A stretch of DNA of 64,000 bases from Candidatus Bathyarchaeia archaeon (GTDB lineage: Archaea > Thermoproteota > Bathyarchaeia > Bathyarchaeales > Bathycorpusculaceae), in contig JAVZNC010000005.1 in assembly GCA_038882955.1 (NCBI GenBank), positions 60,853 through 124,852 of the forward strand. Reading direction: 5' to 3'. A program made the position numbers and the translations under genes. The first letter of the stretch is position 1, and each line of letters begins with the position of its first letter. This document shows positions 1 through 64,000 of this stretch, in pieces. The notes beneath the pieces are model-generated. The model saw nothing but the letters and a program-made list of their open reading frames with translations, ran no database searches and had not been told where the DNA came from.

Positions 1-1834
1 TTGGAAGCGGCAGCGGCTTAAAGGGTTTAGCTCCAACCTCCCTTTCAATTTCCTTTACTAGTTCTTCAAGTTTCATGTTTCGTATTTCTCCAGCTTTTCT
101 GTCCCTAACTGGGAGCGTTTCTGATTGCGCTTCCTTTTGTCCCAAAACGATTATGTACGGAACCCACTCCATTTCGGCTTCGCGAATTCTCTTCTGCAAT
201 GTCATTGCCCTATCATCTATGTCATAGCGTATACAATGTGCCTCCAATTTTTTCCCAAGTTTTTCTGCGTGTTCAAGGTGGCTTGTTGACATTGGGATTA
301 TGCGAACTTGTGTCGGCGAAAGCCAAAGCGGAAGCATTGGCGGTTTGCCGTTTTGTTGGTCTTTGTAGGCTTTTTCGAGCAATGCGTACACGCATCTTTC
401 GATGGCTCCGCTTGGTGAACAATGCAAAATCAGCGGATAACGCCTTTCGCCCTTCTCGTCGACGAATGTTATGTCGTATCTTTTGGCGTTTTCTATGTCG
501 ATTTGGTCTGTTGAAAGGGCTGCAGCCTTGTCTTGGTTATCAACAAAGTTGAAGTCCCATTTTAGTGTGAAGTAGAAGAAGCGTTCCTCCCACATCTCCA
601 CAAGCGCGGGTTTGCCGAAAATTTTCACCAGAGACTCCACAAAATTCCTGTTTTCCTTGTAAAAGTCCTTTGTGAAACGTATTGCCACTTCGTAAGCCTC
701 TTTCGGCAAGCCTATTGCTTCCAAAACTTCTATGCAAAGCTTAAACCTAACAATGAATTCGCTTTTAGCTTGTTCGAGGTCTTTGCAGAAGGCGTGGCAG
801 TCTGGCATTGTGAAGGCTCTTAGGCGTCTTAAGCCCACAACCTCGCCGCTTTTTTCGCGTCTAAAGCTGTAGCGTGTCAGTTCGTAAACTTTTAGGGGCA
901 TATGCCTATAAGAGAACTGTGTGTCATGAACCATGAGGAACTGCCCAAAGCACGCAGCGAAACGCAGGAAAAGCTCTTTGTCTTCCGATTTTAGCAGGTA
1001 CTGTCTTGCTGGAAAACGGTTTATGTAGTCGGCTAGGCTTGGATGTTGAAAATCGTACATTACTGGAGTTTCAACTTCCATGGCGCCGTACTCTATCATT
1101 TTGGCTGTCACAAACTGCTCAAGAAGCGACTTGATTAATCGTCCCTTCGGATACCACCTTATGTTTCCAGGGTCGCTTCCAAACTCGTAATCCGCTATTT
1201 CAAGCCTCTTCATTAAAGGAACATGCGGAGGCATCTGCTGACTTGCCCTAACCTTCGAAACTTCATACTTCATGAACTTTTCAAGGTTTTCATGCCCCTT
1301 AAAATCGAATTCTTCAACTGGAACCATTTTGCCGTCTGGCTGAAGAATATACCAATATGACTTCAGCTTTTCTTCAGCTTTCACTGCTTCGGATACACGT
1401 TCTTCCTTCTCCGCCTTTTCCGCTTCTGGGAGGAAAACACGCGACTGTTCTGCAAGTGGGTGCCCTTTTATCGCAATTGTGAACTGTTTGTTCCAGCCGA
1501 AAGGTGCACGGTAAGTTTCTAAACCCTTTTCTTTCGCGTATGCCTCCATGGCTTTAATTACTTTTAACGCTTCTGAGGGTTTTGCGAGGTTGCTGCTTAA
1601 GTGGGCGTATGGATAAATCAATATGCGGTTCACTTTGAGTTTTTCGAGGAAGGCGTAAACTTCGTCTATTGCCTTTTTCGCTAAGGCGGTGTTGTCGCCC
1701 TCTTCAACCGCCGTGAAAAGAACAACTATTTCTTCTAGGCGTGTTTTCTTCTTTTCTGCCTCTTCAGCCATGGCTATTTCTTTTTGTATTGGCTGAAACT
1801 CGATGAAGTCGGAGTGCAACTGTAATATCCGCAT
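1..1834 (-). CDS. thrS: Threonine--tRNA ligase, archaeal type with N-terminal editing domain (3' end runs off the window)
   Basis: Manual translation from ATG at 1834: MRILQLHSDFIE...YPYAHLSSNLA...RAPFGWNKQF..KGHPLAE; C-terminal region ends ...PFKPLPLP at the window edge. Absent from the ORF track because no stop lies in the window. Confidence 0.95.
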   Translation of the reverse strand, partial: MRILQLHSDFIEFQPIQKEIAMAEEAEKKKTRLEEIVVLFTAVEEGDNTALAKKAIDEVYAFLEKLKVNRILIYPYAHLSSNLAKPSEALKVIKAMEAYAKEKGLETYRAPFGWNKQFTIAIKGHPLAEQSRVFLPEAEKAEKEERVSEAVKAEEKLKSYWYILQPDGKMVPVEEFDFKGHENLEKFMKYEVSKVRASQQMPPHVPLMKRLEIADYEFGSDPGNIRWYPKGRLIKSLLEQFVTAKMIEYGAMEVETPVMYDFQHPSLADYINRFPARQYLLKSEDKELFLRFAACFGQFLMVHDTQFSYRHMPLKVYELTRYSFRREKSGEVVGLRRLRAFTMPDCHAFCKDLEQAKSEFIVRFKLCIEVLEAIGLPKEAYEVAIRFTKDFYKENRNFVESLVKIFGKPALVEMWEERFFYFTLKWDFNFVDNQDKAAALSTDQIDIENAKRYDITFVDEKGERRYPLILHCSPSGAIERCVYALLEKAYKDQQNGKPPMLPLWLSPTQVRIIPMSTSHLEHAEKLGKKLEAHCIRYDIDDRAMTLQKRIREAEMEWVPYIIVLGQKEAQSETLPVRDRKAGEIRNMKLEELVKEIEREVGAKPFKPLPLP

Positions 1835-1851
1835 TTCACAATCACCCTGCT

Positions 1852-2061
1852 TTAGCCCATGTGCCGCCACTTTTCAAGCTGCTTATCCTTCTTTGTACGC
1901 TTTTTATACTCCTTATAATGTTCCTTACAAAGATAAGCGCGTCTACCCTCAGCATTCACATTCAAGCCAGAAGACCTTACCTTATCTAGGGAAAGCGAGC
2001 GAACCGCCTCCTTGCCGCATCCAGAAACGTTGCATTTTACGCCTTTGTCGATACGCCCCAA
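1852..2061 (-). CDS. Small conserved archaeal protein, putative zinc-binding (CNVSGC...LCKEHY)
   Basis: 69 aa ORF co-oriented between pfkB and thrS; Cys/His pattern. Confidence 0.7.
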   Translation of the reverse strand: MGRIDKGVKCNVSGCGKEAVRSLSLDKVRSSGLNVNAEGRRAYLCKEHYKEYKKRTKKDKQLEKWRHMG

Positions 2062-2085
2062 CGCTAGCGTCTCCTTTTCTGAGTA

Positions 2086-3009
2086 CTAATGCAGTTCATT
2101 CTTAATTTCTTTTTCACAGAGTACATGCGCCCTTCTATAAATTTCGGTTGTGCAATCAGCGAAAGTCGGACCAACAGCTTCAACAGCAACTGAAGCCGCT
2201 GCGGAGCCCACGCACGCACACCATAATGCTTCTTTGCCTTTGACGTATTCTGCGAGAAAAGCGCCTATGAAAACGTCTCCAGCGCCCGTTGGGTCAACAA
2301 CCTTCGCTGCGTTGTATGCCGGAATGTTGTATTCTGCTCCTTCAACCGAGAGCAAGGCGCCCTTCATGCCCAAAGTGACTATGACTATTTCTACGCCAAA
2401 ATCATGGACTGCTCTTACAGCTGCGTTAACATCGTTTAGGCTTGTTGCATACATGATTTCTTCAGAAGAAGACTTGTATATGTTAACGTGTTCAAAAATT
2501 TGTTTGTTTGGCAAGTTGCGATAAGCCACATTTCCGTTTTCGTCGAAAGTTCGCAGAAAACCTTGAGGGTCTAAAGATAGGCAATCTGTATGCGCATGGA
2601 GTTTTTTCACAACTTCGTTTTCGATTTCATCTGCAATTGGCGCTATGTGTATTGCCTTTGCCCTCAAAGAGTTTGGTACATCGCCAACAGTTATTTGTGG
2701 GGCTTTATTTGCAAGGCGCAAACCCCTACTTGATAGGTCTTGGCTGTAATTTAATTCGAAACGTGTTGTAAACGCGTCTTCAATTTTATACACGCCAGAA
2801 AGGTTTATGCCCTCTTGCCTAAGCCACCACATATAGGCTTCTGGAAAGTCGCCGCCAACCTTAGATATGACAGAAACGTTTGCGCCTAAACGTTGGGCTG
2901 AAAGCGCTACATAAGCCACTGAACCGCCCAAAATGATGTATGGCTTTTGATTTGATGGGAGAAGGATGGAGTCTATTGAGAATTGTCCGACTGCTGCTAC
3001 ATCAGCCAA
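2086..3009 (-). CDS. PfkB/ribokinase family carbohydrate or nucleoside kinase
   Basis: GGSVAY N-terminal motif, VTLGMKG and DPTGAGDVF PfkB signature. Confidence 0.92.
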   Translation of the reverse strand: MADVAAVGQFSIDSILLPSNQKPYIILGGSVAYVALSAQRLGANVSVISKVGGDFPEAYMWWLRQEGINLSGVYKIEDAFTTRFELNYSQDLSSRGLRLANKAPQITVGDVPNSLRAKAIHIAPIADEIENEVVKKLHAHTDCLSLDPQGFLRTFDENGNVAYRNLPNKQIFEHVNIYKSSSEEIMYATSLNDVNAAVRAVHDFGVEIVIVTLGMKGALLSVEGAEYNIPAYNAAKVVDPTGAGDVFIGAFLAEYVKGKEALWCACVGSAAASVAVEAVGPTFADCTTEIYRRAHVLCEKEIKNELH

Positions 3010-3093
3010 CGTTGGTGAATTGCCTCCAAATAGGTTAGTATACAGACGAAACGAATATAACTTTAATTTGTAAACATGAACAAGACAGCCTAG

Positions 3094-3444
3094 CTAGATT
3101 TTTGATTGAAGTAAGAGAATTGCCTTTGCTAGATCGCCTCCACACTCTTCTAGGGCTTTTCTTGCTTCTTCAAGGCTTTTTCCAGTTTGGTCCGCCACAA
3201 GCCGTGCATCCTCGTCTGGAATCGCCAATTTACGCTCAAGAGCCTTTTCCGTTACTTTTCCGCCAGTTATTTGGAAAATTTTTTGTCCTTGCATGTCCAG
3301 TATGGCTACTTCTGGCTCTTGAATAGTTATTTCCTTAGCGCTTGTTTTGATTATTACTTGTTCAACGTCTGGTATTGCGTCCATGTTTAAGCCCATGCGC
3401 TGCATCATGCGCCTCGCTTCTCTGGGGCTTATACGTCTATGCAT
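3094..3444 (-). CDS. nac: Nascent polypeptide-associated complex protein (archaeal NAC)
   Basis: Start moved to ATG 3444 (MHRRISPREARRMMQRMGL); NAC domain plus C-terminal UBA-like EDARLVADQTGKSLEEARKALEECGGDLAKAI. Confidence 0.92.
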   Translation of the reverse strand: MHRRISPREARRMMQRMGLNMDAIPDVEQVIIKTSAKEITIQEPEVAILDMQGQKIFQITGGKVTEKALERKLAIPDEDARLVADQTGKSLEEARKALEECGGDLAKAILLLQSKI

Positions 3445-3493
3445 AACCTTTCCCTTCCACCATACTTCACTATTTGATAGGCGCTTCAAATAC

Positions 3494-3964
3494 TTAACTT
3501 TCTTCCAAGCATCCACGCCTAACCTTAACGGCGACGCCGCACTTGAAGGCGCGCATCTCCGCGCCGGACAATACGGCTTTACCAACAGCCAAAACATTTC
3601 CACGCTCATCCAAAATAATAACCTCGTCCTTTGGGCGAATGGCATCATCAGCCTTAACAACGTGCGCGGCGAAAACGTCTCCGCCATCAGCAATAAAACT
3701 TGAAACATCATCGCGAACAAAAACTAGGCATTTTGCTTGGCAAGCGCCTTCGATGATTCTTTTTGCGCCAGCAATGCTTAAGGAAAACAGTCCATCAGTT
3801 GGGCGCAGGGTTGCAAGCCTTTTGCCTCCTAAATAGACATAGCGGATTCTGCCAGTGCGCTTTGAATAAGCGACTTCCACGTTTTCTGGAAAAAGTTCTG
3901 CGCCTACGCCCTTTCCAAACTGGTAGTCTGCCACGCTTCTAATCCTTTTAAGGTCTTCTTTCAC
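3494..3964 (-). CDS. Stand-alone PUA-domain protein resembling the C-terminal part of archaeosine tRNA-guanine transglycosylase
   Basis: ADYQFGKG, SKRTGRIR, GGDVFAAHV, IRPKDEV, GVAVKVRRG motifs. Confidence 0.85.
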   Translation of the reverse strand: MKEDLKRIRSVADYQFGKGVGAELFPENVEVAYSKRTGRIRYVYLGGKRLATLRPTDGLFSLSIAGAKRIIEGACQAKCLVFVRDDVSSFIADGGDVFAAHVVKADDAIRPKDEVIILDERGNVLAVGKAVLSGAEMRAFKCGVAVKVRRGCLEES

Positions 3965-4045
3965 GCTTTATGCACTCCAACCGCCTTTACAATTCGACAA
4001 CTATAAACACTAGCAGTAAAATAAAAACAGTAGGTGCGTGAACAC

Positions 4046-4603
4046 GTGCGGTGCGAAGTCTGCGGACGCAAAATCCACGGAAAACCATACAACGTCATAA
4101 TTGAAGGCGCAAAACTGACAGTGTGCAGCGAATGCTCAAAACATGGAAAGCTAATTTTGGAAGAAGAAAAGCCGAAGGCGCCCATGCAAAAGATAATGCC
4201 CACAACGCCTAAAACAGCCACAACATTAAAAATGCAACAGAAAAGACCGCAAGAGACAAAGTTAGCTTCATTCGAACTTATTGAAGATTTCAACGTGAAA
4301 ATAAAGCAGGCAAGAGAAAAACTTGGATTGTCCCACAAGGATTTAGGCAAAAAATTGAACGAGAAAGTTTCTGTTTTAAGGAAAATCGAAACAGGCAAGA
4401 TGACTCCAGACGACATTCTCGCAAAAAAGCTGGAGCATGAGTTGAAAATTAAGCTGCTTGTTCCAGTTGCTGAAGAAACTGTTTCTCAAGCGAAAATTCC
4501 GAAACTGGAAAAGCGTGAACTAACATTGGGCGACATTATCCAACTTGGCAAAAAAGAGAAAGATGCGGAGAAGGGGGAAACTTCCGAACGAAAGCAATCA
4601 TAG
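4046..4603 (+). CDS. mbf1: Archaeal multiprotein bridging factor aMBF1 (Zn ribbon + HTH)
   Basis: CEVCG...VCSEC Zn ribbon, HTH IKQAREKLGLSHKDLGKKLNEK, LTLGD motif; GTG 4046 follows an AGGTG SD-like element. Confidence 0.93.
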   Translation: MRCEVCGRKIHGKPYNVIIEGAKLTVCSECSKHGKLILEEEKPKAPMQKIMPTTPKTATTLKMQQKRPQETKLASFELIEDFNVKIKQAREKLGLSHKDLGKKLNEKVSVLRKIETGKMTPDDILAKKLEHELKIKLLVPVAEETVSQAKIPKLEKRELTLGDIIQLGKKEKDAEKGETSERKQS

Positions 4604-5850
4604 TTCAACGCAGACGCCCAAATGAACCGTCAAGTCTAGAAGAACTCAAAAGCCTAGCAGAATCAGCGGGATACACCGTAGTCGGAAAAATTGAGCAAAT
4701 TAGGGAACCAGACTCGCGCTATCAAATAGGCGCTGGAAAAGTTAAGGAACTCGCCGAACTCGTAAAGGAAACCGGCGCCCAAAAAATAATTTTTGACAAC
4801 CAATTAAAGCCAGTGCAAGCATACAACATTGCAAAGGCAACGGGCGTCGAAGCCATAGACAGGTTTCAGCTAATCCTTGAAATTTTCACGAGAAGAGCCA
4901 CAACAACAGAAGCGAAACTGCAGATTCAATTGGCAAAACTGCAATACGAACTTGCACATGCAAAAGAGAGAGTAAGACTTGCAAAGATGGGAGAGCAGCC
5001 TGGCTTTATGGGACTTGGAGCCTACGAAGTTGACGTTTACTATGAGGCTGTTAAGAGGCAAGTTCACGCCATAAGGCGGAAGCTCAAGAAAATCCGTGGG
5101 AAAAGGCAATTGCACCGCGAAAGAAGAGCGGAACTTGGTTTTTCATCAATTTCTTTGGCTGGATACACAAACGCTGGAAAAAGCTCACTTTTTAACGCGC
5201 TAACAGAGGAGGATGTGCCAGTTGATACTGCACTGTTTACGACGCTGTCAACAACAACGCGGCTCGTGAAAATTGCTAGAAAAAAATTCTTGTTAACGGA
5301 TACCGTTGGCTTCATAGACCGCTTGTCACTGACGCTTATAGAGGCTTTCCATTCAACACTTGAAGAAACCATTTACGCAGACTTAATACTGCTTGTCGTT
5401 GACGTAAGCGAGCCAGTAAGCATGGTTGAAAAGAAGCTTAACGTGTGCCTAGAAACAATAGAACGCATAGGAGCGTCGGGAATTCCGCTAATTACTGCTT
5501 TAAACAAAATAGACCTTCTGCAAGAGGAAGAAATTAACTTGAGGCTGGAGGCAATAAAGGATAAGGCGCCAAACCCTATACCAACATCTGCGCTGCGTGG
5601 AACAAACATTGAACTGCTAAAACAGGCGATTATTAAGCAAATGCAGAACTACGTTAAAATGTCGTTCACAATACCATCAACAAACGAAACAATGCAGTTC
5701 ATATCATGGCTTTTCCAAAGAGCAGACGTGCAACACATAGAATATAATGGTGACTCAGCCCACATCATCTTAGAGGCAAACCCAAGCTTCGCGGAAAAAG
5801 TTAAAAATCAAGTGGAAAACTTTAATGGAAAAATCGAAAGAATCCGCTAG
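4588..5850 (+). CDS. hflX: GTPase HflX; start non-canonical (ACG 4588 proposed, ATA 4600 possible)
   Basis: GYTNAGKS, FTTL, DTVGF, NKID motifs. The frame is open from the stop at 4516-4518 and encodes the HflX N-terminus (KAIIVQRR...LEELKSLAESAGY...YQIGAGKVKEL...IIFDNQLKP) 75 codons before the first GTG at 4813. Confidence 0.93.
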   Translation, partial: TKAIIVQRRRPNEPSSLEELKSLAESAGYTVVGKIEQIREPDSRYQIGAGKVKELAELVKETGAQKIIFDNQLKPVQAYNIAKATGVEAIDRFQLILEIFTRRATTTEAKLQIQLAKLQYELAHAKERVRLAKMGEQPGFMGLGAYEVDVYYEAVKRQVHAIRRKLKKIRGKRQLHRERRAELGFSSISLAGYTNAGKSSLFNALTEEDVPVDTALFTTLSTTTRLVKIARKKFLLTDTVGFIDRLSLTLIEAFHSTLEETIYADLILLVVDVSEPVSMVEKKLNVCLETIERIGASGIPLITALNKIDLLQEEEINLRLEAIKDKAPNPIPTSALRGTNIELLKQAIIKQMQNYVKMSFTIPSTNETMQFISWLFQRADVQHIEYNGDSAHIILEANPSFAEKVKNQVENFNGKIERIR

Positions 5851-5860
5851 TGAAGATGCA

Positions 5861-6442
5861 ATGCCAAAAGTTTTCGTTTTAAGATGGGGACACAGACCAA
5901 AAAGAGACGCAAGACTCACAACCCACGTGGCGCTCACAGCCCGAGCACTAGGCGCAGATGGCTTCATACTATCAGACGTAGAAGACCAGAAAATCGCTGA
6001 AACAGTCAAAAAAGTTGTGGAAAACTGGGGTGGTCCATTCCATTTTGAAATGGGAACTCCGTGGCGAAAAGCCGTTGAAGAATGGAGGGCTAAAGGCGGA
6101 ACAGTGGTGCACTTAACAGCCTACGGTGAAAACATCCAAACAGGTGACGTGCTGCAAAGAATCAAAAACTCTGAAAAAGACATTCTGATAATCGTTGGAA
6201 GCCAAAAAGTTCCAGGCGAATTTTTCTCCAAAAAAGTTTCAGACTTCAACGTCGCCATAGGTAATCAACCGCACTCCGAATGCGCCAGCCTAGCCATTTT
6301 CCTCGACAGATTATTTGAAGGAAAAACATTGACTAAAAGTTTTGAAAACGCGAAGGTGCGAATAATCCCTCAAAAACGCGGGAAAAAAGTTTTGAGAGGC
6401 AACATAAAATCTGATTCCGATTCACAAAGAAATTTAAATTAA
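5861..6442 (+). CDS. trm56: tRNA (cytidine(56)-2'-O)-methyltransferase (SPOUT)
   Basis: LRWGHRPKRDARLTTHVALTARALGA, VHLTAYG, VGSQKVP, IGNQPHSE motifs. Confidence 0.95.
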   Translation: MPKVFVLRWGHRPKRDARLTTHVALTARALGADGFILSDVEDQKIAETVKKVVENWGGPFHFEMGTPWRKAVEEWRAKGGTVVHLTAYGENIQTGDVLQRIKNSEKDILIIVGSQKVPGEFFSKKVSDFNVAIGNQPHSECASLAIFLDRLFEGKTLTKSFENAKVRIIPQKRGKKVLRGNIKSDSDSQRNLN

Positions 6443-6445
6443 AGC

Positions 6446-6466
6446 TTTACAATATATATTATAAAA
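6446..6466 (+). promoter_or_regulatory. Putative TATA-box region upstream of tfe
   Basis: TTTACAATATATATTATAAAA about 40-55 nt before the tfe ATG; position and AT content only. Confidence 0.4.
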
Positions 6467-6503
6467 GAAGCATTTGTTCAACAATTAGGCAGAAGCGATT
6501 GTC

Positions 6504-7013
6504 ATGTCAGCAATAAACGAAGCCACACTAATAAAAGTTGCACAAGCGCTGGGCGAAGAGGAAGCCGTTAAACTAATCGAAATATTAAAGAATTCAGACG
6601 AAATAACGGACGACGAAATAGCCAACAAGACAGGAATAAGGCTAAACACTGTGCGCAAAATACTCTACAAGCTTTATGACCATTCACTTGTAAGCCTAAG
6701 GAGAACACGCGACCCAAAAACCGGATGGTTCATATTCCACTGGAAACTCCAGCCAAACCAGCTTGAAGGCTTTATACTGAGCCAAAAACGTCGTGTGCTG
6801 GAAAAATTGAACATAAGGCTGGAGTACGAGAAGAATCATGACTTCTACTATTGTTCAACAGTGGGATGCAGAAGAATACCGTTTGAAGAAGCTGTCGAGC
6901 TTGTTTTTCGCTGTCCAACATGTGGAAAACCGTTGATGTACTATGACAACGATAAAATAGTTGACGCCTTAACGAGGAAAGTTGAGCAGTTAAGGAAGGA
7001 ACTTGGTGAGTGA
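6504..7013 (+). CDS. tfe: Transcription factor E (TFE alpha)
   Basis: Winged helix TDDEIANKTGIRLNTVRKILYKL, TGWFIFHW, Zn ribbon YYC...FRCPTCG. Confidence 0.95.
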   Translation: MSAINEATLIKVAQALGEEEAVKLIEILKNSDEITDDEIANKTGIRLNTVRKILYKLYDHSLVSLRRTRDPKTGWFIFHWKLQPNQLEGFILSQKRRVLEKLNIRLEYEKNHDFYYCSTVGCRRIPFEEAVELVFRCPTCGKPLMYYDNDKIVDALTRKVEQLRKELGE

Positions 7014-7545
7014 AAAACTCCCGTCAAGAGAAGAGGCAATACAACTTCTCATCCAAGCTGGATGCTCAAACAAAGTTATAAGACACTGCGAGGCAGTGGC
7101 TGAACTAGCCCTGGAAATCGCAAAAACATGCAGAGAAAAAGGGTTAAACGTTGACCTTAATCTAGTGGAAATCGGCGCTTTACTTCATGATATTGGAAGA
7201 GCAAAAACCCACAGCGTCCACCACGCAGTAATAGGCGCAGAAATCGCAAAAGCGATGTCCCTTCCAGAACCAATAATAGCAATAATTAAGAGGCATGTGG
7301 GCGGTGGAATAACACCAAAAGAAGCGGAAAAACTCGGATGGCCAAAGGACATTTATGTTCCAAAAACTCTGGAAGAAAAAATTGTTGCCTACAGCGACAA
7401 ATTAATTGAGGGAGCCCAAAGGGTGCCAATAGAAAAAACCATAGAAAGTTTTTCGAAAAAATTGCCTAAAGCAGCTGTTATGCGTATACTAAAGTTGCAT
7501 GAGGAAATGACGCGTTTAATAGGCGACTGCAAGTGCCCACAATAA
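7003..7545 (+). CDS. HD-domain phosphohydrolase (TIGR00295-like)
   Basis: RHC..V, GALLHDIGR, HAVIGAEI, RHVGGG, EEKIVAYSDK. Confidence 0.9.
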   Translation: MVSEKLPSREEAIQLLIQAGCSNKVIRHCEAVAELALEIAKTCREKGLNVDLNLVEIGALLHDIGRAKTHSVHHAVIGAEIAKAMSLPEPIIAIIKRHVGGGITPKEAEKLGWPKDIYVPKTLEEKIVAYSDKLIEGAQRVPIEKTIESFSKKLPKAAVMRILKLHEEMTRLIGDCKCPQ

Positions 7546-8309
7546 CCCTAACCATAAAAACCTACAACAAAAGCCACCTCGAAGTTGTGGATGAATTCTT
7601 AAAACTAAAACTTAAGGGGTTAAATGTCAAAGTTCAAGTTTGTGGAACACGGAACAGCTGGGTTCAAGCATCAATTTCGGGCGAAGACGAAAACGTAGCC
7701 TTACGCTACATAAGCGAAGAAATAGGCGTATGCCCAAGCACCATCGAAGAAATCAGACGGTTTTCGACGCTAAAAGGATACATAGCAGCATTAAACAAAG
7801 ACCAAATAGTAATTGACATAGGAGTTTTTTTCCCACAAAAAACGGAAGCCACATTAACGCTTCAGCATCTACAGGCGCAATTGACTGATGGAAGAAAACT
7901 GGCACTTGCGAAACTGGCTGAACTGTATGGTTTTTGTGAGAACCTCCCATTAACAGTTAAAGCCCTAAACATAAAAGTGGAAGAGGGCATTGTAGAAACA
8001 ATATTTTCGGAAAGGCAGCTCAAAATTTATAAAGATTGGCTGAAATCGCTTCTTGACAGGCTGATAGTTCTTGGGGCAACGCGCGAAGAAATAATGTCCA
8101 GTTTAAAGATTGCACGGTGCCTACGAGACACGGTTGATGTTGAATCCTTGGGGCTTTTTGAAAACGCCGTAGCATGTAAGCTTGGGACGGATGCTGCTGG
8201 GCTGATTCCAAAAATTGGCAGACAACTTAATGCTGCAATCACGGTTTTTAGTCCAAGGAAGATTTTGGAATTTTTTGGGGAAAATATGCTGCTGGAAAAA
8301 TGGACATAA
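7533..8309 (+). CDS. DUF2110 family archaeal protein
   Basis: GEDENVA, LDRLIV, LGLFE...CKLGTDAAGLIPKIG; usual neighbour of tfe and the HD gene. Confidence 0.75.
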   Translation: MPTITLTIKTYNKSHLEVVDEFLKLKLKGLNVKVQVCGTRNSWVQASISGEDENVALRYISEEIGVCPSTIEEIRRFSTLKGYIAALNKDQIVIDIGVFFPQKTEATLTLQHLQAQLTDGRKLALAKLAELYGFCENLPLTVKALNIKVEEGIVETIFSERQLKIYKDWLKSLLDRLIVLGATREEIMSSLKIARCLRDTVDVESLGLFENAVACKLGTDAAGLIPKIGRQLNAAITVFSPRKILEFFGENMLLEKWT

Positions 8310-8315
8310 AGCAAT

Positions 8316-9158
8316 TTAACTTTGAAATCCCGTTAGCATTTCATGTATGGCTTTTCCAATGATTTCGCCGTTGTAGCCGCCTTCCAAAACAAAGAACGTG
8401 GGCTTCATTAAACCTTTGATGAGTTTGCCGATTTCTCTGTAAGCCTTTTCAGTTAAGCCAAGCGATGCAAGGTCTCCAGCATAAGCGTCAAAACCAGCTG
8501 AAACCGCAACCACCTCAAACTTGTTCGCATCAACTTTCCGCATGGCTTTAGCCAACGTTTCCAAGTAAACCTTTTCTCCGCAATCAGCTTGCAAAGGAAA
8601 GTTTAGGCAGTTGCCCTCAGAAAAGCTTCCAGTGCCAGGATAATGGGGGTATCTGTGGAGAGAAATGTACATCACATTTTTGTCTCCTTGGAAGATTTCT
8701 TGTGTTCCGTTTCCATGATGCCCGTCAATATCCAAGATTAAAGCTGGCTTGTCTAAGTTCTTGACGGCTATGGCTATATTGTTTAGGTAGCAGAAACCCC
8801 GTGTATAGGCGCCTAATGCCCTTCCGCTTTTTCCAGCGTGATGCCCAGGCGGTCTCATAAGCGAAAATCCATTAACTTTTGCTGCTAATATTGCGCCGCC
8901 AGCCGCAAGTCTCGCGTACTCGTAAATGTTTTCGTAGGCTGGTGTGTCCGCATCCTCGATGAATCCTTTTTTCAAGTTCCAAACGTATTCTGCGTCATGA
9001 ACTTTAAGGATTTCTTCTTCGGATGCTGGCTCGGGTTCTAGGAACGTGTAGCCTTTTGCTTTTAGAATTTCATAGGCTTTTCTAACTCTTTCTGGACTTT
9101 CGATATGCCAAGACCCGTAGCCGAGGCACTTTTCTGAAAAGATTATTTTTGTTTCCAT
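8316..9158 (-). CDS. Histone deacetylase / acetylpolyamine amidohydrolase family protein (compact, 280 aa)
   Basis: HIESPER, RPPGHHA, GFCYLNN, DIDGHHGNGTQ, SAGFD, LEGGY. Confidence 0.93.
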   Translation of the reverse strand: METKIIFSEKCLGYGSWHIESPERVRKAYEILKAKGYTFLEPEPASEEEILKVHDAEYVWNLKKGFIEDADTPAYENIYEYARLAAGGAILAAKVNGFSLMRPPGHHAGKSGRALGAYTRGFCYLNNIAIAVKNLDKPALILDIDGHHGNGTQEIFQGDKNVMYISLHRYPHYPGTGSFSEGNCLNFPLQADCGEKVYLETLAKAMRKVDANKFEVVAVSAGFDAYAGDLASLGLTEKAYREIGKLIKGLMKPTFFVLEGGYNGEIIGKAIHEMLTGFQS

Positions 9159-9242
9159 TTAACCGCGCCTACGTTGTGGTGTGCTGTTGCAAATTAAAAT
9201 ATAACCTCAACCCTAAAAGGTTTAAGAAAAGCCCTATAGCAA

Positions 9243-11207
9243 ATGGAGAAAGCCTTGATGGTTTCGGAAAGCCCGTTTGCCGACTTCCGCGCGGAATGCA
9301 AGAAGCTTTTAGAAGAAGCCTTGAAGAAGCGTTTTCCAGAGGTTGAAAAGCCAGTTTTAACGTTGGAAAAGCCGCCGAACATAGAGTTTGGACAGTTAGC
9401 ATCGTCGCTTTGTTTCGAGTTCGCCAAGAAAATCGGCGTAAAACCAGTTAAATTGGCTGAAAGTTTAATTGAGGCTATGGATAAGATGCAGTTTTCTCTT
9501 GTAGACAATGTTTCCCAAGCGGGCGGTGGCTACATAAACTTTCACGCGAATTTTGCAAAACTTTCAAGCTTAACCATCGAGTCGGCTATGCAACTTGACG
9601 CGGATTACGGTTTTGTTAAGGTTGAAAAGCCCTTAAAGATTATTGTTGAGCACACAAGCGTGAATCCTCTGCATCCAATACATATTGGGCAAGCCAGAAA
9701 CCCCATGCTTGGCGACGCCGTTGCGCGAATGTTGAAGGTGAGGGGACACACGGTTTTTCGCCATTACTACATTGACGATGTTGGAAGGCAAAGCGCCGTT
9801 ATCGCCTATGGGTACAAAAAGCTGGGTAAGCCTAAACCAGAGGGAAAGCCAGACCATTTTATTGGAAAAATCTACACTATAACCAGCTGCATAATTGAAA
9901 TAAACCGACTAAAAAGGGAGTTGGAGCGCGCAAAGGCTGTTTCTGCAGTGGACGAGATTGCGAGGATAAACAGGGAACTTGATGATTGGATGTCTGTGGC
10001 TGTGGAGCTTAAGGAAAAGTTTCCAGAACTGTTCGAAAAGCTTCTTGACAAAATAGGCGGGGATGAAGACCCAGAAGGCGAAGTTGCGGCGATTAACCAA
10101 GCTTACGAAGCGGGGGAGGAATGGGCTAAACAGCTTGTAAGAGAAGTTAGCGAGCTGTGCCTTCAAGGTTTTAGGGAGACTTTGAGCCGCGCAGATGTTT
10201 CTTATGATTCTTGGGATTGGGAAAGCGACTTCGTCTGGAGCAACAGAGTTTCCGAAGTCCTACAGAGGTTGAAGGCAACACCATACGTTTACAGAATTGG
10301 CGCAGTCTTGGAGTTTGATGCCGAAAAGGTTGTCCAAGACCTCAATTTAAAAGGGAAACTTGGATTGAGGGAAGACTATGAAGTTCCGCCACTGACCCTT
10401 GTGCGCGCCGACGGAACAACATTGTACACAACAAGGGATATGGCATACACTTTGTGGAAGTTTGAGAAGGCTGAAAAATGCATTAATGTCATAGGTATGG
10501 AGCAAAGCCTAGCGCAACTACAGCTGAAAATCGCGCTTTACGCTTTGGGCTATGGCAAACAAGCAGACAACCTCGTGCACTTCGCTTACAACCTTGTCTC
10601 TCTTCCAGGGTATAGAATGGCAAGCCGCAGGGGACGCTACATAACATTTGACGAAGTTGTAGACGAGGCTGTTGAAAGAGCTTACAGCGAAGTTTCTAAG
10701 CGTTCTCCACAACTTTCTGAAGCGGAGAAAAGGGAAATCGCAAATTTTGTTGGCATAGGTGCTGTGCGTTATGCCTTGGCGAGCGTTGACCCCTCAAAGC
10801 CGGTGGTTTTCACGTGGGACAAGGTGCTGAACTTTGAGAGAAACAGCGCGCCTTATCTACAGTATACACATGCAAGGGCATGTAGCATATTGCGGAAAGC
10901 CGCCAAAAAACCAGAGGAGCCATCATACGATTTATTGAAGGAAAAGATTGAGCGTGAAATAGTTTTGGATTTAGCAGTTTTTCCAGAAACTTTTATGGAA
11001 GCTGTAGAGCTTCTTAAGCCCAACATGATTGCGGATTTTGCGAATGCTTTGGCTGATAAGTTTAACACTTTTTACAATGCGCTGCCAGTGATAAAGGCTG
11101 AGCCTCAAGGGCTTAGCGATGCAAGGCTGGCGCTTGTTGACGCTGTTAGGATTGTGCTTAGAAACGCGCTTAACTTGATTGGTGTTGTTGCGCCAGAAAG
11201 AATGTAG
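9243..11207 (+). CDS. argS: Arginine--tRNA ligase
   Basis: EHTSVNPLHPIHIGQARN (HIGH-like), RADGTTLYTTRD, MASRRG, PYLQYTHARACSI, APERM end. Confidence 0.97.
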   Translation: MEKALMVSESPFADFRAECKKLLEEALKKRFPEVEKPVLTLEKPPNIEFGQLASSLCFEFAKKIGVKPVKLAESLIEAMDKMQFSLVDNVSQAGGGYINFHANFAKLSSLTIESAMQLDADYGFVKVEKPLKIIVEHTSVNPLHPIHIGQARNPMLGDAVARMLKVRGHTVFRHYYIDDVGRQSAVIAYGYKKLGKPKPEGKPDHFIGKIYTITSCIIEINRLKRELERAKAVSAVDEIARINRELDDWMSVAVELKEKFPELFEKLLDKIGGDEDPEGEVAAINQAYEAGEEWAKQLVREVSELCLQGFRETLSRADVSYDSWDWESDFVWSNRVSEVLQRLKATPYVYRIGAVLEFDAEKVVQDLNLKGKLGLREDYEVPPLTLVRADGTTLYTTRDMAYTLWKFEKAEKCINVIGMEQSLAQLQLKIALYALGYGKQADNLVHFAYNLVSLPGYRMASRRGRYITFDEVVDEAVERAYSEVSKRSPQLSEAEKREIANFVGIGAVRYALASVDPSKPVVFTWDKVLNFERNSAPYLQYTHARACSILRKAAKKPEEPSYDLLKEKIEREIVLDLAVFPETFMEAVELLKPNMIADFANALADKFNTFYNALPVIKAEPQGLSDARLALVDAVRIVLRNALNLIGVVAPERM

Positions 11208-11225
11208 AAAGCGTATAGTCCATGC

Positions 11226-11900
11226 TTATTGTGGAGCGCCCTTAATTATTGCAACGGCGGTGCTTGTTCCCAAGCGGTTGGCTCCAGCCTCAATCATGGC
11301 AACGGCATCAGCATAGGTTCTAATGCCACCAGCTGCCTTGACGCCCATCTCTTTTCCAACAACCTGCCGCATCAATTTAACGTCTTCAATGGTTGCGCCT
11401 TTGCCAAACAAGCCCGTAGAAGTTTTCGCAAAATCAGCTCCAACTTCCTTCACAATTTTGCATGCGGCAATCTTCTCTTCGTTTGTCAAACTTGGCGTTT
11501 CAATAATAACCTTAACAATGACATCTTTTGCGACGCGTTTCACGTCCACAACAGCCTTTATGTCTTGCTTGACAAGCTTGTAATCGCCAGATTTCAGCGC
11601 GCCAAGGTTTATCACCATGTCAAGTTCCTGTGCGCCATCCTCAACAGCCTTAATCGCCTCTAAAGCCTTTATTTCTGGCAGCGATGCGCCGAATGGGAAA
11701 CCAACGGTTGAGCACACTTTCACATCGGTGCCTTCAAGGATTTTTGCGGCGAGCTTCACGTAGCACGGGTTTACAACCACGCATCTAAAGCCGTATTTAA
11801 CAGAGTCTGCGCATAGTTGTTCAATTTCCTTTTTTGTGGCTGTAGCCTTGACATTCGTAGAATCAATAATTTTCGCTAATTTGCTTTTTGAAACTTGCAA
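11226..11900 (-). CDS. deoC: Deoxyribose-phosphate aldolase
   Basis: TVGFPFGA, ELDMVIN, KVIIET, KTSTG, KAAGGIR, RLGTS. Confidence 0.96.
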   Translation of the reverse strand: MQVSKSKLAKIIDSTNVKATATKKEIEQLCADSVKYGFRCVVVNPCYVKLAAKILEGTDVKVCSTVGFPFGASLPEIKALEAIKAVEDGAQELDMVINLGALKSGDYKLVKQDIKAVVDVKRVAKDVIVKVIIETPSLTNEEKIAACKIVKEVGADFAKTSTGLFGKGATIEDVKLMRQVVGKEMGVKAAGGIRTYADAVAMIEAGANRLGTSTAVAIIKGAPQ

Positions 11901-11915
11901 CTATGTTCGCCTCGC

Positions 11916-12962
11916 TTACCTTCCCTCAAAGTAAGCTTTTAGCCTTTCTGCAAAAACTTCGGGTTCTTCTACGGCTTCGCCGTCCCATAACAAGTACGGA
12001 AGCGCCCAAGCATCCGTGAAACACGTTTGCTGTATGCCAGCTCTGCTGATAATTCGGATGTTCACGTCGAAGTAATCCAAATGCACATTTACTGGTCCAG
12101 AAAGCAGTATGGCGTTAAAGCTAGTGTATCCTTCTTTATGGTAAAAGCTTAACACTTTCACCATTCCTTCGGCGATTCCACACCAATCCGCTTCTTCAAG
12201 CTCTAATAGGTTGGATTTACCTCTAACAATTGCTTGAACCTCGTTTAGTCCCCGTAAAGGCGCGAAGGGAACAAGCCACTCCACGCCATGCGCTTCGAAA
12301 ACGTGTCTTCCGCTCTTCTTTTCTGCTGAAACAAGGTCCTCCCAAAAGCTTAAATCATGTTTTTGATGGTACTCCATGCTTTTTTCCAGCATTAGCTGCA
12401 CGAGATAGAATGGTCTGTCTCTTGCCAAGACTTGCATGTGTGGATGAAAAATTGATGAGCCAGCGGGAGGCAGATAATTGAAGATTAATGTTGGAAAGCT
12501 TATCGATGGCTCCTTTTCCTTAAGCCTTCTTAAATAAACACATGCGCCTTTGAAGCCGTCGAGAAGCATTTTTGGCGCGAACTCGCTAAGCTGCAAGTAA
12601 TGTTCCCTCGACAAGACAACGAGAACGCTTCTTTCTGCATGCCCAAGAAGGTTTGGAACAGCAACAGCATCGCCGACGAAAATTCTTCCTTCTTCCAGAA
12701 AGTCTGGGTGAAACATCGGCGTCTTCGTTTTCACGTTTTCCGGGCAGAAGGGGCAGTTTGCCTTTGTCTTTTCTGCAAGAGCCTTGAGCTGTTCTTTGTC
12801 CGACGTTAGGAATCTGCTAATATAGTTCAACATCCCTCGAATTACCGTTGTGTTTCTCCCAGTGAGTGGGTCAGCCCTATACTCGAATGTTAACGTGTCC
12901 TCGGTAAAATTTTTTAAAGGGTTCAAAATTTTCGCGTGCTTAACAGTCTTTTCAAACTTCAT
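11916..12962 (-). CDS. GalT-like (HIT superfamily) nucleotidyltransferase
   Basis: R.DPLTG, CPFCP, NYLPPAGSSIFHPHMQ (HxHxQ catalytic motif). Confidence 0.85.
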   Translation of the reverse strand: MKFEKTVKHAKILNPLKNFTEDTLTFEYRADPLTGRNTTVIRGMLNYISRFLTSDKEQLKALAEKTKANCPFCPENVKTKTPMFHPDFLEEGRIFVGDAVAVPNLLGHAERSVLVVLSREHYLQLSEFAPKMLLDGFKGACVYLRRLKEKEPSISFPTLIFNYLPPAGSSIFHPHMQVLARDRPFYLVQLMLEKSMEYHQKHDLSFWEDLVSAEKKSGRHVFEAHGVEWLVPFAPLRGLNEVQAIVRGKSNLLELEEADWCGIAEGMVKVLSFYHKEGYTSFNAILLSGPVNVHLDYFDVNIRIISRAGIQQTCFTDAWALPYLLWDGEAVEEPEVFAERLKAYFEGR

Positions 12963-13164
12963 GGCAACTCACATCGCAATCTCTATTTTAGATGTGCAAG
13001 TTAATTGTTTTCGCCTCAAATGCCAATGCAAGTAACATCAAATTTAGGAAGTTTTCAATTGCTAAATTTTAGACCCTCTATCTATTTTTCGTCGTCGTCA
13101 AAACGCGTTTTTATTCCAGAAATTTATTATACTGGTGCATTAACCTAAAAGGAAGGCGATTAAA

Positions 13165-14226
13165 ATGACAAATGTATACTTTAAAAGAAAAGTTGAAGCC
13201 ATAGAAGTTAAGGAAAAAACCATATCCCAACTTTTGGCTGAAATGGCAAAAACAGCCTATCAAGGTAGAAAACTCGGAGAGGCTGTTGAAGTTTGGGAAG
13301 CTATGCTAAAAGAGAAGGATTTAACAATAATTATGGGTTTTGCGGGTTCGATGAGCACGGCGGGGCAATGGAAAATTGTGAACTGGCTTATAGAAAACCG
13401 CTTCATCGACGTTCTCGTTTCAACAGGTGCAAACGTTTCAGAAGACATTGTTGACGCGATGGGTTTCGGCTATTGGCAAGGTTCCCCATCCGTCAACGAC
13501 GCGGAATTGCTCAAGGCGGACATAAACAGGTACTATGACGTTTACGGGCGAGAAGCAGACTATAGGAAGATGGAAGAGCTGATGACGGAGTTTCTACTTA
13601 CGTTGAAGACGGACTTTACGTACTCTTCCATGGAGTTTCTACACTTGTTTGGCAAGTGGCTCAGCAAAAAGGGAATAAAGAGCATAGCCGCAGTAGCCGC
13701 GGAAAACAATGTGCCAATATTTTGTCCAGCAATTTCAGATAGCGCCTACGGCGAAGCGTTCTTGATGGCTAAAAACATGGGACACAAAATCCTATTAGAC
13801 CAGGTTAAGGAGTTCGACCAGTTCGTTGGAATAGGCGAGAAAGTGAAGGACATAGGCGTAGTTTACATAGGCGGCGGGGTCCCAAAAGACTTCACACAAC
13901 TAATTGCAATTTCAGTTTCGCCAAAAACCATGGACAAAGGCGTGCCTGGAAGAGAAGGCTACATGCGCAAATCCGTTAAAGAGTATTACTATCCACACAA
14001 ATACGCCATTCAAATAACCACTGATTCGCCGCAGTGGGGAGGCTTGTCCGGCTGCACGTTGGAAGAAGCCATAAGCTGGGGCAAAATTCACAGTGAAGGA
14101 AAACGCGTAACAGTGTACTGTGACGCGACGATTGCGCTGCCACTGATAGCACATGCACTGAACGAAAGGGTGAAAATAAAGCGTAAGGCGTCAGACCTTT
14201 CATGGCTTTTTAGCGAAATCACTTAA
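13165..14226 (+). CDS. Deoxyhypusine synthase-like protein, paralogue 1 (GGGVPKDF type)
   Basis: STGAN, INRYYDV, CPAISDS, IGGGVPKDF, GGLSGCTLEEAISWGK, DATIALPL. Confidence 0.92.
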   Translation: MTNVYFKRKVEAIEVKEKTISQLLAEMAKTAYQGRKLGEAVEVWEAMLKEKDLTIIMGFAGSMSTAGQWKIVNWLIENRFIDVLVSTGANVSEDIVDAMGFGYWQGSPSVNDAELLKADINRYYDVYGREADYRKMEELMTEFLLTLKTDFTYSSMEFLHLFGKWLSKKGIKSIAAVAAENNVPIFCPAISDSAYGEAFLMAKNMGHKILLDQVKEFDQFVGIGEKVKDIGVVYIGGGVPKDFTQLIAISVSPKTMDKGVPGREGYMRKSVKEYYYPHKYAIQITTDSPQWGGLSGCTLEEAISWGKIHSEGKRVTVYCDATIALPLIAHALNERVKIKRKASDLSWLFSEIT

Positions 14227-15161
14227 TCCTTCAACCTTGTTATTAACGCGCTCACCATTATTGGCAATATTATGGAGGCGTCGCCCTCAACCATTACGCG
14301 GCTAGCCCGCCTGTTTATTTTTCCCCATGAAACCGCCTCTCGCGGCTTTGCGCCAGAAAGGCTTCCATCCCACTCCACTGCAGTGCTGACGTAAACAGCA
14401 TAGTTCAGTCCTTCTCTGAACTGGTTCCACCAAAGCGTATGATGCTTTGATATGCCGCCGCCAATTATCAAGGCGCCAGTCTTCTTCGCCGTGAAAACAA
14501 TGTCGCTTAACTCTCCAGAATCCTTTAATAGGTTAATTCTGAAGTCGCGGTGTTCCTGCGAGAAAAGCCACAGTTGATAGCCCACAGCCCCGTCGGTTAT
14601 TCCAGGCACATATACGGGTATGTTGTTTTTGGCTGCCCAGTAGAGAATCGACGTTTCGTTGCATATGCGCTTCCCAATTTCATTGCACAGTTGCCTTGTC
14701 GAGATTTCTTTTACGTCTTCCCGCCACAAAGCATCAAGAAGCGTCTGCATTTTCTCCTCGATTATGGCGCCGTAGCTGCTGTTTGGAACGAGAACGTTGC
14801 CCAAACGGTTTACCCCGCCCTCTCGAAGTTTGGCATCATCCATCAAAAATGAGCCCTTGTAATAGTTTTTCCAGCACCTCGCAATGTCGTGGTCAAGGGT
14901 TCCACAGGTAGTAATTACAACGTCAACAAGCTTTCTTTGTACAAGCTCCTTCAGGGCTCCGCGTGTTCCAGTTGCCACGAGGTTTCCAGTAAAAGAAAGA
15001 AATTTGACGCAATTTTTCTCCCGCATCATCTTCTCGAGAATGCGCACTGCCACTGCTAGTTTGCCCGCGGTAAAACCCCAAGCCTTCTCCATCTGCAGAA
15101 CAAGCTCGTTAACAGACATTTTCTCAAAAAGGCGGTAATCTTCAACCGTTTCTTTACGCAT
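14223..15161 (-). CDS. dys: Deoxyhypusine synthase, paralogue 2 (canonical GGGISKHH type)
   Basis: FTGNLVATG, TTCGTLDHD, NRLGNV, PGITDG, IGGGISKHH, DGSLSGA.PREAVSWGK. Confidence 0.95.
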   Translation of the reverse strand: MRKETVEDYRLFEKMSVNELVLQMEKAWGFTAGKLAVAVRILEKMMREKNCVKFLSFTGNLVATGTRGALKELVQRKLVDVVITTCGTLDHDIARCWKNYYKGSFLMDDAKLREGGVNRLGNVLVPNSSYGAIIEEKMQTLLDALWREDVKEISTRQLCNEIGKRICNETSILYWAAKNNIPVYVPGITDGAVGYQLWLFSQEHRDFRINLLKDSGELSDIVFTAKKTGALIIGGGISKHHTLWWNQFREGLNYAVYVSTAVEWDGSLSGAKPREAVSWGKINRRASRVMVEGDASIILPIMVSALITRLKD

Positions 15162-15234
15162 GCCCTAATCCTCCAACGTTCAACGCGTACAATTTGTTGT
15201 TAAAGAATAAATAAATTGGCTTTTAAACCCCGCC

Positions 15235-16113
15235 CTAGTTAGTTAGATATGCGATTATTTTGCTGTAAATATCCTTATTTCTAAGGTCTTCATAACCAGC
15301 GTAGATGCTTGGATTATCGTTCACTTCAACCACGACAAAGTTGCCGTTGAACTCTTTAATGTCAACTCCATAAAGTCCATTGCCGACTAGAGCGCACGCC
15401 TTTAAGGCTGTTTCTTTAAGTTTTTCGGGCGCGTTTTCCCTTTTAAGCGAAACTGTTCTTCCCCAAACAAATGTTGGCTTGCCTCTCCTTTTTACGCCGT
15501 GTTTCCATCTGCCTTTTGGAACCATGTACTTGCAAACATATAAAACCTCATTGTTTAGGACGCCTACACGCCAGTCGAAGGCTGTTGGCATGAACTTCTG
15601 AACAACTAAAATGTCCGAGCGCCTAAAGAAGCGTTTGGCTACTTCTCTAAAACTTGTTTCGCATGCAACTTTCTCCACGTACCGCGAGAAACTCGTGTAA
15701 GGCGCCTTCAAAACGACTGGTCTCCCGAAAGCGTTGAAGATTTCCAGTATCTTTTTATGGTGAAACTCATCCTTGTTCAAGAAGATTGTTGGAATGTGCG
15801 GAACATCGTGTTTTTCGAACAGTTCGTATAGGTGAACCTTGTTTCCGCACACTTGTATCGACTTAGGGTCATCAACAACTTTCAAGCCGAGTTCCCAAGC
15901 TGTTTTTGAAACAACATAAGCCGTGTAAAGCGGGTCTGTTGTTGCCCTAATGAAAACAGCATCATACTTAGGAATTTCCGCAAGGTTTTCCCTAAAAACA
16001 AAGTTGAACCTATGCCCCATGCTCTCCGCTGTCAGCTTAAAGTTTTGGAGAGCCCCAACTTCCCTTGGGTCGGTGAAATTGTATCTTTCAACAAAGCAAG
16101 CTATATTACCCAA
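15235..16113 (-). CDS. RimK-family ATP-grasp ligase
   Basis: FIRATTDP, DDPKSI..CGNK, VLKAP, QKFMPTAFDWRVGVL, GLYGVDIK, EVNDNPSI. Confidence 0.92.
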   Translation of the reverse strand: MGNIACFVERYNFTDPREVGALQNFKLTAESMGHRFNFVFRENLAEIPKYDAVFIRATTDPLYTAYVVSKTAWELGLKVVDDPKSIQVCGNKVHLYELFEKHDVPHIPTIFLNKDEFHHKKILEIFNAFGRPVVLKAPYTSFSRYVEKVACETSFREVAKRFFRRSDILVVQKFMPTAFDWRVGVLNNEVLYVCKYMVPKGRWKHGVKRRGKPTFVWGRTVSLKRENAPEKLKETALKACALVGNGLYGVDIKEFNGNFVVVEVNDNPSIYAGYEDLRNKDIYSKIIAYLTN

Positions 16114-16798
16114 CTAGGCATTCACCATCTCCGAGAAGACGAGAAACTTCGCTACGCAGAAGCTTCAAGTCCAACTGCGTCAACTCATCCTTCCGTAATT
16201 GCTGGAGACCGCACAAAAAGGCTTCCCTTCCAACAAGCTGAACGTGTAACTTGCAAAGTGGAATCCTAAAGAGATTGTAAACTTTTTCCGCAATCTTCTG
16301 TGCTGGTTCTTTCACCTCGCATCTTCCAAAAATGGACTTGAACGAGACTATTTCGCCTAAAAGTGGCTGCGCACAAACAGCAAACTTGTAGTTCATACTC
16401 AAACTTTTGACAGCCTTATAGAGGGCATTTCTGTTCTTCGCGGTTCTAAAACCTTCAAAAGAGAATGGATTTACTGCAAAAACAACCACTGGAAAGTCAA
16501 AGTTTGGCATTATCTGTTTAACAGAGTCCGTAACAACAAATGGCATCGTTGGAATCCCAACTTTTGAAGCGCGCAACAGCAGTATAGGCGTCCTATAAGC
16601 GTCAATAATGTTCTCTGTGGATGGGATGACGCGGTTCCCCAAAACTTCAGCATGCAGAGAAACATAGTATCCAGTCTTCAAATAGCGGTAGTCATTGTTA
16701 ATGTTGAGAGTAAAATCTTTAATCGAAGATTCAAGAAAGGCTGAAGGTTTCATTGTCGGCGTTTCTAAAGTTAGGTCGATGTTTGAGACGACCAACAC
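16106..16798 (-). CDS. RLAN (RimK-like ATP-grasp N-terminal) domain protein
   Basis: NNDYRYLKTGYYVSLHAEVLGNRVIP matches the RLAN motif; overlaps the downstream ATP-grasp gene. Confidence 0.85.
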   Translation of the reverse strand: MLVVSNIDLTLETPTMKPSAFLESSIKDFTLNINNDYRYLKTGYYVSLHAEVLGNRVIPSTENIIDAYRTPILLLRASKVGIPTMPFVVTDSVKQIMPNFDFPVVVFAVNPFSFEGFRTAKNRNALYKAVKSLSMNYKFAVCAQPLLGEIVSFKSIFGRCEVKEPAQKIAEKVYNLFRIPLCKLHVQLVGREAFLCGLQQLRKDELTQLDLKLLRSEVSRLLGDGECLVG

Positions 16799-16926
16799 CC
16801 ATGTAACACCAGATGATTAAAACCTCGGTATTGCATCAGTAATATTTAAAATTAACTACGCGCTTTGCAGTTGCGCTTTTATATATGAGCCAGAAACCAG
16901 AATATTAAGCGGTAGGAAGAGGAGCA

Positions 16927-18120
16927 ATAACGTACAAAACCCTAGAAGTTCTAGGTCCAGAACACGAGTACGCCATTGTCAACGAGGAATTAAAAGCTCT
17001 GCCAATCGTTGACAAGATTATAAAGGATTTCAAGGGACGCATCGTAAACTTCGTCGAGCAAACCAGCTTCACTTTTGGAAAGGAACTTCAAATGCACGTT
17101 TTGGAGCTTAAACCAAACGAGCCCTTCGAATCGCCAATAGACTTTGAAGAAACAATGCAAAATGCCGTTTTAACACTAACAGAATTTCTTGAACACAAAT
17201 ACAAGGCAAACCTTCTAGGAACTGGAATGCATCCAACGCTTAGACTTGAGGAAACTGGCGTTTGGCCGCACCGTCACAGACAAATTTACCACTTTTACGG
17301 CAAAGTCTTCAACCTAAAACAGCACGGTTGGCTTAACATCCAAAGCTTCCAACTCAACCTACCCTATGCGAACGAAAAAGACGCAATCCAAATACATAAC
17401 ACACTGGCGGAAATCTGCGCTTATCTCCCAGCAGTCGCTGCTTCATCCCCAATATACGAGGGAAAAATCGGGGAGTATGTTGACAATCGCCTACACTTTT
17501 ACATGCTCAATCAGAAAGAGGTGCCATCAGTCACAGGCAATGTTATCCCAGAATACATCACCTCGTTTAAACAGTACAAAACAGAGATTATAGGACGCTA
17601 TTCGAACGACTTAATCAAGGCTGGCGTGAAAGATTGCCTACCCTACAAGGACTGGGTAAACTCCAGAGGTGCAATCTTTAGATTTGACAGAAAAGCCATA
17701 GAAATCCGCGTCATGGACGAACAGGAATGCATCAAATCCGATGTTGCATTAAGCTGCTTTGTAAGGACCGCCCTTAAGGGGATTATTAAAGAGAATAGGG
17801 CGCTCATACCGCGAGAAACGCTAATCAAAGATTTTAACTCTGTAGTGCGAGAGGGCTTAAACGCGAAGGTTACGCATCCTTTTGGGCGGACAGCCCGCCA
17901 AGTATGCAAGCGTCTCCTGAAAATTGCTTGGGAAAATGCCTCGGAAGAAGAGCGCAAATATCTTTCATTTGTGGAGAAAAGAATTGAGTGCGGAAGTCTC
18001 TCCGAACTCATTAGAAGCCATGTAATGCAGAGAGCGCAGAAAACCGACTTAAAAGAAGCCATAACAAGCGTCTACTCAAAACTTATAAAAAACCTCGTAA
18101 ACAATGAACCATACTCCTAA
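16927..18120 (+). CDS. Glutamate--cysteine ligase (GCS2) family carboxylate-amine ligase; start non-canonical (ATA 16927 or ACG 16930)
   Basis: The frame is open from the TAA at 16906 and encodes YKTLEVLGPEHEYAIVNEEL...GKELQMHVLEL. Also TGMHP, HGWLNIQSFQLN, ASSPI, DNRL, NSRGAIFRFDRKAIEIRVMD. The first ATG (17092) lies downstream of the conserved GxExE motif. Confidence 0.9.
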   Translation: MTYKTLEVLGPEHEYAIVNEELKALPIVDKIIKDFKGRIVNFVEQTSFTFGKELQMHVLELKPNEPFESPIDFEETMQNAVLTLTEFLEHKYKANLLGTGMHPTLRLEETGVWPHRHRQIYHFYGKVFNLKQHGWLNIQSFQLNLPYANEKDAIQIHNTLAEICAYLPAVAASSPIYEGKIGEYVDNRLHFYMLNQKEVPSVTGNVIPEYITSFKQYKTEIIGRYSNDLIKAGVKDCLPYKDWVNSRGAIFRFDRKAIEIRVMDEQECIKSDVALSCFVRTALKGIIKENRALIPRETLIKDFNSVVREGLNAKVTHPFGRTARQVCKRLLKIAWENASEEERKYLSFVEKRIECGSLSELIRSHVMQRAQKTDLKEAITSVYSKLIKNLVNNEPYS

Positions 18121-18129
18121 TAGAAAGGG

Positions 18130-18681
18130 GTGCATAAAATGACTGAAGAGCCGAGGCAAAACGACTTCTTTAACGTTTGCGGCGAATGCAAAATTAGTTG
18201 CTGTCAAAATGCGAGACCACCAATAACAAATGAACGAAGAAAAACGATAGAGGAATTCTTGAAAAGACAGGGACTTTCTGTTGAAAACTTGTTTGAGCAG
18301 AGCGCCTACACTTTTCCGAAGGAAGATGCTGAAGGCTACTGCATTTTCTACGACAAGAAAACAAGGCGATGCAAAGTCCACCCGGTGAAACCGGAAACAT
18401 GCGTTGCAGGACCAATAACATTTGACGTAAACGCAAAAACTGGGATGGTGGAATGGTATTTAAAGATGGAGAAAATATGTCCGCTTGCCGGCGCCATGTA
18501 CAAAAACAAGGAAGTTCTCGAAAAGCATCTGAAATCAGCAAAAAGAGAAATACGCCGACTCCTACGCGAATTGGACGCTAACGCCTTGAGAACTATTTTG
18601 AAAATTGAGGAGCCGGAAACATTCAAGATAGGCGAAGAAAAAGCTGAAAAGGAAATTCTACATAAACTGACAAGCGTTTAA
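18130..18681 (+). CDS. YkgJ-family cysteine-cluster (putative Fe-S/Zn) protein
   Basis: CGECKISCC...GYCIFYD...CKVHPVKPETCVAGP...ICP. Confidence 0.88.
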   Translation: MHKMTEEPRQNDFFNVCGECKISCCQNARPPITNERRKTIEEFLKRQGLSVENLFEQSAYTFPKEDAEGYCIFYDKKTRRCKVHPVKPETCVAGPITFDVNAKTGMVEWYLKMEKICPLAGAMYKNKEVLEKHLKSAKREIRRLLRELDANALRTILKIEEPETFKIGEEKAEKEILHKLTSV

Positions 18682-18730
18682 CATTGTTGATGTAGTTGCC
18701 CAACTTTATTTTACATTTTGCTTTTTAAGG

Positions 18731-18831
18731 CGGGCCCGAGGGGATTTGAACCCCTGTTCTCCGGCTCCGGAGGCTTGCGCACCTTTCGAGTTTTTGGTTC
18801 GGCGCCTTAATCCATACTGGGCTACGGGCCC
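18731..18831 (-). tRNA. tRNA-Arg(CCG) with a 25-nt intron at position 29/30 (intron 18775-18799)
   Basis: Reverse complement folds as acceptor GGGCCCG/CGGGCCC, T arm AGGGG-TTCAAAT-CCCCT, anticodon arm CCG^GC-CTCCGGA-GCCGG; BHB with central helix GCGC/GCGC and bulges CG^A and AA^G. Confidence 0.95.
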
Positions 18832-18873
18832 ACACCCCAAAATAAAAGATGTGCGTTTGTTTGATTAATGTTG

Positions 18874-19374
18874 TTATGCCTCAATGAGTTCTTCGTTTAT
18901 CCACCATGCTTTTTTCTTTCCCATTTTTTCTCCCGGATAATATTCGATTATTGGTTTTCCAAGCTGCTTCTTCGAGAGTTTTTCTATTCTTTTTAGCCTG
19001 TTCAATACTAGCCATCTGTTTGTTTTTAGGTAGTCTGCCAGTTCTGGTGTTGTTGCGCCTTTGTAGTGTATGAGGTAGTCTACTATTTTGTGGTCTGTTT
19101 CGTCAGTGCAAAAGTTGTGTGGATTTGTTTTTCCCCTTTCGTAGGTTAAAAGTTCCAAATCTGCAAGGTATTTTCTTACTTCTGCAAACTCCTTTTCTAT
19201 GCGGCTAATTCGTTCTTCGAGTTCTAGGATTTTGTCTGGTTTTGGTGTTTTTTGCAGCTTTTCCATTATTGCGTCTCGGATGAAGTCGCTTCTTTCGCCT
19301 TCTGGAACGCGGATGAGCATCTCCTTGTAGACTTCTTCTGGGATTTTAACGGAAATTACCCTTAACTTCTCCAC
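18874..19374 (-). CDS. Ribbon-helix-helix (CopG-like) + coiled coil + winged-helix DNA-binding protein
   Basis: RVISVKIPEEVYKEM...RSDFIRDAIMEKL RHH; C-terminal GATTPELADYLKTNRWLVLNRLKRI HTH. Confidence 0.78.
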   Translation of the reverse strand: MEKLRVISVKIPEEVYKEMLIRVPEGERSDFIRDAIMEKLQKTPKPDKILELEERISRIEKEFAEVRKYLADLELLTYERGKTNPHNFCTDETDHKIVDYLIHYKGATTPELADYLKTNRWLVLNRLKRIEKLSKKQLGKPIIEYYPGEKMGKKKAWWINEELIEA

Positions 19375-19498
19375 GTTACTCCCGCCAAGGTTAATGTTTA
19401 TAATCCTGAGTATTTCATGGTTTCTTCTTTAGGGTTTCTTTCGGAAATTTTTTAAAAGCTACAGCTTAACTCTAAACCGAGGTTGAAGTGATTAAGAA

Positions 19499-20620
19499 AT
19501 GCCGAGAAAAACCACAATTTCGCTAATCAAATGTGATGTAGGCTCTTTAGCTGGACACCATGTTGCGCCGAAACCCCTTCTTGCTGTAGCTGAAAAAAAC
19601 CTTAAAAAAGCGGCAGAGGAAGGTTTGATTAACGGTTACTACGTGTTCAATGTTGGAGATGACATTCAGCTTTTAATGGTTCATGAAAGGGGCGAATCAA
19701 ACCCAGATGTGCATAAACTTGCCTTTGAAACCTTTAAAGAAGCAACAAAAAAGGCGTTAGAGCTTAAACTCTATGGCGCTGGACAAGACCTTCTAAAAAA
19801 CGCTTTTAGCGGAAACATCCGCGGCATGGGACCAGGTGTCGCAGAGATGGAAATTGAAGAGAGAGGTTCAGACCCGATGGTTGTTTTCGCAGCGGACAAA
19901 ACATCTGCGGGTTCATTTAACTATCCGCTTTTCCGGATTTTTGCTGATCCCATGAATACGGCTGGGCTTGTTATCGACACGAACATGGCTGGAGGCTTTA
20001 GGTTTGAGGTTATGGACACGGCGGAAAACAAGAAGGTTGTTCTCAAATGTCCAGAAGAGATGTACGATTTGTTGGCTTTGATTGGCACAGTCCAGCGCTA
20101 CATGATTTCTCGTGTGTGGAGAGCGCGAGACAACCTAATATGTGCTGTTGGCAGTGTAACCAAACTTTCGCAGATTGCTGGAAAGTATGTTGGAAAGGAT
20201 GATCCAGTGATGATTGTGCGCGCGCAGCATGGGCTTCCAGCTGTCGGAGAAATTTTGGTGCCTTTCTTGCACAGTTATCTTGTTGAGGGGTGGATGCGTG
20301 GAAGCCACTGGGGACCAATAATGCCAGTAAGCCTGAAAGATGCGAAATGCACGCTTTTCGATGGACCCCCAAGGATTGTGGCATTAGGGTTTCAAGTTTC
20401 AAATGGCAAGATTGCATGCGACGACAATGGTAGACCAATGATTGCAGACCTGTTTGATGATCTAGCCTTTGCTTTGGCTAGGCGCGAGGCTTTAACGTAC
20501 GCCGCGATGCTTAGACGTATGGGCGAATTTGAACCAGCGCGTTTGGGACCAGAAGAGATGGAGTACACTACGCTGCAGCAGATATTGGATAGGCTTAAGG
20601 AACGCTTCGAACCAGCCTAG
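19499..20620 (+). CDS. fbp: Bifunctional fructose-1,6-bisphosphate aldolase/phosphatase (class V)
   Basis: KCDVGSLAGH, VGDD, LYGAGQDLL, FSGNIRGMGPG, GKYVGKDDP, GWMRGSH.GP, FDGPP, EMEYTT. Confidence 0.96.
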   Translation: MPRKTTISLIKCDVGSLAGHHVAPKPLLAVAEKNLKKAAEEGLINGYYVFNVGDDIQLLMVHERGESNPDVHKLAFETFKEATKKALELKLYGAGQDLLKNAFSGNIRGMGPGVAEMEIEERGSDPMVVFAADKTSAGSFNYPLFRIFADPMNTAGLVIDTNMAGGFRFEVMDTAENKKVVLKCPEEMYDLLALIGTVQRYMISRVWRARDNLICAVGSVTKLSQIAGKYVGKDDPVMIVRAQHGLPAVGEILVPFLHSYLVEGWMRGSHWGPIMPVSLKDAKCTLFDGPPRIVALGFQVSNGKIACDDNGRPMIADLFDDLAFALARREALTYAAMLRRMGEFEPARLGPEEMEYTTLQQILDRLKERFEPA

Positions 20621-20632
20621 AAAGGCGTGTGC

Positions 20633-21205
20633 TTAGGCGAGCTTTGCTTCGTTTTTCCTTATGCTAGCTAATTCCTCGCATCTGTTCTTGACAATTTCGT
20701 AAAGCCTTTTGCGTAAGTCTTCGCCGAAGAGCTTCTGTTCTTTTAATAGGAAAACCTTTCTTGCAAGTTCAACGTCGCCCAGTCCGGTGAACCATGCTTC
20801 AAAGTCTCCACGGTTCACGTGAAACTCGATTGACTCCAAACTGACCTTTAAGAGTTTGTCGCAGAAGTCGTTTAGGCTTGCAGCGTGAATGTTTAACGGC
20901 TTTCCAATGTCAACGTAAAAATGAAAAGACTTTTCAAGTGGCAAGTAAGCCAAAATTTCGGCTGCCTTCCCATAATCTATTTCTGGAAAGCCAAGTGCTT
21001 TACGTCCCTTCTCTGTTAGGAGGTAACTCCCGTTCTCCATGGCTTTTAAGTAACCCATCCGCGCAAGCTGCATTATATGCATCCGCACTGAACGCGGGTC
21101 AAGCCCAACCTCTTTTGTTATTTCCGTGACTTTCACTGGTTTCTCTGAAACCCACATGGTTTCGAGAATCAGTCTTTTAACTGGCGATATACTCATCGTA
21201 ATCAC
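20633..21205 (-). CDS. Winged-helix regulator fused to a DUF5752-like domain
   Basis: N-terminal wHTH (YLLTEKG wing); C-terminal FHFY...AASLNDF...SIEFHVNRGDFEAW. Confidence 0.75.
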   Translation of the reverse strand: MITMSISPVKRLILETMWVSEKPVKVTEITKEVGLDPRSVRMHIMQLARMGYLKAMENGSYLLTEKGRKALGFPEIDYGKAAEILAYLPLEKSFHFYVDIGKPLNIHAASLNDFCDKLLKVSLESIEFHVNRGDFEAWFTGLGDVELARKVFLLKEQKLFGEDLRKRLYEIVKNRCEELASIRKNEAKLA

Positions 21206-21321
21206 TTACAGTTCTATTATCTTGTGCTTATAGCCTTTTCAAATTTTCGCATCCACGCCGCGAGGAAACGTAAATAAGGGATGTTTTAATAAGCAATAGC
21301 ACCGTTTAGACTGGAGAACTG

Positions 21322-22581
21322 GTGAAGGCTATGAAGATGGCTGTGCTTGTCTACGAGTATCCGCCAAAAATAGTTGGAGGTTTAGGCACATACGCGGCTG
21401 AAATTACGCGTAAATTCGTCTTAATGGACCATGACGTGACTGTTTTCACGATGAATGATGATGAGGGCAGCCTTCCAACAAGGGAGATTTGGCGCGGAAT
21501 CGAAATTCACCGTCCACTACACATCGACATATCCGACTCGCTGCCAGACGTGGTTGCCGAAGACGTTAAGAAGTGGGGCAGGGGCATCCACCTATTCTCG
21601 AAAATACTTGTCTACAATTACCTTAGCGCCTCAAAACTCGTTAACGAATTAATCAAAAAGGAGAATTTCAAATACGACATCGTGATTGCGCATGACTGGC
21701 TCTCGGCGATAAGCGGCATAACAATAAAAAAGGAGGCTGGGCTGCCATTCGTTTTCCATGTGCATTCAACAGAGAAGGGGCGCACTCTTGGAAACGGGTC
21801 AGAAGTCGTAAGCAACATTGAACTGCATGGCGCAAAGGCAGCGGACATGATAATAACTGTTTCTTATGCGATGAAAGACGAGCTTACAAAACTTGGCTTC
21901 CCACAAGAGAAAATCCAAGTCTGCTACAACGGCGTTGACCCGCAAAAGTATAATCCAGAAGCAGCGAACCCTGAACAAGCCAAGAAAGTTAGAGAGTTTT
22001 ATGGGATAAAGGATGACGAGCAGATGATTCTTTTCCTCGGAAGACTTGTAGGAGTTAAAGGCGTGGACAGGCTTATTATGGCTATGCCGCATGTGCTGCA
22101 GAAAATTCCAAAAGCGAAACTCGTCATCGTTGGCGTTGGAGACTTGCAAGACTACCTTGTAAATCTCGTCAAAACCATGAGGCTTCAAGACGTTGTCAAA
22201 CTAAACTATGACTTTATCTCAGAAGAAGAGCGAATCCTACATTACGCGGCATGCGACGTCGCGGTTTTCCCAAGCCTTTACGAACCATTTGGAATAGTGG
22301 CGCTTGAAGCAATGAGCATGGAACGTCCAGTTGTTGTTGGAGCAGCAGGCGTAAGCGGAATGCGAGAAGTGGTTATATGCTGCGGCGAAGAACAATGCGG
22401 CTTTCACATAAACCCAAACAGTCCAGTTGACATCGCGTGGGGCATAACAAGCGCCTTGGAAAGTCCAGAAAAGAAAAAATGGCTTGGAAAAAACGGCAGA
22501 CGCAGAGTTCTCGAAGAGTTCACTTGGGACAAGGTGGCTGAAAGAACCATTGAACTTTACGAGCAAGTGTTAAAGCGCTAG
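21322..22581 (+). CDS. Glycosyltransferase family 4 (glycogen-synthase-like)
   Basis: EYPPKIVGGLG, AHDW, HSTEKGR, FLGRL...KG, PSLYEPFGIVALEAM. Confidence 0.92.
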   Translation: MKAMKMAVLVYEYPPKIVGGLGTYAAEITRKFVLMDHDVTVFTMNDDEGSLPTREIWRGIEIHRPLHIDISDSLPDVVAEDVKKWGRGIHLFSKILVYNYLSASKLVNELIKKENFKYDIVIAHDWLSAISGITIKKEAGLPFVFHVHSTEKGRTLGNGSEVVSNIELHGAKAADMIITVSYAMKDELTKLGFPQEKIQVCYNGVDPQKYNPEAANPEQAKKVREFYGIKDDEQMILFLGRLVGVKGVDRLIMAMPHVLQKIPKAKLVIVGVGDLQDYLVNLVKTMRLQDVVKLNYDFISEEERILHYAACDVAVFPSLYEPFGIVALEAMSMERPVVVGAAGVSGMREVVICCGEEQCGFHINPNSPVDIAWGITSALESPEKKKWLGKNGRRRVLEEFTWDKVAERTIELYEQVLKR

Positions 22582-22610
22582 AAAACGTTATTAAAATTTT
22601 AGGTGAACCG

Positions 22611-23228
22611 TTGAAAGCGAGCCGCGCAGAAAAGCGCAAGAAAGTTGCGAGGGAGGCAGCCAACCTAATCTATTTTGGCATGGAAAAGGAGTTTAAACAA
22701 GCCAAAGTTAAGGCTGCAGATGCGCTTGGCGTGAAGTTTCTCCCAACAAACATTGAGGTAGCCATCGAACTTGACAAAATAGCCGACGAGTACGAGGGAA
22801 AAGCCAGACAAGAGCGACTAAACAAAATGCGGCGGGAAGCCCTTGAAGTGATGAAGCTTTTAGCGAAGTATCATCCAACAGTTGTCGGAAGCGTCTGGCG
22901 CGGAACAATACACCATCAAAGCGACATAGACATAATAGCTTTCCACGACAAACCAGAAGAAGTGCAAGAGACTCTGGAAAAAAGCGGCTTAAAAATTGTT
23001 CACGCGCAATCAATAACAGCTATGGAGAAAGAAGAGAAACGCACGACATTCCACATTTTTCTCGAGTCGCCAACAAAAGAGGAAATCGAGGTTATTGTGC
23101 ACAGTCCAGAAGAACGCTCAAGAAAAGAGAAGTGCGACGTCTACGGCGACATCATAACTGGTCTAGACGTGGAAGAGCTTGAAAAACTGTTAAAAGAGAA
23201 CCCGACAAAACGTTTCGTGCCTTTTTAG
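22611..23228 (+). CDS. Nucleotidyltransferase-domain protein (Pol-beta superfamily)
   Basis: VGSVWRG...SDIDI motif. Confidence 0.82.
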   Translation: MKASRAEKRKKVAREAANLIYFGMEKEFKQAKVKAADALGVKFLPTNIEVAIELDKIADEYEGKARQERLNKMRREALEVMKLLAKYHPTVVGSVWRGTIHHQSDIDIIAFHDKPEEVQETLEKSGLKIVHAQSITAMEKEEKRTTFHIFLESPTKEEIEVIVHSPEERSRKEKCDVYGDIITGLDVEELEKLLKENPTKRFVPF

Positions 23229-23310
23229 CGTATTTCACCCCGTAGAGATTTAAATACACGATTTCCAAATTATATCTTAAAGATGGACAATAAAGGCTGA
23301 AGGTGCAAGC

Positions 23311-23661
23311 TTGGAGTTCGACAAAGAAACTTTCAAGAAGATGTTTCCAAACCTAGCTAAAGAACTGGAATCTGACGAGCACAAACTCTCAATAGACTCC
23401 GTGCGGACGGAAGCCGAGGCTGGAGAAAAGAGGGCTTCTTCAAAGAAAAACTTCACAAATTACATGCCAGACGTCATTGACTTTATACGCAGATGCGACA
23501 ATGAAGAGCAAGCAGAAGAAATAATCGCATACATGGAAAGAAGGGGTGAAATAGGAAAGGATTATGCCGCCCAGCTTAGAAGGCAGCTAAAGGCGAAAGG
23601 CGTAAGAAGCTTTGGTCCAAAAAAGGAAGAAAACTATTACCTTAAACATGGCGAGTTATAA
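23311..23661 (+). CDS. DUF2095 family archaeal protein
   Basis: FKKMFPNLAKEL, PDVIDFIRRC, IIAYMERRGEI, GVRSFGPKKE..YY. Confidence 0.85.
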   Translation: MEFDKETFKKMFPNLAKELESDEHKLSIDSVRTEAEAGEKRASSKKNFTNYMPDVIDFIRRCDNEEQAEEIIAYMERRGEIGKDYAAQLRRQLKAKGVRSFGPKKEENYYLKHGEL

Positions 23662-23675
23662 GCAACGCATAAAAC

Positions 23676-24446
23676 TTAAACTTGTTCTGGTGGAACTTTG
23701 TCTGGCGCGTAACCCGTAAAATGTTTTAAACCATACTTCTCCAAGCGTCTCGTCACGTGCGGGTAGAGAGTAAGCTCTTCGATTTCTAATTCTCCAGCCA
23801 ATTCTGGACCTATCCGCCTAAGCCTACGCTTCAACACTTGAATATTTTCTTTGGTTGAAAAAGAGGACATCACTGAAGGGTGACAGCTAACGCCATTTTC
23901 CACGAGCAACTGCAAGGCTTTTAACTGGAGCGTGAAGCCTTCTGGCTTGGCGCCAGTTAACCTCGCAAACTCTTCTTCGCAGCAGCCCTTTAAAGAAACT
24001 CTCACGTGAACAAACTTGTGTTTTGCTAGGCTTTCAGCGTAACTTTCATCAATGGCTATTGGTATGCCGTTTGTTTCGAGAATAAAACGGTAGCCTTTTC
24101 CCTCTAATGCCTCGAGAAGACCGAGCAGATGGGTCTTTCCTATTGTTGGTTCTCCGCCGCTTACTCTTAAAAGCTTTAAGCCGCATTTCTTGGCTAAGGC
24201 AACTAAACCCTCAGCAACTTCACGCGGCGTGTAAAACTTTCCAACGTCTGCGGGGCGAAGCATAACTGCGTCTGCAACCCAACAAAATCTACATAATAAG
24301 CCGCATCCAACACAGTCGGCTGTTACAATTCCCCCATACCACCTTGCTGGTCTAACGCGGTAATATTTTCGCTCAAGACCATCTGAACCTAAACGTGTAA
24401 CTAGCTCTTCGATGGCTAGATGCCTCTGAACAGCATCGTAAAGCAA
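23676..24446 (-). CDS. Radical SAM protein of unknown function
   Basis: TADCVGCGLLCRFCW (CxxxCxxC), RVSGGEPT, FILETNG, VRVSLKG; start proposed at TTG 24446 (uncertain). Confidence 0.9.
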   Translation of the reverse strand: MLYDAVQRHLAIEELVTRLGSDGLERKYYRVRPARWYGGIVTADCVGCGLLCRFCWVADAVMLRPADVGKFYTPREVAEGLVALAKKCGLKLLRVSGGEPTIGKTHLLGLLEALEGKGYRFILETNGIPIAIDESYAESLAKHKFVHVRVSLKGCCEEEFARLTGAKPEGFTLQLKALQLLVENGVSCHPSVMSSFSTKENIQVLKRRLRRIGPELAGELEIEELTLYPHVTRRLEKYGLKHFTGYAPDKVPPEQV

Positions 24447-24765
24447 GTCCAGCGTCTCCAAAACGATTTTGGCGCAAACCCTTATTACCATTATGCACTT
24501 CAATAACTCATTTGAGTGCCCTAAGCATAAAGCCTTTCTTGGGCAATACAACGTTGTAAATGTACGAAAGGGGTTCAAGTGGACGCGGAAGGCAAGGAAA
24601 TGGATGTTTTCATTTTTGAACTTTCACAAGTTCATGAAAGGGGCAGCTGCAAACGCGGCGGTGAGGGGTAAGTATATACGAAACCTTGGCGTGTATTCTA
24701 AAAGTAAATAAATAAGCCAATAAATAATAGAAAGCCAACAACTTCAAATTCGTGGAGGACAAGCT

Positions 24766-26490
24766 TTGAAAAAAGCTGCAACAGTAACATTCGTCATCAT
24801 GCTCATCATGGCTATTGCCATGCAATTCTCGTTTCAAATTAAATCAGCAGAAGCTCAAGGCAGCTTTGGTGTAAGCAGCGTGTACCATAACATAGGGATA
24901 ATGCGCAACGGCTATGTTGTAATAAACGACACCATTGAATTTTCTGGGCAGCCGCCAAGCAATTTCCTTGTAGGGTTTCCATACAAGTACGGCGCATACG
25001 TCCAGAAATGCGTAGCCTACAACGAAACAACACTTTTTCCAGCAACACTCGACGTGCCTCTAGGCGAACGCGCAGGATTCTACGCTGTTAACGTGACCTT
25101 CTTGGATGTGTCGCCACAAAAGTTTACGGTTTTGTTCATACTTTCAAACGCGCTTCTAAATTATTCTGGAACAACGTACACGTTAGATTTTCCCGCGTAC
25201 CCAAGCCTAACAGAAAATGTTGAAAATTGTAGTGTTAAAATCGGTTTGCCCTCTGGCGCGGGAAGCATAAGCATTTCAAAAGACGGCGAAACATCGAACA
25301 AAACAGAATTTTACATGGAAAACTTGCCCGCCTACACATATTCAACAGCAACGGTTGCGTTCTCATTAACAGGCGATGAAATTCAAATGTTGGACATTAA
25401 GGAGCTAAACCGTGAGATATCCATAAGCGGAACAGGCGAAATCCAATGTTCAGACAGCTACTATATAACAAATGAAGCCCCTTCAGACATGGGTTACATG
25501 ATAATAGTTCTTCCGCCAAACGCCTCCAATCCAATAGCTTATGACCAGTTTGGAAGAAGCATAAGCTCAAGTTGGGTGAACCAAGCGGCGGGGCTATACA
25601 AAGTTAATTTTGCTTTGCCGCTTAAAAGTTACGAGTCGGGTAGGTTTAACATAGGATATGCCTTACCAAGCCAAGATTATTTTGCAGCGCAAGACACTTT
25701 TAATGCAACTTCGCTTTTATTCCAGAACGTTGACTACTATGTGGAAAGCGCTTCTTTGACTCTGACGCTGCCAGAAGGCGCCAAGATAACAAATCTCGAA
25801 AACACCTTTACCGAAAGCATAAGCGAAATTTCAAAAGGCGTTTTTCAAGAAACGTTAACGATTAATTTAGACTATGCAAGCTACGTGGACGGCGTGATTC
25901 CGCCAGTGAAAGTTTTGCAGGTTGGCTACGAATATAATCCATTATGGTTGGCGTTCCGTCCAACATTGTGGATTTGGGCTTTGTCTCTTGTTGGTTGCGC
26001 GGTAGCAGTTGTTTGGAAGAGACCGAAGGCTGCTGCTCCAGTTCAAGTTGCAGTTGTGGCTGCGAAACTGCAGCTCGAGTACGTTAAATCTTTTGTGCGG
26101 ATGTATGAGGAAAAGCGTAAAATACTTTTCGAGTTAGACTCTTTGGAAGACAGAGTTCGCAGGGGAAAGATTCCGAGAAGACGCTACAAGGTGCAGAAAA
26201 GAACGTTTGAGATGAGGCTTAACACCTTGGATAGAAGCTTGGCGGAGTTCAAGGAGAGAATGCGCAAGGCTGGAGGCTTATATGCGGATTTGATGCGGCA
26301 ACTTGAAATTGCAGAAACAGAAATTAACGAGGCAGACACAAACATAAGAAGCATTGAAGTGCGCCACAGTCAAGGAACCCTATCGCTAGAAGCTTACAGA
26401 AAGCTTTTGGCTGATTACCAGCAGAGGAAAGAGAAAGCGCAAACATCAATTAATGGAATTCTGTTAAGATTACGTGAAGAAACTCGCTGA
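24766..26490 (+). CDS. Type I membrane protein, ribophorin-I (RPN1/Ost1)-like
   Basis: Signal peptide, about 360 aa beta-rich exterior part with many NxS/T sequons, LTLTLPEGAKI motif, YEYNPLWLAFRP + TM helix, cytoplasmic helical bundle. Confidence 0.65.
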   Translation: MKKAATVTFVIMLIMAIAMQFSFQIKSAEAQGSFGVSSVYHNIGIMRNGYVVINDTIEFSGQPPSNFLVGFPYKYGAYVQKCVAYNETTLFPATLDVPLGERAGFYAVNVTFLDVSPQKFTVLFILSNALLNYSGTTYTLDFPAYPSLTENVENCSVKIGLPSGAGSISISKDGETSNKTEFYMENLPAYTYSTATVAFSLTGDEIQMLDIKELNREISISGTGEIQCSDSYYITNEAPSDMGYMIIVLPPNASNPIAYDQFGRSISSSWVNQAAGLYKVNFALPLKSYESGRFNIGYALPSQDYFAAQDTFNATSLLFQNVDYYVESASLTLTLPEGAKITNLENTFTESISEISKGVFQETLTINLDYASYVDGVIPPVKVLQVGYEYNPLWLAFRPTLWIWALSLVGCAVAVVWKRPKAAAPVQVAVVAAKLQLEYVKSFVRMYEEKRKILFELDSLEDRVRRGKIPRRRYKVQKRTFEMRLNTLDRSLAEFKERMRKAGGLYADLMRQLEIAETEINEADTNIRSIEVRHSQGTLSLEAYRKLLADYQQRKEKAQTSINGILLRLREETR

Positions 26491-26557
26491 TCAACCTAAA
26501 GGCTTTTATTCCACTAGTTTTCTTTCAATGAGAATCTAACTGTGAGGGGTAAGGAAA

Positions 26558-26740
26558 ATGGTGAAAATAGTGGTTGATAATGACAAGTGCAGTGGATGTG
26601 GAACATGTGTTGACACATGCCCCGTAGGCGTTTACGAATTGAAAAATGGAAAATCTGTTCCAGTGAAACCCGAAGAATGCCTCGTCTGCAGAGCATGCGA
26701 AGTCCAATGTCCAGAAGGCGCAATCCAAGTCATCGAATAA
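26558..26740 (+). CDS. 2[4Fe-4S] ferredoxin
   Basis: CSGCGTCVDTCP and CLVCRACEVQCP. Confidence 0.95.
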   Translation: MVKIVVDNDKCSGCGTCVDTCPVGVYELKNGKSVPVKPEECLVCRACEVQCPEGAIQVIE

Positions 26741-26778
26741 ATCAGCAGCAACCCTTGCTTTCACCCTATTTTAGGTTC

Positions 26779-27843
26779 TCATTTCAAATTCCAAAAAGGC
26801 TCTTGAGCTTTCTTATTTTCCCTCAAAACTTTTTCACCCAGCTTTCTTGCGTGTGCACTTGAAGCCACAACAGAGTCGTCAACAATATAGTTTAAGCCGC
26901 CCATTTTTGCGATGGCTAAGGCTGCCAGTTTTCCAACAAGCTTTAGGCTGTAGCCTCCTTCTAAAACGAAAACAAGTTTCTCATCGCACAGTTTAGATGC
27001 CAGCTTAACAATTTCTTCATAAATTCTTCCGTAGCAATGGGCCGATAGGGAGAGGTTTGCAATTGGGTCTGTGTATTGTCCGTCAAGACCAGCTGAAACA
27101 AGCATAAATTGGGGTTTGTACTGGCTTATTATTGGAACAGCTATTTCATTAAATGCCTTAAGGTATAGCGGGTCATTCGTCCCAAAAGGCAATGGAACAT
27201 TAACGTTGAAGCCTAATCCCTCGCCTTCTCCGATTTCATCTACAAAACCTGTTCCTGGAAAACTCCTTGGGTCTTCATGTAAACTAATGTACAGAACCTT
27301 GTCTGTTCCATAGAATATTTCTTGCGTGCCATTCCCGTGGTGCGCGTCAATATCCAAAATTAAAACGCGGTTTAAGCCAAAATCTTTCAGCAAGTGTTGA
27401 GCGGCTACAGCAACATTGTTGAAGATGCAGAAGCCGGCAGCGCTAAATTTTCCAGCGTGATGTCCAGGAGGTCTAACAAGTGCAAAGGCATTTTCAAATT
27501 GCCTTTTCATCACTAGATCAACAGCTTTAAGCGCGCCGCCAACAGCGTAAGTGGCAACTTCAAAGCTCTCAGTTGAAACAACAGTGTCTCCAGAATCCAG
27601 TATCCCTCCACCAGCCTTGCAAACGTTTTTAACAAAGCGAATGTACTCTGGGTCGTGGACAAGCTGAATCTCGTCTAGGCTTGCTCTTTCTGGTTCTACA
27701 AACTGCCAATTCCTACTTTTCGAGATTACGCCCGTCCTCAATTCCTTTATGATTGCGCTGAGGCGCCTTGCAGATTCGGGATGCCCCTTACCAGTGTTAT
27801 GCCGATAATACTTTGGTGAAAAGATAACCGCCGTTTTAGTCAT
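26779..27843 (-). CDS. Histone deacetylase family protein (second copy)
   Basis: HPESARR, RPPGHHA, GFCIFNN, DIDAHHGNGTQ, FPGTG, LEGGY. Confidence 0.94.
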   Translation of the reverse strand: MTKTAVIFSPKYYRHNTGKGHPESARRLSAIIKELRTGVISKSRNWQFVEPERASLDEIQLVHDPEYIRFVKNVCKAGGGILDSGDTVVSTESFEVATYAVGGALKAVDLVMKRQFENAFALVRPPGHHAGKFSAAGFCIFNNVAVAAQHLLKDFGLNRVLILDIDAHHGNGTQEIFYGTDKVLYISLHEDPRSFPGTGFVDEIGEGEGLGFNVNVPLPFGTNDPLYLKAFNEIAVPIISQYKPQFMLVSAGLDGQYTDPIANLSLSAHCYGRIYEEIVKLASKLCDEKLVFVLEGGYSLKLVGKLAALAIAKMGGLNYIVDDSVVASSAHARKLGEKVLRENKKAQEPFWNLK

Positions 27844-29302
27844 CCTCAACCATCTTCTTGAAGACGCTGCGGAAGTTCCGTACTAAATACTCTTTTGTGG
27901 ATAAATTTTCTTGTTTGGCAAGTTTCTTAATTGCCTTGTCCACTCCAGTCGCGTATTGTATTGCCCTTTTAGGTCTTTCTATCACGGTCTTTGGTAAGCC
28001 AAGTTTTTTGGCTGCCGCCCTTAACACGAGCTTGCGTATATCACCGTTCTGCAATTTGATTTTGAATCTTAAAGGCAGACTGATAGCAAATTCTGCTATT
28101 TTATGCGTTAAGTATGGAAGGCGCAATTCAACGTTGTGAAAGTTGCAGATTTTATAGTCTCTCTCGATGTTTGCTTCATGGACTTTTAAAACGTCGTTGA
28201 ACAGCATTTCTTCAACTTTCCTTTTTCCATAAGTTGCATAGGTGGTTAAGTAGCGCTTATATCCGCCAAAAAGCTCATCCGCCCCTTGCCCCGCTAACAA
28301 AACCTTTACACCCATTTCGGCGGCTTTCTCTGCTGCCCAGCACATCGGTACGCCTATGCCAACCTTTATTGGGTCTGATTCTTCCATGAGCCAAAGAACT
28401 TTCGGCAACGTTTCTTTAACGTCATCAACTGTGTAGGTGTAAACGTGAATTGGAAGTTTCAACTCCTCAGCCACTTTTATCGCGTGCGTTGTTTCCGGCT
28501 GATTCTTTAGGCTGACATGAACTAGATGCACATTCACTCCAGCGTTTTTTGCTAGAAGGGCAATTAGGCTGCTGTCCAGCCCTCCTGAAAATGCAACAGC
28601 GGTATCTCGTAGCCCAGCTACGGCTTCCAAGATAGAGTTTTGAAAAAGAACCGAGAGCGTTTCACTTGCGCTCTGCATTGTTACGCTGCCTATTTTTTCA
28701 CGAGACAGCCTTCTTACATGCTTGAATTTGAGGCCGCTTTTATTCGCAATTAGCAATGTTCCAGGCGGAAAAGAGCGTGCATCTGCCATTCCAATTTTCC
28801 ATAAGGCTTTTTTCTCGGAGGCAAGCGCAAATAACCGTTCGTTCTCGCCGAAATACAACGGGCATAAGCCAATTGCGTCTCTACTTGCGATAAGCCTATT
28901 CTCTTCGGCGACAATAAACGCGAAACCGCCTTCTTTTTCCCTTACAAAACTTTCAGCGTCATTAACAGAGTCTTTCCGTACCTTTTCGGCGAAAATTTCA
29001 GCGTCCGAACTTTCCATAGATGTTGGATAAATTCTTCCTTCAAATACGCATGCCGCGTTTTCAAGTTTTATTGGTTGCGGCTTGTCTGTTTCGATTATTC
29101 TTGAGAAGGCATGCCCCACAATAATTGGCGAGTTTGCATTAGAACCCAACAACTTCTCAACAGCATCTTCTATTTTCATAGTGGACGGCGAAGCTAACCC
29201 AAACTTCTCTACGCCCTCATGTGACAGAACTTTTAGCATTTTCACTGCATATTCGGCAGCGTTTTCTCCGCTTTTGTTTATAACTGCGACGATTGCGCCC
29301 AT
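27836..29302 (-). CDS. Asparagine synthase (AsnB)-like protein lacking the N-terminal catalytic Cys
   Basis: RDAIG.CPL, ASEKKAL, AFSGGLDSS, GQGADELFGGY, ELRLPY, RPKRAIQYATG; N-terminus is MGAIVAV rather than MCGI. Confidence 0.88.
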   Translation of the reverse strand: MGAIVAVINKSGENAAEYAVKMLKVLSHEGVEKFGLASPSTMKIEDAVEKLLGSNANSPIIVGHAFSRIIETDKPQPIKLENAACVFEGRIYPTSMESSDAEIFAEKVRKDSVNDAESFVREKEGGFAFIVAEENRLIASRDAIGLCPLYFGENERLFALASEKKALWKIGMADARSFPPGTLLIANKSGLKFKHVRRLSREKIGSVTMQSASETLSVLFQNSILEAVAGLRDTAVAFSGGLDSSLIALLAKNAGVNVHLVHVSLKNQPETTHAIKVAEELKLPIHVYTYTVDDVKETLPKVLWLMEESDPIKVGIGVPMCWAAEKAAEMGVKVLLAGQGADELFGGYKRYLTTYATYGKRKVEEMLFNDVLKVHEANIERDYKICNFHNVELRLPYLTHKIAEFAISLPLRFKIKLQNGDIRKLVLRAAAKKLGLPKTVIERPKRAIQYATGVDKAIKKLAKQENLSTKEYLVRNFRSVFKKMVEDD

Positions 29303-29393
29303 ACACTTGACTCTTCATTAGAGGGCTGTTATCATTTAATCTTCGGTAAAACATTAATCCTTAATTGTCTTATCTCTCTGGCGAGGGATAAAA

Positions 29394-30758
29394 TTGCCCA
29401 TCCTACCAATAGACACGGGGCGCTACGGCACTCCCGAAATGCGGCGAATATTTGAAGAGGAAACGCGAATCCAGAAAATGCTTGATGTGGAGGCTGCATT
29501 GGCTTGGGCGCACGCTGAAGTTGGCAACATCCCGTGCAAGGACGCGGACAAAATAATCAGCATGGCTTCCACAAAATACGTTAAGCTTAGTAGGATAAAG
29601 GAGATTGAACGCGAAATAAAACATGATGTTATGGCTATTGTTAGGGCTTTGGCTGAAGTTTGCGGAAAAAGTGGCGCATACGTGCACTTCGGCGCAACAA
29701 GCTACGACATCGTGGACACGGCAAACGCCCTCCAACTGAAAGAGGCTTTAGAACTAATTGAGAAGAGGCTTAACAGCCTTGAAGAGGTTTTGATGGAAAA
29801 AGCCGTACAGTATAGGGATACTATTATGATTGGAAGAACTCATGGACAACACGCCCTGCCAATAACCTTAGGCTTCAAATTTGCGGTTTGGATGCGGGGA
29901 ATCTCAAGGCACATTGAAAGGCTTAGGCAATGCAAAGAACGCGCCTTAGTTGGCAAAATGAGCGGCGCCGTGGGAACACAGGCTGGTTTGGGCGCAAACG
30001 CCATGAAAGTTCAGGAGCTTGTCATGCAAAGGTTGGGAATTAAACCCGCTGACATTTCAACGCAGATTGTGCAGCGCGACCACCACGCTGAAGTTGTATG
30101 TCTTCTCGCGCTTATTGCTTCTTCTCTTGAGAATTTCGCCACTGAAATTCGGGAGCTTCAGAGACCAGAAATAGGCGAGTTGGCGGAACCTTTTGAGGTT
30201 GAGAGGCAAGTTGGCAGTTCAACCATGCCGCATAAGCGTAATCCAGAAACATGTGAGAGAATCTGCGGCTTAGCCAGAATAGTGCGAAGTCTAGTTGTTC
30301 CAGCCTTGGAGAACATTATCACATGGCATGAACGCGATTTAACACAGTCTTCTGCGGAGCGCTTCATTTTCCCAGAAGCATGCATAATAGCGGATTACAT
30401 GCTTTTCCTGATGGCGAATATAATTGCGAATCTGCATGTTAATGAGAAGCGTATGCGGGAAAATTTGGGGCTAACGCAGGGGCGCGCAATGTCAGAGGCT
30501 GTCATGATAGCGTTAACGAGAAAAGGCATTAGCCGCCAAGAGGCGCATGAACTTCTCAGAAAGTTGGCGGTGAAAAGCGAGTCTGAAGGGCGACATTTCA
30601 AAGAAGTTCTCCTTGAAGATAAGACTGTAAGTTCCCAGCTTAGTGCGGAAGAGATTGACGCGGCATTGAATCCTTCGAATTATCTTGGCACAGCAATAGA
30701 ACAAGTCAACCTTATGGTTGAGAAGACGAGGAAAGAGCGAAAAGCCCGCGGCATCTAA
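29394..30758 (+). CDS. purB: Adenylosuccinate lyase
   Basis: HDVMA, HFGATSYD, GRTHGQHA, GSSTMPHKRNP signature. Confidence 0.97.
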   Translation: MPILPIDTGRYGTPEMRRIFEEETRIQKMLDVEAALAWAHAEVGNIPCKDADKIISMASTKYVKLSRIKEIEREIKHDVMAIVRALAEVCGKSGAYVHFGATSYDIVDTANALQLKEALELIEKRLNSLEEVLMEKAVQYRDTIMIGRTHGQHALPITLGFKFAVWMRGISRHIERLRQCKERALVGKMSGAVGTQAGLGANAMKVQELVMQRLGIKPADISTQIVQRDHHAEVVCLLALIASSLENFATEIRELQRPEIGELAEPFEVERQVGSSTMPHKRNPETCERICGLARIVRSLVVPALENIITWHERDLTQSSAERFIFPEACIIADYMLFLMANIIANLHVNEKRMRENLGLTQGRAMSEAVMIALTRKGISRQEAHELLRKLAVKSESEGRHFKEVLLEDKTVSSQLSAEEIDAALNPSNYLGTAIEQVNLMVEKTRKERKARGI

Positions 30759-32986
30759 TATTCCGTTAGTGCCTTTTGTTTCCAAACGTTTTCCTTTTCA
30801 AGTTTTTCCCAAGTTTCCTTTTTTACGAAGCCGCCGACCTGCTCCTTTATTTTCTTCGCTAGTCTCGGTCCGATGAGTGGCAAGTTCATAAGGTCTTCGA
30901 TGGCTGCCAATTTTATGTCTTCTATTGTTTTGTATCCAGCGTTGTAGAGTATGCGCCCGCGCACTCTGCCGACGCCTTCCAACTTCACGATGGGCAGCAA
31001 CTCCTTCTTAACGCCTTTTTCCACGCGTTCCATAAGCTCAAGAGCCAGTGGCAAAATTTCCTTGTTGCCAAAAAGCACGCCCAACTCGTGTGTTGCGTAA
31101 AGGAGCCATTTGGCGTTTTCCACGGTTCTATACAAGTCGCCTGGCTGTGTCCTAAACCGTTCTATTATTTCGTCTTCGCTTTTCTCTTCTATCCAAGCGT
31201 TTAGAACCATCGCCGTTTTAACTTCGCCCAAAAACTGCTCGTAGGCGATGCGATCTTCCCACTCGTCTGGCACATCAACAAGCAACTCGTCTCTGTGCTG
31301 TTCCATGAAGACTGCAATTTCGTCCAGTTCACGGGAAAACGGCCTCAGTATTGGTCCCATGTCTGGCGTGTGCGAGATTAGGTGGAGGAGGCTGAACTCT
31401 GTTAGGTATGCGGGTTTCTGCCTTAACGCGTTGCGTATGATAACCGCCGAAACTGGGTCTATGTAGAGTTCGCTTACGCGTTTTCCGAACGTTGTTGCAT
31501 AGATGTTTTCGCCTGCAACGTCAATCATTTCCTCGTCGTAAAGGTACTTGAGAATCTTGGCGATTATGCTCTTCATCGCGCCCGTTTCGTATTGGTAAGC
31601 GTAGAATGTTTTGCCGAAAAACTCGTAGATTCCACGTTCAGTGTGGGCGAAATCCGCGGCAATCGTAGCCAAAACATGAGACCTTAATATGCGTTCTACC
31701 GCCAGTCTAGACCATATGCGTTCTGGACTTGCCAAAATGTAGCTTTCCATGAGATAATCGGCTTCATCACTAGTTTTAGCAATGAGAATAGCCTCACCAA
31801 CCTTGTCGTATTTTGGTCTTCCAGCTCTACCAGCCATCTGCTTATACTCCAAAACGCTAATTGGGTAATAGCCATAACCAGGTTCATACCGCCTATAATC
31901 TTGGATAACCACTGTTCTTGCGGGCAAGTTCACACCGAAAGCCAACGTAGGCGTGGCAGTCAAAACCTTAATCTTCCCTTCGCGAAACGCGTCCTCTATT
32001 AGTTTTCGATGTGCGCCGCCCAGACCTGCATGATGAAAAGCTGTTCCACGCTTAACGAGTTCCGCCAATGTTTCACTTATGCGCGTTTTTTCTCCAGCAG
32101 CCAAAATCTTCTCTGCTTCGTGCTCGAGAGAACGCTTTATAGGCTTTGACAGAACTTCCTCGATTTCGCCAGCAACTTTCTTCGCTAACACAACGGCGTT
32201 TTTCCGTGTCGAAGCAAAAATTAACGCTTGACCGCCCGCTTTAACGGTGCTTAATGCCAAGTTTATCGTTGAATTCCTTGTTTTCCTCTCAATTTTGTGT
32301 GCGTCTCCATCTTTAAATTGAACTTCATCGTGCAGGAGAACGCCTTCTTTTAGGAGTATTGGACGCCACTCCGTTGTGATATAGCCCGCTTTAAGCCAAG
32401 CCGCAATTTCCTCAACATTGTTTATTGTGGCGCTTAAAGCCAAAATCTGCACATCCGGGTTTATTTGCATAAACCTAGCCAAAACAACCTCAAGCGTTGG
32501 TCCCCTTTCCGCATCGTTAAGCAAGTGCACCTCGTCAGCTACTATAAGCGAAATTTCATCCATCCACTTGGCTCTATGCCTCAAAAGCGAATCCGCCTTC
32601 TCGTTGGTTGTCACTATTACGTCGTATCTTTCCAGCCACGGGTCGCTACTATCAAAGTCGCCGGTGCTTATGCCAACACGCACCCTTCCGCCGCTGGATT
32701 TCCTAAGCGAAATGTACTTCTTGAACTCCTCAAACTTCTCGTTAGCCAAAGCCCTCAAAGGTGTTAGGTAAATAACCTTCCCATTCTTCTCCAAAACATG
32801 CTTTAAGGCGCATAACTCGGCAACCAAAGTTTTGCCAGAAGCAGTTGGACTAGCCAAAACAAGGTTACGCCCATCCAAAGCCCCAGCTCTAACAGCTTCT
32901 TCCTGCGGCGGATAAAGTTCAACAATTCCGCATTTAATGAGCACTTCTTTAACTGACTCTGGAACCGGCAATTCTGTTATTCTCAA
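30755..32986 (-). CDS. hel308: Ski2-like DNA helicase Hel308/Hjm
   Basis: PTASGKT, PLRALA, DEVH, LSAT, FHHAGL, GVNLPA, QMAGRAGRP, C-terminal HhH GVGRVRGR. Confidence 0.95.
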   Translation of the reverse strand: MRITELPVPESVKEVLIKCGIVELYPPQEEAVRAGALDGRNLVLASPTASGKTLVAELCALKHVLEKNGKVIYLTPLRALANEKFEEFKKYISLRKSSGGRVRVGISTGDFDSSDPWLERYDVIVTTNEKADSLLRHRAKWMDEISLIVADEVHLLNDAERGPTLEVVLARFMQINPDVQILALSATINNVEEIAAWLKAGYITTEWRPILLKEGVLLHDEVQFKDGDAHKIERKTRNSTINLALSTVKAGGQALIFASTRKNAVVLAKKVAGEIEEVLSKPIKRSLEHEAEKILAAGEKTRISETLAELVKRGTAFHHAGLGGAHRKLIEDAFREGKIKVLTATPTLAFGVNLPARTVVIQDYRRYEPGYGYYPISVLEYKQMAGRAGRPKYDKVGEAILIAKTSDEADYLMESYILASPERIWSRLAVERILRSHVLATIAADFAHTERGIYEFFGKTFYAYQYETGAMKSIIAKILKYLYDEEMIDVAGENIYATTFGKRVSELYIDPVSAVIIRNALRQKPAYLTEFSLLHLISHTPDMGPILRPFSRELDEIAVFMEQHRDELLVDVPDEWEDRIAYEQFLGEVKTAMVLNAWIEEKSEDEIIERFRTQPGDLYRTVENAKWLLYATHELGVLFGNKEILPLALELMERVEKGVKKELLPIVKLEGVGRVRGRILYNAGYKTIEDIKLAAIEDLMNLPLIGPRLAKKIKEQVGGFVKKETWEKLEKENVWKQKALTEY

Positions 32987-33203
32987 ATTTACACGCCTAT
33001 TCTCCTATGCAAACTCTAAAAGAGTAACGCGAATTTAAAACATTATTGAAAATTCTAGAGGGGAGGGGGTAGAGAAAATAAAACTGAAAAACCGTCCAAA
33101 TTCTATAAGAGAATGGAACGATGTTTAATCACTCGTGGAGCCAAATACCTTTTTCTATAAGCTGAAACCTAATAAGTTATGGTTAGCGCAAGGACTTGAA
33201 AAA

Positions 33204-34430
33204 ATGATTGAAAACGTTAGAGAACTCCTAAAAGCACATGAGGGAATAAAAAGGGAAGTCTACCTAGACATTGAAAACTCCAGCTTCGTCCCAGAAGAAG
33301 TTGTTGAAGCGATGCTCCCATATTATAATAGGCGGGCGTATGGCAACCCAACATTAACGCATAAGCCAGGATGGGAAGCCCTCGAAACAATAATGGAACA
33401 AACGCAAAAAATCGCAAACTTCCTCGGATGCAAAACACTCGAGGAAATCACTTTTACGCCAGGTGAAACAGAAGCCAACAACTTGGCGCTGATGGGCGCC
33501 GCGTTTCCCATGCGAAGCAAAGGCAAGAAAATTGTCATTTCAGAAATAGAGCCAATAAGCATAATACACGTTACAGAGATGCTTCAAAAATACGGCTTCT
33601 CCACAGTGAAAGTGCCAGTCGACGAAGAAGGCTTCATAAAACTTGAAAAGCTGAAGGAAGCCGTTGACAAAGAGACAGTCCTAGCAAGCTTCGCGTTGGT
33701 AAACAATGAAATTGGAACAATACAGCCAATAAAAGAAGCAATAGAAATAGTTAAAGACAAAAACCCAGAAGCGCTTTTCCATACAGACGCGTCGGACACC
33801 TACGGAAAAATAAACTTCAACGTTAAAAGCCTAAACGTCGACTTAGCCACAATAAGCAGCTACAAAATCTTGGGTCCACGCGGAATAGGCGCGCTATACG
33901 TGAAAGAGGGCGTTAACATCGAAAAGATTCTGGAAGGACAAATTGGAACACAAAAGTTATGGCCAGGCGTCGAAAATACTCCGCTTATAGTTGGTTTTGC
34001 AAAGGCTTCCGAGCTTGCATTTCAAAATTTTAACGAAAACGTGCGTTACATGCGGGGATTACGAGACAGACTATTGAATGGCATAATGGAAAGAGTTTCA
34101 GATGTCAAGCTTAATGGGCCTATGGGCGACAGGCGGGCGCCAGACAACTTGAACATAAGCTTTCTCAAATGCGAAGGCGAGGCCCTAACGATAGAGCTTA
34201 GCCTAAACGGTGTTTATGTTTCAAGTGGAAGCGCATGCACGAGAAGGCTTCTTCAGCCCAGCCATGTTCTTGTTGCCATCGGAAGAAAGTTTGAGGAAGC
34301 CCACGGAAGCATATTAATGAAGGTTACGCGTTACCATAAGGAAGAGGATATAAACCATGTTTTGGACGTTATTCCAAATGCTGTTCAAAGGATAAGGGGG
34401 ATAACTGGTTCAACAGGAGTTGAGAAATGA
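33204..34430 (+). CDS. IscS/NifS-like (group I) PLP protein with degenerate active site
   Basis: TEANN, VNNEIGTIQP, HTDA, SSYKILGPRGIG (PLP Lys), SSGSACT (Cys loop), PSHVL.AIG; several canonical residues substituted (see findings). Confidence 0.85.
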   Translation: MIENVRELLKAHEGIKREVYLDIENSSFVPEEVVEAMLPYYNRRAYGNPTLTHKPGWEALETIMEQTQKIANFLGCKTLEEITFTPGETEANNLALMGAAFPMRSKGKKIVISEIEPISIIHVTEMLQKYGFSTVKVPVDEEGFIKLEKLKEAVDKETVLASFALVNNEIGTIQPIKEAIEIVKDKNPEALFHTDASDTYGKINFNVKSLNVDLATISSYKILGPRGIGALYVKEGVNIEKILEGQIGTQKLWPGVENTPLIVGFAKASELAFQNFNENVRYMRGLRDRLLNGIMERVSDVKLNGPMGDRRAPDNLNISFLKCEGEALTIELSLNGVYVSSGSACTRRLLQPSHVLVAIGRKFEEAHGSILMKVTRYHKEEDINHVLDVIPNAVQRIRGITGSTGVEK

Positions 34431-34930
34431 TGTCGCGGATGCCCCTGCCATACAACCCAAAGGTTCTTGAGTTGTTTAGGAACCCAAAGAATCTTGGCAA
34501 GATGGAAGATGCCACCGTAACGGCGGTTGCTGGAAATCCAGCATGCGGAGACATGATAACCTTTTACCTAAAAATAAACGAGCAAGACATCATCGAAAAG
34601 GCTACATTTGAAAGTTACGGATGCGCCGCAAACATAGCCACATCAAGCATAGTTACAGAAATGGTTAAAGGCATGAAACTTGAAGACGCTTGGAAAATCT
34701 CATGGAAAAGCGTGGCAGAAGCAGTCGGTGGACTGCCAAGCATAAAGTTCCACTGTGGCATTCTCGCCGTTGGCGCATTGAAAAGAGCCATACGAAAATA
34801 CTACAAAGAGAAAGGCGCAGCGCCAAGCTGGATTCAAGAAGAACTAAGCTTTGAAGAGAAACAGGCACTTGAAGAGGAAGAATTAGCGCGGATTCTATCA
34901 AAGAGAATGAAATTGGCTGAGGGAAAATAA
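34427..34930 (+). CDS. iscU: Fe-S cluster scaffold IscU/NifU-N
   Basis: FRNPKNLG, GNPACGD, YGCAANIA, LPSIKFHC. Confidence 0.93.
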   Translation: MMSRMPLPYNPKVLELFRNPKNLGKMEDATVTAVAGNPACGDMITFYLKINEQDIIEKATFESYGCAANIATSSIVTEMVKGMKLEDAWKISWKSVAEAVGGLPSIKFHCGILAVGALKRAIRKYYKEKGAAPSWIQEELSFEEKQALEEEELARILSKRMKLAEGK

Positions 34931-36165
34931 TGTTTGACCCCTACAAGATTCGCGAGGATTTCCCAATTTTAAAGCGCAAAGTAAACGGTCACCCGCTGAT
35001 TTATTTTGATAATGCCGCTACATCGCAAAAGCCGAAACAAGTAATCGAAGCAGTAAAAAACTTTTACGAGATGCACAACGCAAACGTCCACAGAGCAGTT
35101 CACACACTATCGCAGGAAGCATCTGAACTTTATGAAAGGGCACATGAGGAAGTTGCAAATTTCATAAACGCGAAAGGCATGGAAGAAATAGTCTTTGTTC
35201 GAGGCACAACTGAAGCCATAAACCTCGTCGCTTATGCATGGGGGCTCTACAACCTAAAGAGGGAAGACGAGGTTATTGTAACGCTGATGGAGCATCACAG
35301 CAACATTGTGCCCTGGGAGATTCTCTCAAAGGTGAACGGGTTTAAGGTCAAATATGTGGAGGTTAACAGCGACGGAACCCTAAACTATGAATCGTTAGAG
35401 AATTTAATCTCCAAAAAAACCAAAATCGTCTGCGTCTCACATGTTTCAAACGTTAACGGCGTAGTAAACGACGTAAAAAGGATAGCGAAAATCGCCCATG
35501 AGTATAACGCTTTAGCGCTCGTTGATGGCGCCCAGTCCGTTCCACACTTGCCAATAAATGTTAAAGATTTAGAAGCGGATTTCCTAGCCTTCTCTGGACA
35601 CAAGATGCTCGGCCCAACGGGCATAGGCGTACTCTACGGCAAAAGCGAAATTCTCGAGGAGATGGCGCCTTACCAAGGCGGAGGCGAAATGATAAAGGAG
35701 GTTTCATACAACAAAACGACAAAGCACTGCGACATAACGTGGAACGAGTTGCCATGGAAATTCGAGGCTGGAACGCCAAATGTCTGCGGCGGCATAGGCT
35801 TAATGGAGGCGGTGAGATATCTCCGCAAAATTGGGATGGAGAATGTTAAGGCGCATGAATGCCAACTAACGGCGTATGCCATGCAGCGCATGCAAGAATG
35901 CAAAAAAGTTAGAGTTTATGGACCTGAAGATGCCGCAGTCAAATGTGGGATAATCCCGTTTAATGTGGATGGGTTAAGCTCTCACGATGTTGCTCTCTTC
36001 CTTGACAGTTATGGAATTATGATTCGAAGTGGTTTTCACTGCGCCCAACCGCTCCACCAAGTTTTCAAGCTGCAGTCTTCAGCGAGAATAAGCTTCTACA
36101 TTTACAACACGCGCGAAGAAGTTGACAAATTCATAGAAGTTTTGAAGGAGATTGAGCAAGCCTAA
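34930..36165 (+). CDS. sufS: Cysteine desulfurase, SufS/group II
   Basis: YFDNAATSQKP, NVHR, MEHHSN, DGAQ, SGHKMLGPTG, FEAGTP, RSGFHCAQP, SARISFYIYN. Confidence 0.96.
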   Translation: MFDPYKIREDFPILKRKVNGHPLIYFDNAATSQKPKQVIEAVKNFYEMHNANVHRAVHTLSQEASELYERAHEEVANFINAKGMEEIVFVRGTTEAINLVAYAWGLYNLKREDEVIVTLMEHHSNIVPWEILSKVNGFKVKYVEVNSDGTLNYESLENLISKKTKIVCVSHVSNVNGVVNDVKRIAKIAHEYNALALVDGAQSVPHLPINVKDLEADFLAFSGHKMLGPTGIGVLYGKSEILEEMAPYQGGGEMIKEVSYNKTTKHCDITWNELPWKFEAGTPNVCGGIGLMEAVRYLRKIGMENVKAHECQLTAYAMQRMQECKKVRVYGPEDAAVKCGIIPFNVDGLSSHDVALFLDSYGIMIRSGFHCAQPLHQVFKLQSSARISFYIYNTREEVDKFIEVLKEIEQA

Positions 36166-36434
36166 TGGGTTCAGTTGAAGATTACGTTGCCAGAATAGAG
36201 GAAACATGCGGCGAAGAAAAAGCGTTCATTGTAATATTCAAATACGACAAAAAGGAGCAAGTGGTTGCGAAAATTTTGGGAAAGGCCAAGGTGGAGAAGT
36301 CAATTTCTAACATAATTTTCGAATTAACCTTTAAAGGGGTTTCCTTTAGGCTTTATAGTACTGGAAAGGCTATTTTTAGGAATTTGAAGGATAAAGACGC
36401 GCTTAATGGTGTTTTAGGTGAGCTTTTGTTGTAA
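36165..36434 (+). CDS. Small hypothetical protein coupled to sufS
   Basis: 89 aa ORF with TAATG overlap on the sufS stop; single Cys in EETCGEEK. Confidence 0.7.
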   Translation: MGSVEDYVARIEETCGEEKAFIVIFKYDKKEQVVAKILGKAKVEKSISNIIFELTFKGVSFRLYSTGKAIFRNLKDKDALNGVLGELLL

Positions 36435-36504
36435 TTTGTGGGATTAATTGAGTGTATTGAATCGCGAGAAGTAAGATTTAAATCGGCTCCCGCCAATAGC
36501 ATTC

Positions 36505-37614
36505 ATGAAAAAGCGAGGGGCAATTTTGTCAAACAACAAACAAAAACCAACAGAAAAACCAGTGGCGGTAGCGAGCGCCGTCGGCTTCGGATTCCAAGGT
36601 GGAAAAAAGGAGAAGAGCAACGCAGTCTACGTTGTCGAAAAACAAATAAAAACAGCCGTAAAAGACACAAAACTATCAGTTTCAATAACAAAATCAGCAA
36701 ACATAGATTCGCCAACATATGCAGAACTCCGCAAAAAATACCGCATAGAAAAATATGATTTACATCCAGGGTATGTTTTTCCAGAAAACGTGCAATCGCT
36801 TATACCGCGCAACACCCCAGAATACATAGACAAAGGCTTCAACTACGTCGAAAGAATAGTGCGCGCCCTATACTACTTCAAACAATGCGCCCTAATCGGT
36901 CCGAGCGGAACAGGAAAAACACATATAGTCTACTTAATCGCTGAACTTTGCGGCTTACCAATGTGGGAAATTAACTGCGGACTGCAAACATCGGCATACG
37001 ACCTTTTCGGAAGATACATAGGATTAGGCAAGGAAAACTGGATTGACGGACAAATAGTCATGTGGTGCAGGCAAGGAGGCATCCTATACCTTGACGAGGC
37101 AAACATGATGAAACAGGACATAGCAACAAGACTAAACCCAGTCTTGGACACGAGAGGGCACATTGTTCTGACGGAGAAGGACAACGAAATAGTGCAGAGA
37201 CACCCATACGGCTACTTGGTAATATCAATGAACCCATTTTCAGCAGAATTCGTTGGAACAAAACCGTTAAACGCTGCTTTAAGGCGAAGAATGGCAGTTT
37301 GGATAAACTTTGACTATCTAAGCGTAGGCGACAAAATATCCCGCGACGAAATAGAACTCATAATAAAAAGAAGCGGCGTAGACGAAAAAACAGCTGAAAA
37401 AATAGTTAAGGCAGGAGCAGAGCTAAGGAGACAGTATAAAAATGGCGACTTACCCTATGGGCCTTCGCCAGGAGACCTAATCAACTGGGCAACATTGATT
37501 GCTGATGGCTGCGACCCGATAGAGGCGGCTGCTGAAACCATTGTTGGAACAACAAGCGACGACGTTGAGGTGCAAGCAGCTGTAAAGCGCATTATCGAGT
37601 CTATGTTCGGATAA
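36505..37614 (+). CDS. MoxR-class AAA+ ATPase (CbbQ/NirQ/NorQ/GvpN-like)
   Basis: GPSGTGKT Walker A, ILYLDEAN Walker B, SMNP, LNAALRRR. Confidence 0.9.
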   Translation: MKKRGAILSNNKQKPTEKPVAVASAVGFGFQGGKKEKSNAVYVVEKQIKTAVKDTKLSVSITKSANIDSPTYAELRKKYRIEKYDLHPGYVFPENVQSLIPRNTPEYIDKGFNYVERIVRALYYFKQCALIGPSGTGKTHIVYLIAELCGLPMWEINCGLQTSAYDLFGRYIGLGKENWIDGQIVMWCRQGGILYLDEANMMKQDIATRLNPVLDTRGHIVLTEKDNEIVQRHPYGYLVISMNPFSAEFVGTKPLNAALRRRMAVWINFDYLSVGDKISRDEIELIIKRSGVDEKTAEKIVKAGAELRRQYKNGDLPYGPSPGDLINWATLIADGCDPIEAAAETIVGTTSDDVEVQAAVKRIIESMFG

Positions 37615-37633
37615 GTAAAACTGGGTTTAAACC

Positions 37634-39325
37634 TTGAACTTTTTTGATTTTTGCTGGTCAACTGCGCATCAAATAACACGCAAAACGTATAGTGAAATGA
37701 AAATCCTCTTACATGATGAGTTAAGGTATCCATACCTTGGAAGGGGTAGTAATGGCTATGTTCTCCACCTTATAAAACCAAGAAAACTGAATGAGAAATA
37801 CGCCTTTTTCCAAGGGCTAAAATTTAACCTTCAAAACCCAACGCATAAGAAGATTATCTGGTTTTTGTTCAAGGCTTCAGTTTATCACCTCTGCATGCAC
37901 TTGCAATTGTCAAATTTTGCAGCGTATTCAAAATGGGGGCGCGGCAAAAATCCGCATGTTGCAACTTTTGTCTTAAGCCTAGTTGAAGACGCAATAATAA
38001 ACAAGCGAATGGCAAACACTTTTCCATGGATGCAGCCAGAAATAGCATATGCAAACGCCATCTCGTTTCTCCGAATGAAAGAAGTTGATGCGCTACCAAA
38101 CGATTCATCACGGATTATGGCCTCGCTATTACAGAATTACAGTCTGGGAAAAGTTAAAGGAAAACTCGAAGATGACATGCTTACAGACGTTGAAGCAGCA
38201 ACATCCATTCTCAAGAGACTGGAAGAAAACGCAACCTTTGAAGGACGCTTGGATGCCGCTACAAAAGTTTATGATGCAATAAACGTTTACGGAGAAACAT
38301 TCGAAGTCCCGTCGCTATTGTACACGGAAAGTCATGGGACAAACGACATGTTCTATGAACCGCTGATACCTAAAGAGGAGGAAATCCAACAAATTTTAAG
38401 TGAGGCGCTACGCGCTCTAAGCACAGAAGCGCTCGGTGAAGAAAAATTAAATGTTGCTTTGCAAAGTTTGAAGGAAAGCGAGGCGCATCAAGCCCTAACC
38501 ACTTGGTGCGAATATGAAAAAGCAAAATCAAAAATTTTAAGCAATTACGTTGAAATTGGAAAAGGCACAAAGTTTGACGATTACGTTTTTCCAATAGAGG
38601 ATTACGCCGAGTTTCAGAGAAAACGAGAACTATTAAGCAGTCCGATAAGGCGAATACTGCATCAGTTAAGGATTCTTAAGAACGTTGGAGGAGATGATTT
38701 TAGACAAGAAAGCGGGTTCGTCGACTTACAAGAGGCTATACAGGTTATTGCAAGCAAAAGCCAGCGAACCGACATATTCGTTAGAGAAGAACTTCAAACA
38801 AGAGAAGACACGTGGTCAATTCTCGTAGATGCAAGCCACAGTCTAAGCCTGTTCAAAGGAGAGGTTCAAGGAATAGCCTTGTGCCTAGCCGAAGTTGCCA
38901 GAATGCTAATCCTAGATCAAAACTCTTGGGGGTTGTACGCTTTCAACAATAAGTTTTATGTTGTAAAAGATTTTTCGGAAAAGTATGACTCTCACGTGAA
39001 AGCCAGAATAGGAGGACTAGTTCACGGAGGCTTAACGTATCTACCGGACGCCGTTCTGTTAGCTGCGCAAGCACTTACGAAACGCCTTGAAGAATCAAAA
39101 ATCTTAGTAATTGTTTCAGACTTCTTTCCAGCGGGCTACGATGGCGCAGAAGAAAAGCTGAAGGAAACCATCAAAAATATCGAGAAGAGGGGCATAGGCA
39201 TGATAGGCATAGGCGTCAACAGCCGCGCAGTTAGGAATTATGTGCGTGTAAACTGCGTTGTTGAAGAGCCGTATGATCTTATGAAGAAGTTTACAAAGGC
39301 TTTTATGGAGTATAACTCTAGCTAG
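37634..39325 (+). CDS. von Willebrand factor A domain protein (NorD/CbbO-like partner)
   Basis: C-terminal MIDAS ILVDASHS...GGLTYLPDA...VIVSDFFP; directly follows the AAA gene. Confidence 0.87.
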   Translation: MNFFDFCWSTAHQITRKTYSEMKILLHDELRYPYLGRGSNGYVLHLIKPRKLNEKYAFFQGLKFNLQNPTHKKIIWFLFKASVYHLCMHLQLSNFAAYSKWGRGKNPHVATFVLSLVEDAIINKRMANTFPWMQPEIAYANAISFLRMKEVDALPNDSSRIMASLLQNYSLGKVKGKLEDDMLTDVEAATSILKRLEENATFEGRLDAATKVYDAINVYGETFEVPSLLYTESHGTNDMFYEPLIPKEEEIQQILSEALRALSTEALGEEKLNVALQSLKESEAHQALTTWCEYEKAKSKILSNYVEIGKGTKFDDYVFPIEDYAEFQRKRELLSSPIRRILHQLRILKNVGGDDFRQESGFVDLQEAIQVIASKSQRTDIFVREELQTREDTWSILVDASHSLSLFKGEVQGIALCLAEVARMLILDQNSWGLYAFNNKFYVVKDFSEKYDSHVKARIGGLVHGGLTYLPDAVLLAAQALTKRLEESKILVIVSDFFPAGYDGAEEKLKETIKNIEKRGIGMIGIGVNSRAVRNYVRVNCVVEEPYDLMKKFTKAFMEYNSS

Positions 39326-39845
39326 GCTGTTCTACGACGGAAAAGTTGGCTTCAAACTCGAACTTTTCCACAGTGCCAACATCTTTCTTTGGCTTGAAAA
39401 CTATTTTCTCTGGCACACCATCATGAATGTAGGTTATGAAAAGCAAATCTTTTCCCAATCCATAACGCTCAAGGTCTGCTATGGAGCTTTTCGCTTTCTC
39501 AAGCCTTTCAATCTTACTTTTAAGCTCTTCAGTAGCCTCAAACAATATTTCAGCCTCGCCAACATCGTCAGCGCAAACCATTAAATCCTTAAACTGCGCC
39601 CACTCCGATGAAAAACCCACGTTCTTTTCCTCCTTTTTCCCGCCTTTTCTACCACCAGTTTTCAAAACTTTCTGCAGTTCGGCAATTCTCTTGGCTTTTT
39701 CCTGATCCTTTGCGGATTCAGGATTCCTTAGGAGACTCCCTAGCCATTGGCTATAGTCTTCCAATAACATTTTGTATTGGCTCATTTGCGTTTCTATTGC
39801 CTCGCGAATTTCTTTAAGGGAATAAAAAGTTCGAATTTCAGTCAT
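39318..39845 (-). CDS. Hypothetical coiled-coil protein
   Basis: Likely start ATG 39845 (MTEIRTFYSLKEIRE); helical, charged. Confidence 0.7.
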   Translation of the reverse strand: MTEIRTFYSLKEIREAIETQMSQYKMLLEDYSQWLGSLLRNPESAKDQEKAKRIAELQKVLKTGGRKGGKKEEKNVGFSSEWAQFKDLMVCADDVGEAEILFEATEELKSKIERLEKAKSSIADLERYGLGKDLLFITYIHDGVPEKIVFKPKKDVGTVEKFEFEANFSVVEQPS

Positions 39846-39885
39846 AAGCCCATCCAAGGGTCGACCTCTCCCATAATGATGGTTC

Positions 39886-40557
39886 TTAACCTTGACCGCC
39901 TTCTTCCGCCACTGCTTCTTTAACAACATCCATCGTTTGTTCTTCCGCTGTGCTTTTTTCAACTTCCTTGCCGCCAACTATGGCTTTGGCGATATTCTTT
40001 AGCTCTCTCTTCACCTTTCCAAAGAAGTTGACGCGCGTACTTATCTTCTTTCTATAAAGCATTACCACTTTCGCGAGTTCCGGCATTATAGCCAACAAGA
40101 CTGCCATGACAATTTCTGGCGGGTACTCTGCAAGCGAAGCAGAGTTAACCTCGCCTTTCTCGTGAACTATTATTAGGTGGCACTCCTCATTCAAAATTAC
40201 CTTTTTAACTTGCCTCTTCAGTGGCAGACTTTTAGGCGGTATGTTAAAGGAGACGTTAAGTTTCTTTAAAATCTGTTTTAGTGAAGCGTGAAGTTCCTGC
40301 ACAAGGTTGTTTTCTTCCATTAAAAATTCGCTCAGCTGGAGTGTTTCCTCACTTATTGTTTTTAAAAGTTCCTGCAGTTTCTGCTCGACTTCGACTCTTG
40401 ATTTTTCTATTTGCTCTTCGCTTAGAACCTCAGCGCTTTCATCCGAGATTTGGATGGGATGAAAGAAGTAAGTTTCTTCAGTCGCCTCATTGTCTTGGTT
40501 TTCCGTCTTTGGCGGCTGTTCAGCATTCACTTTTGGTTTAGCTGGTTTTTCAGCCAT
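39886..40557 (-). CDS. Hypothetical acidic/coiled-coil protein
   Basis: ORF of about 223 aa with coiled-coil segments and a low-complexity N-terminus. Confidence 0.7.
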   Translation of the reverse strand: MAEKPAKPKVNAEQPPKTENQDNEATEETYFFHPIQISDESAEVLSEEQIEKSRVEVEQKLQELLKTISEETLQLSEFLMEENNLVQELHASLKQILKKLNVSFNIPPKSLPLKRQVKKVILNEECHLIIVHEKGEVNSASLAEYPPEIVMAVLLAIMPELAKVVMLYRKKISTRVNFFGKVKRELKNIAKAIVGGKEVEKSTAEEQTMDVVKEAVAEEGGQG

Positions 40558-40674
40558 AAACATCTTCTCTTTATATTCTTCGCTAAATTGGACCCAACAA
40601 CAAATCAGCGGCGCTCAAGATAATAGGGTTAGTATGTTGCCAATTGTTACGCACTAAACGAGGGTTAATAGCGA

Positions 40675-41033
40675 TTAATCATCATAGCTTGGCTTGTGCG
40701 GTTTAATCATCAGAAAAGCTAAAATGACGTACAGAAAAGCGCCAAACACTTGCCTAACAATGTCTGGTGCTTGCCAAAACCAGCTTGTTCCTCCATGAAA
40801 ATGCAGCCCAGCGATAAACCAGGCAAAGACAAAATCAACACATGTTTCTACGCCAGCAGCAACTTCGGCAGTCTAAAAACATGCGAGTTAAAGCTTAGCA
40901 GCGTATAGACTGGTATGTTTATAACGAAGACGAACAGCGTTAAACCAGCTGGTACGCCAAGGTTTTTCAACCAGTGATTGTTTTTTGGAAGTAGAAAACT
41001 TTTGAGGGTTATGTTTAAACCTAGCCTCTGCAT
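40675..41033 (-). pseudogene. Probable frameshifted small membrane protein gene
   Basis: The frame from ATG 41033 stops at 40848; a second frame beginning near 40873 continues TAEVAAGVETCVDFVFAWFIAGLHF...VFGAFLYVILAFLMIKPHKPSYDD to TAA at 40675. Confidence 0.5.
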
Positions 41034-41107
41034 CCTTTCTCCTCCTCTGCAGTTTTATTATATTGCTATGTTAGTGTTTAAAGCGTTTTTGAAGGTTGAT
41101 TTCTAAT

Positions 41108-41166
41108 CCATATTTTGAATTCAGAAGTATAAAATATGGCGAAAGCCGATTCGATTTCTGAATCGG
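41108..41166. promoter_or_regulatory. Two perfect inverted repeats upstream of the TrmB gene (candidate operators)
   Basis: CCATATTTT-N14-AAAATATGG (41108-41139) and CCGATTC-N7-GAATCGG (41146-41166). Confidence 0.5.
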
Positions 41167-41191
41167 ACAAAAAAGAGGAGTAAGGCTACAA

Positions 41192-42073
41192 GTGGTGCAA
41201 ATGGAATTATCAATAGAAAAACCCGAAAACATCATGAAACTCTATGATGAAACAACAGGCTTATGGAGGTTCGTAAAAACAGATGCTGGCCCATCCAAAG
41301 CCATGGAAACAATTGAAAAAACCCTACACAGGCTTGGGCTTTCAAAAAACGAGGTTAAAGTTTACGTTTACATCGCGCGAACTGGTGAGCATAAGGCAAG
41401 CGAGATTTCTGAGGCTTTGTCGCTTCATAGAACCGAAACTTATAGGATACTGCGCGATTTGGAGAAAAGAGGACTTGTTTCATCCGTTTTTGAGAAACCG
41501 CTAAAATTCATAGCCACACCATTCGAAAAGGCTTTGGACATACTCATAGAAACCAAAAAAATGAAGATCAGCCTTCTAGAAAAGAGAAAGAAAAACCTGG
41601 TAGACTTGTGGTTGACTCTCCCAAAGCCAGAAGCCGAGAACGAGAGGAAAGAGGTTTTCCAGATACTTGAAGGAGAAGAACAGATAAGTCTAAAAGCGGA
41701 TGAAATCGTAAGCAATTCATCCAAGGAAATATTCGTTTTCACGTCTGAACATGACATACCGAACCTCTATCATTCTGGGCTTCTGGACAAGCTTGAAAGA
41801 AAGTCGAAAGACAACACAAACGTTCAACTGTTAACCAACTATTCGCCAAAAAGCTGCTTCTTCATTGAAAAAATAAAACTGAAAAAGGCAAAGTACTCAC
41901 TTTCAGACGCTGAAGGACTGCCAACATTCATACTCGCAGACAGCGAGCAACTACTCATGTTCATTAGAAAGAACAACGGGAAGAAACGCGTCGCAGCACT
42001 ATGGACAAACTATGACGCTTTTGTAAAAGCTTTCAAAACGCTCTTCGGCGAATTGTGGAACAAAGAAGCCTAA
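41192..42073 (+). CDS. TrmB-family transcriptional regulator
   Basis: LGLSKNEVKVY...ASEISEALSLHRTETYRILRDLEKRGLV...PLKF wHTH; C-terminal effector domain. Confidence 0.9.
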   Translation: MVQMELSIEKPENIMKLYDETTGLWRFVKTDAGPSKAMETIEKTLHRLGLSKNEVKVYVYIARTGEHKASEISEALSLHRTETYRILRDLEKRGLVSSVFEKPLKFIATPFEKALDILIETKKMKISLLEKRKKNLVDLWLTLPKPEAENERKEVFQILEGEEQISLKADEIVSNSSKEIFVFTSEHDIPNLYHSGLLDKLERKSKDNTNVQLLTNYSPKSCFFIEKIKLKKAKYSLSDAEGLPTFILADSEQLLMFIRKNNGKKRVAALWTNYDAFVKAFKTLFGELWNKEA

Positions 42074-43575
42074 GCCTCTCTACGCATCCTCTTTTTAAAT
42101 TCTCTAAAAATTGTGAAGGTCAGGTTGCGGGCCTCAGCATCAATTACCAACAAAATTAGCACATAAATTATTCCGCCGATGGCCGTCGTAATTAACGTGA
42201 GCATTATTGTTGTTGGATGTGGAATTAAACGCAAAACAATCGCCATAACAGCAGAAGCAAATATGTATTTTGCAATGTTTTTGTATGGCACAATCACTTT
42301 GGCGGCTCTGCGTACGATTGCATATAGAACTATGAACATGGCAAAATGCGCCGCCGTATTGATTAGCACGACGGATGTTGTTATGAACAAAGGATTGTTT
42401 TGTGCAATGTTGTTTATGACGTAAAATGTTGTTGGCAACGTTATTGCCGAATGCGCGTATGGCAGCGAAAAAACGATGAAGAGTTTGCTTTTGGCAACCT
42501 GTCTAAAAGGAATTTCAGCCTTCTCGTCCACCTTCTCAATTCCAAGCAGTATATAATAGTATATGGACGATAGCGTGAGAATTAAAGAGTCAACAGCCAA
42601 AGTTATTATGACTGGTTCTGCAACAGCATATCTAACATCTTGTATTATGAGGTAGGAGTCCGCCAACCCTATAATCCCCGCAGTCATGGGAACTGCAAAC
42701 ATCAAAACCATTTTAAGCGAGGTTGTGGCATCTTCTAGGTTATTTTCTGCTAGAAGTTTTGGGTATAACGCGAAGGCCAACATTGAAGAGTATGTAACGA
42801 CAGTCGCGACAAACGTTGACGCCGTATAATAGCCCTGCGCTGATTGCCCGCCATAATGGGACATCATAAGAAAAACCGAAGCAGCTATTCTGTCGCCCAA
42901 AATGTTGTACAAATTGAAAGCTGAACCTTTTAACCATTCCTTTACATAGCCAAAGTTTATTTTTTGCTTAAATTCGGTTATTAACACCTTGAAATAGAAC
43001 ATTATCCTAACCGCGAAAGTCATCACAACGCTTAAAATTGCACCAAAGAGCGATTGCTGAAGAACAATCATAAAAATAAAGCCAAGGAAAACTTTGGCGA
43101 TATCTCCGACAAACAAGCCATAACCCACATACTGCGGTTGCTGAGCTTGTAGGCAAGATTCTAAAACGTTTATCAGATATGTTTCAACTATCTGCAACGC
43201 GGCAATTGCATAGACAAGCGTGTAGGCTTCTGCATTAAAAATGGATGTAAGCAATGGAATCAGCGCGACGTAAATTATTGTTGCGACAATCGCCACAAGC
43301 GTGTTCGCTAATATGCCAGTCTTTACGGCTCCCTCTTTTTCTCTTGCTACAAAACGCATAGCCCAGAAGGGGATAACCCCAGAAACCAACGTGAAATAGG
43401 GTAGCAAAATTTGGTTCAAGTTTCCCCATACGCCATACTCATCAATGGTGGGAGTTATCACTACAGAACGCACCACAATAAGGTTAAAGGCAAGTCCGGT
43501 GATTACGCTGACAAGTTTAGCTGCGAAAACTACGAATCCAGAATACTGCAAGGCGATTTTTTTCTTAGCCAACAA
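42070..43575 (-). CDS. Oligosaccharide flippase-like (MOP superfamily) membrane protein
   Basis: About 14 hydrophobic segments, EYGVWG and GYY..S patterns, located in a glycan cluster. Confidence 0.8.
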   Translation of the reverse strand: MLAKKKIALQYSGFVVFAAKLVSVITGLAFNLIVVRSVVITPTIDEYGVWGNLNQILLPYFTLVSGVIPFWAMRFVAREKEGAVKTGILANTLVAIVATIIYVALIPLLTSIFNAEAYTLVYAIAALQIVETYLINVLESCLQAQQPQYVGYGLFVGDIAKVFLGFIFMIVLQQSLFGAILSVVMTFAVRIMFYFKVLITEFKQKINFGYVKEWLKGSAFNLYNILGDRIAASVFLMMSHYGGQSAQGYYTASTFVATVVTYSSMLAFALYPKLLAENNLEDATTSLKMVLMFAVPMTAGIIGLADSYLIIQDVRYAVAEPVIITLAVDSLILTLSSIYYYILLGIEKVDEKAEIPFRQVAKSKLFIVFSLPYAHSAITLPTTFYVINNIAQNNPLFITTSVVLINTAAHFAMFIVLYAIVRRAAKVIVPYKNIAKYIFASAVMAIVLRLIPHPTTIMLTLITTAIGGIIYVLILLVIDAEARNLTFTIFREFKKRMRREA

Positions 43576-43591
43576 TTCACCCTTTAAATGT

Positions 43592-45085
43592 TTAGAGTTT
43601 GAGATGAACCTTAATCCTCATTTTTGCGCGGCTCACCCAATTGTAAACTGGAATCAGCGGATACTTCACCTTCTGAGGCAGCATATCCTTTATTTCCCTA
43701 TGTAGCCCTAACTTTACAGCGATTCTACCCTTTCTTGTTAACGGTATATAATACCGGTTTAACTGAAACTGTGTAAACCCATTGTTTTGTTTAAACCTGT
43801 CAAGTGACGGGTGATTTCCCATTCTGCCATACATTATCCAAGGAACGTTTTCCTTTGCGCAAAATTCAACAGTTTTTGCTATTAACGCATTGTTTACAGC
43901 TTTATCCCAATGCGCTTGCAGAGAAAGAATCTGAGCTATAACAGCGATTTTATCACCGTGAACAAGCTGCACAAAACCAACAAGCTCATCTTGCAAGTAA
44001 GCGCCTATAAATGTGGAACTTTTCGATGAAAACACCATGTTTTTAACTGCTTCTAGCGGCATTCCATAATGGGGAAAACCCCTCTCCTGCCTTATTGGAG
44101 TTTCATTGTAAATTTTCCATATTCCCTCAGCAAGCCTTTCATCAGCCTCCACGACTTGTGTTTTTATCCCGCTTTTTTCAGCCTTTCGAATCATGTTACG
44201 GGTTTTCTTACCTATGTTTTTCCACCAATCCTCGAACGATGTAACCCGCAAAATTGCGATATTATCCGTTCCAACCACCCAGTTGCTCGGCTTGTTCGGT
44301 AATTTTGAGCACCATCCTCTTTCTATGAAAGTGAGTATGTCAACGCCTCTCTGCAGTAATTTTTCTAAAAATTCGTCTGTTAGAACGATGTCCCTCTCAT
44401 ATTCCTTGTTGTCTCTCGCGATTGTGAAGAATACTTTTTTGCGTAATGTCAACGTCTCAAGTTCCTTTTCCACTTCCAAAATTCTCCTCAGCGTCTCATA
44501 AAATGGTCCTCTATAATTTATTTTTCCTCTTTGAAAAAGCCATATTGGATGGATATGCAGGACATGCCCACATGAGACCGCTTTTTCCGCAATTTTTACA
44601 GCTTGTTCTGGAGGGTAAGAGTGGCATATGATGTCCAAACCCAATGTTTTAAACTGGTAAAAAGATTGCAGTGGAAAATCTTTGGGGATTGGCGGCGCCT
44701 TATATTTCCATCGTCGCCACATCACTCTTGCGAATAAGCGTGCAGTTCCATGAACAGTGTAATAATTTATTTTTCTTCCAGTCTTTTCCTCAAGAAGCCT
44801 CAGCTCTCCATATGGGTTGTTTGCTATGTGTAACGCAATTTCATGCTTACTATTATCAAGCATTTTTAGCAATTCCGCGTCGGGAATAGTCTTTGGGGTG
44901 AAAAACCAGTACGCCTTAACATCCCTCGGCGATTCATTAATCATCCTTGCAATTATCTTCGAGTTTTTAAGGTAGTCCCTTCCAAAGTTTATGCCAAAGG
45001 CTGTGTAAAGGAAGCTTCTTATCCTCGAAGGGTAAGGGTAGTCAACATCTATTCTAATTGTTAACAATGTTTTCTCCTTTACCAT
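43592..45085 (-). CDS. Fusion of a polysaccharide-deacetylase-like domain and a GNAT/FemAB-like domain
   Basis: N-terminal RIDVD...HEIALH...HG...LHIHP; C-terminal WWKNIGKKTRNMIRKAEKSG...IGAY...LDRFKQNNGF. Confidence 0.7.
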   Translation of the reverse strand: MVKEKTLLTIRIDVDYPYPSRIRSFLYTAFGINFGRDYLKNSKIIARMINESPRDVKAYWFFTPKTIPDAELLKMLDNSKHEIALHIANNPYGELRLLEEKTGRKINYYTVHGTARLFARVMWRRWKYKAPPIPKDFPLQSFYQFKTLGLDIICHSYPPEQAVKIAEKAVSCGHVLHIHPIWLFQRGKINYRGPFYETLRRILEVEKELETLTLRKKVFFTIARDNKEYERDIVLTDEFLEKLLQRGVDILTFIERGWCSKLPNKPSNWVVGTDNIAILRVTSFEDWWKNIGKKTRNMIRKAEKSGIKTQVVEADERLAEGIWKIYNETPIRQERGFPHYGMPLEAVKNMVFSSKSSTFIGAYLQDELVGFVQLVHGDKIAVIAQILSLQAHWDKAVNNALIAKTVEFCAKENVPWIMYGRMGNHPSLDRFKQNNGFTQFQLNRYYIPLTRKGRIAVKLGLHREIKDMLPQKVKYPLIPVYNWVSRAKMRIKVHLKL

Positions 45086-45133
45086 TCTACGAAATGTAAT
45101 CAAGAAAATATTTAAGTGTAAGCTGCGCCCGTC

Positions 45134-46069
45134 TTATTCAAAATTTCCAATTGCCTCAAGATATGTTTGGTAAATCGCCCTTGCTGCCTCTTTTATAACC
45201 GTCTTTTCGGCTTCAGAAAGCTTCCCATACAAGGACGAGCCAATAGCGCTTCCAAGCTTGACGGGCATTCCAACAAAAACTGGTTCGGATATTCCCTCAA
45301 ACTTCATGGGCGTAGCTACGGATAAAATTTCGCCAGTATTTTTTACAATAGCTCTTACGATATCCCTAAATGAGGCAGCTGGACCATACTCTGTTCCACC
45401 AATATAGTCTATTATCATCTTCGAAACAGATTTCACATAAACCTCTATTTCCTCCTTGTTCAACTCTTTATTTCTTGAACGAACATATTTATCCACGGAC
45501 GTATCGCCAATCTCAACCGTTGACCACAAAATTACTGCGGCAACGCCATGTTCCCCTCCAACCCACCCCCTAACGTCGGAAACGGGTACCTTCAGTCTTT
45601 CCGCCAGTTTAGACCTAAACCTTAAAGATTCAAGGTTTGTTCCAGTGCTGATCACGAATTCTGCCTTTGAATATTTTTTGCAGACCATCGCCATGGCATC
45701 AACGGGATTCGTGATTACAACATATTTTGCGCCAGGATTTCTTGGAGCTGTAACTTCTGCAATATACCTCACCATGTTCGCGTTTTGAACAGCCAAATCC
45801 CGTCTACTCATCTTAACGCCTGGAATCCTAGGGTTACCAGCAGATATCAGAATTATATCTGCGTTGCAAACGTCTTCGTCGCGCTCACAAGAATTTATTT
45901 CCACGTCGGTTCCCAAACTCGCCGTAACATGTTTCAGTTCTTCGGCAAAGGCTGCCGCAAGCCCAGGTTTTGTGTCGCATACCGTTATCGTGTCCGCTAG
46001 TCCCGTGCACATTATTGTGTAGATTGTTGGTCTTCCTACCCGTCCTGTTCCAATTTGGGCTATGTGCAA
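45134..46069 (-). CDS. LDH/MDH-family NAD-dependent dehydrogenase (malate dehydrogenase-like)
   Basis: GTGRVG, SAGNPRIPG..SRRDL..N, ITNPVD, LESLR, GEHG. Confidence 0.88.
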   Translation of the reverse strand: MHIAQIGTGRVGRPTIYTIMCTGLADTITVCDTKPGLAAAFAEELKHVTASLGTDVEINSCERDEDVCNADIILISAGNPRIPGVKMSRRDLAVQNANMVRYIAEVTAPRNPGAKYVVITNPVDAMAMVCKKYSKAEFVISTGTNLESLRFRSKLAERLKVPVSDVRGWVGGEHGVAAVILWSTVEIGDTSVDKYVRSRNKELNKEEIEVYVKSVSKMIIDYIGGTEYGPAASFRDIVRAIVKNTGEILSVATPMKFEGISEPVFVGMPVKLGSAIGSSLYGKLSEAEKTVIKEAARAIYQTYLEAIGNFE

Positions 46070-46084
46070 GCGGCTTCCTCGCGT

Positions 46085-46939
46085 TTATATATGTCCTTTC
46101 TCGGTTAGGTATTCGCGGAGGGCGTCTTTCCAACTGCGCATTACTATTCCATACCGTGGAAGCCTTGTGCTTTTTAGGGCTGAGAATTGCGGTCTCTTTG
46201 CCTTCATTTGTAATTGCTGGGTTTTTATTGGCTCCAGGTTTGGGTTTAACCCGGTAATTTTGAAGATTTCTTTGGCGAACTCGAACCATGAGCAGTAGTC
46301 GCTGTTTGTTGCGTGATAAACCCCGTATGGAACTTTTAACTCTATCACTTTTTTGATTGTTTCCGCGGCGTCTCTTGTGTATGTAGGAGACATCCACATG
46401 TCGTCAACAACTTTTATGGGCTCGTTTGCCTTGGCTTTTGCAATCATTGTTTCAACGAAGTTACCACCCTTGCCGCTTGCCCCAGCCGCACCGAACAAGC
46501 TTGCAACACGAATAATGTAGTGTTTTGGATTTTGTTTTGTGTAGAGTTCTCCAGCCAATTTCGCGATTCCATAAGTGTTTATGGGATTTGGAGCATCGTC
46601 TTCAGTGTACGGTTCGCCTTTAGAACCATCAAACACATAGTCTGTACTTATAAAAACTGTTGCTGCTCCAACATCTTTTGAAACTGCAGCTACGTTTTTT
46701 GCACCTATCGCGTTTACCGCAAAAGTTTTTAAGGGCTCTTCTTCGCATTGGTCAACTTTAATGAATGCAGCAGTGTTGATGACAACATCTGGGTAATGTT
46801 CTCTTATGCTTTGGCAGCTTTTATAGTCTGTTACCTCAATTTCTTTATGTGTTAAACCTATAGTTTCGTGTTCCCGCTTTAACATTTTCATGAGGTCTGT
46901 GCCAAGTTGTCCAGTTGAACCTATGACAATTATTTTCAT
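46085..46939 (-). CDS. rmlD: dTDP-4-dehydrorhamnose reductase
   Basis: GSTGQLG, NTAA..KVD.CE, ISTDYVFDG, YGIAKLAGE, SPTY. Confidence 0.95.
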   Translation of the reverse strand: MKIIVIGSTGQLGTDLMKMLKREHETIGLTHKEIEVTDYKSCQSIREHYPDVVINTAAFIKVDQCEEEPLKTFAVNAIGAKNVAAVSKDVGAATVFISTDYVFDGSKGEPYTEDDAPNPINTYGIAKLAGELYTKQNPKHYIIRVASLFGAAGASGKGGNFVETMIAKAKANEPIKVVDDMWMSPTYTRDAAETIKKVIELKVPYGVYHATNSDYCSWFEFAKEIFKITGLNPNLEPIKTQQLQMKAKRPQFSALKSTRLPRYGIVMRSWKDALREYLTEKGHI

Positions 46940-46998
46940 GGATCCTGTCCACTCAAACATTTTTTACCGTATTTAATCGGTTTCTCGTCCTGCAAGGA

Positions 46999-47982
46999 TT
47001 ACGTGAATTTCTGATAAAAATCAATTTCTTGTCTTTCAGTTATTGGTCTCCACCACCATTCGTTAGTTTTATACCATTCAATTGTTTTTCTTATTCCCTC
47101 CTCAAATCTGATTTTTGGCTTCCACCCAAGTTTTTCAATTTTTGAAATATCCAAGGAATATCGTAGGTCATGACCAGGTCTATCTTTAACAAATTGTATT
47201 AGGCTTTCAGGTTTACCCATAATTTTTAGGATGGTTTTGACGACTTGAATGTTTTCCAGTTCTTGTTTCCCAGCAATATTATAAATTTCTCCGTTCTCAC
47301 CATGATGTAGAACCAAATCTATAGCCTCACAATTATCCTTAACAAAAATCCAGTCTCTAATGTTTTTTCCCTCACCGTAGACGGGAATATTTTTGTTCAG
47401 TAAAGCGTAAATGATTGTTTTAGGAATCAGTTTTTCTGGGTGTTGATAATAACCATAATTGTTCGTTGATCTAGTGATGACAACAGGCAAGTCATAAGTT
47501 TCAAAAAAGGCTTTGCAAAGTAAATCCGCTGAAGCCTTTGAAGCGGCGTACGGGTTTCTGGGAGATAAGTTGTCCTCTTCATTAAAACTACCTTTCAGAA
47601 TGTGTCCGTAGACTTCGTCTGTGCTTATTTGTACAAGCTTTTTTACCTCGAATTTTCTGCAAGCTTCTAGCAAGTTGTAAGTTCCAAAAACGTCTGTTAG
47701 GACGAAAGTTCCCGCCTCAATTATGCTTCGATCTACATGTGTTTCTGCAGCAAAATTCACAACAAAATCGCATCCTTTCACAACTTTCTTCACGTCTTCT
47801 TTTTTGCTAATATCACCTTTAACGAATGTTATTCTATCAAAAAGTCCTTGCAAATTCTCTTTTCTTCCAGCGTAGGTTAACTTATCTAAAACAACAACTT
47901 TATAGTCATGGTACTTTTCAATCATGTGGCGAACAAAATTGCTTCCAATAAACCCTGCTCCGCCTATAACAAGCACTTTCAT
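46999..47982 (-). CDS. rmlB: dTDP-glucose 4,6-dehydratase
   Basis: GGAGFIGSN, DKLTYAG, FAAETHVDRSI, STDEVYG, YAASK, DRPGHDLRY. Confidence 0.97.
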   Translation of the reverse strand: MKVLVIGGAGFIGSNFVRHMIEKYHDYKVVVLDKLTYAGRKENLQGLFDRITFVKGDISKKEDVKKVVKGCDFVVNFAAETHVDRSIIEAGTFVLTDVFGTYNLLEACRKFEVKKLVQISTDEVYGHILKGSFNEEDNLSPRNPYAASKASADLLCKAFFETYDLPVVITRSTNNYGYYQHPEKLIPKTIIYALLNKNIPVYGEGKNIRDWIFVKDNCEAIDLVLHHGENGEIYNIAGKQELENIQVVKTILKIMGKPESLIQFVKDRPGHDLRYSLDISKIEKLGWKPKIRFEEGIRKTIEWYKTNEWWWRPITERQEIDFYQKFT

Positions 47983-47995
47983 TGTCCTTTTCCTC

Positions 47996-48511
47996 TTATT
48001 TGTGTGGCGGGTGGAACCAGTCCCAGGGTTTTCCAACTCTCGGATCGTCTTTTTTTCCGTTTATTTCTGTTGGAACGATGTTTGGATCATTCCACGGTCT
48101 ACGGATTTCATCTGGGTTCTTGCAGTCGTAAAGTTTTGTGACAAAATACACTGTAAGGGACGGTGTGCTGCTGACTGTTTTTGTTCCATGAAGGTATTTT
48201 CCTGGTATCCGCACTATGGAGGGTTTTTCTCCGCTTGCTATGATTTCAACCATTTTTCCAGTTTTCTCCTCGTAAGCGCAAATTTTCATTGCACCTTTTA
48301 AGACGAGAAAGTAATCTACTTGTCCCCTTTCGTGTTTGTGCCATGCTCTGACAACGTTTGGGTAACTGTAGCTTATGTTTGCCTGTACAATCCATTCTTC
48401 TTCGGTTAGGTCTTTCCAGTCTTGTCTTAAGGCTTCTGCGAAGAATCCTCTTTCGTCTGGTATTATGTTTATTTCTTGAACTTTCACTCCCTTAAGCGGG
48501 TATTCTTTCAT
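47996..48511 (-). CDS. rmlC: dTDP-4-dehydrorhamnose 3,5-epimerase
   Basis: DERGFF, Q.N.S.S, RAWHKH cupin motif, HG. Confidence 0.9.
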   Translation of the reverse strand: MKEYPLKGVKVQEINIIPDERGFFAEALRQDWKDLTEEEWIVQANISYSYPNVVRAWHKHERGQVDYFLVLKGAMKICAYEEKTGKMVEIIASGEKPSIVRIPGKYLHGTKTVSSTPSLTVYFVTKLYDCKNPDEIRRPWNDPNIVPTEINGKKDDPRVGKPWDWFHPPHK

Positions 48512-49566
48512 ATTTCTACCTCTGAGTAGTCGCCTATGTTTAGTTTTAGGGTTTTGTGTTTTTGATTCCTTATAATTTTCGCGTTTCTCCCTATCAAACT
48601 TTCTTCCAGTCTCTCAACACCTTTTATAACTGAATCTTCAAGTATTACGCTGTACTCTATTGAGCTTTCTGTTATTTGGGTGTTGTTTCCAATGCTCGTG
48701 TACGGTCCTATGAAGGAGTTTTGTATAGTGCAGTTTTCGCCGATTATTGTGGGTCCCCTTATAATGCTGTTTATTATTTTTGTGCTCGCGTTTATTGTAA
48801 CTCTCCCTTCAACCTTGCTTTCGATTATTTCTCCATCAATTTTCTGTGCAATGTACTCATCTAGGATTTTCGCATTCGCATATAATATATCGTCTTTTTT
48901 CCCAGTGTCGAGCCACCACGTGTCAAGTTTTTCAGCTCTTACGCGGTATCCCATGTTAACCATTTCTTGGATGGCGTCCGTTATTTCTAGTTCGCCGCGC
49001 CACGAAGGCTTTATCCGTTCTATGGCTTTGTGAACCTTGTTTGAGAACACGTAGACTCCTACAAGCGCCAAATTACTTGGGGGAGTTTTCGGTTTTTCGA
49101 TTAGTTTTACAATGTTGTTTTTGTTGTCTAGCACTGCTATGCCGAATCGCGTTGGATCTTCAACCTCTTTTAAAAGCACAAGCGCATCCAATTTTTCGCT
49201 TTCAAACTTTTTGAGGAGCGCGTTGAACCCTTTCCCTATGAGGTTGTCGCCCAAACACATTATGAAATTGTCTTCGCCGAGGAAATTTTTCGCTGTTTTC
49301 ACGGCATGCGCCAGTCCCAAAGGCTCTTGAGGGATGTATGTAACGTTAATGTTCCACGCTGAACCGTCCCCAACATAGTTTTTGACATCTTGTCCAGTTT
49401 CAGGCGCAATTATTATGCCAACATCTCTTATCCCAGTTTTAGCCACATGATCAAGAACGTAACCCAAAATTGGCTTGTTGGCAACTGGTATTAGCTGCTT
49501 CGCTGTTGTGAAGGTTAATGGTCTAAGCCTAGTACCCTTACCACCACTCAAGACTAAAGCTTTCAT
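48508..49566 (-). CDS. rmlA: Glucose-1-phosphate thymidylyltransferase (long form)
   Basis: LSGGKGTRLRPLT...KQLIPVANKP, LGLAHAV, EKP, RGELEITDA, WLDTG, C-terminal hexapeptide repeats. Confidence 0.96.
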   Translation of the reverse strand: MKALVLSGGKGTRLRPLTFTTAKQLIPVANKPILGYVLDHVAKTGIRDVGIIIAPETGQDVKNYVGDGSAWNINVTYIPQEPLGLAHAVKTAKNFLGEDNFIMCLGDNLIGKGFNALLKKFESEKLDALVLLKEVEDPTRFGIAVLDNKNNIVKLIEKPKTPPSNLALVGVYVFSNKVHKAIERIKPSWRGELEITDAIQEMVNMGYRVRAEKLDTWWLDTGKKDDILYANAKILDEYIAQKIDGEIIESKVEGRVTINASTKIINSIIRGPTIIGENCTIQNSFIGPYTSIGNNTQITESSIEYSVILEDSVIKGVERLEESLIGRNAKIIRNQKHKTLKLNIGDYSEVEI

Positions 49567-49926
49567 AAGATAATGTTAAGCCAAACTCATTTATTATTTT
49601 TCTTAGTTAGAAAAGTATTTTACATTATATGACAAACTGGCTTAATATTAAAAAATGTACCGCGTACAGTCTTGCGCGGTAATTGATTAAAACATTTAGT
49701 TTGTTTATGCTGTGTTTTTAGCGCTCTGTCTGGTTTGCCTTGCGTTATTAAGAGGAGTAGACTTGTAACTATTACAAAACCATAATGGCAAAAGGAATTT
49801 CCGCTTCCAAAAATGGACAGGCTTTCAAGCGCTTTTGTGTTCAGTTTTTATTCCGCTTGAAAACTGCAGAAACAATTAGAACGCTTAAATTGAATATCTC
49901 TTTTATTATTGATGGTCAGGGTATTG

Positions 49927-50505
49927 ATGAAATCGCTGAATATTGGCTGTGGCTTAGATCTGTAGGGCGATGTGCGTGTAGATGTTTCGAAAGAGTTTCT
50001 ATCGTGGCGTTTTAAACCTACGGTTTTGGCTGATGCGCACTATTTGCCTTTTAGGGACCGAAGTTTCGATGTGGTTAAGGCATCGCATGTTCTTGAACAT
50101 TTAAAAAATCCTTGGAAAGCCTTAGACGAAATGATGCGAGTGTCTTCAAAGGAGATTACCATTAAGTTTCCAACAGAGTTGGATGTTAAACCATGGCTCT
50201 TCAGCATATCTTCTTTTTCTAGTTTGCGGATGGCTATTTCAACAAGGAAAAGACGGCTACACTTATGGCTAATCAAACCAGAAAAAGTCCTGGCATACCT
50301 AAAATCTAGAGGATGGAATGGTACATATACGAAAAACACTATATGCTTGTTTCATATCTTCGAGTGTGGCAGAAAAGCAAAGTATTTCAAGTGGTTGACA
50401 AAACATTTTAGAATACCTTTTGAATACGAACTTAAAGCGAAGAGAAACTGCCGAGAAGCGAATAGAAAGCGCACGCGACGTAAACTGATAAAAGAGGTTT
50501 TATGA
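49927..50505 (+). pseudogene. Class I SAM-dependent methyltransferase with in-frame TAG at codon 13 (49963-49965)
   Basis: ATG 49927 gives MKSLNIGCGLDL*GDVRVD...ADAHYLPFRDRSFD...SHVLEH; SAM motif I lies before the stop. Confidence 0.8.
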
Positions 50506-51480
50506 TAATTTCATCGCTTCTACAACAGACAAATATTCAGGAATTTTTGTATTTCGAAATATCTGTTTGTCTGAAACCTTTCTAAGCTTCTGGATACGTC
50601 TTCTCTCCTTTAGTACTGGTTTTATTGCTTTAAAGAATTCAAGTATCCCTTTTAAAATCGGAAACATTTCTCTGTTCTTAATCACTAGCAAGGCTTCTCT
50701 CAACACCGCTAAGCTAAAGAGTATAGGAAAGCGTAAAAGCAGGTTTTTTGTTTCATAATTTTTTAGGTATGTGAGCAATCTGTTGCGGAATATGCGCACT
50801 TTTCGCTCTTTGCTAAGCCCCAGAGTGAGTCCTCCGCCTAGATGAAGGACCATAGTTTCTGGAGTGTAAACTGATTTATATCCTGCCAAGTTTATTCTAT
50901 ATCCCAAATCGTGGTCTTCCCAGTCTGCCCAAAAAAGAGGGTCAAAACCGCCTATTTTGTCGATAACCGACTTTCGATAAAGAGCCGCACATCCACAATT
51001 TGCCAAATTAACCGTAAATTTTTCGTATGTCTGTCTTTGGCGGGCGTGAACTATGAGGCCATACGCCATGTACTTTGGTCCGTAACGAACGCTTCCGTCT
51101 GACTGTACAATTTTGCATCCTACACTTCCTATTGATTCGTCGGACTCCGCAACTCTGACAAGCGTTTCAATAAAGTTCTTTTGAACTTCCGTGTCGTTAT
51201 TTAGAACTATGACGTATTTCGCCTTTGACCTTTCAAACCCAATGTTGTTTCCAACAGAAAAACCTAGATTCTTAGCATTCCTGATGATTGTTAGGCGTGG
51301 GTTGGAACCAAATAACTTTTCAGCTAAATTAGCGCTGCCATCCGTAGAGTTGTTATCAATAAACAAAACCTCAAAATTGGGGTAGCTGTTCCACAAAACA
51401 GATCCCAGACATCGTTTAACGTAAGAAGCACCGTTGTAATTGAGAATAATAACTGTAACTGGCGGTCCTATCTTTAGCAA
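50500..51480 (-). CDS. Glycosyltransferase family 2 (rhamnosyltransferase-like)
   Basis: IILNYNG, DNNSTDGS, NLGFSVGNN, LNND, GGFD..F....ED.DL. Confidence 0.92.
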   Translation of the reverse strand: MLKIGPPVTVIILNYNGASYVKRCLGSVLWNSYPNFEVLFIDNNSTDGSANLAEKLFGSNPRLTIIRNAKNLGFSVGNNIGFERSKAKYVIVLNNDTEVQKNFIETLVRVAESDESIGSVGCKIVQSDGSVRYGPKYMAYGLIVHARQRQTYEKFTVNLANCGCAALYRKSVIDKIGGFDPLFWADWEDHDLGYRINLAGYKSVYTPETMVLHLGGGLTLGLSKERKVRIFRNRLLTYLKNYETKNLLLRFPILFSLAVLREALLVIKNREMFPILKGILEFFKAIKPVLKERRRIQKLRKVSDKQIFRNTKIPEYLSVVEAMKLS

Positions 51481-51545
51481 TTTATATCCAATCCTTATAT
51501 AACTCCCGGTCTTCTATTCTAATACTAAAATAAAATTCCTTCGGG

Positions 51546-52433
51546 ATGTCATTGTCTGATAAAGTTGATTTGGTGATGTGGACTAAAAATGGCGCTGAAA
51601 CATTGCCGCTTGTGTTAAAGCGAATAAGCGAAGTTATACCCGTCGAGGCGGTTAACCAGCGCATAATTGTAGATGATCGAAGCACTGATGATACACGAGA
51701 AATAGCCGAATCATTTGGTTGGACCGTTATTTTTAACGAGGGAAAAGGCATAAGCGACGGTGCCAACACCGCATTGAAACACGTAACATCGGAATACTTC
51801 ATAAGCTTTGAACAGGACTTACTATTAGCCCGAGACTGGTGGGAAAAAATTCCGCCCTACCTTGAAAATCCAAAAGTTGCCGTAGCCTCTGGAATGCGCT
51901 TCGCCAGCAAGCCAGAAGGCGTAAGGAAACTACAACAGTACGTAGCTAAAAAATACCGAGGCGAATCACAACTTGCGCCATGGCTCAGAACAAGGGAGCG
52001 AGCTGCTTTCACTTTAGGTAAGACCTTAGACAACACCATCTACAAAACAAGGGTTATCAAGGTAGTTGGAGGTTTTCCAAAACTACAAGTAAATGCTGGT
52101 GTCGATACAATTTTGGCTTACAAAATTGAGCAGACTGGTTATCATTGGGTCGTTGATTACAACGTTCAATCTATACACTTACGTAGCGGCTTAAAGCAAG
52201 AACTTCAACATCAATACTGGTATGCGACTCAACTAAACGAAATTTGGAAAAGGGTCAGAACAGAAACGAATAAACCTCCACCAGTTACAAAGTATACAGT
52301 GTTATCGCGCTTCTTTATGTCTCCGTTCACGGGATTATTTATGGCGATGAAAACAAGAGAACCCACGGTGACAATTATCCATCCGTTAATAAGATTATAC
52401 TATTTAAAGGGTTTTTTGGAATCAACAAGATGA
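51546..52433 (+). CDS. Glycosyltransferase family 2
   Basis: TKNGA..L, IVDDRSTDDT, GISDGAN; EQD in place of DxD. Confidence 0.85.
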   Translation: MSLSDKVDLVMWTKNGAETLPLVLKRISEVIPVEAVNQRIIVDDRSTDDTREIAESFGWTVIFNEGKGISDGANTALKHVTSEYFISFEQDLLLARDWWEKIPPYLENPKVAVASGMRFASKPEGVRKLQQYVAKKYRGESQLAPWLRTRERAAFTLGKTLDNTIYKTRVIKVVGGFPKLQVNAGVDTILAYKIEQTGYHWVVDYNVQSIHLRSGLKQELQHQYWYATQLNEIWKRVRTETNKPPPVTKYTVLSRFFMSPFTGLFMAMKTREPTVTIIHPLIRLYYLKGFLESTR

Positions 52434-53465
52434 TTACTTCGATTCTCTTAAACACATCATAACTTTCTGCGTAGTTATCGGAATAGGATTCTCAAGTTGC
52501 CTCAGAATATCTCCAGCATCAATTCTACGTTTATGCTTCAAAATTCTTCGTGCAACTCTAATAATTTTCTTCACATCAGTCATATGGCGAATTGGAAAGC
52601 CTTTTCTAAACAAGTATTTTGCTATTGCATCCCAGAAGTGAAAGTTTATTGTTGGTATTCCCATGAGCGCGGACTCGCGACATATTGTACCTCCGCTTCC
52701 CACCACCAAATTGACGTATGGAAGTATTTGGAATGTTAACAGTGGCTTATCGGGAACAAGCACATTCTTTAATCCTTCAAGTTTCTCTTTTTCCTCATGA
52801 TACCTCGGAATATAAACGACTGTGGCTATCTTTGAAAGTTCTTTAACAAGCTTCCAAGCATCCACTTTTACGTCTTTACAGTAACTCGCCTTGTACTCAA
52901 CGTTCCTAAACAGGATAATCTGCTCCTTTCCACTTAACGCCTCTAAAAAGTCTGGCTTTTCCTCGGGTATTTTCGCCAGCCACGCTACTTCCTCAACACC
53001 ATCATACAGAACTATTTTAGATTTTGGAATTCCAAACTTGCTCCATGATTTGCCGAAGCATGCTGGAGCCACAAGCCAATCAACAAGCGGACAAACAAGC
53101 CTAGCCACATGAACGGCGTGTGGCGTATCATTAGAATACACGATTGGAATCTGCAGCCCAAAAGCAGTTCGAATAGCACTAACATCGCCGTGAGTCCATA
53201 AAACCTTCGGCAAGCCTACACTATCAAAAAGCTTTACAAACCCTAAAGTTCGCTTCTGCTCTTCGATTAGTTTTTCTCGCAGCGTTTCACCATATTTGCC
53301 AACACAAGTGTATGGTATGCCCAGTAGTTCCAGAACATCTGTTGTTTGTGTCTGCTTTTTAGCAGTCACGAGGATATCGTAGCCTTTCTCCTTTAACGCG
53401 GGCAACAACGCGTAAATTAGAAGCGAATCTTTTGGTGTTACAGCGTCAAGCCAAACGTCAACCAT
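52434..53465 (-). CDS. DUF354 family (GT-B fold) protein
   Basis: VWLDAVTPK, GKYG..L.EKL, AFGL.IP, NDTPH, GVEE, GGTICRESALMGIP. Confidence 0.85.
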   Translation of the reverse strand: MVDVWLDAVTPKDSLLIYALLPALKEKGYDILVTAKKQTQTTDVLELLGIPYTCVGKYGETLREKLIEEQKRTLGFVKLFDSVGLPKVLWTHGDVSAIRTAFGLQIPIVYSNDTPHAVHVARLVCPLVDWLVAPACFGKSWSKFGIPKSKIVLYDGVEEVAWLAKIPEEKPDFLEALSGKEQIILFRNVEYKASYCKDVKVDAWKLVKELSKIATVVYIPRYHEEKEKLEGLKNVLVPDKPLLTFQILPYVNLVVGSGGTICRESALMGIPTINFHFWDAIAKYLFRKGFPIRHMTDVKKIIRVARRILKHKRRIDAGDILRQLENPIPITTQKVMMCLRESK

Positions 53466-54360
53466 GCTGCGCTAACATCCAATCAATCGTCTTCTTTAAC
53501 CCCTCTGAAATATCATATTTTGGCTTAAAGCCCAACGTCTTCAATTTCTCAACAGTTGAATACAGATAGAATGGGTGCTCGTTTGGTCTCGGTGGAAGCA
53601 ACTCAACCTTTGAAGGCAAAAACTTGCTTATGGCTTTCGCAAACTCCTCATAAGTGTACGCCTTACCAGAACCAACATTGAAGATTTTGCCAATGGCACT
53701 CTCGTCGCGTAATACTATTTCCATGGCTTGGCAAAGGTCATCCACATACGTGAAGTCAGTTTTCTGTTTTCCATAGCAATACAACTGCATAGGTTCCTTG
53801 TTCACCGCTCTATCCAACAATTTCCTAACAATAGACGGAATCGTGAGATTTGGACCGTAAATTTCGAAGCCTCTAAATATTGTTATTGGAAGATTTTCAG
53901 CTTCAAAGTACTGTTTCGCCATCAACTCAGCCATAAGCTTCGCCTTTCCATAGGTTCCCTTCGGGTTTGGCTTCTCATCCTCGTCAACAGGCTTGTCGAT
54001 TGTTCTTAAGCCATAAACTGTTGAGCTACTCATGAGAATAAACCTTTCAACACGTTGTCTGCATGCAGCATTCAGCATGTTCAATGTGATTTTGGCATCG
54101 TCCATGAATTCGCTGTAAACGTCTTTGCGGTGGGTGACAAAGGCTAGGTGAATAACGAATTTTGGGTTATGCTCTTTGAAAGCGTTTAAGACTGCGTCCC
54201 TATCCGTTAAGTCACATTTATGAAAAGTAAAGAATTTTTTTGGGAAATTAACCGATGGACTTGCGAGGTCTAAGCCAACCACTTTTTCGCCTTTATCGAT
54301 AAAGTACCGCGTCACGTTTGTTCCGATAAACCCTGAACTTCCAGTGACAAGTATCAACAT
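53458..54360 (-). CDS. NAD-dependent nucleotide-sugar epimerase/dehydratase
   Basis: TGSSGFIG, SSSTVYG, YGKAK, DFTYVDD. Confidence 0.93.
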   Translation of the reverse strand: MLILVTGSSGFIGTNVTRYFIDKGEKVVGLDLASPSVNFPKKFFTFHKCDLTDRDAVLNAFKEHNPKFVIHLAFVTHRKDVYSEFMDDAKITLNMLNAACRQRVERFILMSSSTVYGLRTIDKPVDEDEKPNPKGTYGKAKLMAELMAKQYFEAENLPITIFRGFEIYGPNLTIPSIVRKLLDRAVNKEPMQLYCYGKQKTDFTYVDDLCQAMEIVLRDESAIGKIFNVGSGKAYTYEEFAKAISKFLPSKVELLPPRPNEHPFYLYSTVEKLKTLGFKPKYDISEGLKKTIDWMLAQHG

Positions 54361-54457
54361 TTATCCTCCTTATGAAGGGGATTCTCGATTTTACGTTTTA
54401 TTTAAAAGTTTTGTTGCTAAAATGCCTTTATACAAACACAAACAAACAAAACCCGTC

Positions 54458-55543
54458 TCATCGATACATTTCGCCAAGAACTTTCCCATCCTTAACGAGT
54501 TTTGCTGGCGCGTCGATATGGCGTATCCAATAAACGTTTTCAGGCAAAACATCGTATTTTGGCACTTTAGGAATTCTTTCGCCATAAGCAAGCTTCACGT
54601 ACAAGTAAGGAATATTCGCGCAGTAATCATTGCGTAATACTTTGCTCGCATATGAGAAGAAAAACGATGTCGTAAACATTCTTCCAGCGTTTATCTCCGT
54701 AACGCATGGCACACCATCAATATTCTCCTTCAAATCCACACACGCAATCCCGCTGAAATTTGGGTCTATAGCCAAAACCGCCTTTGTTCCGGTTTCATTT
54801 ATGGCGTCGCTGTGGATTGTTCGCTGGACAGAAGGGGTGCCAGTGACACCCGAAGGCGCAAGGTTTGGATAAATATATTCTACGCGCTCCCTAGCCATGG
54901 AAACAACCAGTTCGCCATTCTTCCACAAGCTATGGAAACCAAAATTTCTTCCAGGCAAATATTCCTGTGCGATAAATTCCCAGTCCATTTTGCGGGATTT
55001 CCAATAACTAATCCAAGCTAAAGCAGTTTCTTTATTGTACGCTGGTGTGCTTCCTCTTCCGCCCGCGCCGTGCCTAGCCCTTATCCAGATTGGACTTCCA
55101 AACTCTTCAAATGCTCTATCAATGTCAGATTCGCTACGTAATTCCTTGGCTCGCGCAACTGGTATGCCTTTTTTCTGCCATATTTGCGCTGATTCTAACT
55201 TGTCCTGGCACTTGCGCACAGCATCTTTTGAAGGCAGAAAAGTGACCGCATTAAGCTTTTCACGTTTTTCGGATATTACCGCAACTTCCACATCTGGCTG
55301 GGCATGCACAAACTCGATTTTCTCCTTCCTTATAATCTCGTTCAGCCTTTCAATGTAATCGGTGTCAGACGCCTTTGGAACCAGAAACCGCGAGTCAACA
55401 GGAGCCAAATAAAGATAGTGCTCGTTTGCCTCTGTCCCAACTATTCGCATTTTTTCAGGCGCAAGCCTAAGTGACATAACAAAATTCACGCCAGCAGGCC
55501 CACCGGCGCCAGTAACTAAAATCCTCTTCAAACTCCAAACCAC
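54458..55543 (-). CDS. ATP-grasp ligase (carbamoyl-phosphate-synthase-like, glycan-cluster type)
   Basis: ILVTGAGGPAG, CQDK, GAGGRG, QEYLPG, VDLK, TEINAGR. Confidence 0.85.
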   Translation of the reverse strand: MVWSLKRILVTGAGGPAGVNFVMSLRLAPEKMRIVGTEANEHYLYLAPVDSRFLVPKASDTDYIERLNEIIRKEKIEFVHAQPDVEVAVISEKREKLNAVTFLPSKDAVRKCQDKLESAQIWQKKGIPVARAKELRSESDIDRAFEEFGSPIWIRARHGAGGRGSTPAYNKETALAWISYWKSRKMDWEFIAQEYLPGRNFGFHSLWKNGELVVSMARERVEYIYPNLAPSGVTGTPSVQRTIHSDAINETGTKAVLAIDPNFSGIACVDLKENIDGVPCVTEINAGRMFTTSFFFSYASKVLRNDYCANIPYLYVKLAYGERIPKVPKYDVLPENVYWIRHIDAPAKLVKDGKVLGEMYR

Positions 55544-55661
55544 CGATTGTGCTTTATTTTTGTTTCAATCTCTGCAATATAAATGCAGCACCTTAATATC
55601 TATTCCCAGCTCAACCAAACTTTAATAAAACGACAAAACTCTTCTAGATAAGTGCAGAATA

Positions 55662-55753
55662 GGGCCGGTCGTCTAGCCTGGTTAGGACACCCGCAAAAGC
55701 CTGAAGCAGCCCTTACGAGGCTGAGGTCGCCGGTTCAACTCCGGCCCGGCCCA
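55662..55753 (+). tRNA. tRNA-Val(TAC) with a 17-nt intron at position 25/26 (intron 55689-55705)
   Basis: Acceptor GGGCCGG/CCGGCCC, D stem GTCT/GGAC, anticodon arm CAGCC-CTTACGA-GGCTG, T arm GCCGG-TTCAACT-CCGGC; BHB central helix TAGG/CCTG with bulges AC^A and AA^G. Confidence 0.93.
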
Positions 55754-55905
55754 CTCGAGAACTTTTTCATTCCAAAAAGAGACTTAGTTTTTCAGCTTCT
55801 AAAATTCGGAAGAGTTTAAGTTAGCCTAAAAACATTACCGCCTGGCTCTTAAAGATAGAGACAATTAGGGAAAGGGTTCATACGAAAATTGTGAAGTGGT
55901 TTCTG

Positions 55906-56139
55906 TCAATGTTTCAATAACGATATAAAGGCTACAGCCAAGAAAGCCACGCCAGCCAAGAAAAGGCTGCCGGTGAGAAACCATACAACGGCTGCGATTA
56001 TGGCGGCGGGGAGGATGAATAGCAAAATTTTGACGATCAACATAATGATGGCAATTCCTATGATAAGCAAAAATAGAAGCAAAACTAGCTCATAAATAGA
56101 AGGAAGTTGAAAAGGCAATGTGGACAACGAACCAATCAA
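55906..56139 (-). CDS. Small hydrophobic membrane protein
   Basis: 77 aa, almost entirely hydrophobic; GGTG SD-like element upstream. Confidence 0.7.
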   Translation of the reverse strand: MIGSLSTLPFQLPSIYELVLLLFLLIIGIAIIMLIVKILLFILPAAIIAAVVWFLTGSLFLAGVAFLAVAFISLLKH

Positions 56140-56635
56140 GTTTTGAACACCACTTATGAATAAGCGAATACTATTTTTAAAGCAATCGCATCCATGCCAA
56201 CTTCAATTTTGTTTTTAGGCATCCCGTATAACCCTCTTTTGGCACCTCCCCCACTTCTTTATACTCTTCACATAATATTTTGCAACTTGAGCTTTAAAGA
56301 GGTCGCGTAAAATTAACCATGCTGAAATGGCAATGTTATATTCATTGCGAATCTCACATAAACTTTAAACATTCGCAGCAATAAGGCAGTTCAGTTAATT
56401 GCAACTAACGGAACATTAGGTGAAGATGTTGGATGCACTCTTATGTGTGAAACTTTGAGCATTTCTGATAAAATTTAAATCTTGCCGTTTGTTTCCATGA
56501 GTGCAATAAAGAGCAGGTATAACTTCATGTTTCGCGTGTGCTACAAAGCGTATGTGTTGTCGTAGCACTTGGTTAAAGAAGGTGGTTTAAGCGCAAGGGG
56601 TGAAGCATAATTATCGGGTTTAAGGAGGTAAGCCT

Positions 56636-56965
56636 ATGATTATTGAGCTGGCTGTTGCCTTTGTTTTGATTCTGGCTGTATCGTCTACAATTTATTTGCT
56701 TGGGCGTTTGTTGTCCGCTAAATCTGTGTGTAGTGAAAATGGTAAATCTGCTTATGCTTGTGGTGAGAAGGTGAATTTTGGTAAATTGAAAATCAGCGTT
56801 TCTCATTATAGATACCTCATATACTTTGTGATTTTGGACTCGTCGGTGCTGTTGATGGCTTTTGCTGCATTGGCTATTCGCATGGCAAATGTTTTGTTCT
56901 TCGTAATTTACTTATTCATTGTTATTTTGTCTGGCTTGTTGCTTTTAGATGGAGGCGATAGTTAA
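56636..56965 (+). CDS. NuoA-like membrane subunit of the hydrogenase complex
   Basis: Three TM segments, AYACGE loop, YLIYFVILD; AGGAGG SD. Confidence 0.85.
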   Translation: MIIELAVAFVLILAVSSTIYLLGRLLSAKSVCSENGKSAYACGEKVNFGKLKISVSHYRYLIYFVILDSSVLLMAFAALAIRMANVLFFVIYLFIVILSGLLLLDGGDS

Positions 56966-57414
56966 CGAGAAGAGCCAGCCTTTTAAAGTGGGCGAGGCTA
57001 AAATCACCTTGGGTTCTTCATTTTAATTCTGGGGCATGCAACGCTTGCGATATTGAAGTTGTTGCACTTTTAACGCCCAGATATGATGTTGAACGTTTTG
57101 GAATATTACTTGAACCTTCGCCAAGACATGCTGATGTTCTATTAACCACTGGTGCTGCCACCCGCCAATGTGCGGATAGGTTGAGGCGTATTTATGAGCA
57201 GATGCCTGAGCCGAAATTTGTTGTTGCCATAGGTGCTTGTGCTTGTTCAGGCGGAGTTTTTGAAGGAAATTACAATGTAATTGGCGGCGTTGATAAGGTC
57301 ATTCCAGTTAACGTTTACATTCCGGGCTGTCCACCGAAGCCAGAGGCGATAATTGACGGCATTTTAAAACTGCTTAATTCAATTAAGGAGGCAAGGCATG
57401 TCGATAAACATTAA
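56965..57414 (+). CDS. Group 4 [NiFe]-hydrogenase small subunit (NuoB-like); start non-canonical (ACG 56965 proposed)
   Basis: After the in-frame TAG at 56959: LTRRASLLKWARLKSPWVLHFNSGACNACDIE...SPRHADVL..TG...GACACSGG...IPGCPPKPE. The ORF-track start (57181) omits the CxxC ligands. Confidence 0.92.
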   Translation, partial: TRRASLLKWARLKSPWVLHFNSGACNACDIEVVALLTPRYDVERFGILLEPSPRHADVLLTTGAATRQCADRLRRIYEQMPEPKFVVAIGACACSGGVFEGNYNVIGGVDKVIPVNVYIPGCPPKPEAIIDGILKLLNSIKEARHVDKH

Positions 57415-58987
57415 TGAAATTTTGAAAGCCTTAAGTGACGCAATTGGAGATAGGATACTCCAAACTAAAACTCTGCGTCCCGAAAAAGCATATATTCAAG
57501 TTAAAGCTGGAGCCCACAGAGACGCTGTAAAAGTTCTACTCAAACAGGATGGAAATACGGGTATTTCTGCAATTACAGGCATTGACCTCGGCGAAACGAT
57601 TGAGTTAATGTATCACATTCGCATCTGTGGCACAATAATTACCATCGGAACAATTGTTTCAAAGGAAAATGCAAAAATTGAAAGCATAACCGACCTAATT
57701 CCAGGAGCGAATTTCCATGAAAGGGAAGTATCTGACCTTTTTGGCGTAACATTCGAGGGACACCCAAACCCGAAGAGACTTATTCTCCCAGAAGACTGGC
57801 CGGAAAATGTTTTCCCGCTGAGAAAGGATGTCACGACGGAGGCAAATTTTCAGAGCAAAACACAAATTTCTGGGGCTTCAAAGGATAATGAAGTTTCCAA
57901 CGGTGAAAAGCTTGTGAACATTGTGTTGGGGCCTCAGCATCCTGCCTTGATAGAACCTGAAAAGTTTTCTTTGGGAGTTGATGGGGAAATTGTGAAGGCC
58001 GTTGAGCCTAGGATTGGTTATGTGCACAGGGGAGTTGAGAAGGCTGCTGAAAGTCGCACTTACTTGCAGGACATTTACTTGGTTGAGAGAATATGTGGCA
58101 TCTGCAATGCTTGTCATGCTGCCTGTTTTTGTCAGACGGTTGAGGCAATAATGGGTGTGAATGTACCGCTTAGGGCTAGGTATCTGCGCACAATAATTTT
58201 GGAGTTGAATAGGATTCATAGTCACATGCTGCTTTTGGGTCATGCTGGTTTGGAAATTGGATATGAAACATTGTTTCACTATATGTGGCGGGATCGAGAA
58301 CCAATATTGGACATTGTTGAGGGGCTCACTGGCAACAGGATTATAGCGTCTTTTGTTACCATCGGCGGCGTCAGGAGGGACTTGAAAGAGGAAACCATTC
58401 CAAAAATTAACGCACAATTGGAAACTTTAAAGGAGAAGATGAACTTTTATAGACAGCTTTTCGGGAATGATTCAACATTAAAAATGCGAACAAAGAATGT
58501 GGGGGTTCTCAGCAAAGAGGATGCATTGAAATTGTGTGTTGTTGGTCCTGTAGCGCGGGGGTCTGGCGTGAACATGGATGTTAGAAGGGATGAGCCATAC
58601 GCAGCATATAACGAAATACCTTTTAGGGTTATCACTTATGATGAAGGTGACGCTTGGGCTAGGCTTATGGTTCGTTTAGATGAAATAATTGAAAGCATCA
58701 ACATAATACAATATGCTCTAGAACATTTGCCAGGCGGTCCCTACAGAATTAGGGTGCCAAGGATTGTGCCAGCAGGCGAAGCTATCGGACGTGTTGAAGC
58801 ACCTCGAGGTGAGTTGTTTTATTACATAAAGAGTAATGGAACGGCTTTTCCAGAGCGCGTTAAGGTGCGCACCCCAACTTTCGCTAATATCCCATCCTTC
58901 GTTAAAATCGCTGAAGGCGGCAATATTGCGGATGTGCCAGCAAGCTTTGTCAGTCTCGATCCATGTTTCTCCTGCACAGATAGATAG
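57398..58987 (+). CDS. Group 4 [NiFe]-hydrogenase large subunit with fused NuoC-like domain
   Basis: NuoC part (EREVSDLFG..FEGHP, FPLRKD); GPQHP, GYVHRG, L1 ERICGICNACH, L2 DPCFSCTDR at the C-terminus. Confidence 0.95.
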   Translation: MSININEILKALSDAIGDRILQTKTLRPEKAYIQVKAGAHRDAVKVLLKQDGNTGISAITGIDLGETIELMYHIRICGTIITIGTIVSKENAKIESITDLIPGANFHEREVSDLFGVTFEGHPNPKRLILPEDWPENVFPLRKDVTTEANFQSKTQISGASKDNEVSNGEKLVNIVLGPQHPALIEPEKFSLGVDGEIVKAVEPRIGYVHRGVEKAAESRTYLQDIYLVERICGICNACHAACFCQTVEAIMGVNVPLRARYLRTIILELNRIHSHMLLLGHAGLEIGYETLFHYMWRDREPILDIVEGLTGNRIIASFVTIGGVRRDLKEETIPKINAQLETLKEKMNFYRQLFGNDSTLKMRTKNVGVLSKEDALKLCVVGPVARGSGVNMDVRRDEPYAAYNEIPFRVITYDEGDAWARLMVRLDEIIESINIIQYALEHLPGGPYRIRVPRIVPAGEAIGRVEAPRGELFYYIKSNGTAFPERVKVRTPTFANIPSFVKIAEGGNIADVPASFVSLDPCFSCTDR

Positions 58988-58998
58988 TGGGATGCAGA

Positions 58999-59988
58999 AT
59001 GAGTTTTGATTTTGAGTTTTTGTTTCGTGTGTTGATTTTTCCAGGCTTCACTTTCATTTTATTTTTCACAATGTTTTGCGATTGGATTGAAAGAAAGATT
59101 GAGGCGCGGATGCAGAATAGGATGGGGCCCACATATACTGGTCCACTTGGCGTTTTTCAACCATTTGCTGACTTTGTCAAACTTTTGACTAAGGAGGACA
59201 TTGTTCCATTTAACGTAAAAGATTTCGCTTTCAAATTCACTCCGATTTTCTCTTTCTCGATTCTTGTCTTCTCATTTGTCTTCTTGCCAATCGATGGGGC
59301 AAACATTATTTTTAATTCAAACTTTGAAGGCGACTTAATTATTGTTCTAACATTAGTTTCAATTGCCAATTTCTTTCTTTTCCTTTCAGGGTGGTCTTCA
59401 TTTAACCCTTACAGTGCGACAGGTGCTGCGCGGATTTTAACTCAGTTTTTGGGTTATGATATTCCTCTTTTCATTCTTGCATTGGCTCCTGCCTTTTTGG
59501 CTAAAAGTCTTAGTTTTTCAGTTATTGCCGCTGATCAGGATGTGCCATTTGCCTTTATAATTCCATGGGCTTTCGTTTTGTTTATTATTACGCTTCAAGC
59601 GGAGTTGGAGAAAGATCCGTTTGATGTTCCGCATGCTGAGACGGAGATAGTTGGTGGATACGAAACTGAATATACGGGTAGAAGATTGGCTTTTCTTAAA
59701 CTTGCTAAAGACGTGCAAATAGTGCTTGGTGCAGCCATAGTCGTTGAACTTTTCTTAGGCGGCCCCTATGGGCCAACTTTTTATGGTCCATCTGCTCTGT
59801 GGTATACGTTGTGGTTTACGCTTAAACTACTCGTGGTTGTGGCACTTACAGAGTATTTGACATGTGTTTTTGCGAGGTTGCGTATTGATCAAGTGCTTGT
59901 TGTCAACTGGAAAGTGCTTCTGCCTTTAGCGTTTCTTTCTCTTGCTGCGGCTGTTGGCGTGGGCTTGTGGTTTAACCTGTTAAGGTGA
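58999..59988 (+). CDS. NuoH/HycD-like membrane subunit
   Basis: ERKIEARMQNRMGP, QPFADFVKLL.KE, PFDVPHAETEIVGGYETEY, ARLRIDQ. Confidence 0.93.
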   Translation: MSFDFEFLFRVLIFPGFTFILFFTMFCDWIERKIEARMQNRMGPTYTGPLGVFQPFADFVKLLTKEDIVPFNVKDFAFKFTPIFSFSILVFSFVFLPIDGANIIFNSNFEGDLIIVLTLVSIANFFLFLSGWSSFNPYSATGAARILTQFLGYDIPLFILALAPAFLAKSLSFSVIAADQDVPFAFIIPWAFVLFIITLQAELEKDPFDVPHAETEIVGGYETEYTGRRLAFLKLAKDVQIVLGAAIVVELFLGGPYGPTFYGPSALWYTLWFTLKLLVVVALTEYLTCVFARLRIDQVLVVNWKVLLPLAFLSLAAAVGVGLWFNLLR

Positions 59989-59994
59989 AAGTGA

Positions 59995-60372
59995 ATGGCT
60001 AAGTTATCGCCAATTTTGAAGGAAGCGTTGGTTCATCTTTTTAAGAAGCCTGCAACTCAGAAATATCCAGAAGAGAAGCCGCGTGTTCCCGCCGGTTTCC
60101 GCGGCAGACAAGTATTTGATATAAATCTCTGCATTAGTTGTGGCTTGTGCGCTAGGGATTGCCCCGCAAAAGCTATTGAAATGGTTGAGGTTGATGGAAA
60201 GTCGAGGCCGCTTTTTCATTTAGACCGCTGTATATTCTGTTATCAGTGTGCTGAAAGTTGTCCCAGAAACGCTATTAAAGGTTCGGAGATTTTTGAGTTG
60301 GCCTCAACAAATAAATCTGATTTGGTTGTAACGCCTAAAGCAAACTATTCAGTGGAGGCGCTTAAAACATGA
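59995..60372 (+). CDS. NuoI-like 2[4Fe-4S] subunit
   Basis: T.KYP, FRG, CISCGLCARDCP, CIFCYQCAESCP. Confidence 0.93.
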   Translation: MAKLSPILKEALVHLFKKPATQKYPEEKPRVPAGFRGRQVFDINLCISCGLCARDCPAKAIEMVEVDGKSRPLFHLDRCIFCYQCAESCPRNAIKGSEIFELASTNKSDLVVTPKANYSVEALKT

Positions 60373-60833
60373 TTGTTGAATTGTTTGCTGTTGGATTAAT
60401 TGTTTCGGCCTGTTTGGCAATCTACCTTGATGAGGCAGTGTATTCTGTTGCTTCTTTGGCTTGCATGCTTGTTTTAATGGCTGTTTTGTATGCCTTAAAT
60501 GATGCTTTTTTTGTGGCTATTTTTCAGTTGGCTGTTGGCGCTGGAGCTTTGGCTGTTCTCTTCTTGGCTGGCGAAATGCTAAGTGAGAAACCAGAAAAGG
60601 AGAAGTCCTTAAAGAAAATTTCTCTTATTGCTTTGCTTGCGGTTGTTTTGTCTCTTCCGTCAATTTTTTTGTCTGTCGCGGTTACGCCAGCTAATGTTTC
60701 TCCAAGTCTTTCTTTTGCTGATGCGCTCTGGAATTTGAGAGCCATCGACGTAATACTACAGGGTTTGGTTATAATGACCGTTGCTCTAGGCATTGCGATA
60801 GTCCTACATGAGCGAAATGATGGTGAAAGCTGA
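60369..60833 (+). CDS. NuoJ-like membrane subunit
   Basis: Hydrophobic; A.FVAIFQLAVGAGALAVLFL pattern; operon position. Confidence 0.82.
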   Translation: MIVELFAVGLIVSACLAIYLDEAVYSVASLACMLVLMAVLYALNDAFFVAIFQLAVGAGALAVLFLAGEMLSEKPEKEKSLKKISLIALLAVVLSLPSIFLSVAVTPANVSPSLSFADALWNLRAIDVILQGLVIMTVALGIAIVLHERNDGES

Positions 60834-61162
60834 TGGATTACATGATTTTGTCGGTTATCTTGCTCGCCGTTGGCATTTACGGCCTGTTGACTAAGCGTCA
60901 CATTGTTAAAGTGTTAATCTCCATCGAAATCATTGGGGTGGCGGCGTCAATGAATTTTGTGCTGTTAGCCTCTTCTTTGAATAGGGCTTTAGGCGAAACA
61001 TTTCTAATACTTGCTTTTTCCACGGACACATGCGTAACCGCCATAGTATTGGCTTTGCTGGTTATAGCCGTCAAAAAATATGGAACATGCGACATTAGAA
61101 AACTGGCAGAAATAGAGCGAAGCGCAGATGAGGAGCAGACAAATTTTGAAGCTGAACCGTGA
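60833..61162 (+). CDS. NuoK/MnhC-like membrane subunit
   Basis: GIYGLLTKR..VKVLISIEI; three TM segments. Confidence 0.88.
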   Translation: MDYMILSVILLAVGIYGLLTKRHIVKVLISIEIIGVAASMNFVLLASSLNRALGETFLILAFSTDTCVTAIVLALLVIAVKKYGTCDIRKLAEIERSADEEQTNFEAEP

Positions 61163-61191
61163 AAAATCTTCGAATTTGTGTAATGCTAAGG

Positions 61192-62553
61192 TTAAATGTT
61201 CAAGTTTAAATTTAAGAAAGCAATTTCAAACCATAAAACCAAGGATGCCACGGTAACCTCAATAATTGACACGACCGACCCGATTTTCAAATAGTCCTTA
61301 AGCCTTATTTTAACGCCTTTTCGGCGCATTGTTTCAAGCCACATTAAAATTGCTAAAGACCCGAGAGGGAAAAAGTGTGGGCCCAAGTTGTTTCCAATGA
61401 TGTTTGAGAAGACCAGGCTTGTGAGGTTCTGCGAGTTTAGGCTGACGCTGTTTGCTGCTTGCCTTATCGATAAAAGACCGAGGATAGTCATCGGCCAGTT
61501 GTTCATGGCGCTTGCGCCGATTGTTACGACCATGCTTGGTGCAAGCACGGATAGAAACTGCGGCAATGAGAGAGTTTTTGTGAAGAGGTATGCAAAGAAT
61601 TCTACAGCGCCAGTATGCCTTAGTCCTTGAACAACTAAGAATATGCCTATCATGAAGAACAGAATGTCCCAGTTGATTTCCTTTGCTAGGCTTTTTACGC
61701 CTTTGCGCTCTTCTTTCAACATTGAAGGTTTGTTTAAGGTTGCTACATAAACTCCTAGAAGAAACAGTGCGCCGGAGCATATGACAATTGAAACTGGAAG
61801 CCTGTTCAGAGAAGCTAAAACATAGCCAATGTCGATTATAATCAGGGTTGCTATGCTTATCCTCAAAAGCGTAGGAGTTATCAACTGTCCTCCAGAGTTT
61901 AAGGCTTCCACAAGCTCCATCGAATAGGATTTTGGAACATTTTTTCTAAAGAAGACGTAAACCAGAAGGAGACTGCTAATTATGGTGGCTATGGCTACTG
62001 GTCCCATAAAGATTAGGTGGTCGATGAAGCTGTATTTGAAAAAGTCTGCGCTCACAATATTTATTGGATTGCTTGTGATTAGTGGCATTGCAGCGGTGTC
62101 AGCAATAAGTCCAGCAGAGAAAAGGTAGGCTAATCTGCCTTTAGCATCTATCTTAAGCTGAGTGATGATTTCAAGAACTATTGGCGTTAGTATAAGCACG
62201 GCGCTGTCGTTTGCAAAAAGTATGCTTACACAAGCAGTGAGCAAGGAAATGTAAAAGTAAAGTTTTAAGCCGCTTCCACCAGCCAACTTGACCACTTTTA
62301 TGGCTGCCCACTTGAAAAATCCTATAGCATCTAATGTCACCGACAAAGTTACAATTCCAATGAAGGCTAATGCGGCATCCCAAATGTCCTTAAAAGCCTC
62401 AGCTGCATCGCTTAACGTCACTGTGCCGAGCAGAAGAGAAGCTACAGCGCCTATCCCAGCAGCTAAACCCAGACTTATACCATGCGGGCGTTTAATCATC
62501 AAGAAAAGCGTTATTACGAAAATTGCCAATGCAGTCACTGAATGGTAGTCCAT
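61192..62553 (-). CDS. arsB: ArsB/NhaD-family arsenite efflux transporter
   Basis: WDAALAFIG, GFFKWAA, FANDSAVLILTP, ADTAAMPL.TSNPIN, MNNWP, IGNNLGP.F.PLGSLA.LMW. Confidence 0.88.
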   Translation of the reverse strand: MDYHSVTALAIFVITLFLMIKRPHGISLGLAAGIGAVASLLLGTVTLSDAAEAFKDIWDAALAFIGIVTLSVTLDAIGFFKWAAIKVVKLAGGSGLKLYFYISLLTACVSILFANDSAVLILTPIVLEIITQLKIDAKGRLAYLFSAGLIADTAAMPLITSNPINIVSADFFKYSFIDHLIFMGPVAIATIISSLLLVYVFFRKNVPKSYSMELVEALNSGGQLITPTLLRISIATLIIIDIGYVLASLNRLPVSIVICSGALFLLGVYVATLNKPSMLKEERKGVKSLAKEINWDILFFMIGIFLVVQGLRHTGAVEFFAYLFTKTLSLPQFLSVLAPSMVVTIGASAMNNWPMTILGLLSIRQAANSVSLNSQNLTSLVFSNIIGNNLGPHFFPLGSLAILMWLETMRRKGVKIRLKDYLKIGSVVSIIEVTVASLVLWFEIAFLNLNLNI

Positions 62554-62771
62554 TGTTATCAGCGATGCAGACTTTATTGCTCATAATAAAACTGTTTCGT
62601 TAATAATTATGCAATTTCATGAGTAAAACTGCTTAATCGCCGCCTTACGCCAGACAAAATTTAAATTGCTGACTTTATATCTCAAAAGGCTAGTCCAAAA
62701 TGGGCTAAGAAGGCGTAAAACACGAGAGGCACACAAGAGAAACTGAACATCATCTTTAAAGAAGTGAGGCG

Positions 62772-64000
62772 ATGAATTTGTTTCAATATGCGCCTTGGCT
62801 CGTTTGGGCGTTTCCAATTGTTTCCAGTCTGCTAGTCCCATTAATTGCACGTTTCAGCAAGAAGGCTAGAGATTACTTCGCCGTAACCGTGTGTTCAATC
62901 GCTGTAGCATTTGCTTTTTCCATGGTTCCAGACCTTTACTATAACGCTTTAGGAAATCCCAGTTTAACAACATCTTGGATTCCGTCATTAAACATTAGTG
63001 CAGGCGTATTTGTTGACCCGTTAAGTGTTTTGCTTGCTTGTTTGGTTACTTTCTTCGGTCTTGTGATAACAGTTTATTCTTTGGGTTACATGGCTGGCGA
63101 AGAAGGCTTGACACGATACTACTTCTTCATGCTTCTCTTTATAGGCTCGATGACGGGCTTAGTTATGTCGGACAACTTCCTTCAAATGTTCATATTCTGG
63201 GAGATGGTTGGACTCTGTTCCTATTCGCTTATTTCCTTCTGGTATAAACGCCCCGAAACAGTTCATTCAGCCACCAAAGTTTTCCTCATGACCCGTGTAG
63301 GCGACGCTTGCCTCTTAGCGGGAATATGCATCCTCTACGTAAACTTGGGCTCATTTTCCTTCAGCTATATTGCCGCGAACATTGGAAAAGTGCCAATGCA
63401 CTATTTAACGGCGGCAGCCTTTCTAATGCTTGCCGGAGCCGTCGCAAAGTCGGCACAGCTTCCGCTTCACACATGGCTTTACAGCGCCATGGAAGCACCT
63501 ACATCCGTAAGTGCGCTTCTGCACTCTGCGACAATGGTTAAAGCAGGAGTTTACTTGATTGCCAGATTAATGCTCTTGTTTGGCGCTTTAACTGCTTTAA
63601 TTCCAATGTGGTTGCCATCCGTTCTTTGGATTGGCGCAATAACAGCGTTTATCGGCGCTACTTTGGCTTTATCTGCAACAGACATTAAGGGTGTGGCTGC
63701 TTACTCCACAATAAGCCAAATAGGTTTTATGTTTGCAGCTTTAGGCACAGCATCTTTCGTTCCATCGGCTGGCTGGTTTGCAAGCTTACTTCATCTAGTA
63801 AGTCATGCGCTCTTTCAAGGTCTTGACTTTCTCTTGATAGGCGGAATCATCCATGCAACAAAAACACGCGATATACGGTTGATGGGCGGATTGCGAAAAG
63901 CAATGCCCATAACATTTGCATTCACTATTATTGTGTTATTAGCTCGTGCTGGCATTCCCCCCTTCATAAGTTTTTTTAGCAAAGAACTAATTTTCCAAAG
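62772..64000 (+). CDS. NuoL/MrpA-like antiporter subunit (runs off the window)
   Basis: Manual translation from ATG 62772: VDPLS, YSLGYM, FWEMVGLCSY.LI.FW, TRVGD, KSAQLPLHTWL..AMEAPTSVSALLHSATMVKAGVYL, AYSTISQIG. Confidence 0.93.
   Translation, partial: MNLFQYAPWLVWAFPIVSSLLVPLIARFSKKARDYFAVTVCSIAVAFAFSMVPDLYYNALGNPSLTTSWIPSLNISAGVFVDPLSVLLACLVTFFGLVITVYSLGYMAGEEGLTRYYFFMLLFIGSMTGLVMSDNFLQMFIFWEMVGLCSYSLISFWYKRPETVHSATKVFLMTRVGDACLLAGICILYVNLGSFSFSYIAANIGKVPMHYLTAAAFLMLAGAVAKSAQLPLHTWLYSAMEAPTSVSALLHSATMVKAGVYLIARLMLLFGALTALIPMWLPSVLWIGAITAFIGATLALSATDIKGVAAYSTISQIGFMFAALGTASFVPSAGWFASLLHLVSHALFQGLDFLLIGGIIHATKTRDIRLMGGLRKAMPITFAFTIIVLLARAGIPPFISFFSKELIFQ

Follow-up and report, generated by a model that had tools for sequence, protein, structure and literature searches.

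Results

Three genes of a Bathyarchaeia genome lack a canonical start codon

The window analyzed here is a stretch of 64,000 nucleotides from a Bathyarchaeia MAG that consists of 31 contigs. It contains three genes, namely hflX, a GCS2-family ligase gene and a hydrogenase small-subunit gene, whose N-terminal coding regions are devoid of ATG, GTG and TTG codons (Table 1). The hflX product displays the domain order GTP-bdg_N, GTP-bdg_M and MMR_HSR1 with Pfam E values of 1e-27, 1.4e-16 and 9e-20, respectively, and is thus classified as an HflX GTPase. The ligase matches PF04107 with an E value of 3e-33 and a score of 115.8 bits (cut-off, 21) and is assigned to this family. The small-subunit operon was identified from the context of the NuoC/NuoD-like large subunit; because the Oxidored_q6 gene adjoins a NuoD-like subunit with a NiFe-hydrogenase match, the enzyme is predicted to be a group-4 [NiFe] hydrogenase.

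The start-less frame of hflX opens after the TGA codon at 4516-4518, and the nearest downstream ATG, GTG or TTG is located 75 codons past the candidate start codon, ACG. The ligase frame is open from 16909, and its first canonical start codon appears only 54 codons past the candidate ACG. In the small-subunit gene, a TAG codon (56959-56961) is followed by a single open codon, TTA, and then by ACG, and the nearest canonical start codon, a TTG, lies 72 codons further downstream. When residues are counted from the upstream stop codon, the start-less stretches overlap GTP-bdg_N (residues 38-123) in HflX and Oxidored_q6 (residues 26-137) in the small subunit and enter the GCS2 domain at residue 52 in the ligase. 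A sequence-only reading of the window had claimed that these three genes have no standard codon at the expected start and that each carries an in-frame ACG behind a Shine-Dalgarno (SD)-like tract. Both claims held in our analysis, given that the start-less regions span 75, 54 and 72 codons and reach into Pfam domains and that all three ACG codons were found as described. The SD spacings of hflX, the ligase gene and the small-subunit gene (10, 5 and 9 nt, respectively) fall within the reference range of 5-12 nt that was obtained from 391 confident ATG genes.

Table 1. Genes and sequence elements at the three loci with a candidate ACG start codon
Feature	Position	Strand	Basis or remark
aMBF1-like gene, upstream cistron of hflX	4034..4603	+	ORF; Pfam HTH_3
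hflX SD-like GGGGG	4573..4577	+	10 nt before ACG; mostly GGAGG in relatives
hflX CDS, 420 codons plus stop	4588..5850	+	ORF; Pfam GTP-bdg_N, GTP-bdg_M, MMR_HSR1
hflX inferred start ACG	4588..4590	+	start-column conservation among relatives
GCS2 TATA-like box TTTTATATAT	16877..16886	+	~45 nt before ACG; putative promoter role
GCS2 SD-like GAGGAG	16919..16924	+	5 nt before ACG
GCS2-family carboxylate-amine ligase CDS	16930..18120	+	ORF; Pfam GCS2
GCS2 inferred start ACG	16930..16932	+	start-column conservation among relatives
NuoA-like membrane subunit	56624..56965	+	ORF; Pfam Oxidored_q4; probable ATG at 56636
Small-subunit SD GGAGG	56951..56955	+	9 nt before ACG
NuoB-like small subunit of predicted group-4 [NiFe] hydrogenase	56965..57414	+	ORF; Pfam Oxidored_q6, E = 7e-34
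Small-subunit inferred start ACG	56965..56967	+	comparison of 19 loci
Fused NuoC/NuoD-like large subunit, normal ATG start	57398..58987	+	Pfam Complex1_30kDa, Complex1_49kDa, NiFeSe_Hases

ACG is conserved in the start column of related genes

In hflX, the candidate start column contains ACG in 76 of 80 related loci, ATG in two and ACA in two, and a smaller set gave ACG in 23 of 25 loci. Among additional genomes, ACG was found in 5/5 of the same family and 6/7 of the same order, and it was found in neither the five genomes of other orders nor the 23 of other classes; the column of these outgroups is mostly occupied by TTG, GTG or ATG. The column is thus nearly always ACG within the order, although ACG accounts for just 21.5% of the Thr codons genome-wide. 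Both ATG loci place ATG exactly in the ACG column behind an unchanged SD, and both ACA loci have a CTG directly before the ACA. One additional locus carries ACC or ACT, and the use of ACG is therefore not absolute. A canonical start codon further upstream within the open frame occurs in just one of the 76 ACG loci.

The start column of the ligase gene is similarly dominated by ACG (74 of 79 loci; ATG in four and GTG in one), and ACG occupies it in 14 of 16 loci of a smaller set. Synonymous variation is found at codon 2 (TAC in 43 loci and TAT in 34), and the codon that precedes ACG in relatives is ACC, GCT, GCC, AAT, AAC, GTT, TGT, CGC or GGT. The small-subunit gene is more variable: among 19 loci, ACG is the sole candidate in six or seven, ACG is accompanied by a canonical neighbor in three and only canonical codons are available in nine. 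In one relative (G014), ATG lies exactly in the ACG column as part of TAATG. A fourth gene with a probable ACG start, which encodes topoisomerase IB, is located elsewhere in the genome, and in this gene and the small-subunit gene, ACG is exchanged for ATG, TTG or GTG in or beside the start column among relatives. Based on this comparison, ACG is likely to be the working start codon of hflX, the ligase gene, the small-subunit gene and the topoisomerase IB gene.

The sequence-only reading had proposed an alignment of orthologs as a check, and the alignment shows that each of the three window genes has a conserved ACG in its start column. It had also regarded three independent assembly errors as unlikely, and the comparative data refute them. 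Sequencing errors or decaying pseudogenes might be suspected in a 31-contig MAG, in which one LeuA-like gene, located on a different contig, appears to carry a frameshift. However, MAGs that originate from numerous studies and habitats contain the identical ACG, and the coding sequence past the ACG is intact and conserved. Conservation across many independent assemblies excludes assembly error, and the probability of error or decay as a whole is negligible.

Elements surrounding the ACG codons

The SD-like tract of hflX is conserved together with ACG. In an alignment of 25 hflX sequences, the GG.GG columns of the SD are invariant, and apart from SD and ACG, no upstream element is invariant; a consensus structure is absent. 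Of the 80 loci, 56 have the SD 10 nt before ACG, and 19 have it 7 nt before. Relatives of the ligase gene carry AAGAGG-type motifs ~8-9 nt upstream of the start, and those of the small-subunit gene carry GGAGG or AGGAGG at an equal distance from the start. The ligase gene has no upstream cistron. The location of its TATA-like box, which is matched by TTATAT tracts upstream of the gene in relatives, implies a short leader that contains the SD.

The other two genes follow directly upon an upstream cistron. An MBF1 homolog lies directly upstream of hflX on the same strand in 80/80 loci. In the window, its stop codon TAG (4601-4603) is located 13 nt past the hflX ACG, which results in an overlap of 16 nt; among the 80 loci, 40 share this overlap length, 25 overlap by 1 nt and six by 13 nt. 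The final A of the NuoA-like stop codon TAA (56963-56965) is the first base of the small-subunit ACG. The resulting TAACG, which recurs in four relatives (G011, G002, G026 and G005), is the counterpart of the classical TAATG stop-start overlap.

Could a ribosomal frameshift from the upstream cistron dispense with a start codon by generating MBF1-HflX and NuoA-NuoB fusions? Both hflX and the small-subunit gene overlap the end of the upstream gene in a different frame, which speaks for such a mechanism. However, the ligase gene has no cistron from which to shift, the small-subunit frame is open for just one codon before ACG and an in-frame stop codon abuts the 5' side of the hflX ACG in 9/80 loci. 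Moreover, the overlap is not of constant length (1, 13 and 16 nt, among other values), and a conserved slippery site was not found. Frameshifting is thus a highly improbable explanation.

Nearby non-ATG codons as start sites

A further alternative is that initiation occurs at a nearby codon of NCBI table 11 (ATA, ATC, ATT or CTG), such as the ATA at 4600 from which hflX is currently annotated, and that ACG is a mere conserved upstream or Thr codon. Table 11 starts resemble the ACG starts as rare non-ATG starts behind an SD, although ACG is not on the list of allowed starts. ATC, ATT or ATA seems to serve as the start of some other genes in this genome, ATH codons are found at +3 in 67/80 and at +4 in 75/80 hflX loci, and the database protein for the window hflX, annotated from a downstream ATH, begins with MVQRRR. 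The hflX data nevertheless argue for a start upstream of these codons. Codon 2 encodes K or R among relatives, and codon 3 encodes Ala through four synonymous codons (GCA in 35, GCC in 27, GCG in eight and GCT in five), whereas the third base of the ACG is fixed. Codons 2 and 3 thus evolve as protein, which indicates that they are translated and that the start is not downstream of them. In addition, the ATA is 22 nt from the SD rather than the usual 5-12 nt, and in outgroups whose start column holds TTG or ATG, it is found at +4 as an internal Ile codon. The ligase gene provides further evidence, as 26 of 79 loci contain no ATG, GTG, TTG, CTG or ATH between codons -8 and +7 and no candidate offset is common to more than 20 of the 79. 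The sequence-only reading had offered ATA as an alternative start for hflX (4600) and the ligase gene (16927); the former is an old internal Ile codon, and the latter is not conserved among relatives. A table 11 start is accordingly quite improbable. Given that ACG is absent from table 11, annotation pipelines cannot call it, and the hflX ortholog group carries at least five different annotated N-termini from pipelines.

mRNA editing and a dedicated tRNA

ACG could also be converted into AUG by C-to-U editing of the mRNA, followed by canonical initiation. ACG-to-AUG start-codon editing occurs in plant organelles, for example in ndhD and psbL, where a genomic ACG likewise occupies the start position of conserved genes. 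ACG to ATG is the single change that such editing makes, and TAACG would turn into the classical TAATG overlap. However, such mRNA editing is not known in archaea. PF14432 (DYW-type deaminase) gave no match in this genome (G000), and 14 control genomes likewise gave none. Apart from the SD, the upstream region contains no conserved element that might serve as a recognition site. Editing as mere repair predicts a frequent genomic T, whereas ATG is as rare as 2/80 in hflX and 4/79 in the ligase gene. We therefore consider editing unlikely.

As another alternative, a dedicated mechanism may read ACG, by means of an initiator-like tRNA whose anticodon is CGU or through tRNA-Thr, with Thr at the N-terminus. 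The strict G at the third codon position fits exact pairing with CGU equally well as near-cognate pairing with CAU. However, initiator features were found in a CAU tRNA alone among 46 tRNAs of this genome and 39 of the G011 main contig, both of which are incomplete MAGs. This initiator tRNA is ordinary, with a CAU anticodon, an A1:U72 pair and an anticodon stem that contains three G-C pairs. The tRNA-Thr(CGU) is an ordinary elongator that has the same acceptor stem as tRNA-Thr(UGU). A dedicated reader is thus very improbable.

Probable ACG starts are restricted to a few genes

ACG initiation is gene-specific and concerns at least four genes in about 1,200. In this genome, 127 ORFs that are 150 codons or longer carry at least 30 start-less codons, and few of them look coding in both the start-less stretch and the body; among those that do, the ligase gene has the top coding score. 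The tally of codons behind SD motifs genome-wide did not reveal the ACG excess that the sequence-only reading had expected (2/68 positions versus nine for ATC), and other ATC, ATT and ATA start candidates occur in this genome. Likewise, at positions aligned with the first canonical start of a relative, ACG was no commoner than ACA or ACT (four and seven versus five and six for ACA). The sequence-only reading had treated a missing genome-wide excess as decisive, a rule that is too strict because the signal resides in gene-specific conservation. Its proposal of near-cognate initiation therefore remains the best reading for these genes, given the conserved ACG and the canonical codons in the outgroup column, and fails as a genome-wide habit.

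Discussion

How would an ACG codon be used to initiate translation? The SD located 5-10 nt upstream would position the small ribosomal subunit, and the ordinary initiator Met-tRNA (CAU) would pair with ACG with a single mismatch at the middle position, so that the product would begin with Met. The fidelity factor aIF1 was found in 29/31 genomes. The yield from ACG is probably lower than that from ATG, and selection may retain the weak start. ACG is a poor start codon in bacteria and yeast. The stoichiometric subunit of a hydrogenase would thus be hard to explain unless translational coupling helps. Coupling is probable for hflX and the small-subunit gene, since their ACG codons lie within the upstream cistron or directly at its end, and ribosomes that terminate there would probably feed the weak start. 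Coupling is not required for the ligase gene, which comes first after a promoter-like tract of its own. For comparison, one study places ACG at ~0.4-0.5% of AUG in yeast CYC7 (PMC4705826).

We tentatively suggest a broader possibility, namely that ACG is a genuine fourth archaeal start codon that operates with the normal initiator tRNA and the eukaryote-like factors aIF1 and aIF2, is kept weak by selection and controls dosage in the mbf1-hflX operon. In a literature search, no report of archaeal ACG starts was found. HflX is presumably a ribosome-splitting GTPase, and we take aMBF1 to be a ribosome-associated factor. If the proposal is true, the weak ACG would set the amount of HflX per ribosome that finishes aMBF1, or make it stress-responsive. 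The system would then be the archaeal equivalent of the AUU-based feedback at infC and would set a prokaryotic precedent for near-cognate control in eukaryotes.

Bacterial infC, which encodes IF3, starts with AUU and resembles hflX as a ribosome-acting gene with a long-conserved non-standard start, in hflX an ACG maintained across the order. By analogy, this conservation suggests that hflX may be subject to feedback through initiation fidelity. The two systems differ in the codon (ACG lies outside table 11), the domain of life and the fidelity factor, which is aIF1 in archaea; one study describes both IF3 and aIF1 as discriminating against AUU (PMC4705826). Furthermore, autoregulation at hflX is hypothetical, and hflX shares the ACG codon with the genes of a ligase, a hydrogenase subunit and a topoisomerase.

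Near-cognate initiation at ACG is exemplified by AAV VP2 and Sendai virus C'. In these eukaryotic and viral cases, as in the archaeal genes, ACG replaces AUG and is presumably decoded by the regular initiator Met-tRNA, the initiation factors belong to one kind (aIF1/eIF1 and aIF2/eIF2) and the purpose is likely to be a weak or regulated start. However, the eukaryotic and viral codons are reached by scanning and provide an alternative isoform start, whereas the archaeal ACG would be positioned by an SD on polycistronic mRNA, appears to be the sole start of housekeeping genes and is kept across a whole order.

Three genes with ACG at the expected start

The genome of the Bathyarchaeia archaeon under study (1.54 Mb in 31 contigs, 95.6% complete) carries three genes with ACG at the expected start position in the window, which spans positions 60853-124852 of its contig C5. 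These are hflX, the gene for a GCS2 carboxylate-amine ligase and the gene for the small subunit of a group-4 [NiFe] hydrogenase. The sites are exactly as the sequence-only reading had described them, and each lacks a canonical start codon (ATG, GTG or TTG) over the distance listed in the table. Parts of three Pfam domains fall within the stretches that lack a start: GTP-bdg_N (hflX), GCS2 and Oxidored_q6 (small subunit). The gene just downstream of the small subunit gene encodes the large subunit, a NuoC/NuoD-like fusion that matches NiFe hydrogenases, and this identifies the operon as that of a group-4 hydrogenase. Each ACG is preceded by a purine-rich motif resembling a Shine-Dalgarno (SD) sequence: GGGGG at 10 nt in hflX, GAGGAG at 5 nt in GCS2 and GGAGG at 9 nt in the small subunit gene. 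The corresponding spacing is 5-12 nt in 391 confident genes of the genome that start with ATG.

Coordinates of the putative ACG starts and of other features (positions with a contig prefix refer to that contig of the studied genome, all others to the window)
Feature	Position	Strand	Remark
hflX, TGA after which the frame opens	4516-4518	+	window sequence
hflX, putative start ACG	4588-4590	+	no ATG/GTG/TTG from the frame opening to 75 codons downstream
GCS2, opening of the frame	16909	+	window sequence
GCS2, putative start ACG	16930-16932	+	first canonical start 54 codons downstream
Hydrogenase small subunit, putative start ACG	56965-56967	+	frame opens one codon earlier; TTG 72 codons downstream
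Neighbourhood of GCS2	15235-16816	-	ORFs described below
Neighbourhood of GCS2	18124-18681	+	ORFs described below
tRNA gene	18731-18831	-	Rfam match
tRNA gene	55662-55753	+	Rfam match
163-aa gene	C19:5935-6426	+	candidate ATC start
163-aa gene	C2:72889-73380	+	candidate ATT start
Amidophosphoribosyltransferase-like gene	C1:253716-255257	+	candidate ATA start
TauE-family permease gene	C1:49244-50062	+	candidate ATC start
169-aa gene	C10:4881-5390	+	candidate ATC start
2-isopropylmalate or homocitrate synthase-like gene	C22:2833-4383	-	ATG one base out of frame
RNA polymerase subunit K-like ORF	C1:27423-27689	-	88 codons; start ambiguous

GCS2 lies between two divergently oriented ORFs that resemble ATP-grasp ligases, and a Cys-rich ORF (CGECKISCC...) is located downstream of GCS2. 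ARAGORN reports no tRNA gene in the window by default and recovers the two Rfam matches only in a search that permits introns; they are probably intron-bearing archaeal tRNAs.

Conservation of ACG among relatives

Among relatives of the same genus, family or order, 23 of 25 loci have ACG in the hflX start column; the other two carry ACA directly after CTG and ACC directly after ATA. Among 80 hflX loci from public Bathyarchaeia genomes, ACG occupies the column in 76, ATG in two (same column, same SD motif) and ACA after CTG in two. These public relatives are metagenome-assembled genomes from hot springs, peat, soil and sediments, produced in many separate studies. Three assembly errors, which the sequence-only reading had deemed unlikely, are now excluded, as ACG is kept across the public loci. 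Contigs of four DNA runs compared over window positions 4000-18000 show no difference at 4589 or 16931 among the 40 differences listed, with 1078 more beyond the list; no weight is given to this comparison. An in-frame stop immediately precedes the hflX start column in nine of the 80 public loci, and only one of the 76 ACG-bearing loci has a canonical start upstream within the open frame.

Further genomes delimit the trait. ACG is present at the hflX start in 5/5 genomes of the same family and 6/7 of the same order (the exception is ACT). It is absent from other orders of the class (0/5), in which the column is TTG or ATG or a GTG stands three codons upstream. It is likewise absent from other classes of the phylum (0/23, of which about nine are unclear or misaligned), which mostly have TTG, GTG or ATG in the column or a few codons upstream. 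The hflX ACG thus aligns with the canonical start column of the outgroups and, given its confinement to one order, represents a derived state. In four loci from another family of the phylum (L243, L244, L245 and L247, in genomes G165, G149, G126 and G171), the hflX column is AGA, ACT or AGG, with no obvious ATG, GTG or TTG in the aligned column and with GGTGGTG-like motifs 5' of it. Unusual hflX starts may therefore occur outside the ACG-bearing order as well.

GCS2 is the cleanest of the cases, with ACG as the sole conserved start candidate. ACG was found in 14 of 16 loci of relatives, and two more distant loci have ATG close by. Among the 79 readable of 80 public loci, the start column is ACG in 72, ATG in four and GTG in one, and two further loci are ACG once the reading register is corrected. 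The frame is open without an upstream canonical start in 48 of the 72 ACG-bearing loci. In 26 of the 79, the interval from codon -8 (or the upstream stop) to codon +7 contains no ATG, GTG, TTG, CTG, ATA, ATT or ATC, and any other start-codon offset is common to at most 20 loci. The codon after ACG varies synonymously (TAC 43, TAT 34). GCS2 is a first cistron, judging by the TATA-like tract and the divergently oriented gene that precede it.

The hydrogenase small subunit shows turnover of its putative start. Across 19 loci, ACG is the sole candidate in six or seven (the window locus, relatives G011, G002, G026 and G005, the second copy of G029, and G030, in which ATA is also possible), and stands beside a canonical start in three; the other nine have solely ATG, TTG or GTG. 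Relative G014 carries ATG at precisely the position of the ACG. The final A of the TAA stop of the NuoA-like gene upstream doubles as the first base of ACG, so that TAACG here corresponds to the classical TAATG overlap. Inspection of the whole genome yielded one further gene, topoisomerase IB on contig C4, whose putative ACG start stands one codon after a stop. Of its 12 loci, six have ACG, five have ATG or GTG at a distance of one codon, and one is unclear.

Constraint on the ACG codon and the choice of start

Could translation of hflX begin instead at a nearby ATC or ATA, as in the current annotation? Such codons are common, at +3 in 67 and at +4 in 75 of the 80 loci, and the database protein of the window hflX begins MVQRRR, which corresponds to a start at ATA 4600. 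The sequence-only reading had also offered this ATA as an alternative. However, codon 3 (Ala) is GCA in 35 loci, GCC in 27, GCG in eight and GCT in five, and codons 6-8 are synonymously variable too. Codons 2-3 thus evolve as protein, so translation begins at or 5' of them, which rules out the +3 and +4 codons. ATA 4600 is moreover 22 nt from the SD motif and corresponds to an internal Ile in outgroups whose TTG or ATG start stands four codons earlier. ACG accounts for 21.5% of the genome's Thr codons and yet is nearly fixed in the hflX column while neighbouring codons vary; its G therefore does not behave as a free third position.

Annotation reflects this difficulty. NCBI table 11 does not allow a start at ACG, and at least five different N-termini occur among the database entries for this group of hflX orthologues (346, 397, 403-407, 415-421 and 438-457 aa), some being truncated with loss of the N-terminal domain. 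Common gene finders are not known to permit ACG either. Since table 11 bars the codon, proteins started at ACG would be miscalled in databases.

Frequency of putative ACG starts in the genome

The putative ACG starts are infrequent and confined to particular genes. A crude genome-wide table counted the codons that lie 5-12 nt 3' of an SD motif and precede ten or more coding-like codons free of a start. ATC accounts for 9 of its 68 positions and ACG for 2, so that ACG is not in excess. All ORFs of the genome were also compared with those of the 1.46-Mb main contig of relative G011. In 68 of the resulting 1195 gene pairs, the homology of both members begins eight or more codons 5' of their first canonical start. 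Within these, ACG occurs only in hflX, GCS2 and the small subunit, and ATC, ATT or ATA in a few; the remaining pairs reflect shadow frames or conserved leaders. A stricter screen for ACG opposite ACG with an SD motif missed hflX and GCS2 because the alignments extended upstream. ACG opposite the relative's first canonical start (four and seven cases) is not in excess over ACA (five and six) or ACT (six and six). Recurrent near-cognate initiation, as proposed from the sequence, is supported for these genes, in which ACG is kept in relatives, but not as a genome-wide habit. Elsewhere in the genome, cofE, scpB and the gene for 3-hydroxyacyl-CoA dehydrogenase begin with ordinary start codons. The ACG-start set would comprise at least four genes, three of them in the window by chance or linkage; hflX and GCS2 are 12 kb apart in relative G003 too, but 45 kb apart in G011.

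Several other genes have unusual start regions. Two paralogous 163-aa genes on contigs C19 and C2, with no Pfam match and with the N-terminus ICP(V/A)LYVPNVSVKVEI, carry ATC and ATT 7 nt after GTGGGGA and GTGAGGA, lack a canonical start for 13-18 codons and have ATT in the same column in G011; they are likely ATH-started (ATA/ATC/ATT) genes. A candidate ATA start (ATA GGG TGC) follows GGGGAGGA in a C1 gene whose product resembles amidophosphoribosyltransferase, judging by its IGCGVF N-terminus. The candidate ATC of a TauE-family permease follows GAGGTG (in G011, ATC follows GGAGG), and that of a 169-aa gene on C10 accompanies 43 start-less codons. In an ORF that resembles RNA polymerase subunit K, from PPKLTRFERARIV, ACG lies 10 nt after GGAGA (also in G011) and TTG eight codons downstream. 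The C22 gene, which resembles 2-isopropylmalate or homocitrate synthase by its FDTTLRDGEQ motif, lacks a canonical start over 100 codons that look conserved; an out-of-frame ATG just upstream (ATGA GGT ATC) makes it look rather like a one-base frameshift or an assembly indel than an ACG-start gene.

Probable mechanism and significance

How would a ribosome start at ACG? No special tRNA for ACG was found by ARAGORN among 46 tRNAs of the genome and 39 of the G011 contig. In both sets, initiator features (A1:U72 and three G-C pairs beside the loop) occur in one tRNA only, whose anticodon is CAU. tRNA-Thr(CGU) shares its acceptor stem with tRNA-Thr(UGU) and is thus an ordinary elongator. Loss of the fidelity factor aIF1 (SUI1) as a cause is rejected, as aIF1 is present in 29 of 31 genomes. 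The 25-sequence alignment of the hflX start region has two invariant blocks 5' of the coding sequence, GG.GG and ACG, and no conserved RNA structure (0 pairs, no consensus). In all 80 loci, hflX is immediately preceded on its own strand by the gene for aMBF1, whose stop overlaps the hflX start by 16 nt in 40 loci, 1 nt (TAACG) in 25 and 13 nt in six, with other arrangements in nine. This constant link suggests a fixed or regulated expression ratio of two ribosome-rescue factors.

Most likely, the SD motif would hold the small ribosomal subunit over ACG, and the normal Met-tRNAi would tolerate the middle-position mismatch. In hflX and the small subunit gene, the weak start would most likely be fed by ribosomes that terminate on the upstream cistron. 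Reversion of ACG to ATG is very rare even though one transition suffices, which argues that the weak start itself is selected. C-to-U mRNA editing of ACG to AUG is possible but disfavoured: the near absence of reversion argues against editing that merely repairs the codon. A search for a DYW-type deaminase gave no match in the genome, nor in its control. Near-cognate initiation at hflX, GCS2 and the small subunit is the reading that comparative sequence data support.

A review lists AUG, GUG and UUG as archaeal start codons, reports rejection of AUU by Sulfolobus aIF1 and puts ACG initiation in yeast at <1% of AUG (PMC4705826). No mention of ACG occurs in the available text of a review on recoding in archaea (PMC8211752), and that of a preprint has ACG only as a Thr codon (bioRxiv 2026.09.13.751334). 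A full-text search of non-subscription literature found no description of archaeal ACG starts. The putative order-wide hflX ACG start with its mbf1 coupling, the putative GCS2 start and the apparent turnover among ACG, ATG, TTG and GTG at the small subunit and topoisomerase IB appear to be new.

The combination of an SD motif, ACG and a coupled upstream cistron constitutes a simple system open to testing. For eukaryotes and their viruses, initiation at ACG is established. A start with a middle mismatch that is kept through the whole history of an order would imply that initiation in archaea, like that in eukaryotes, accepts near-cognate codons and makes use of them.
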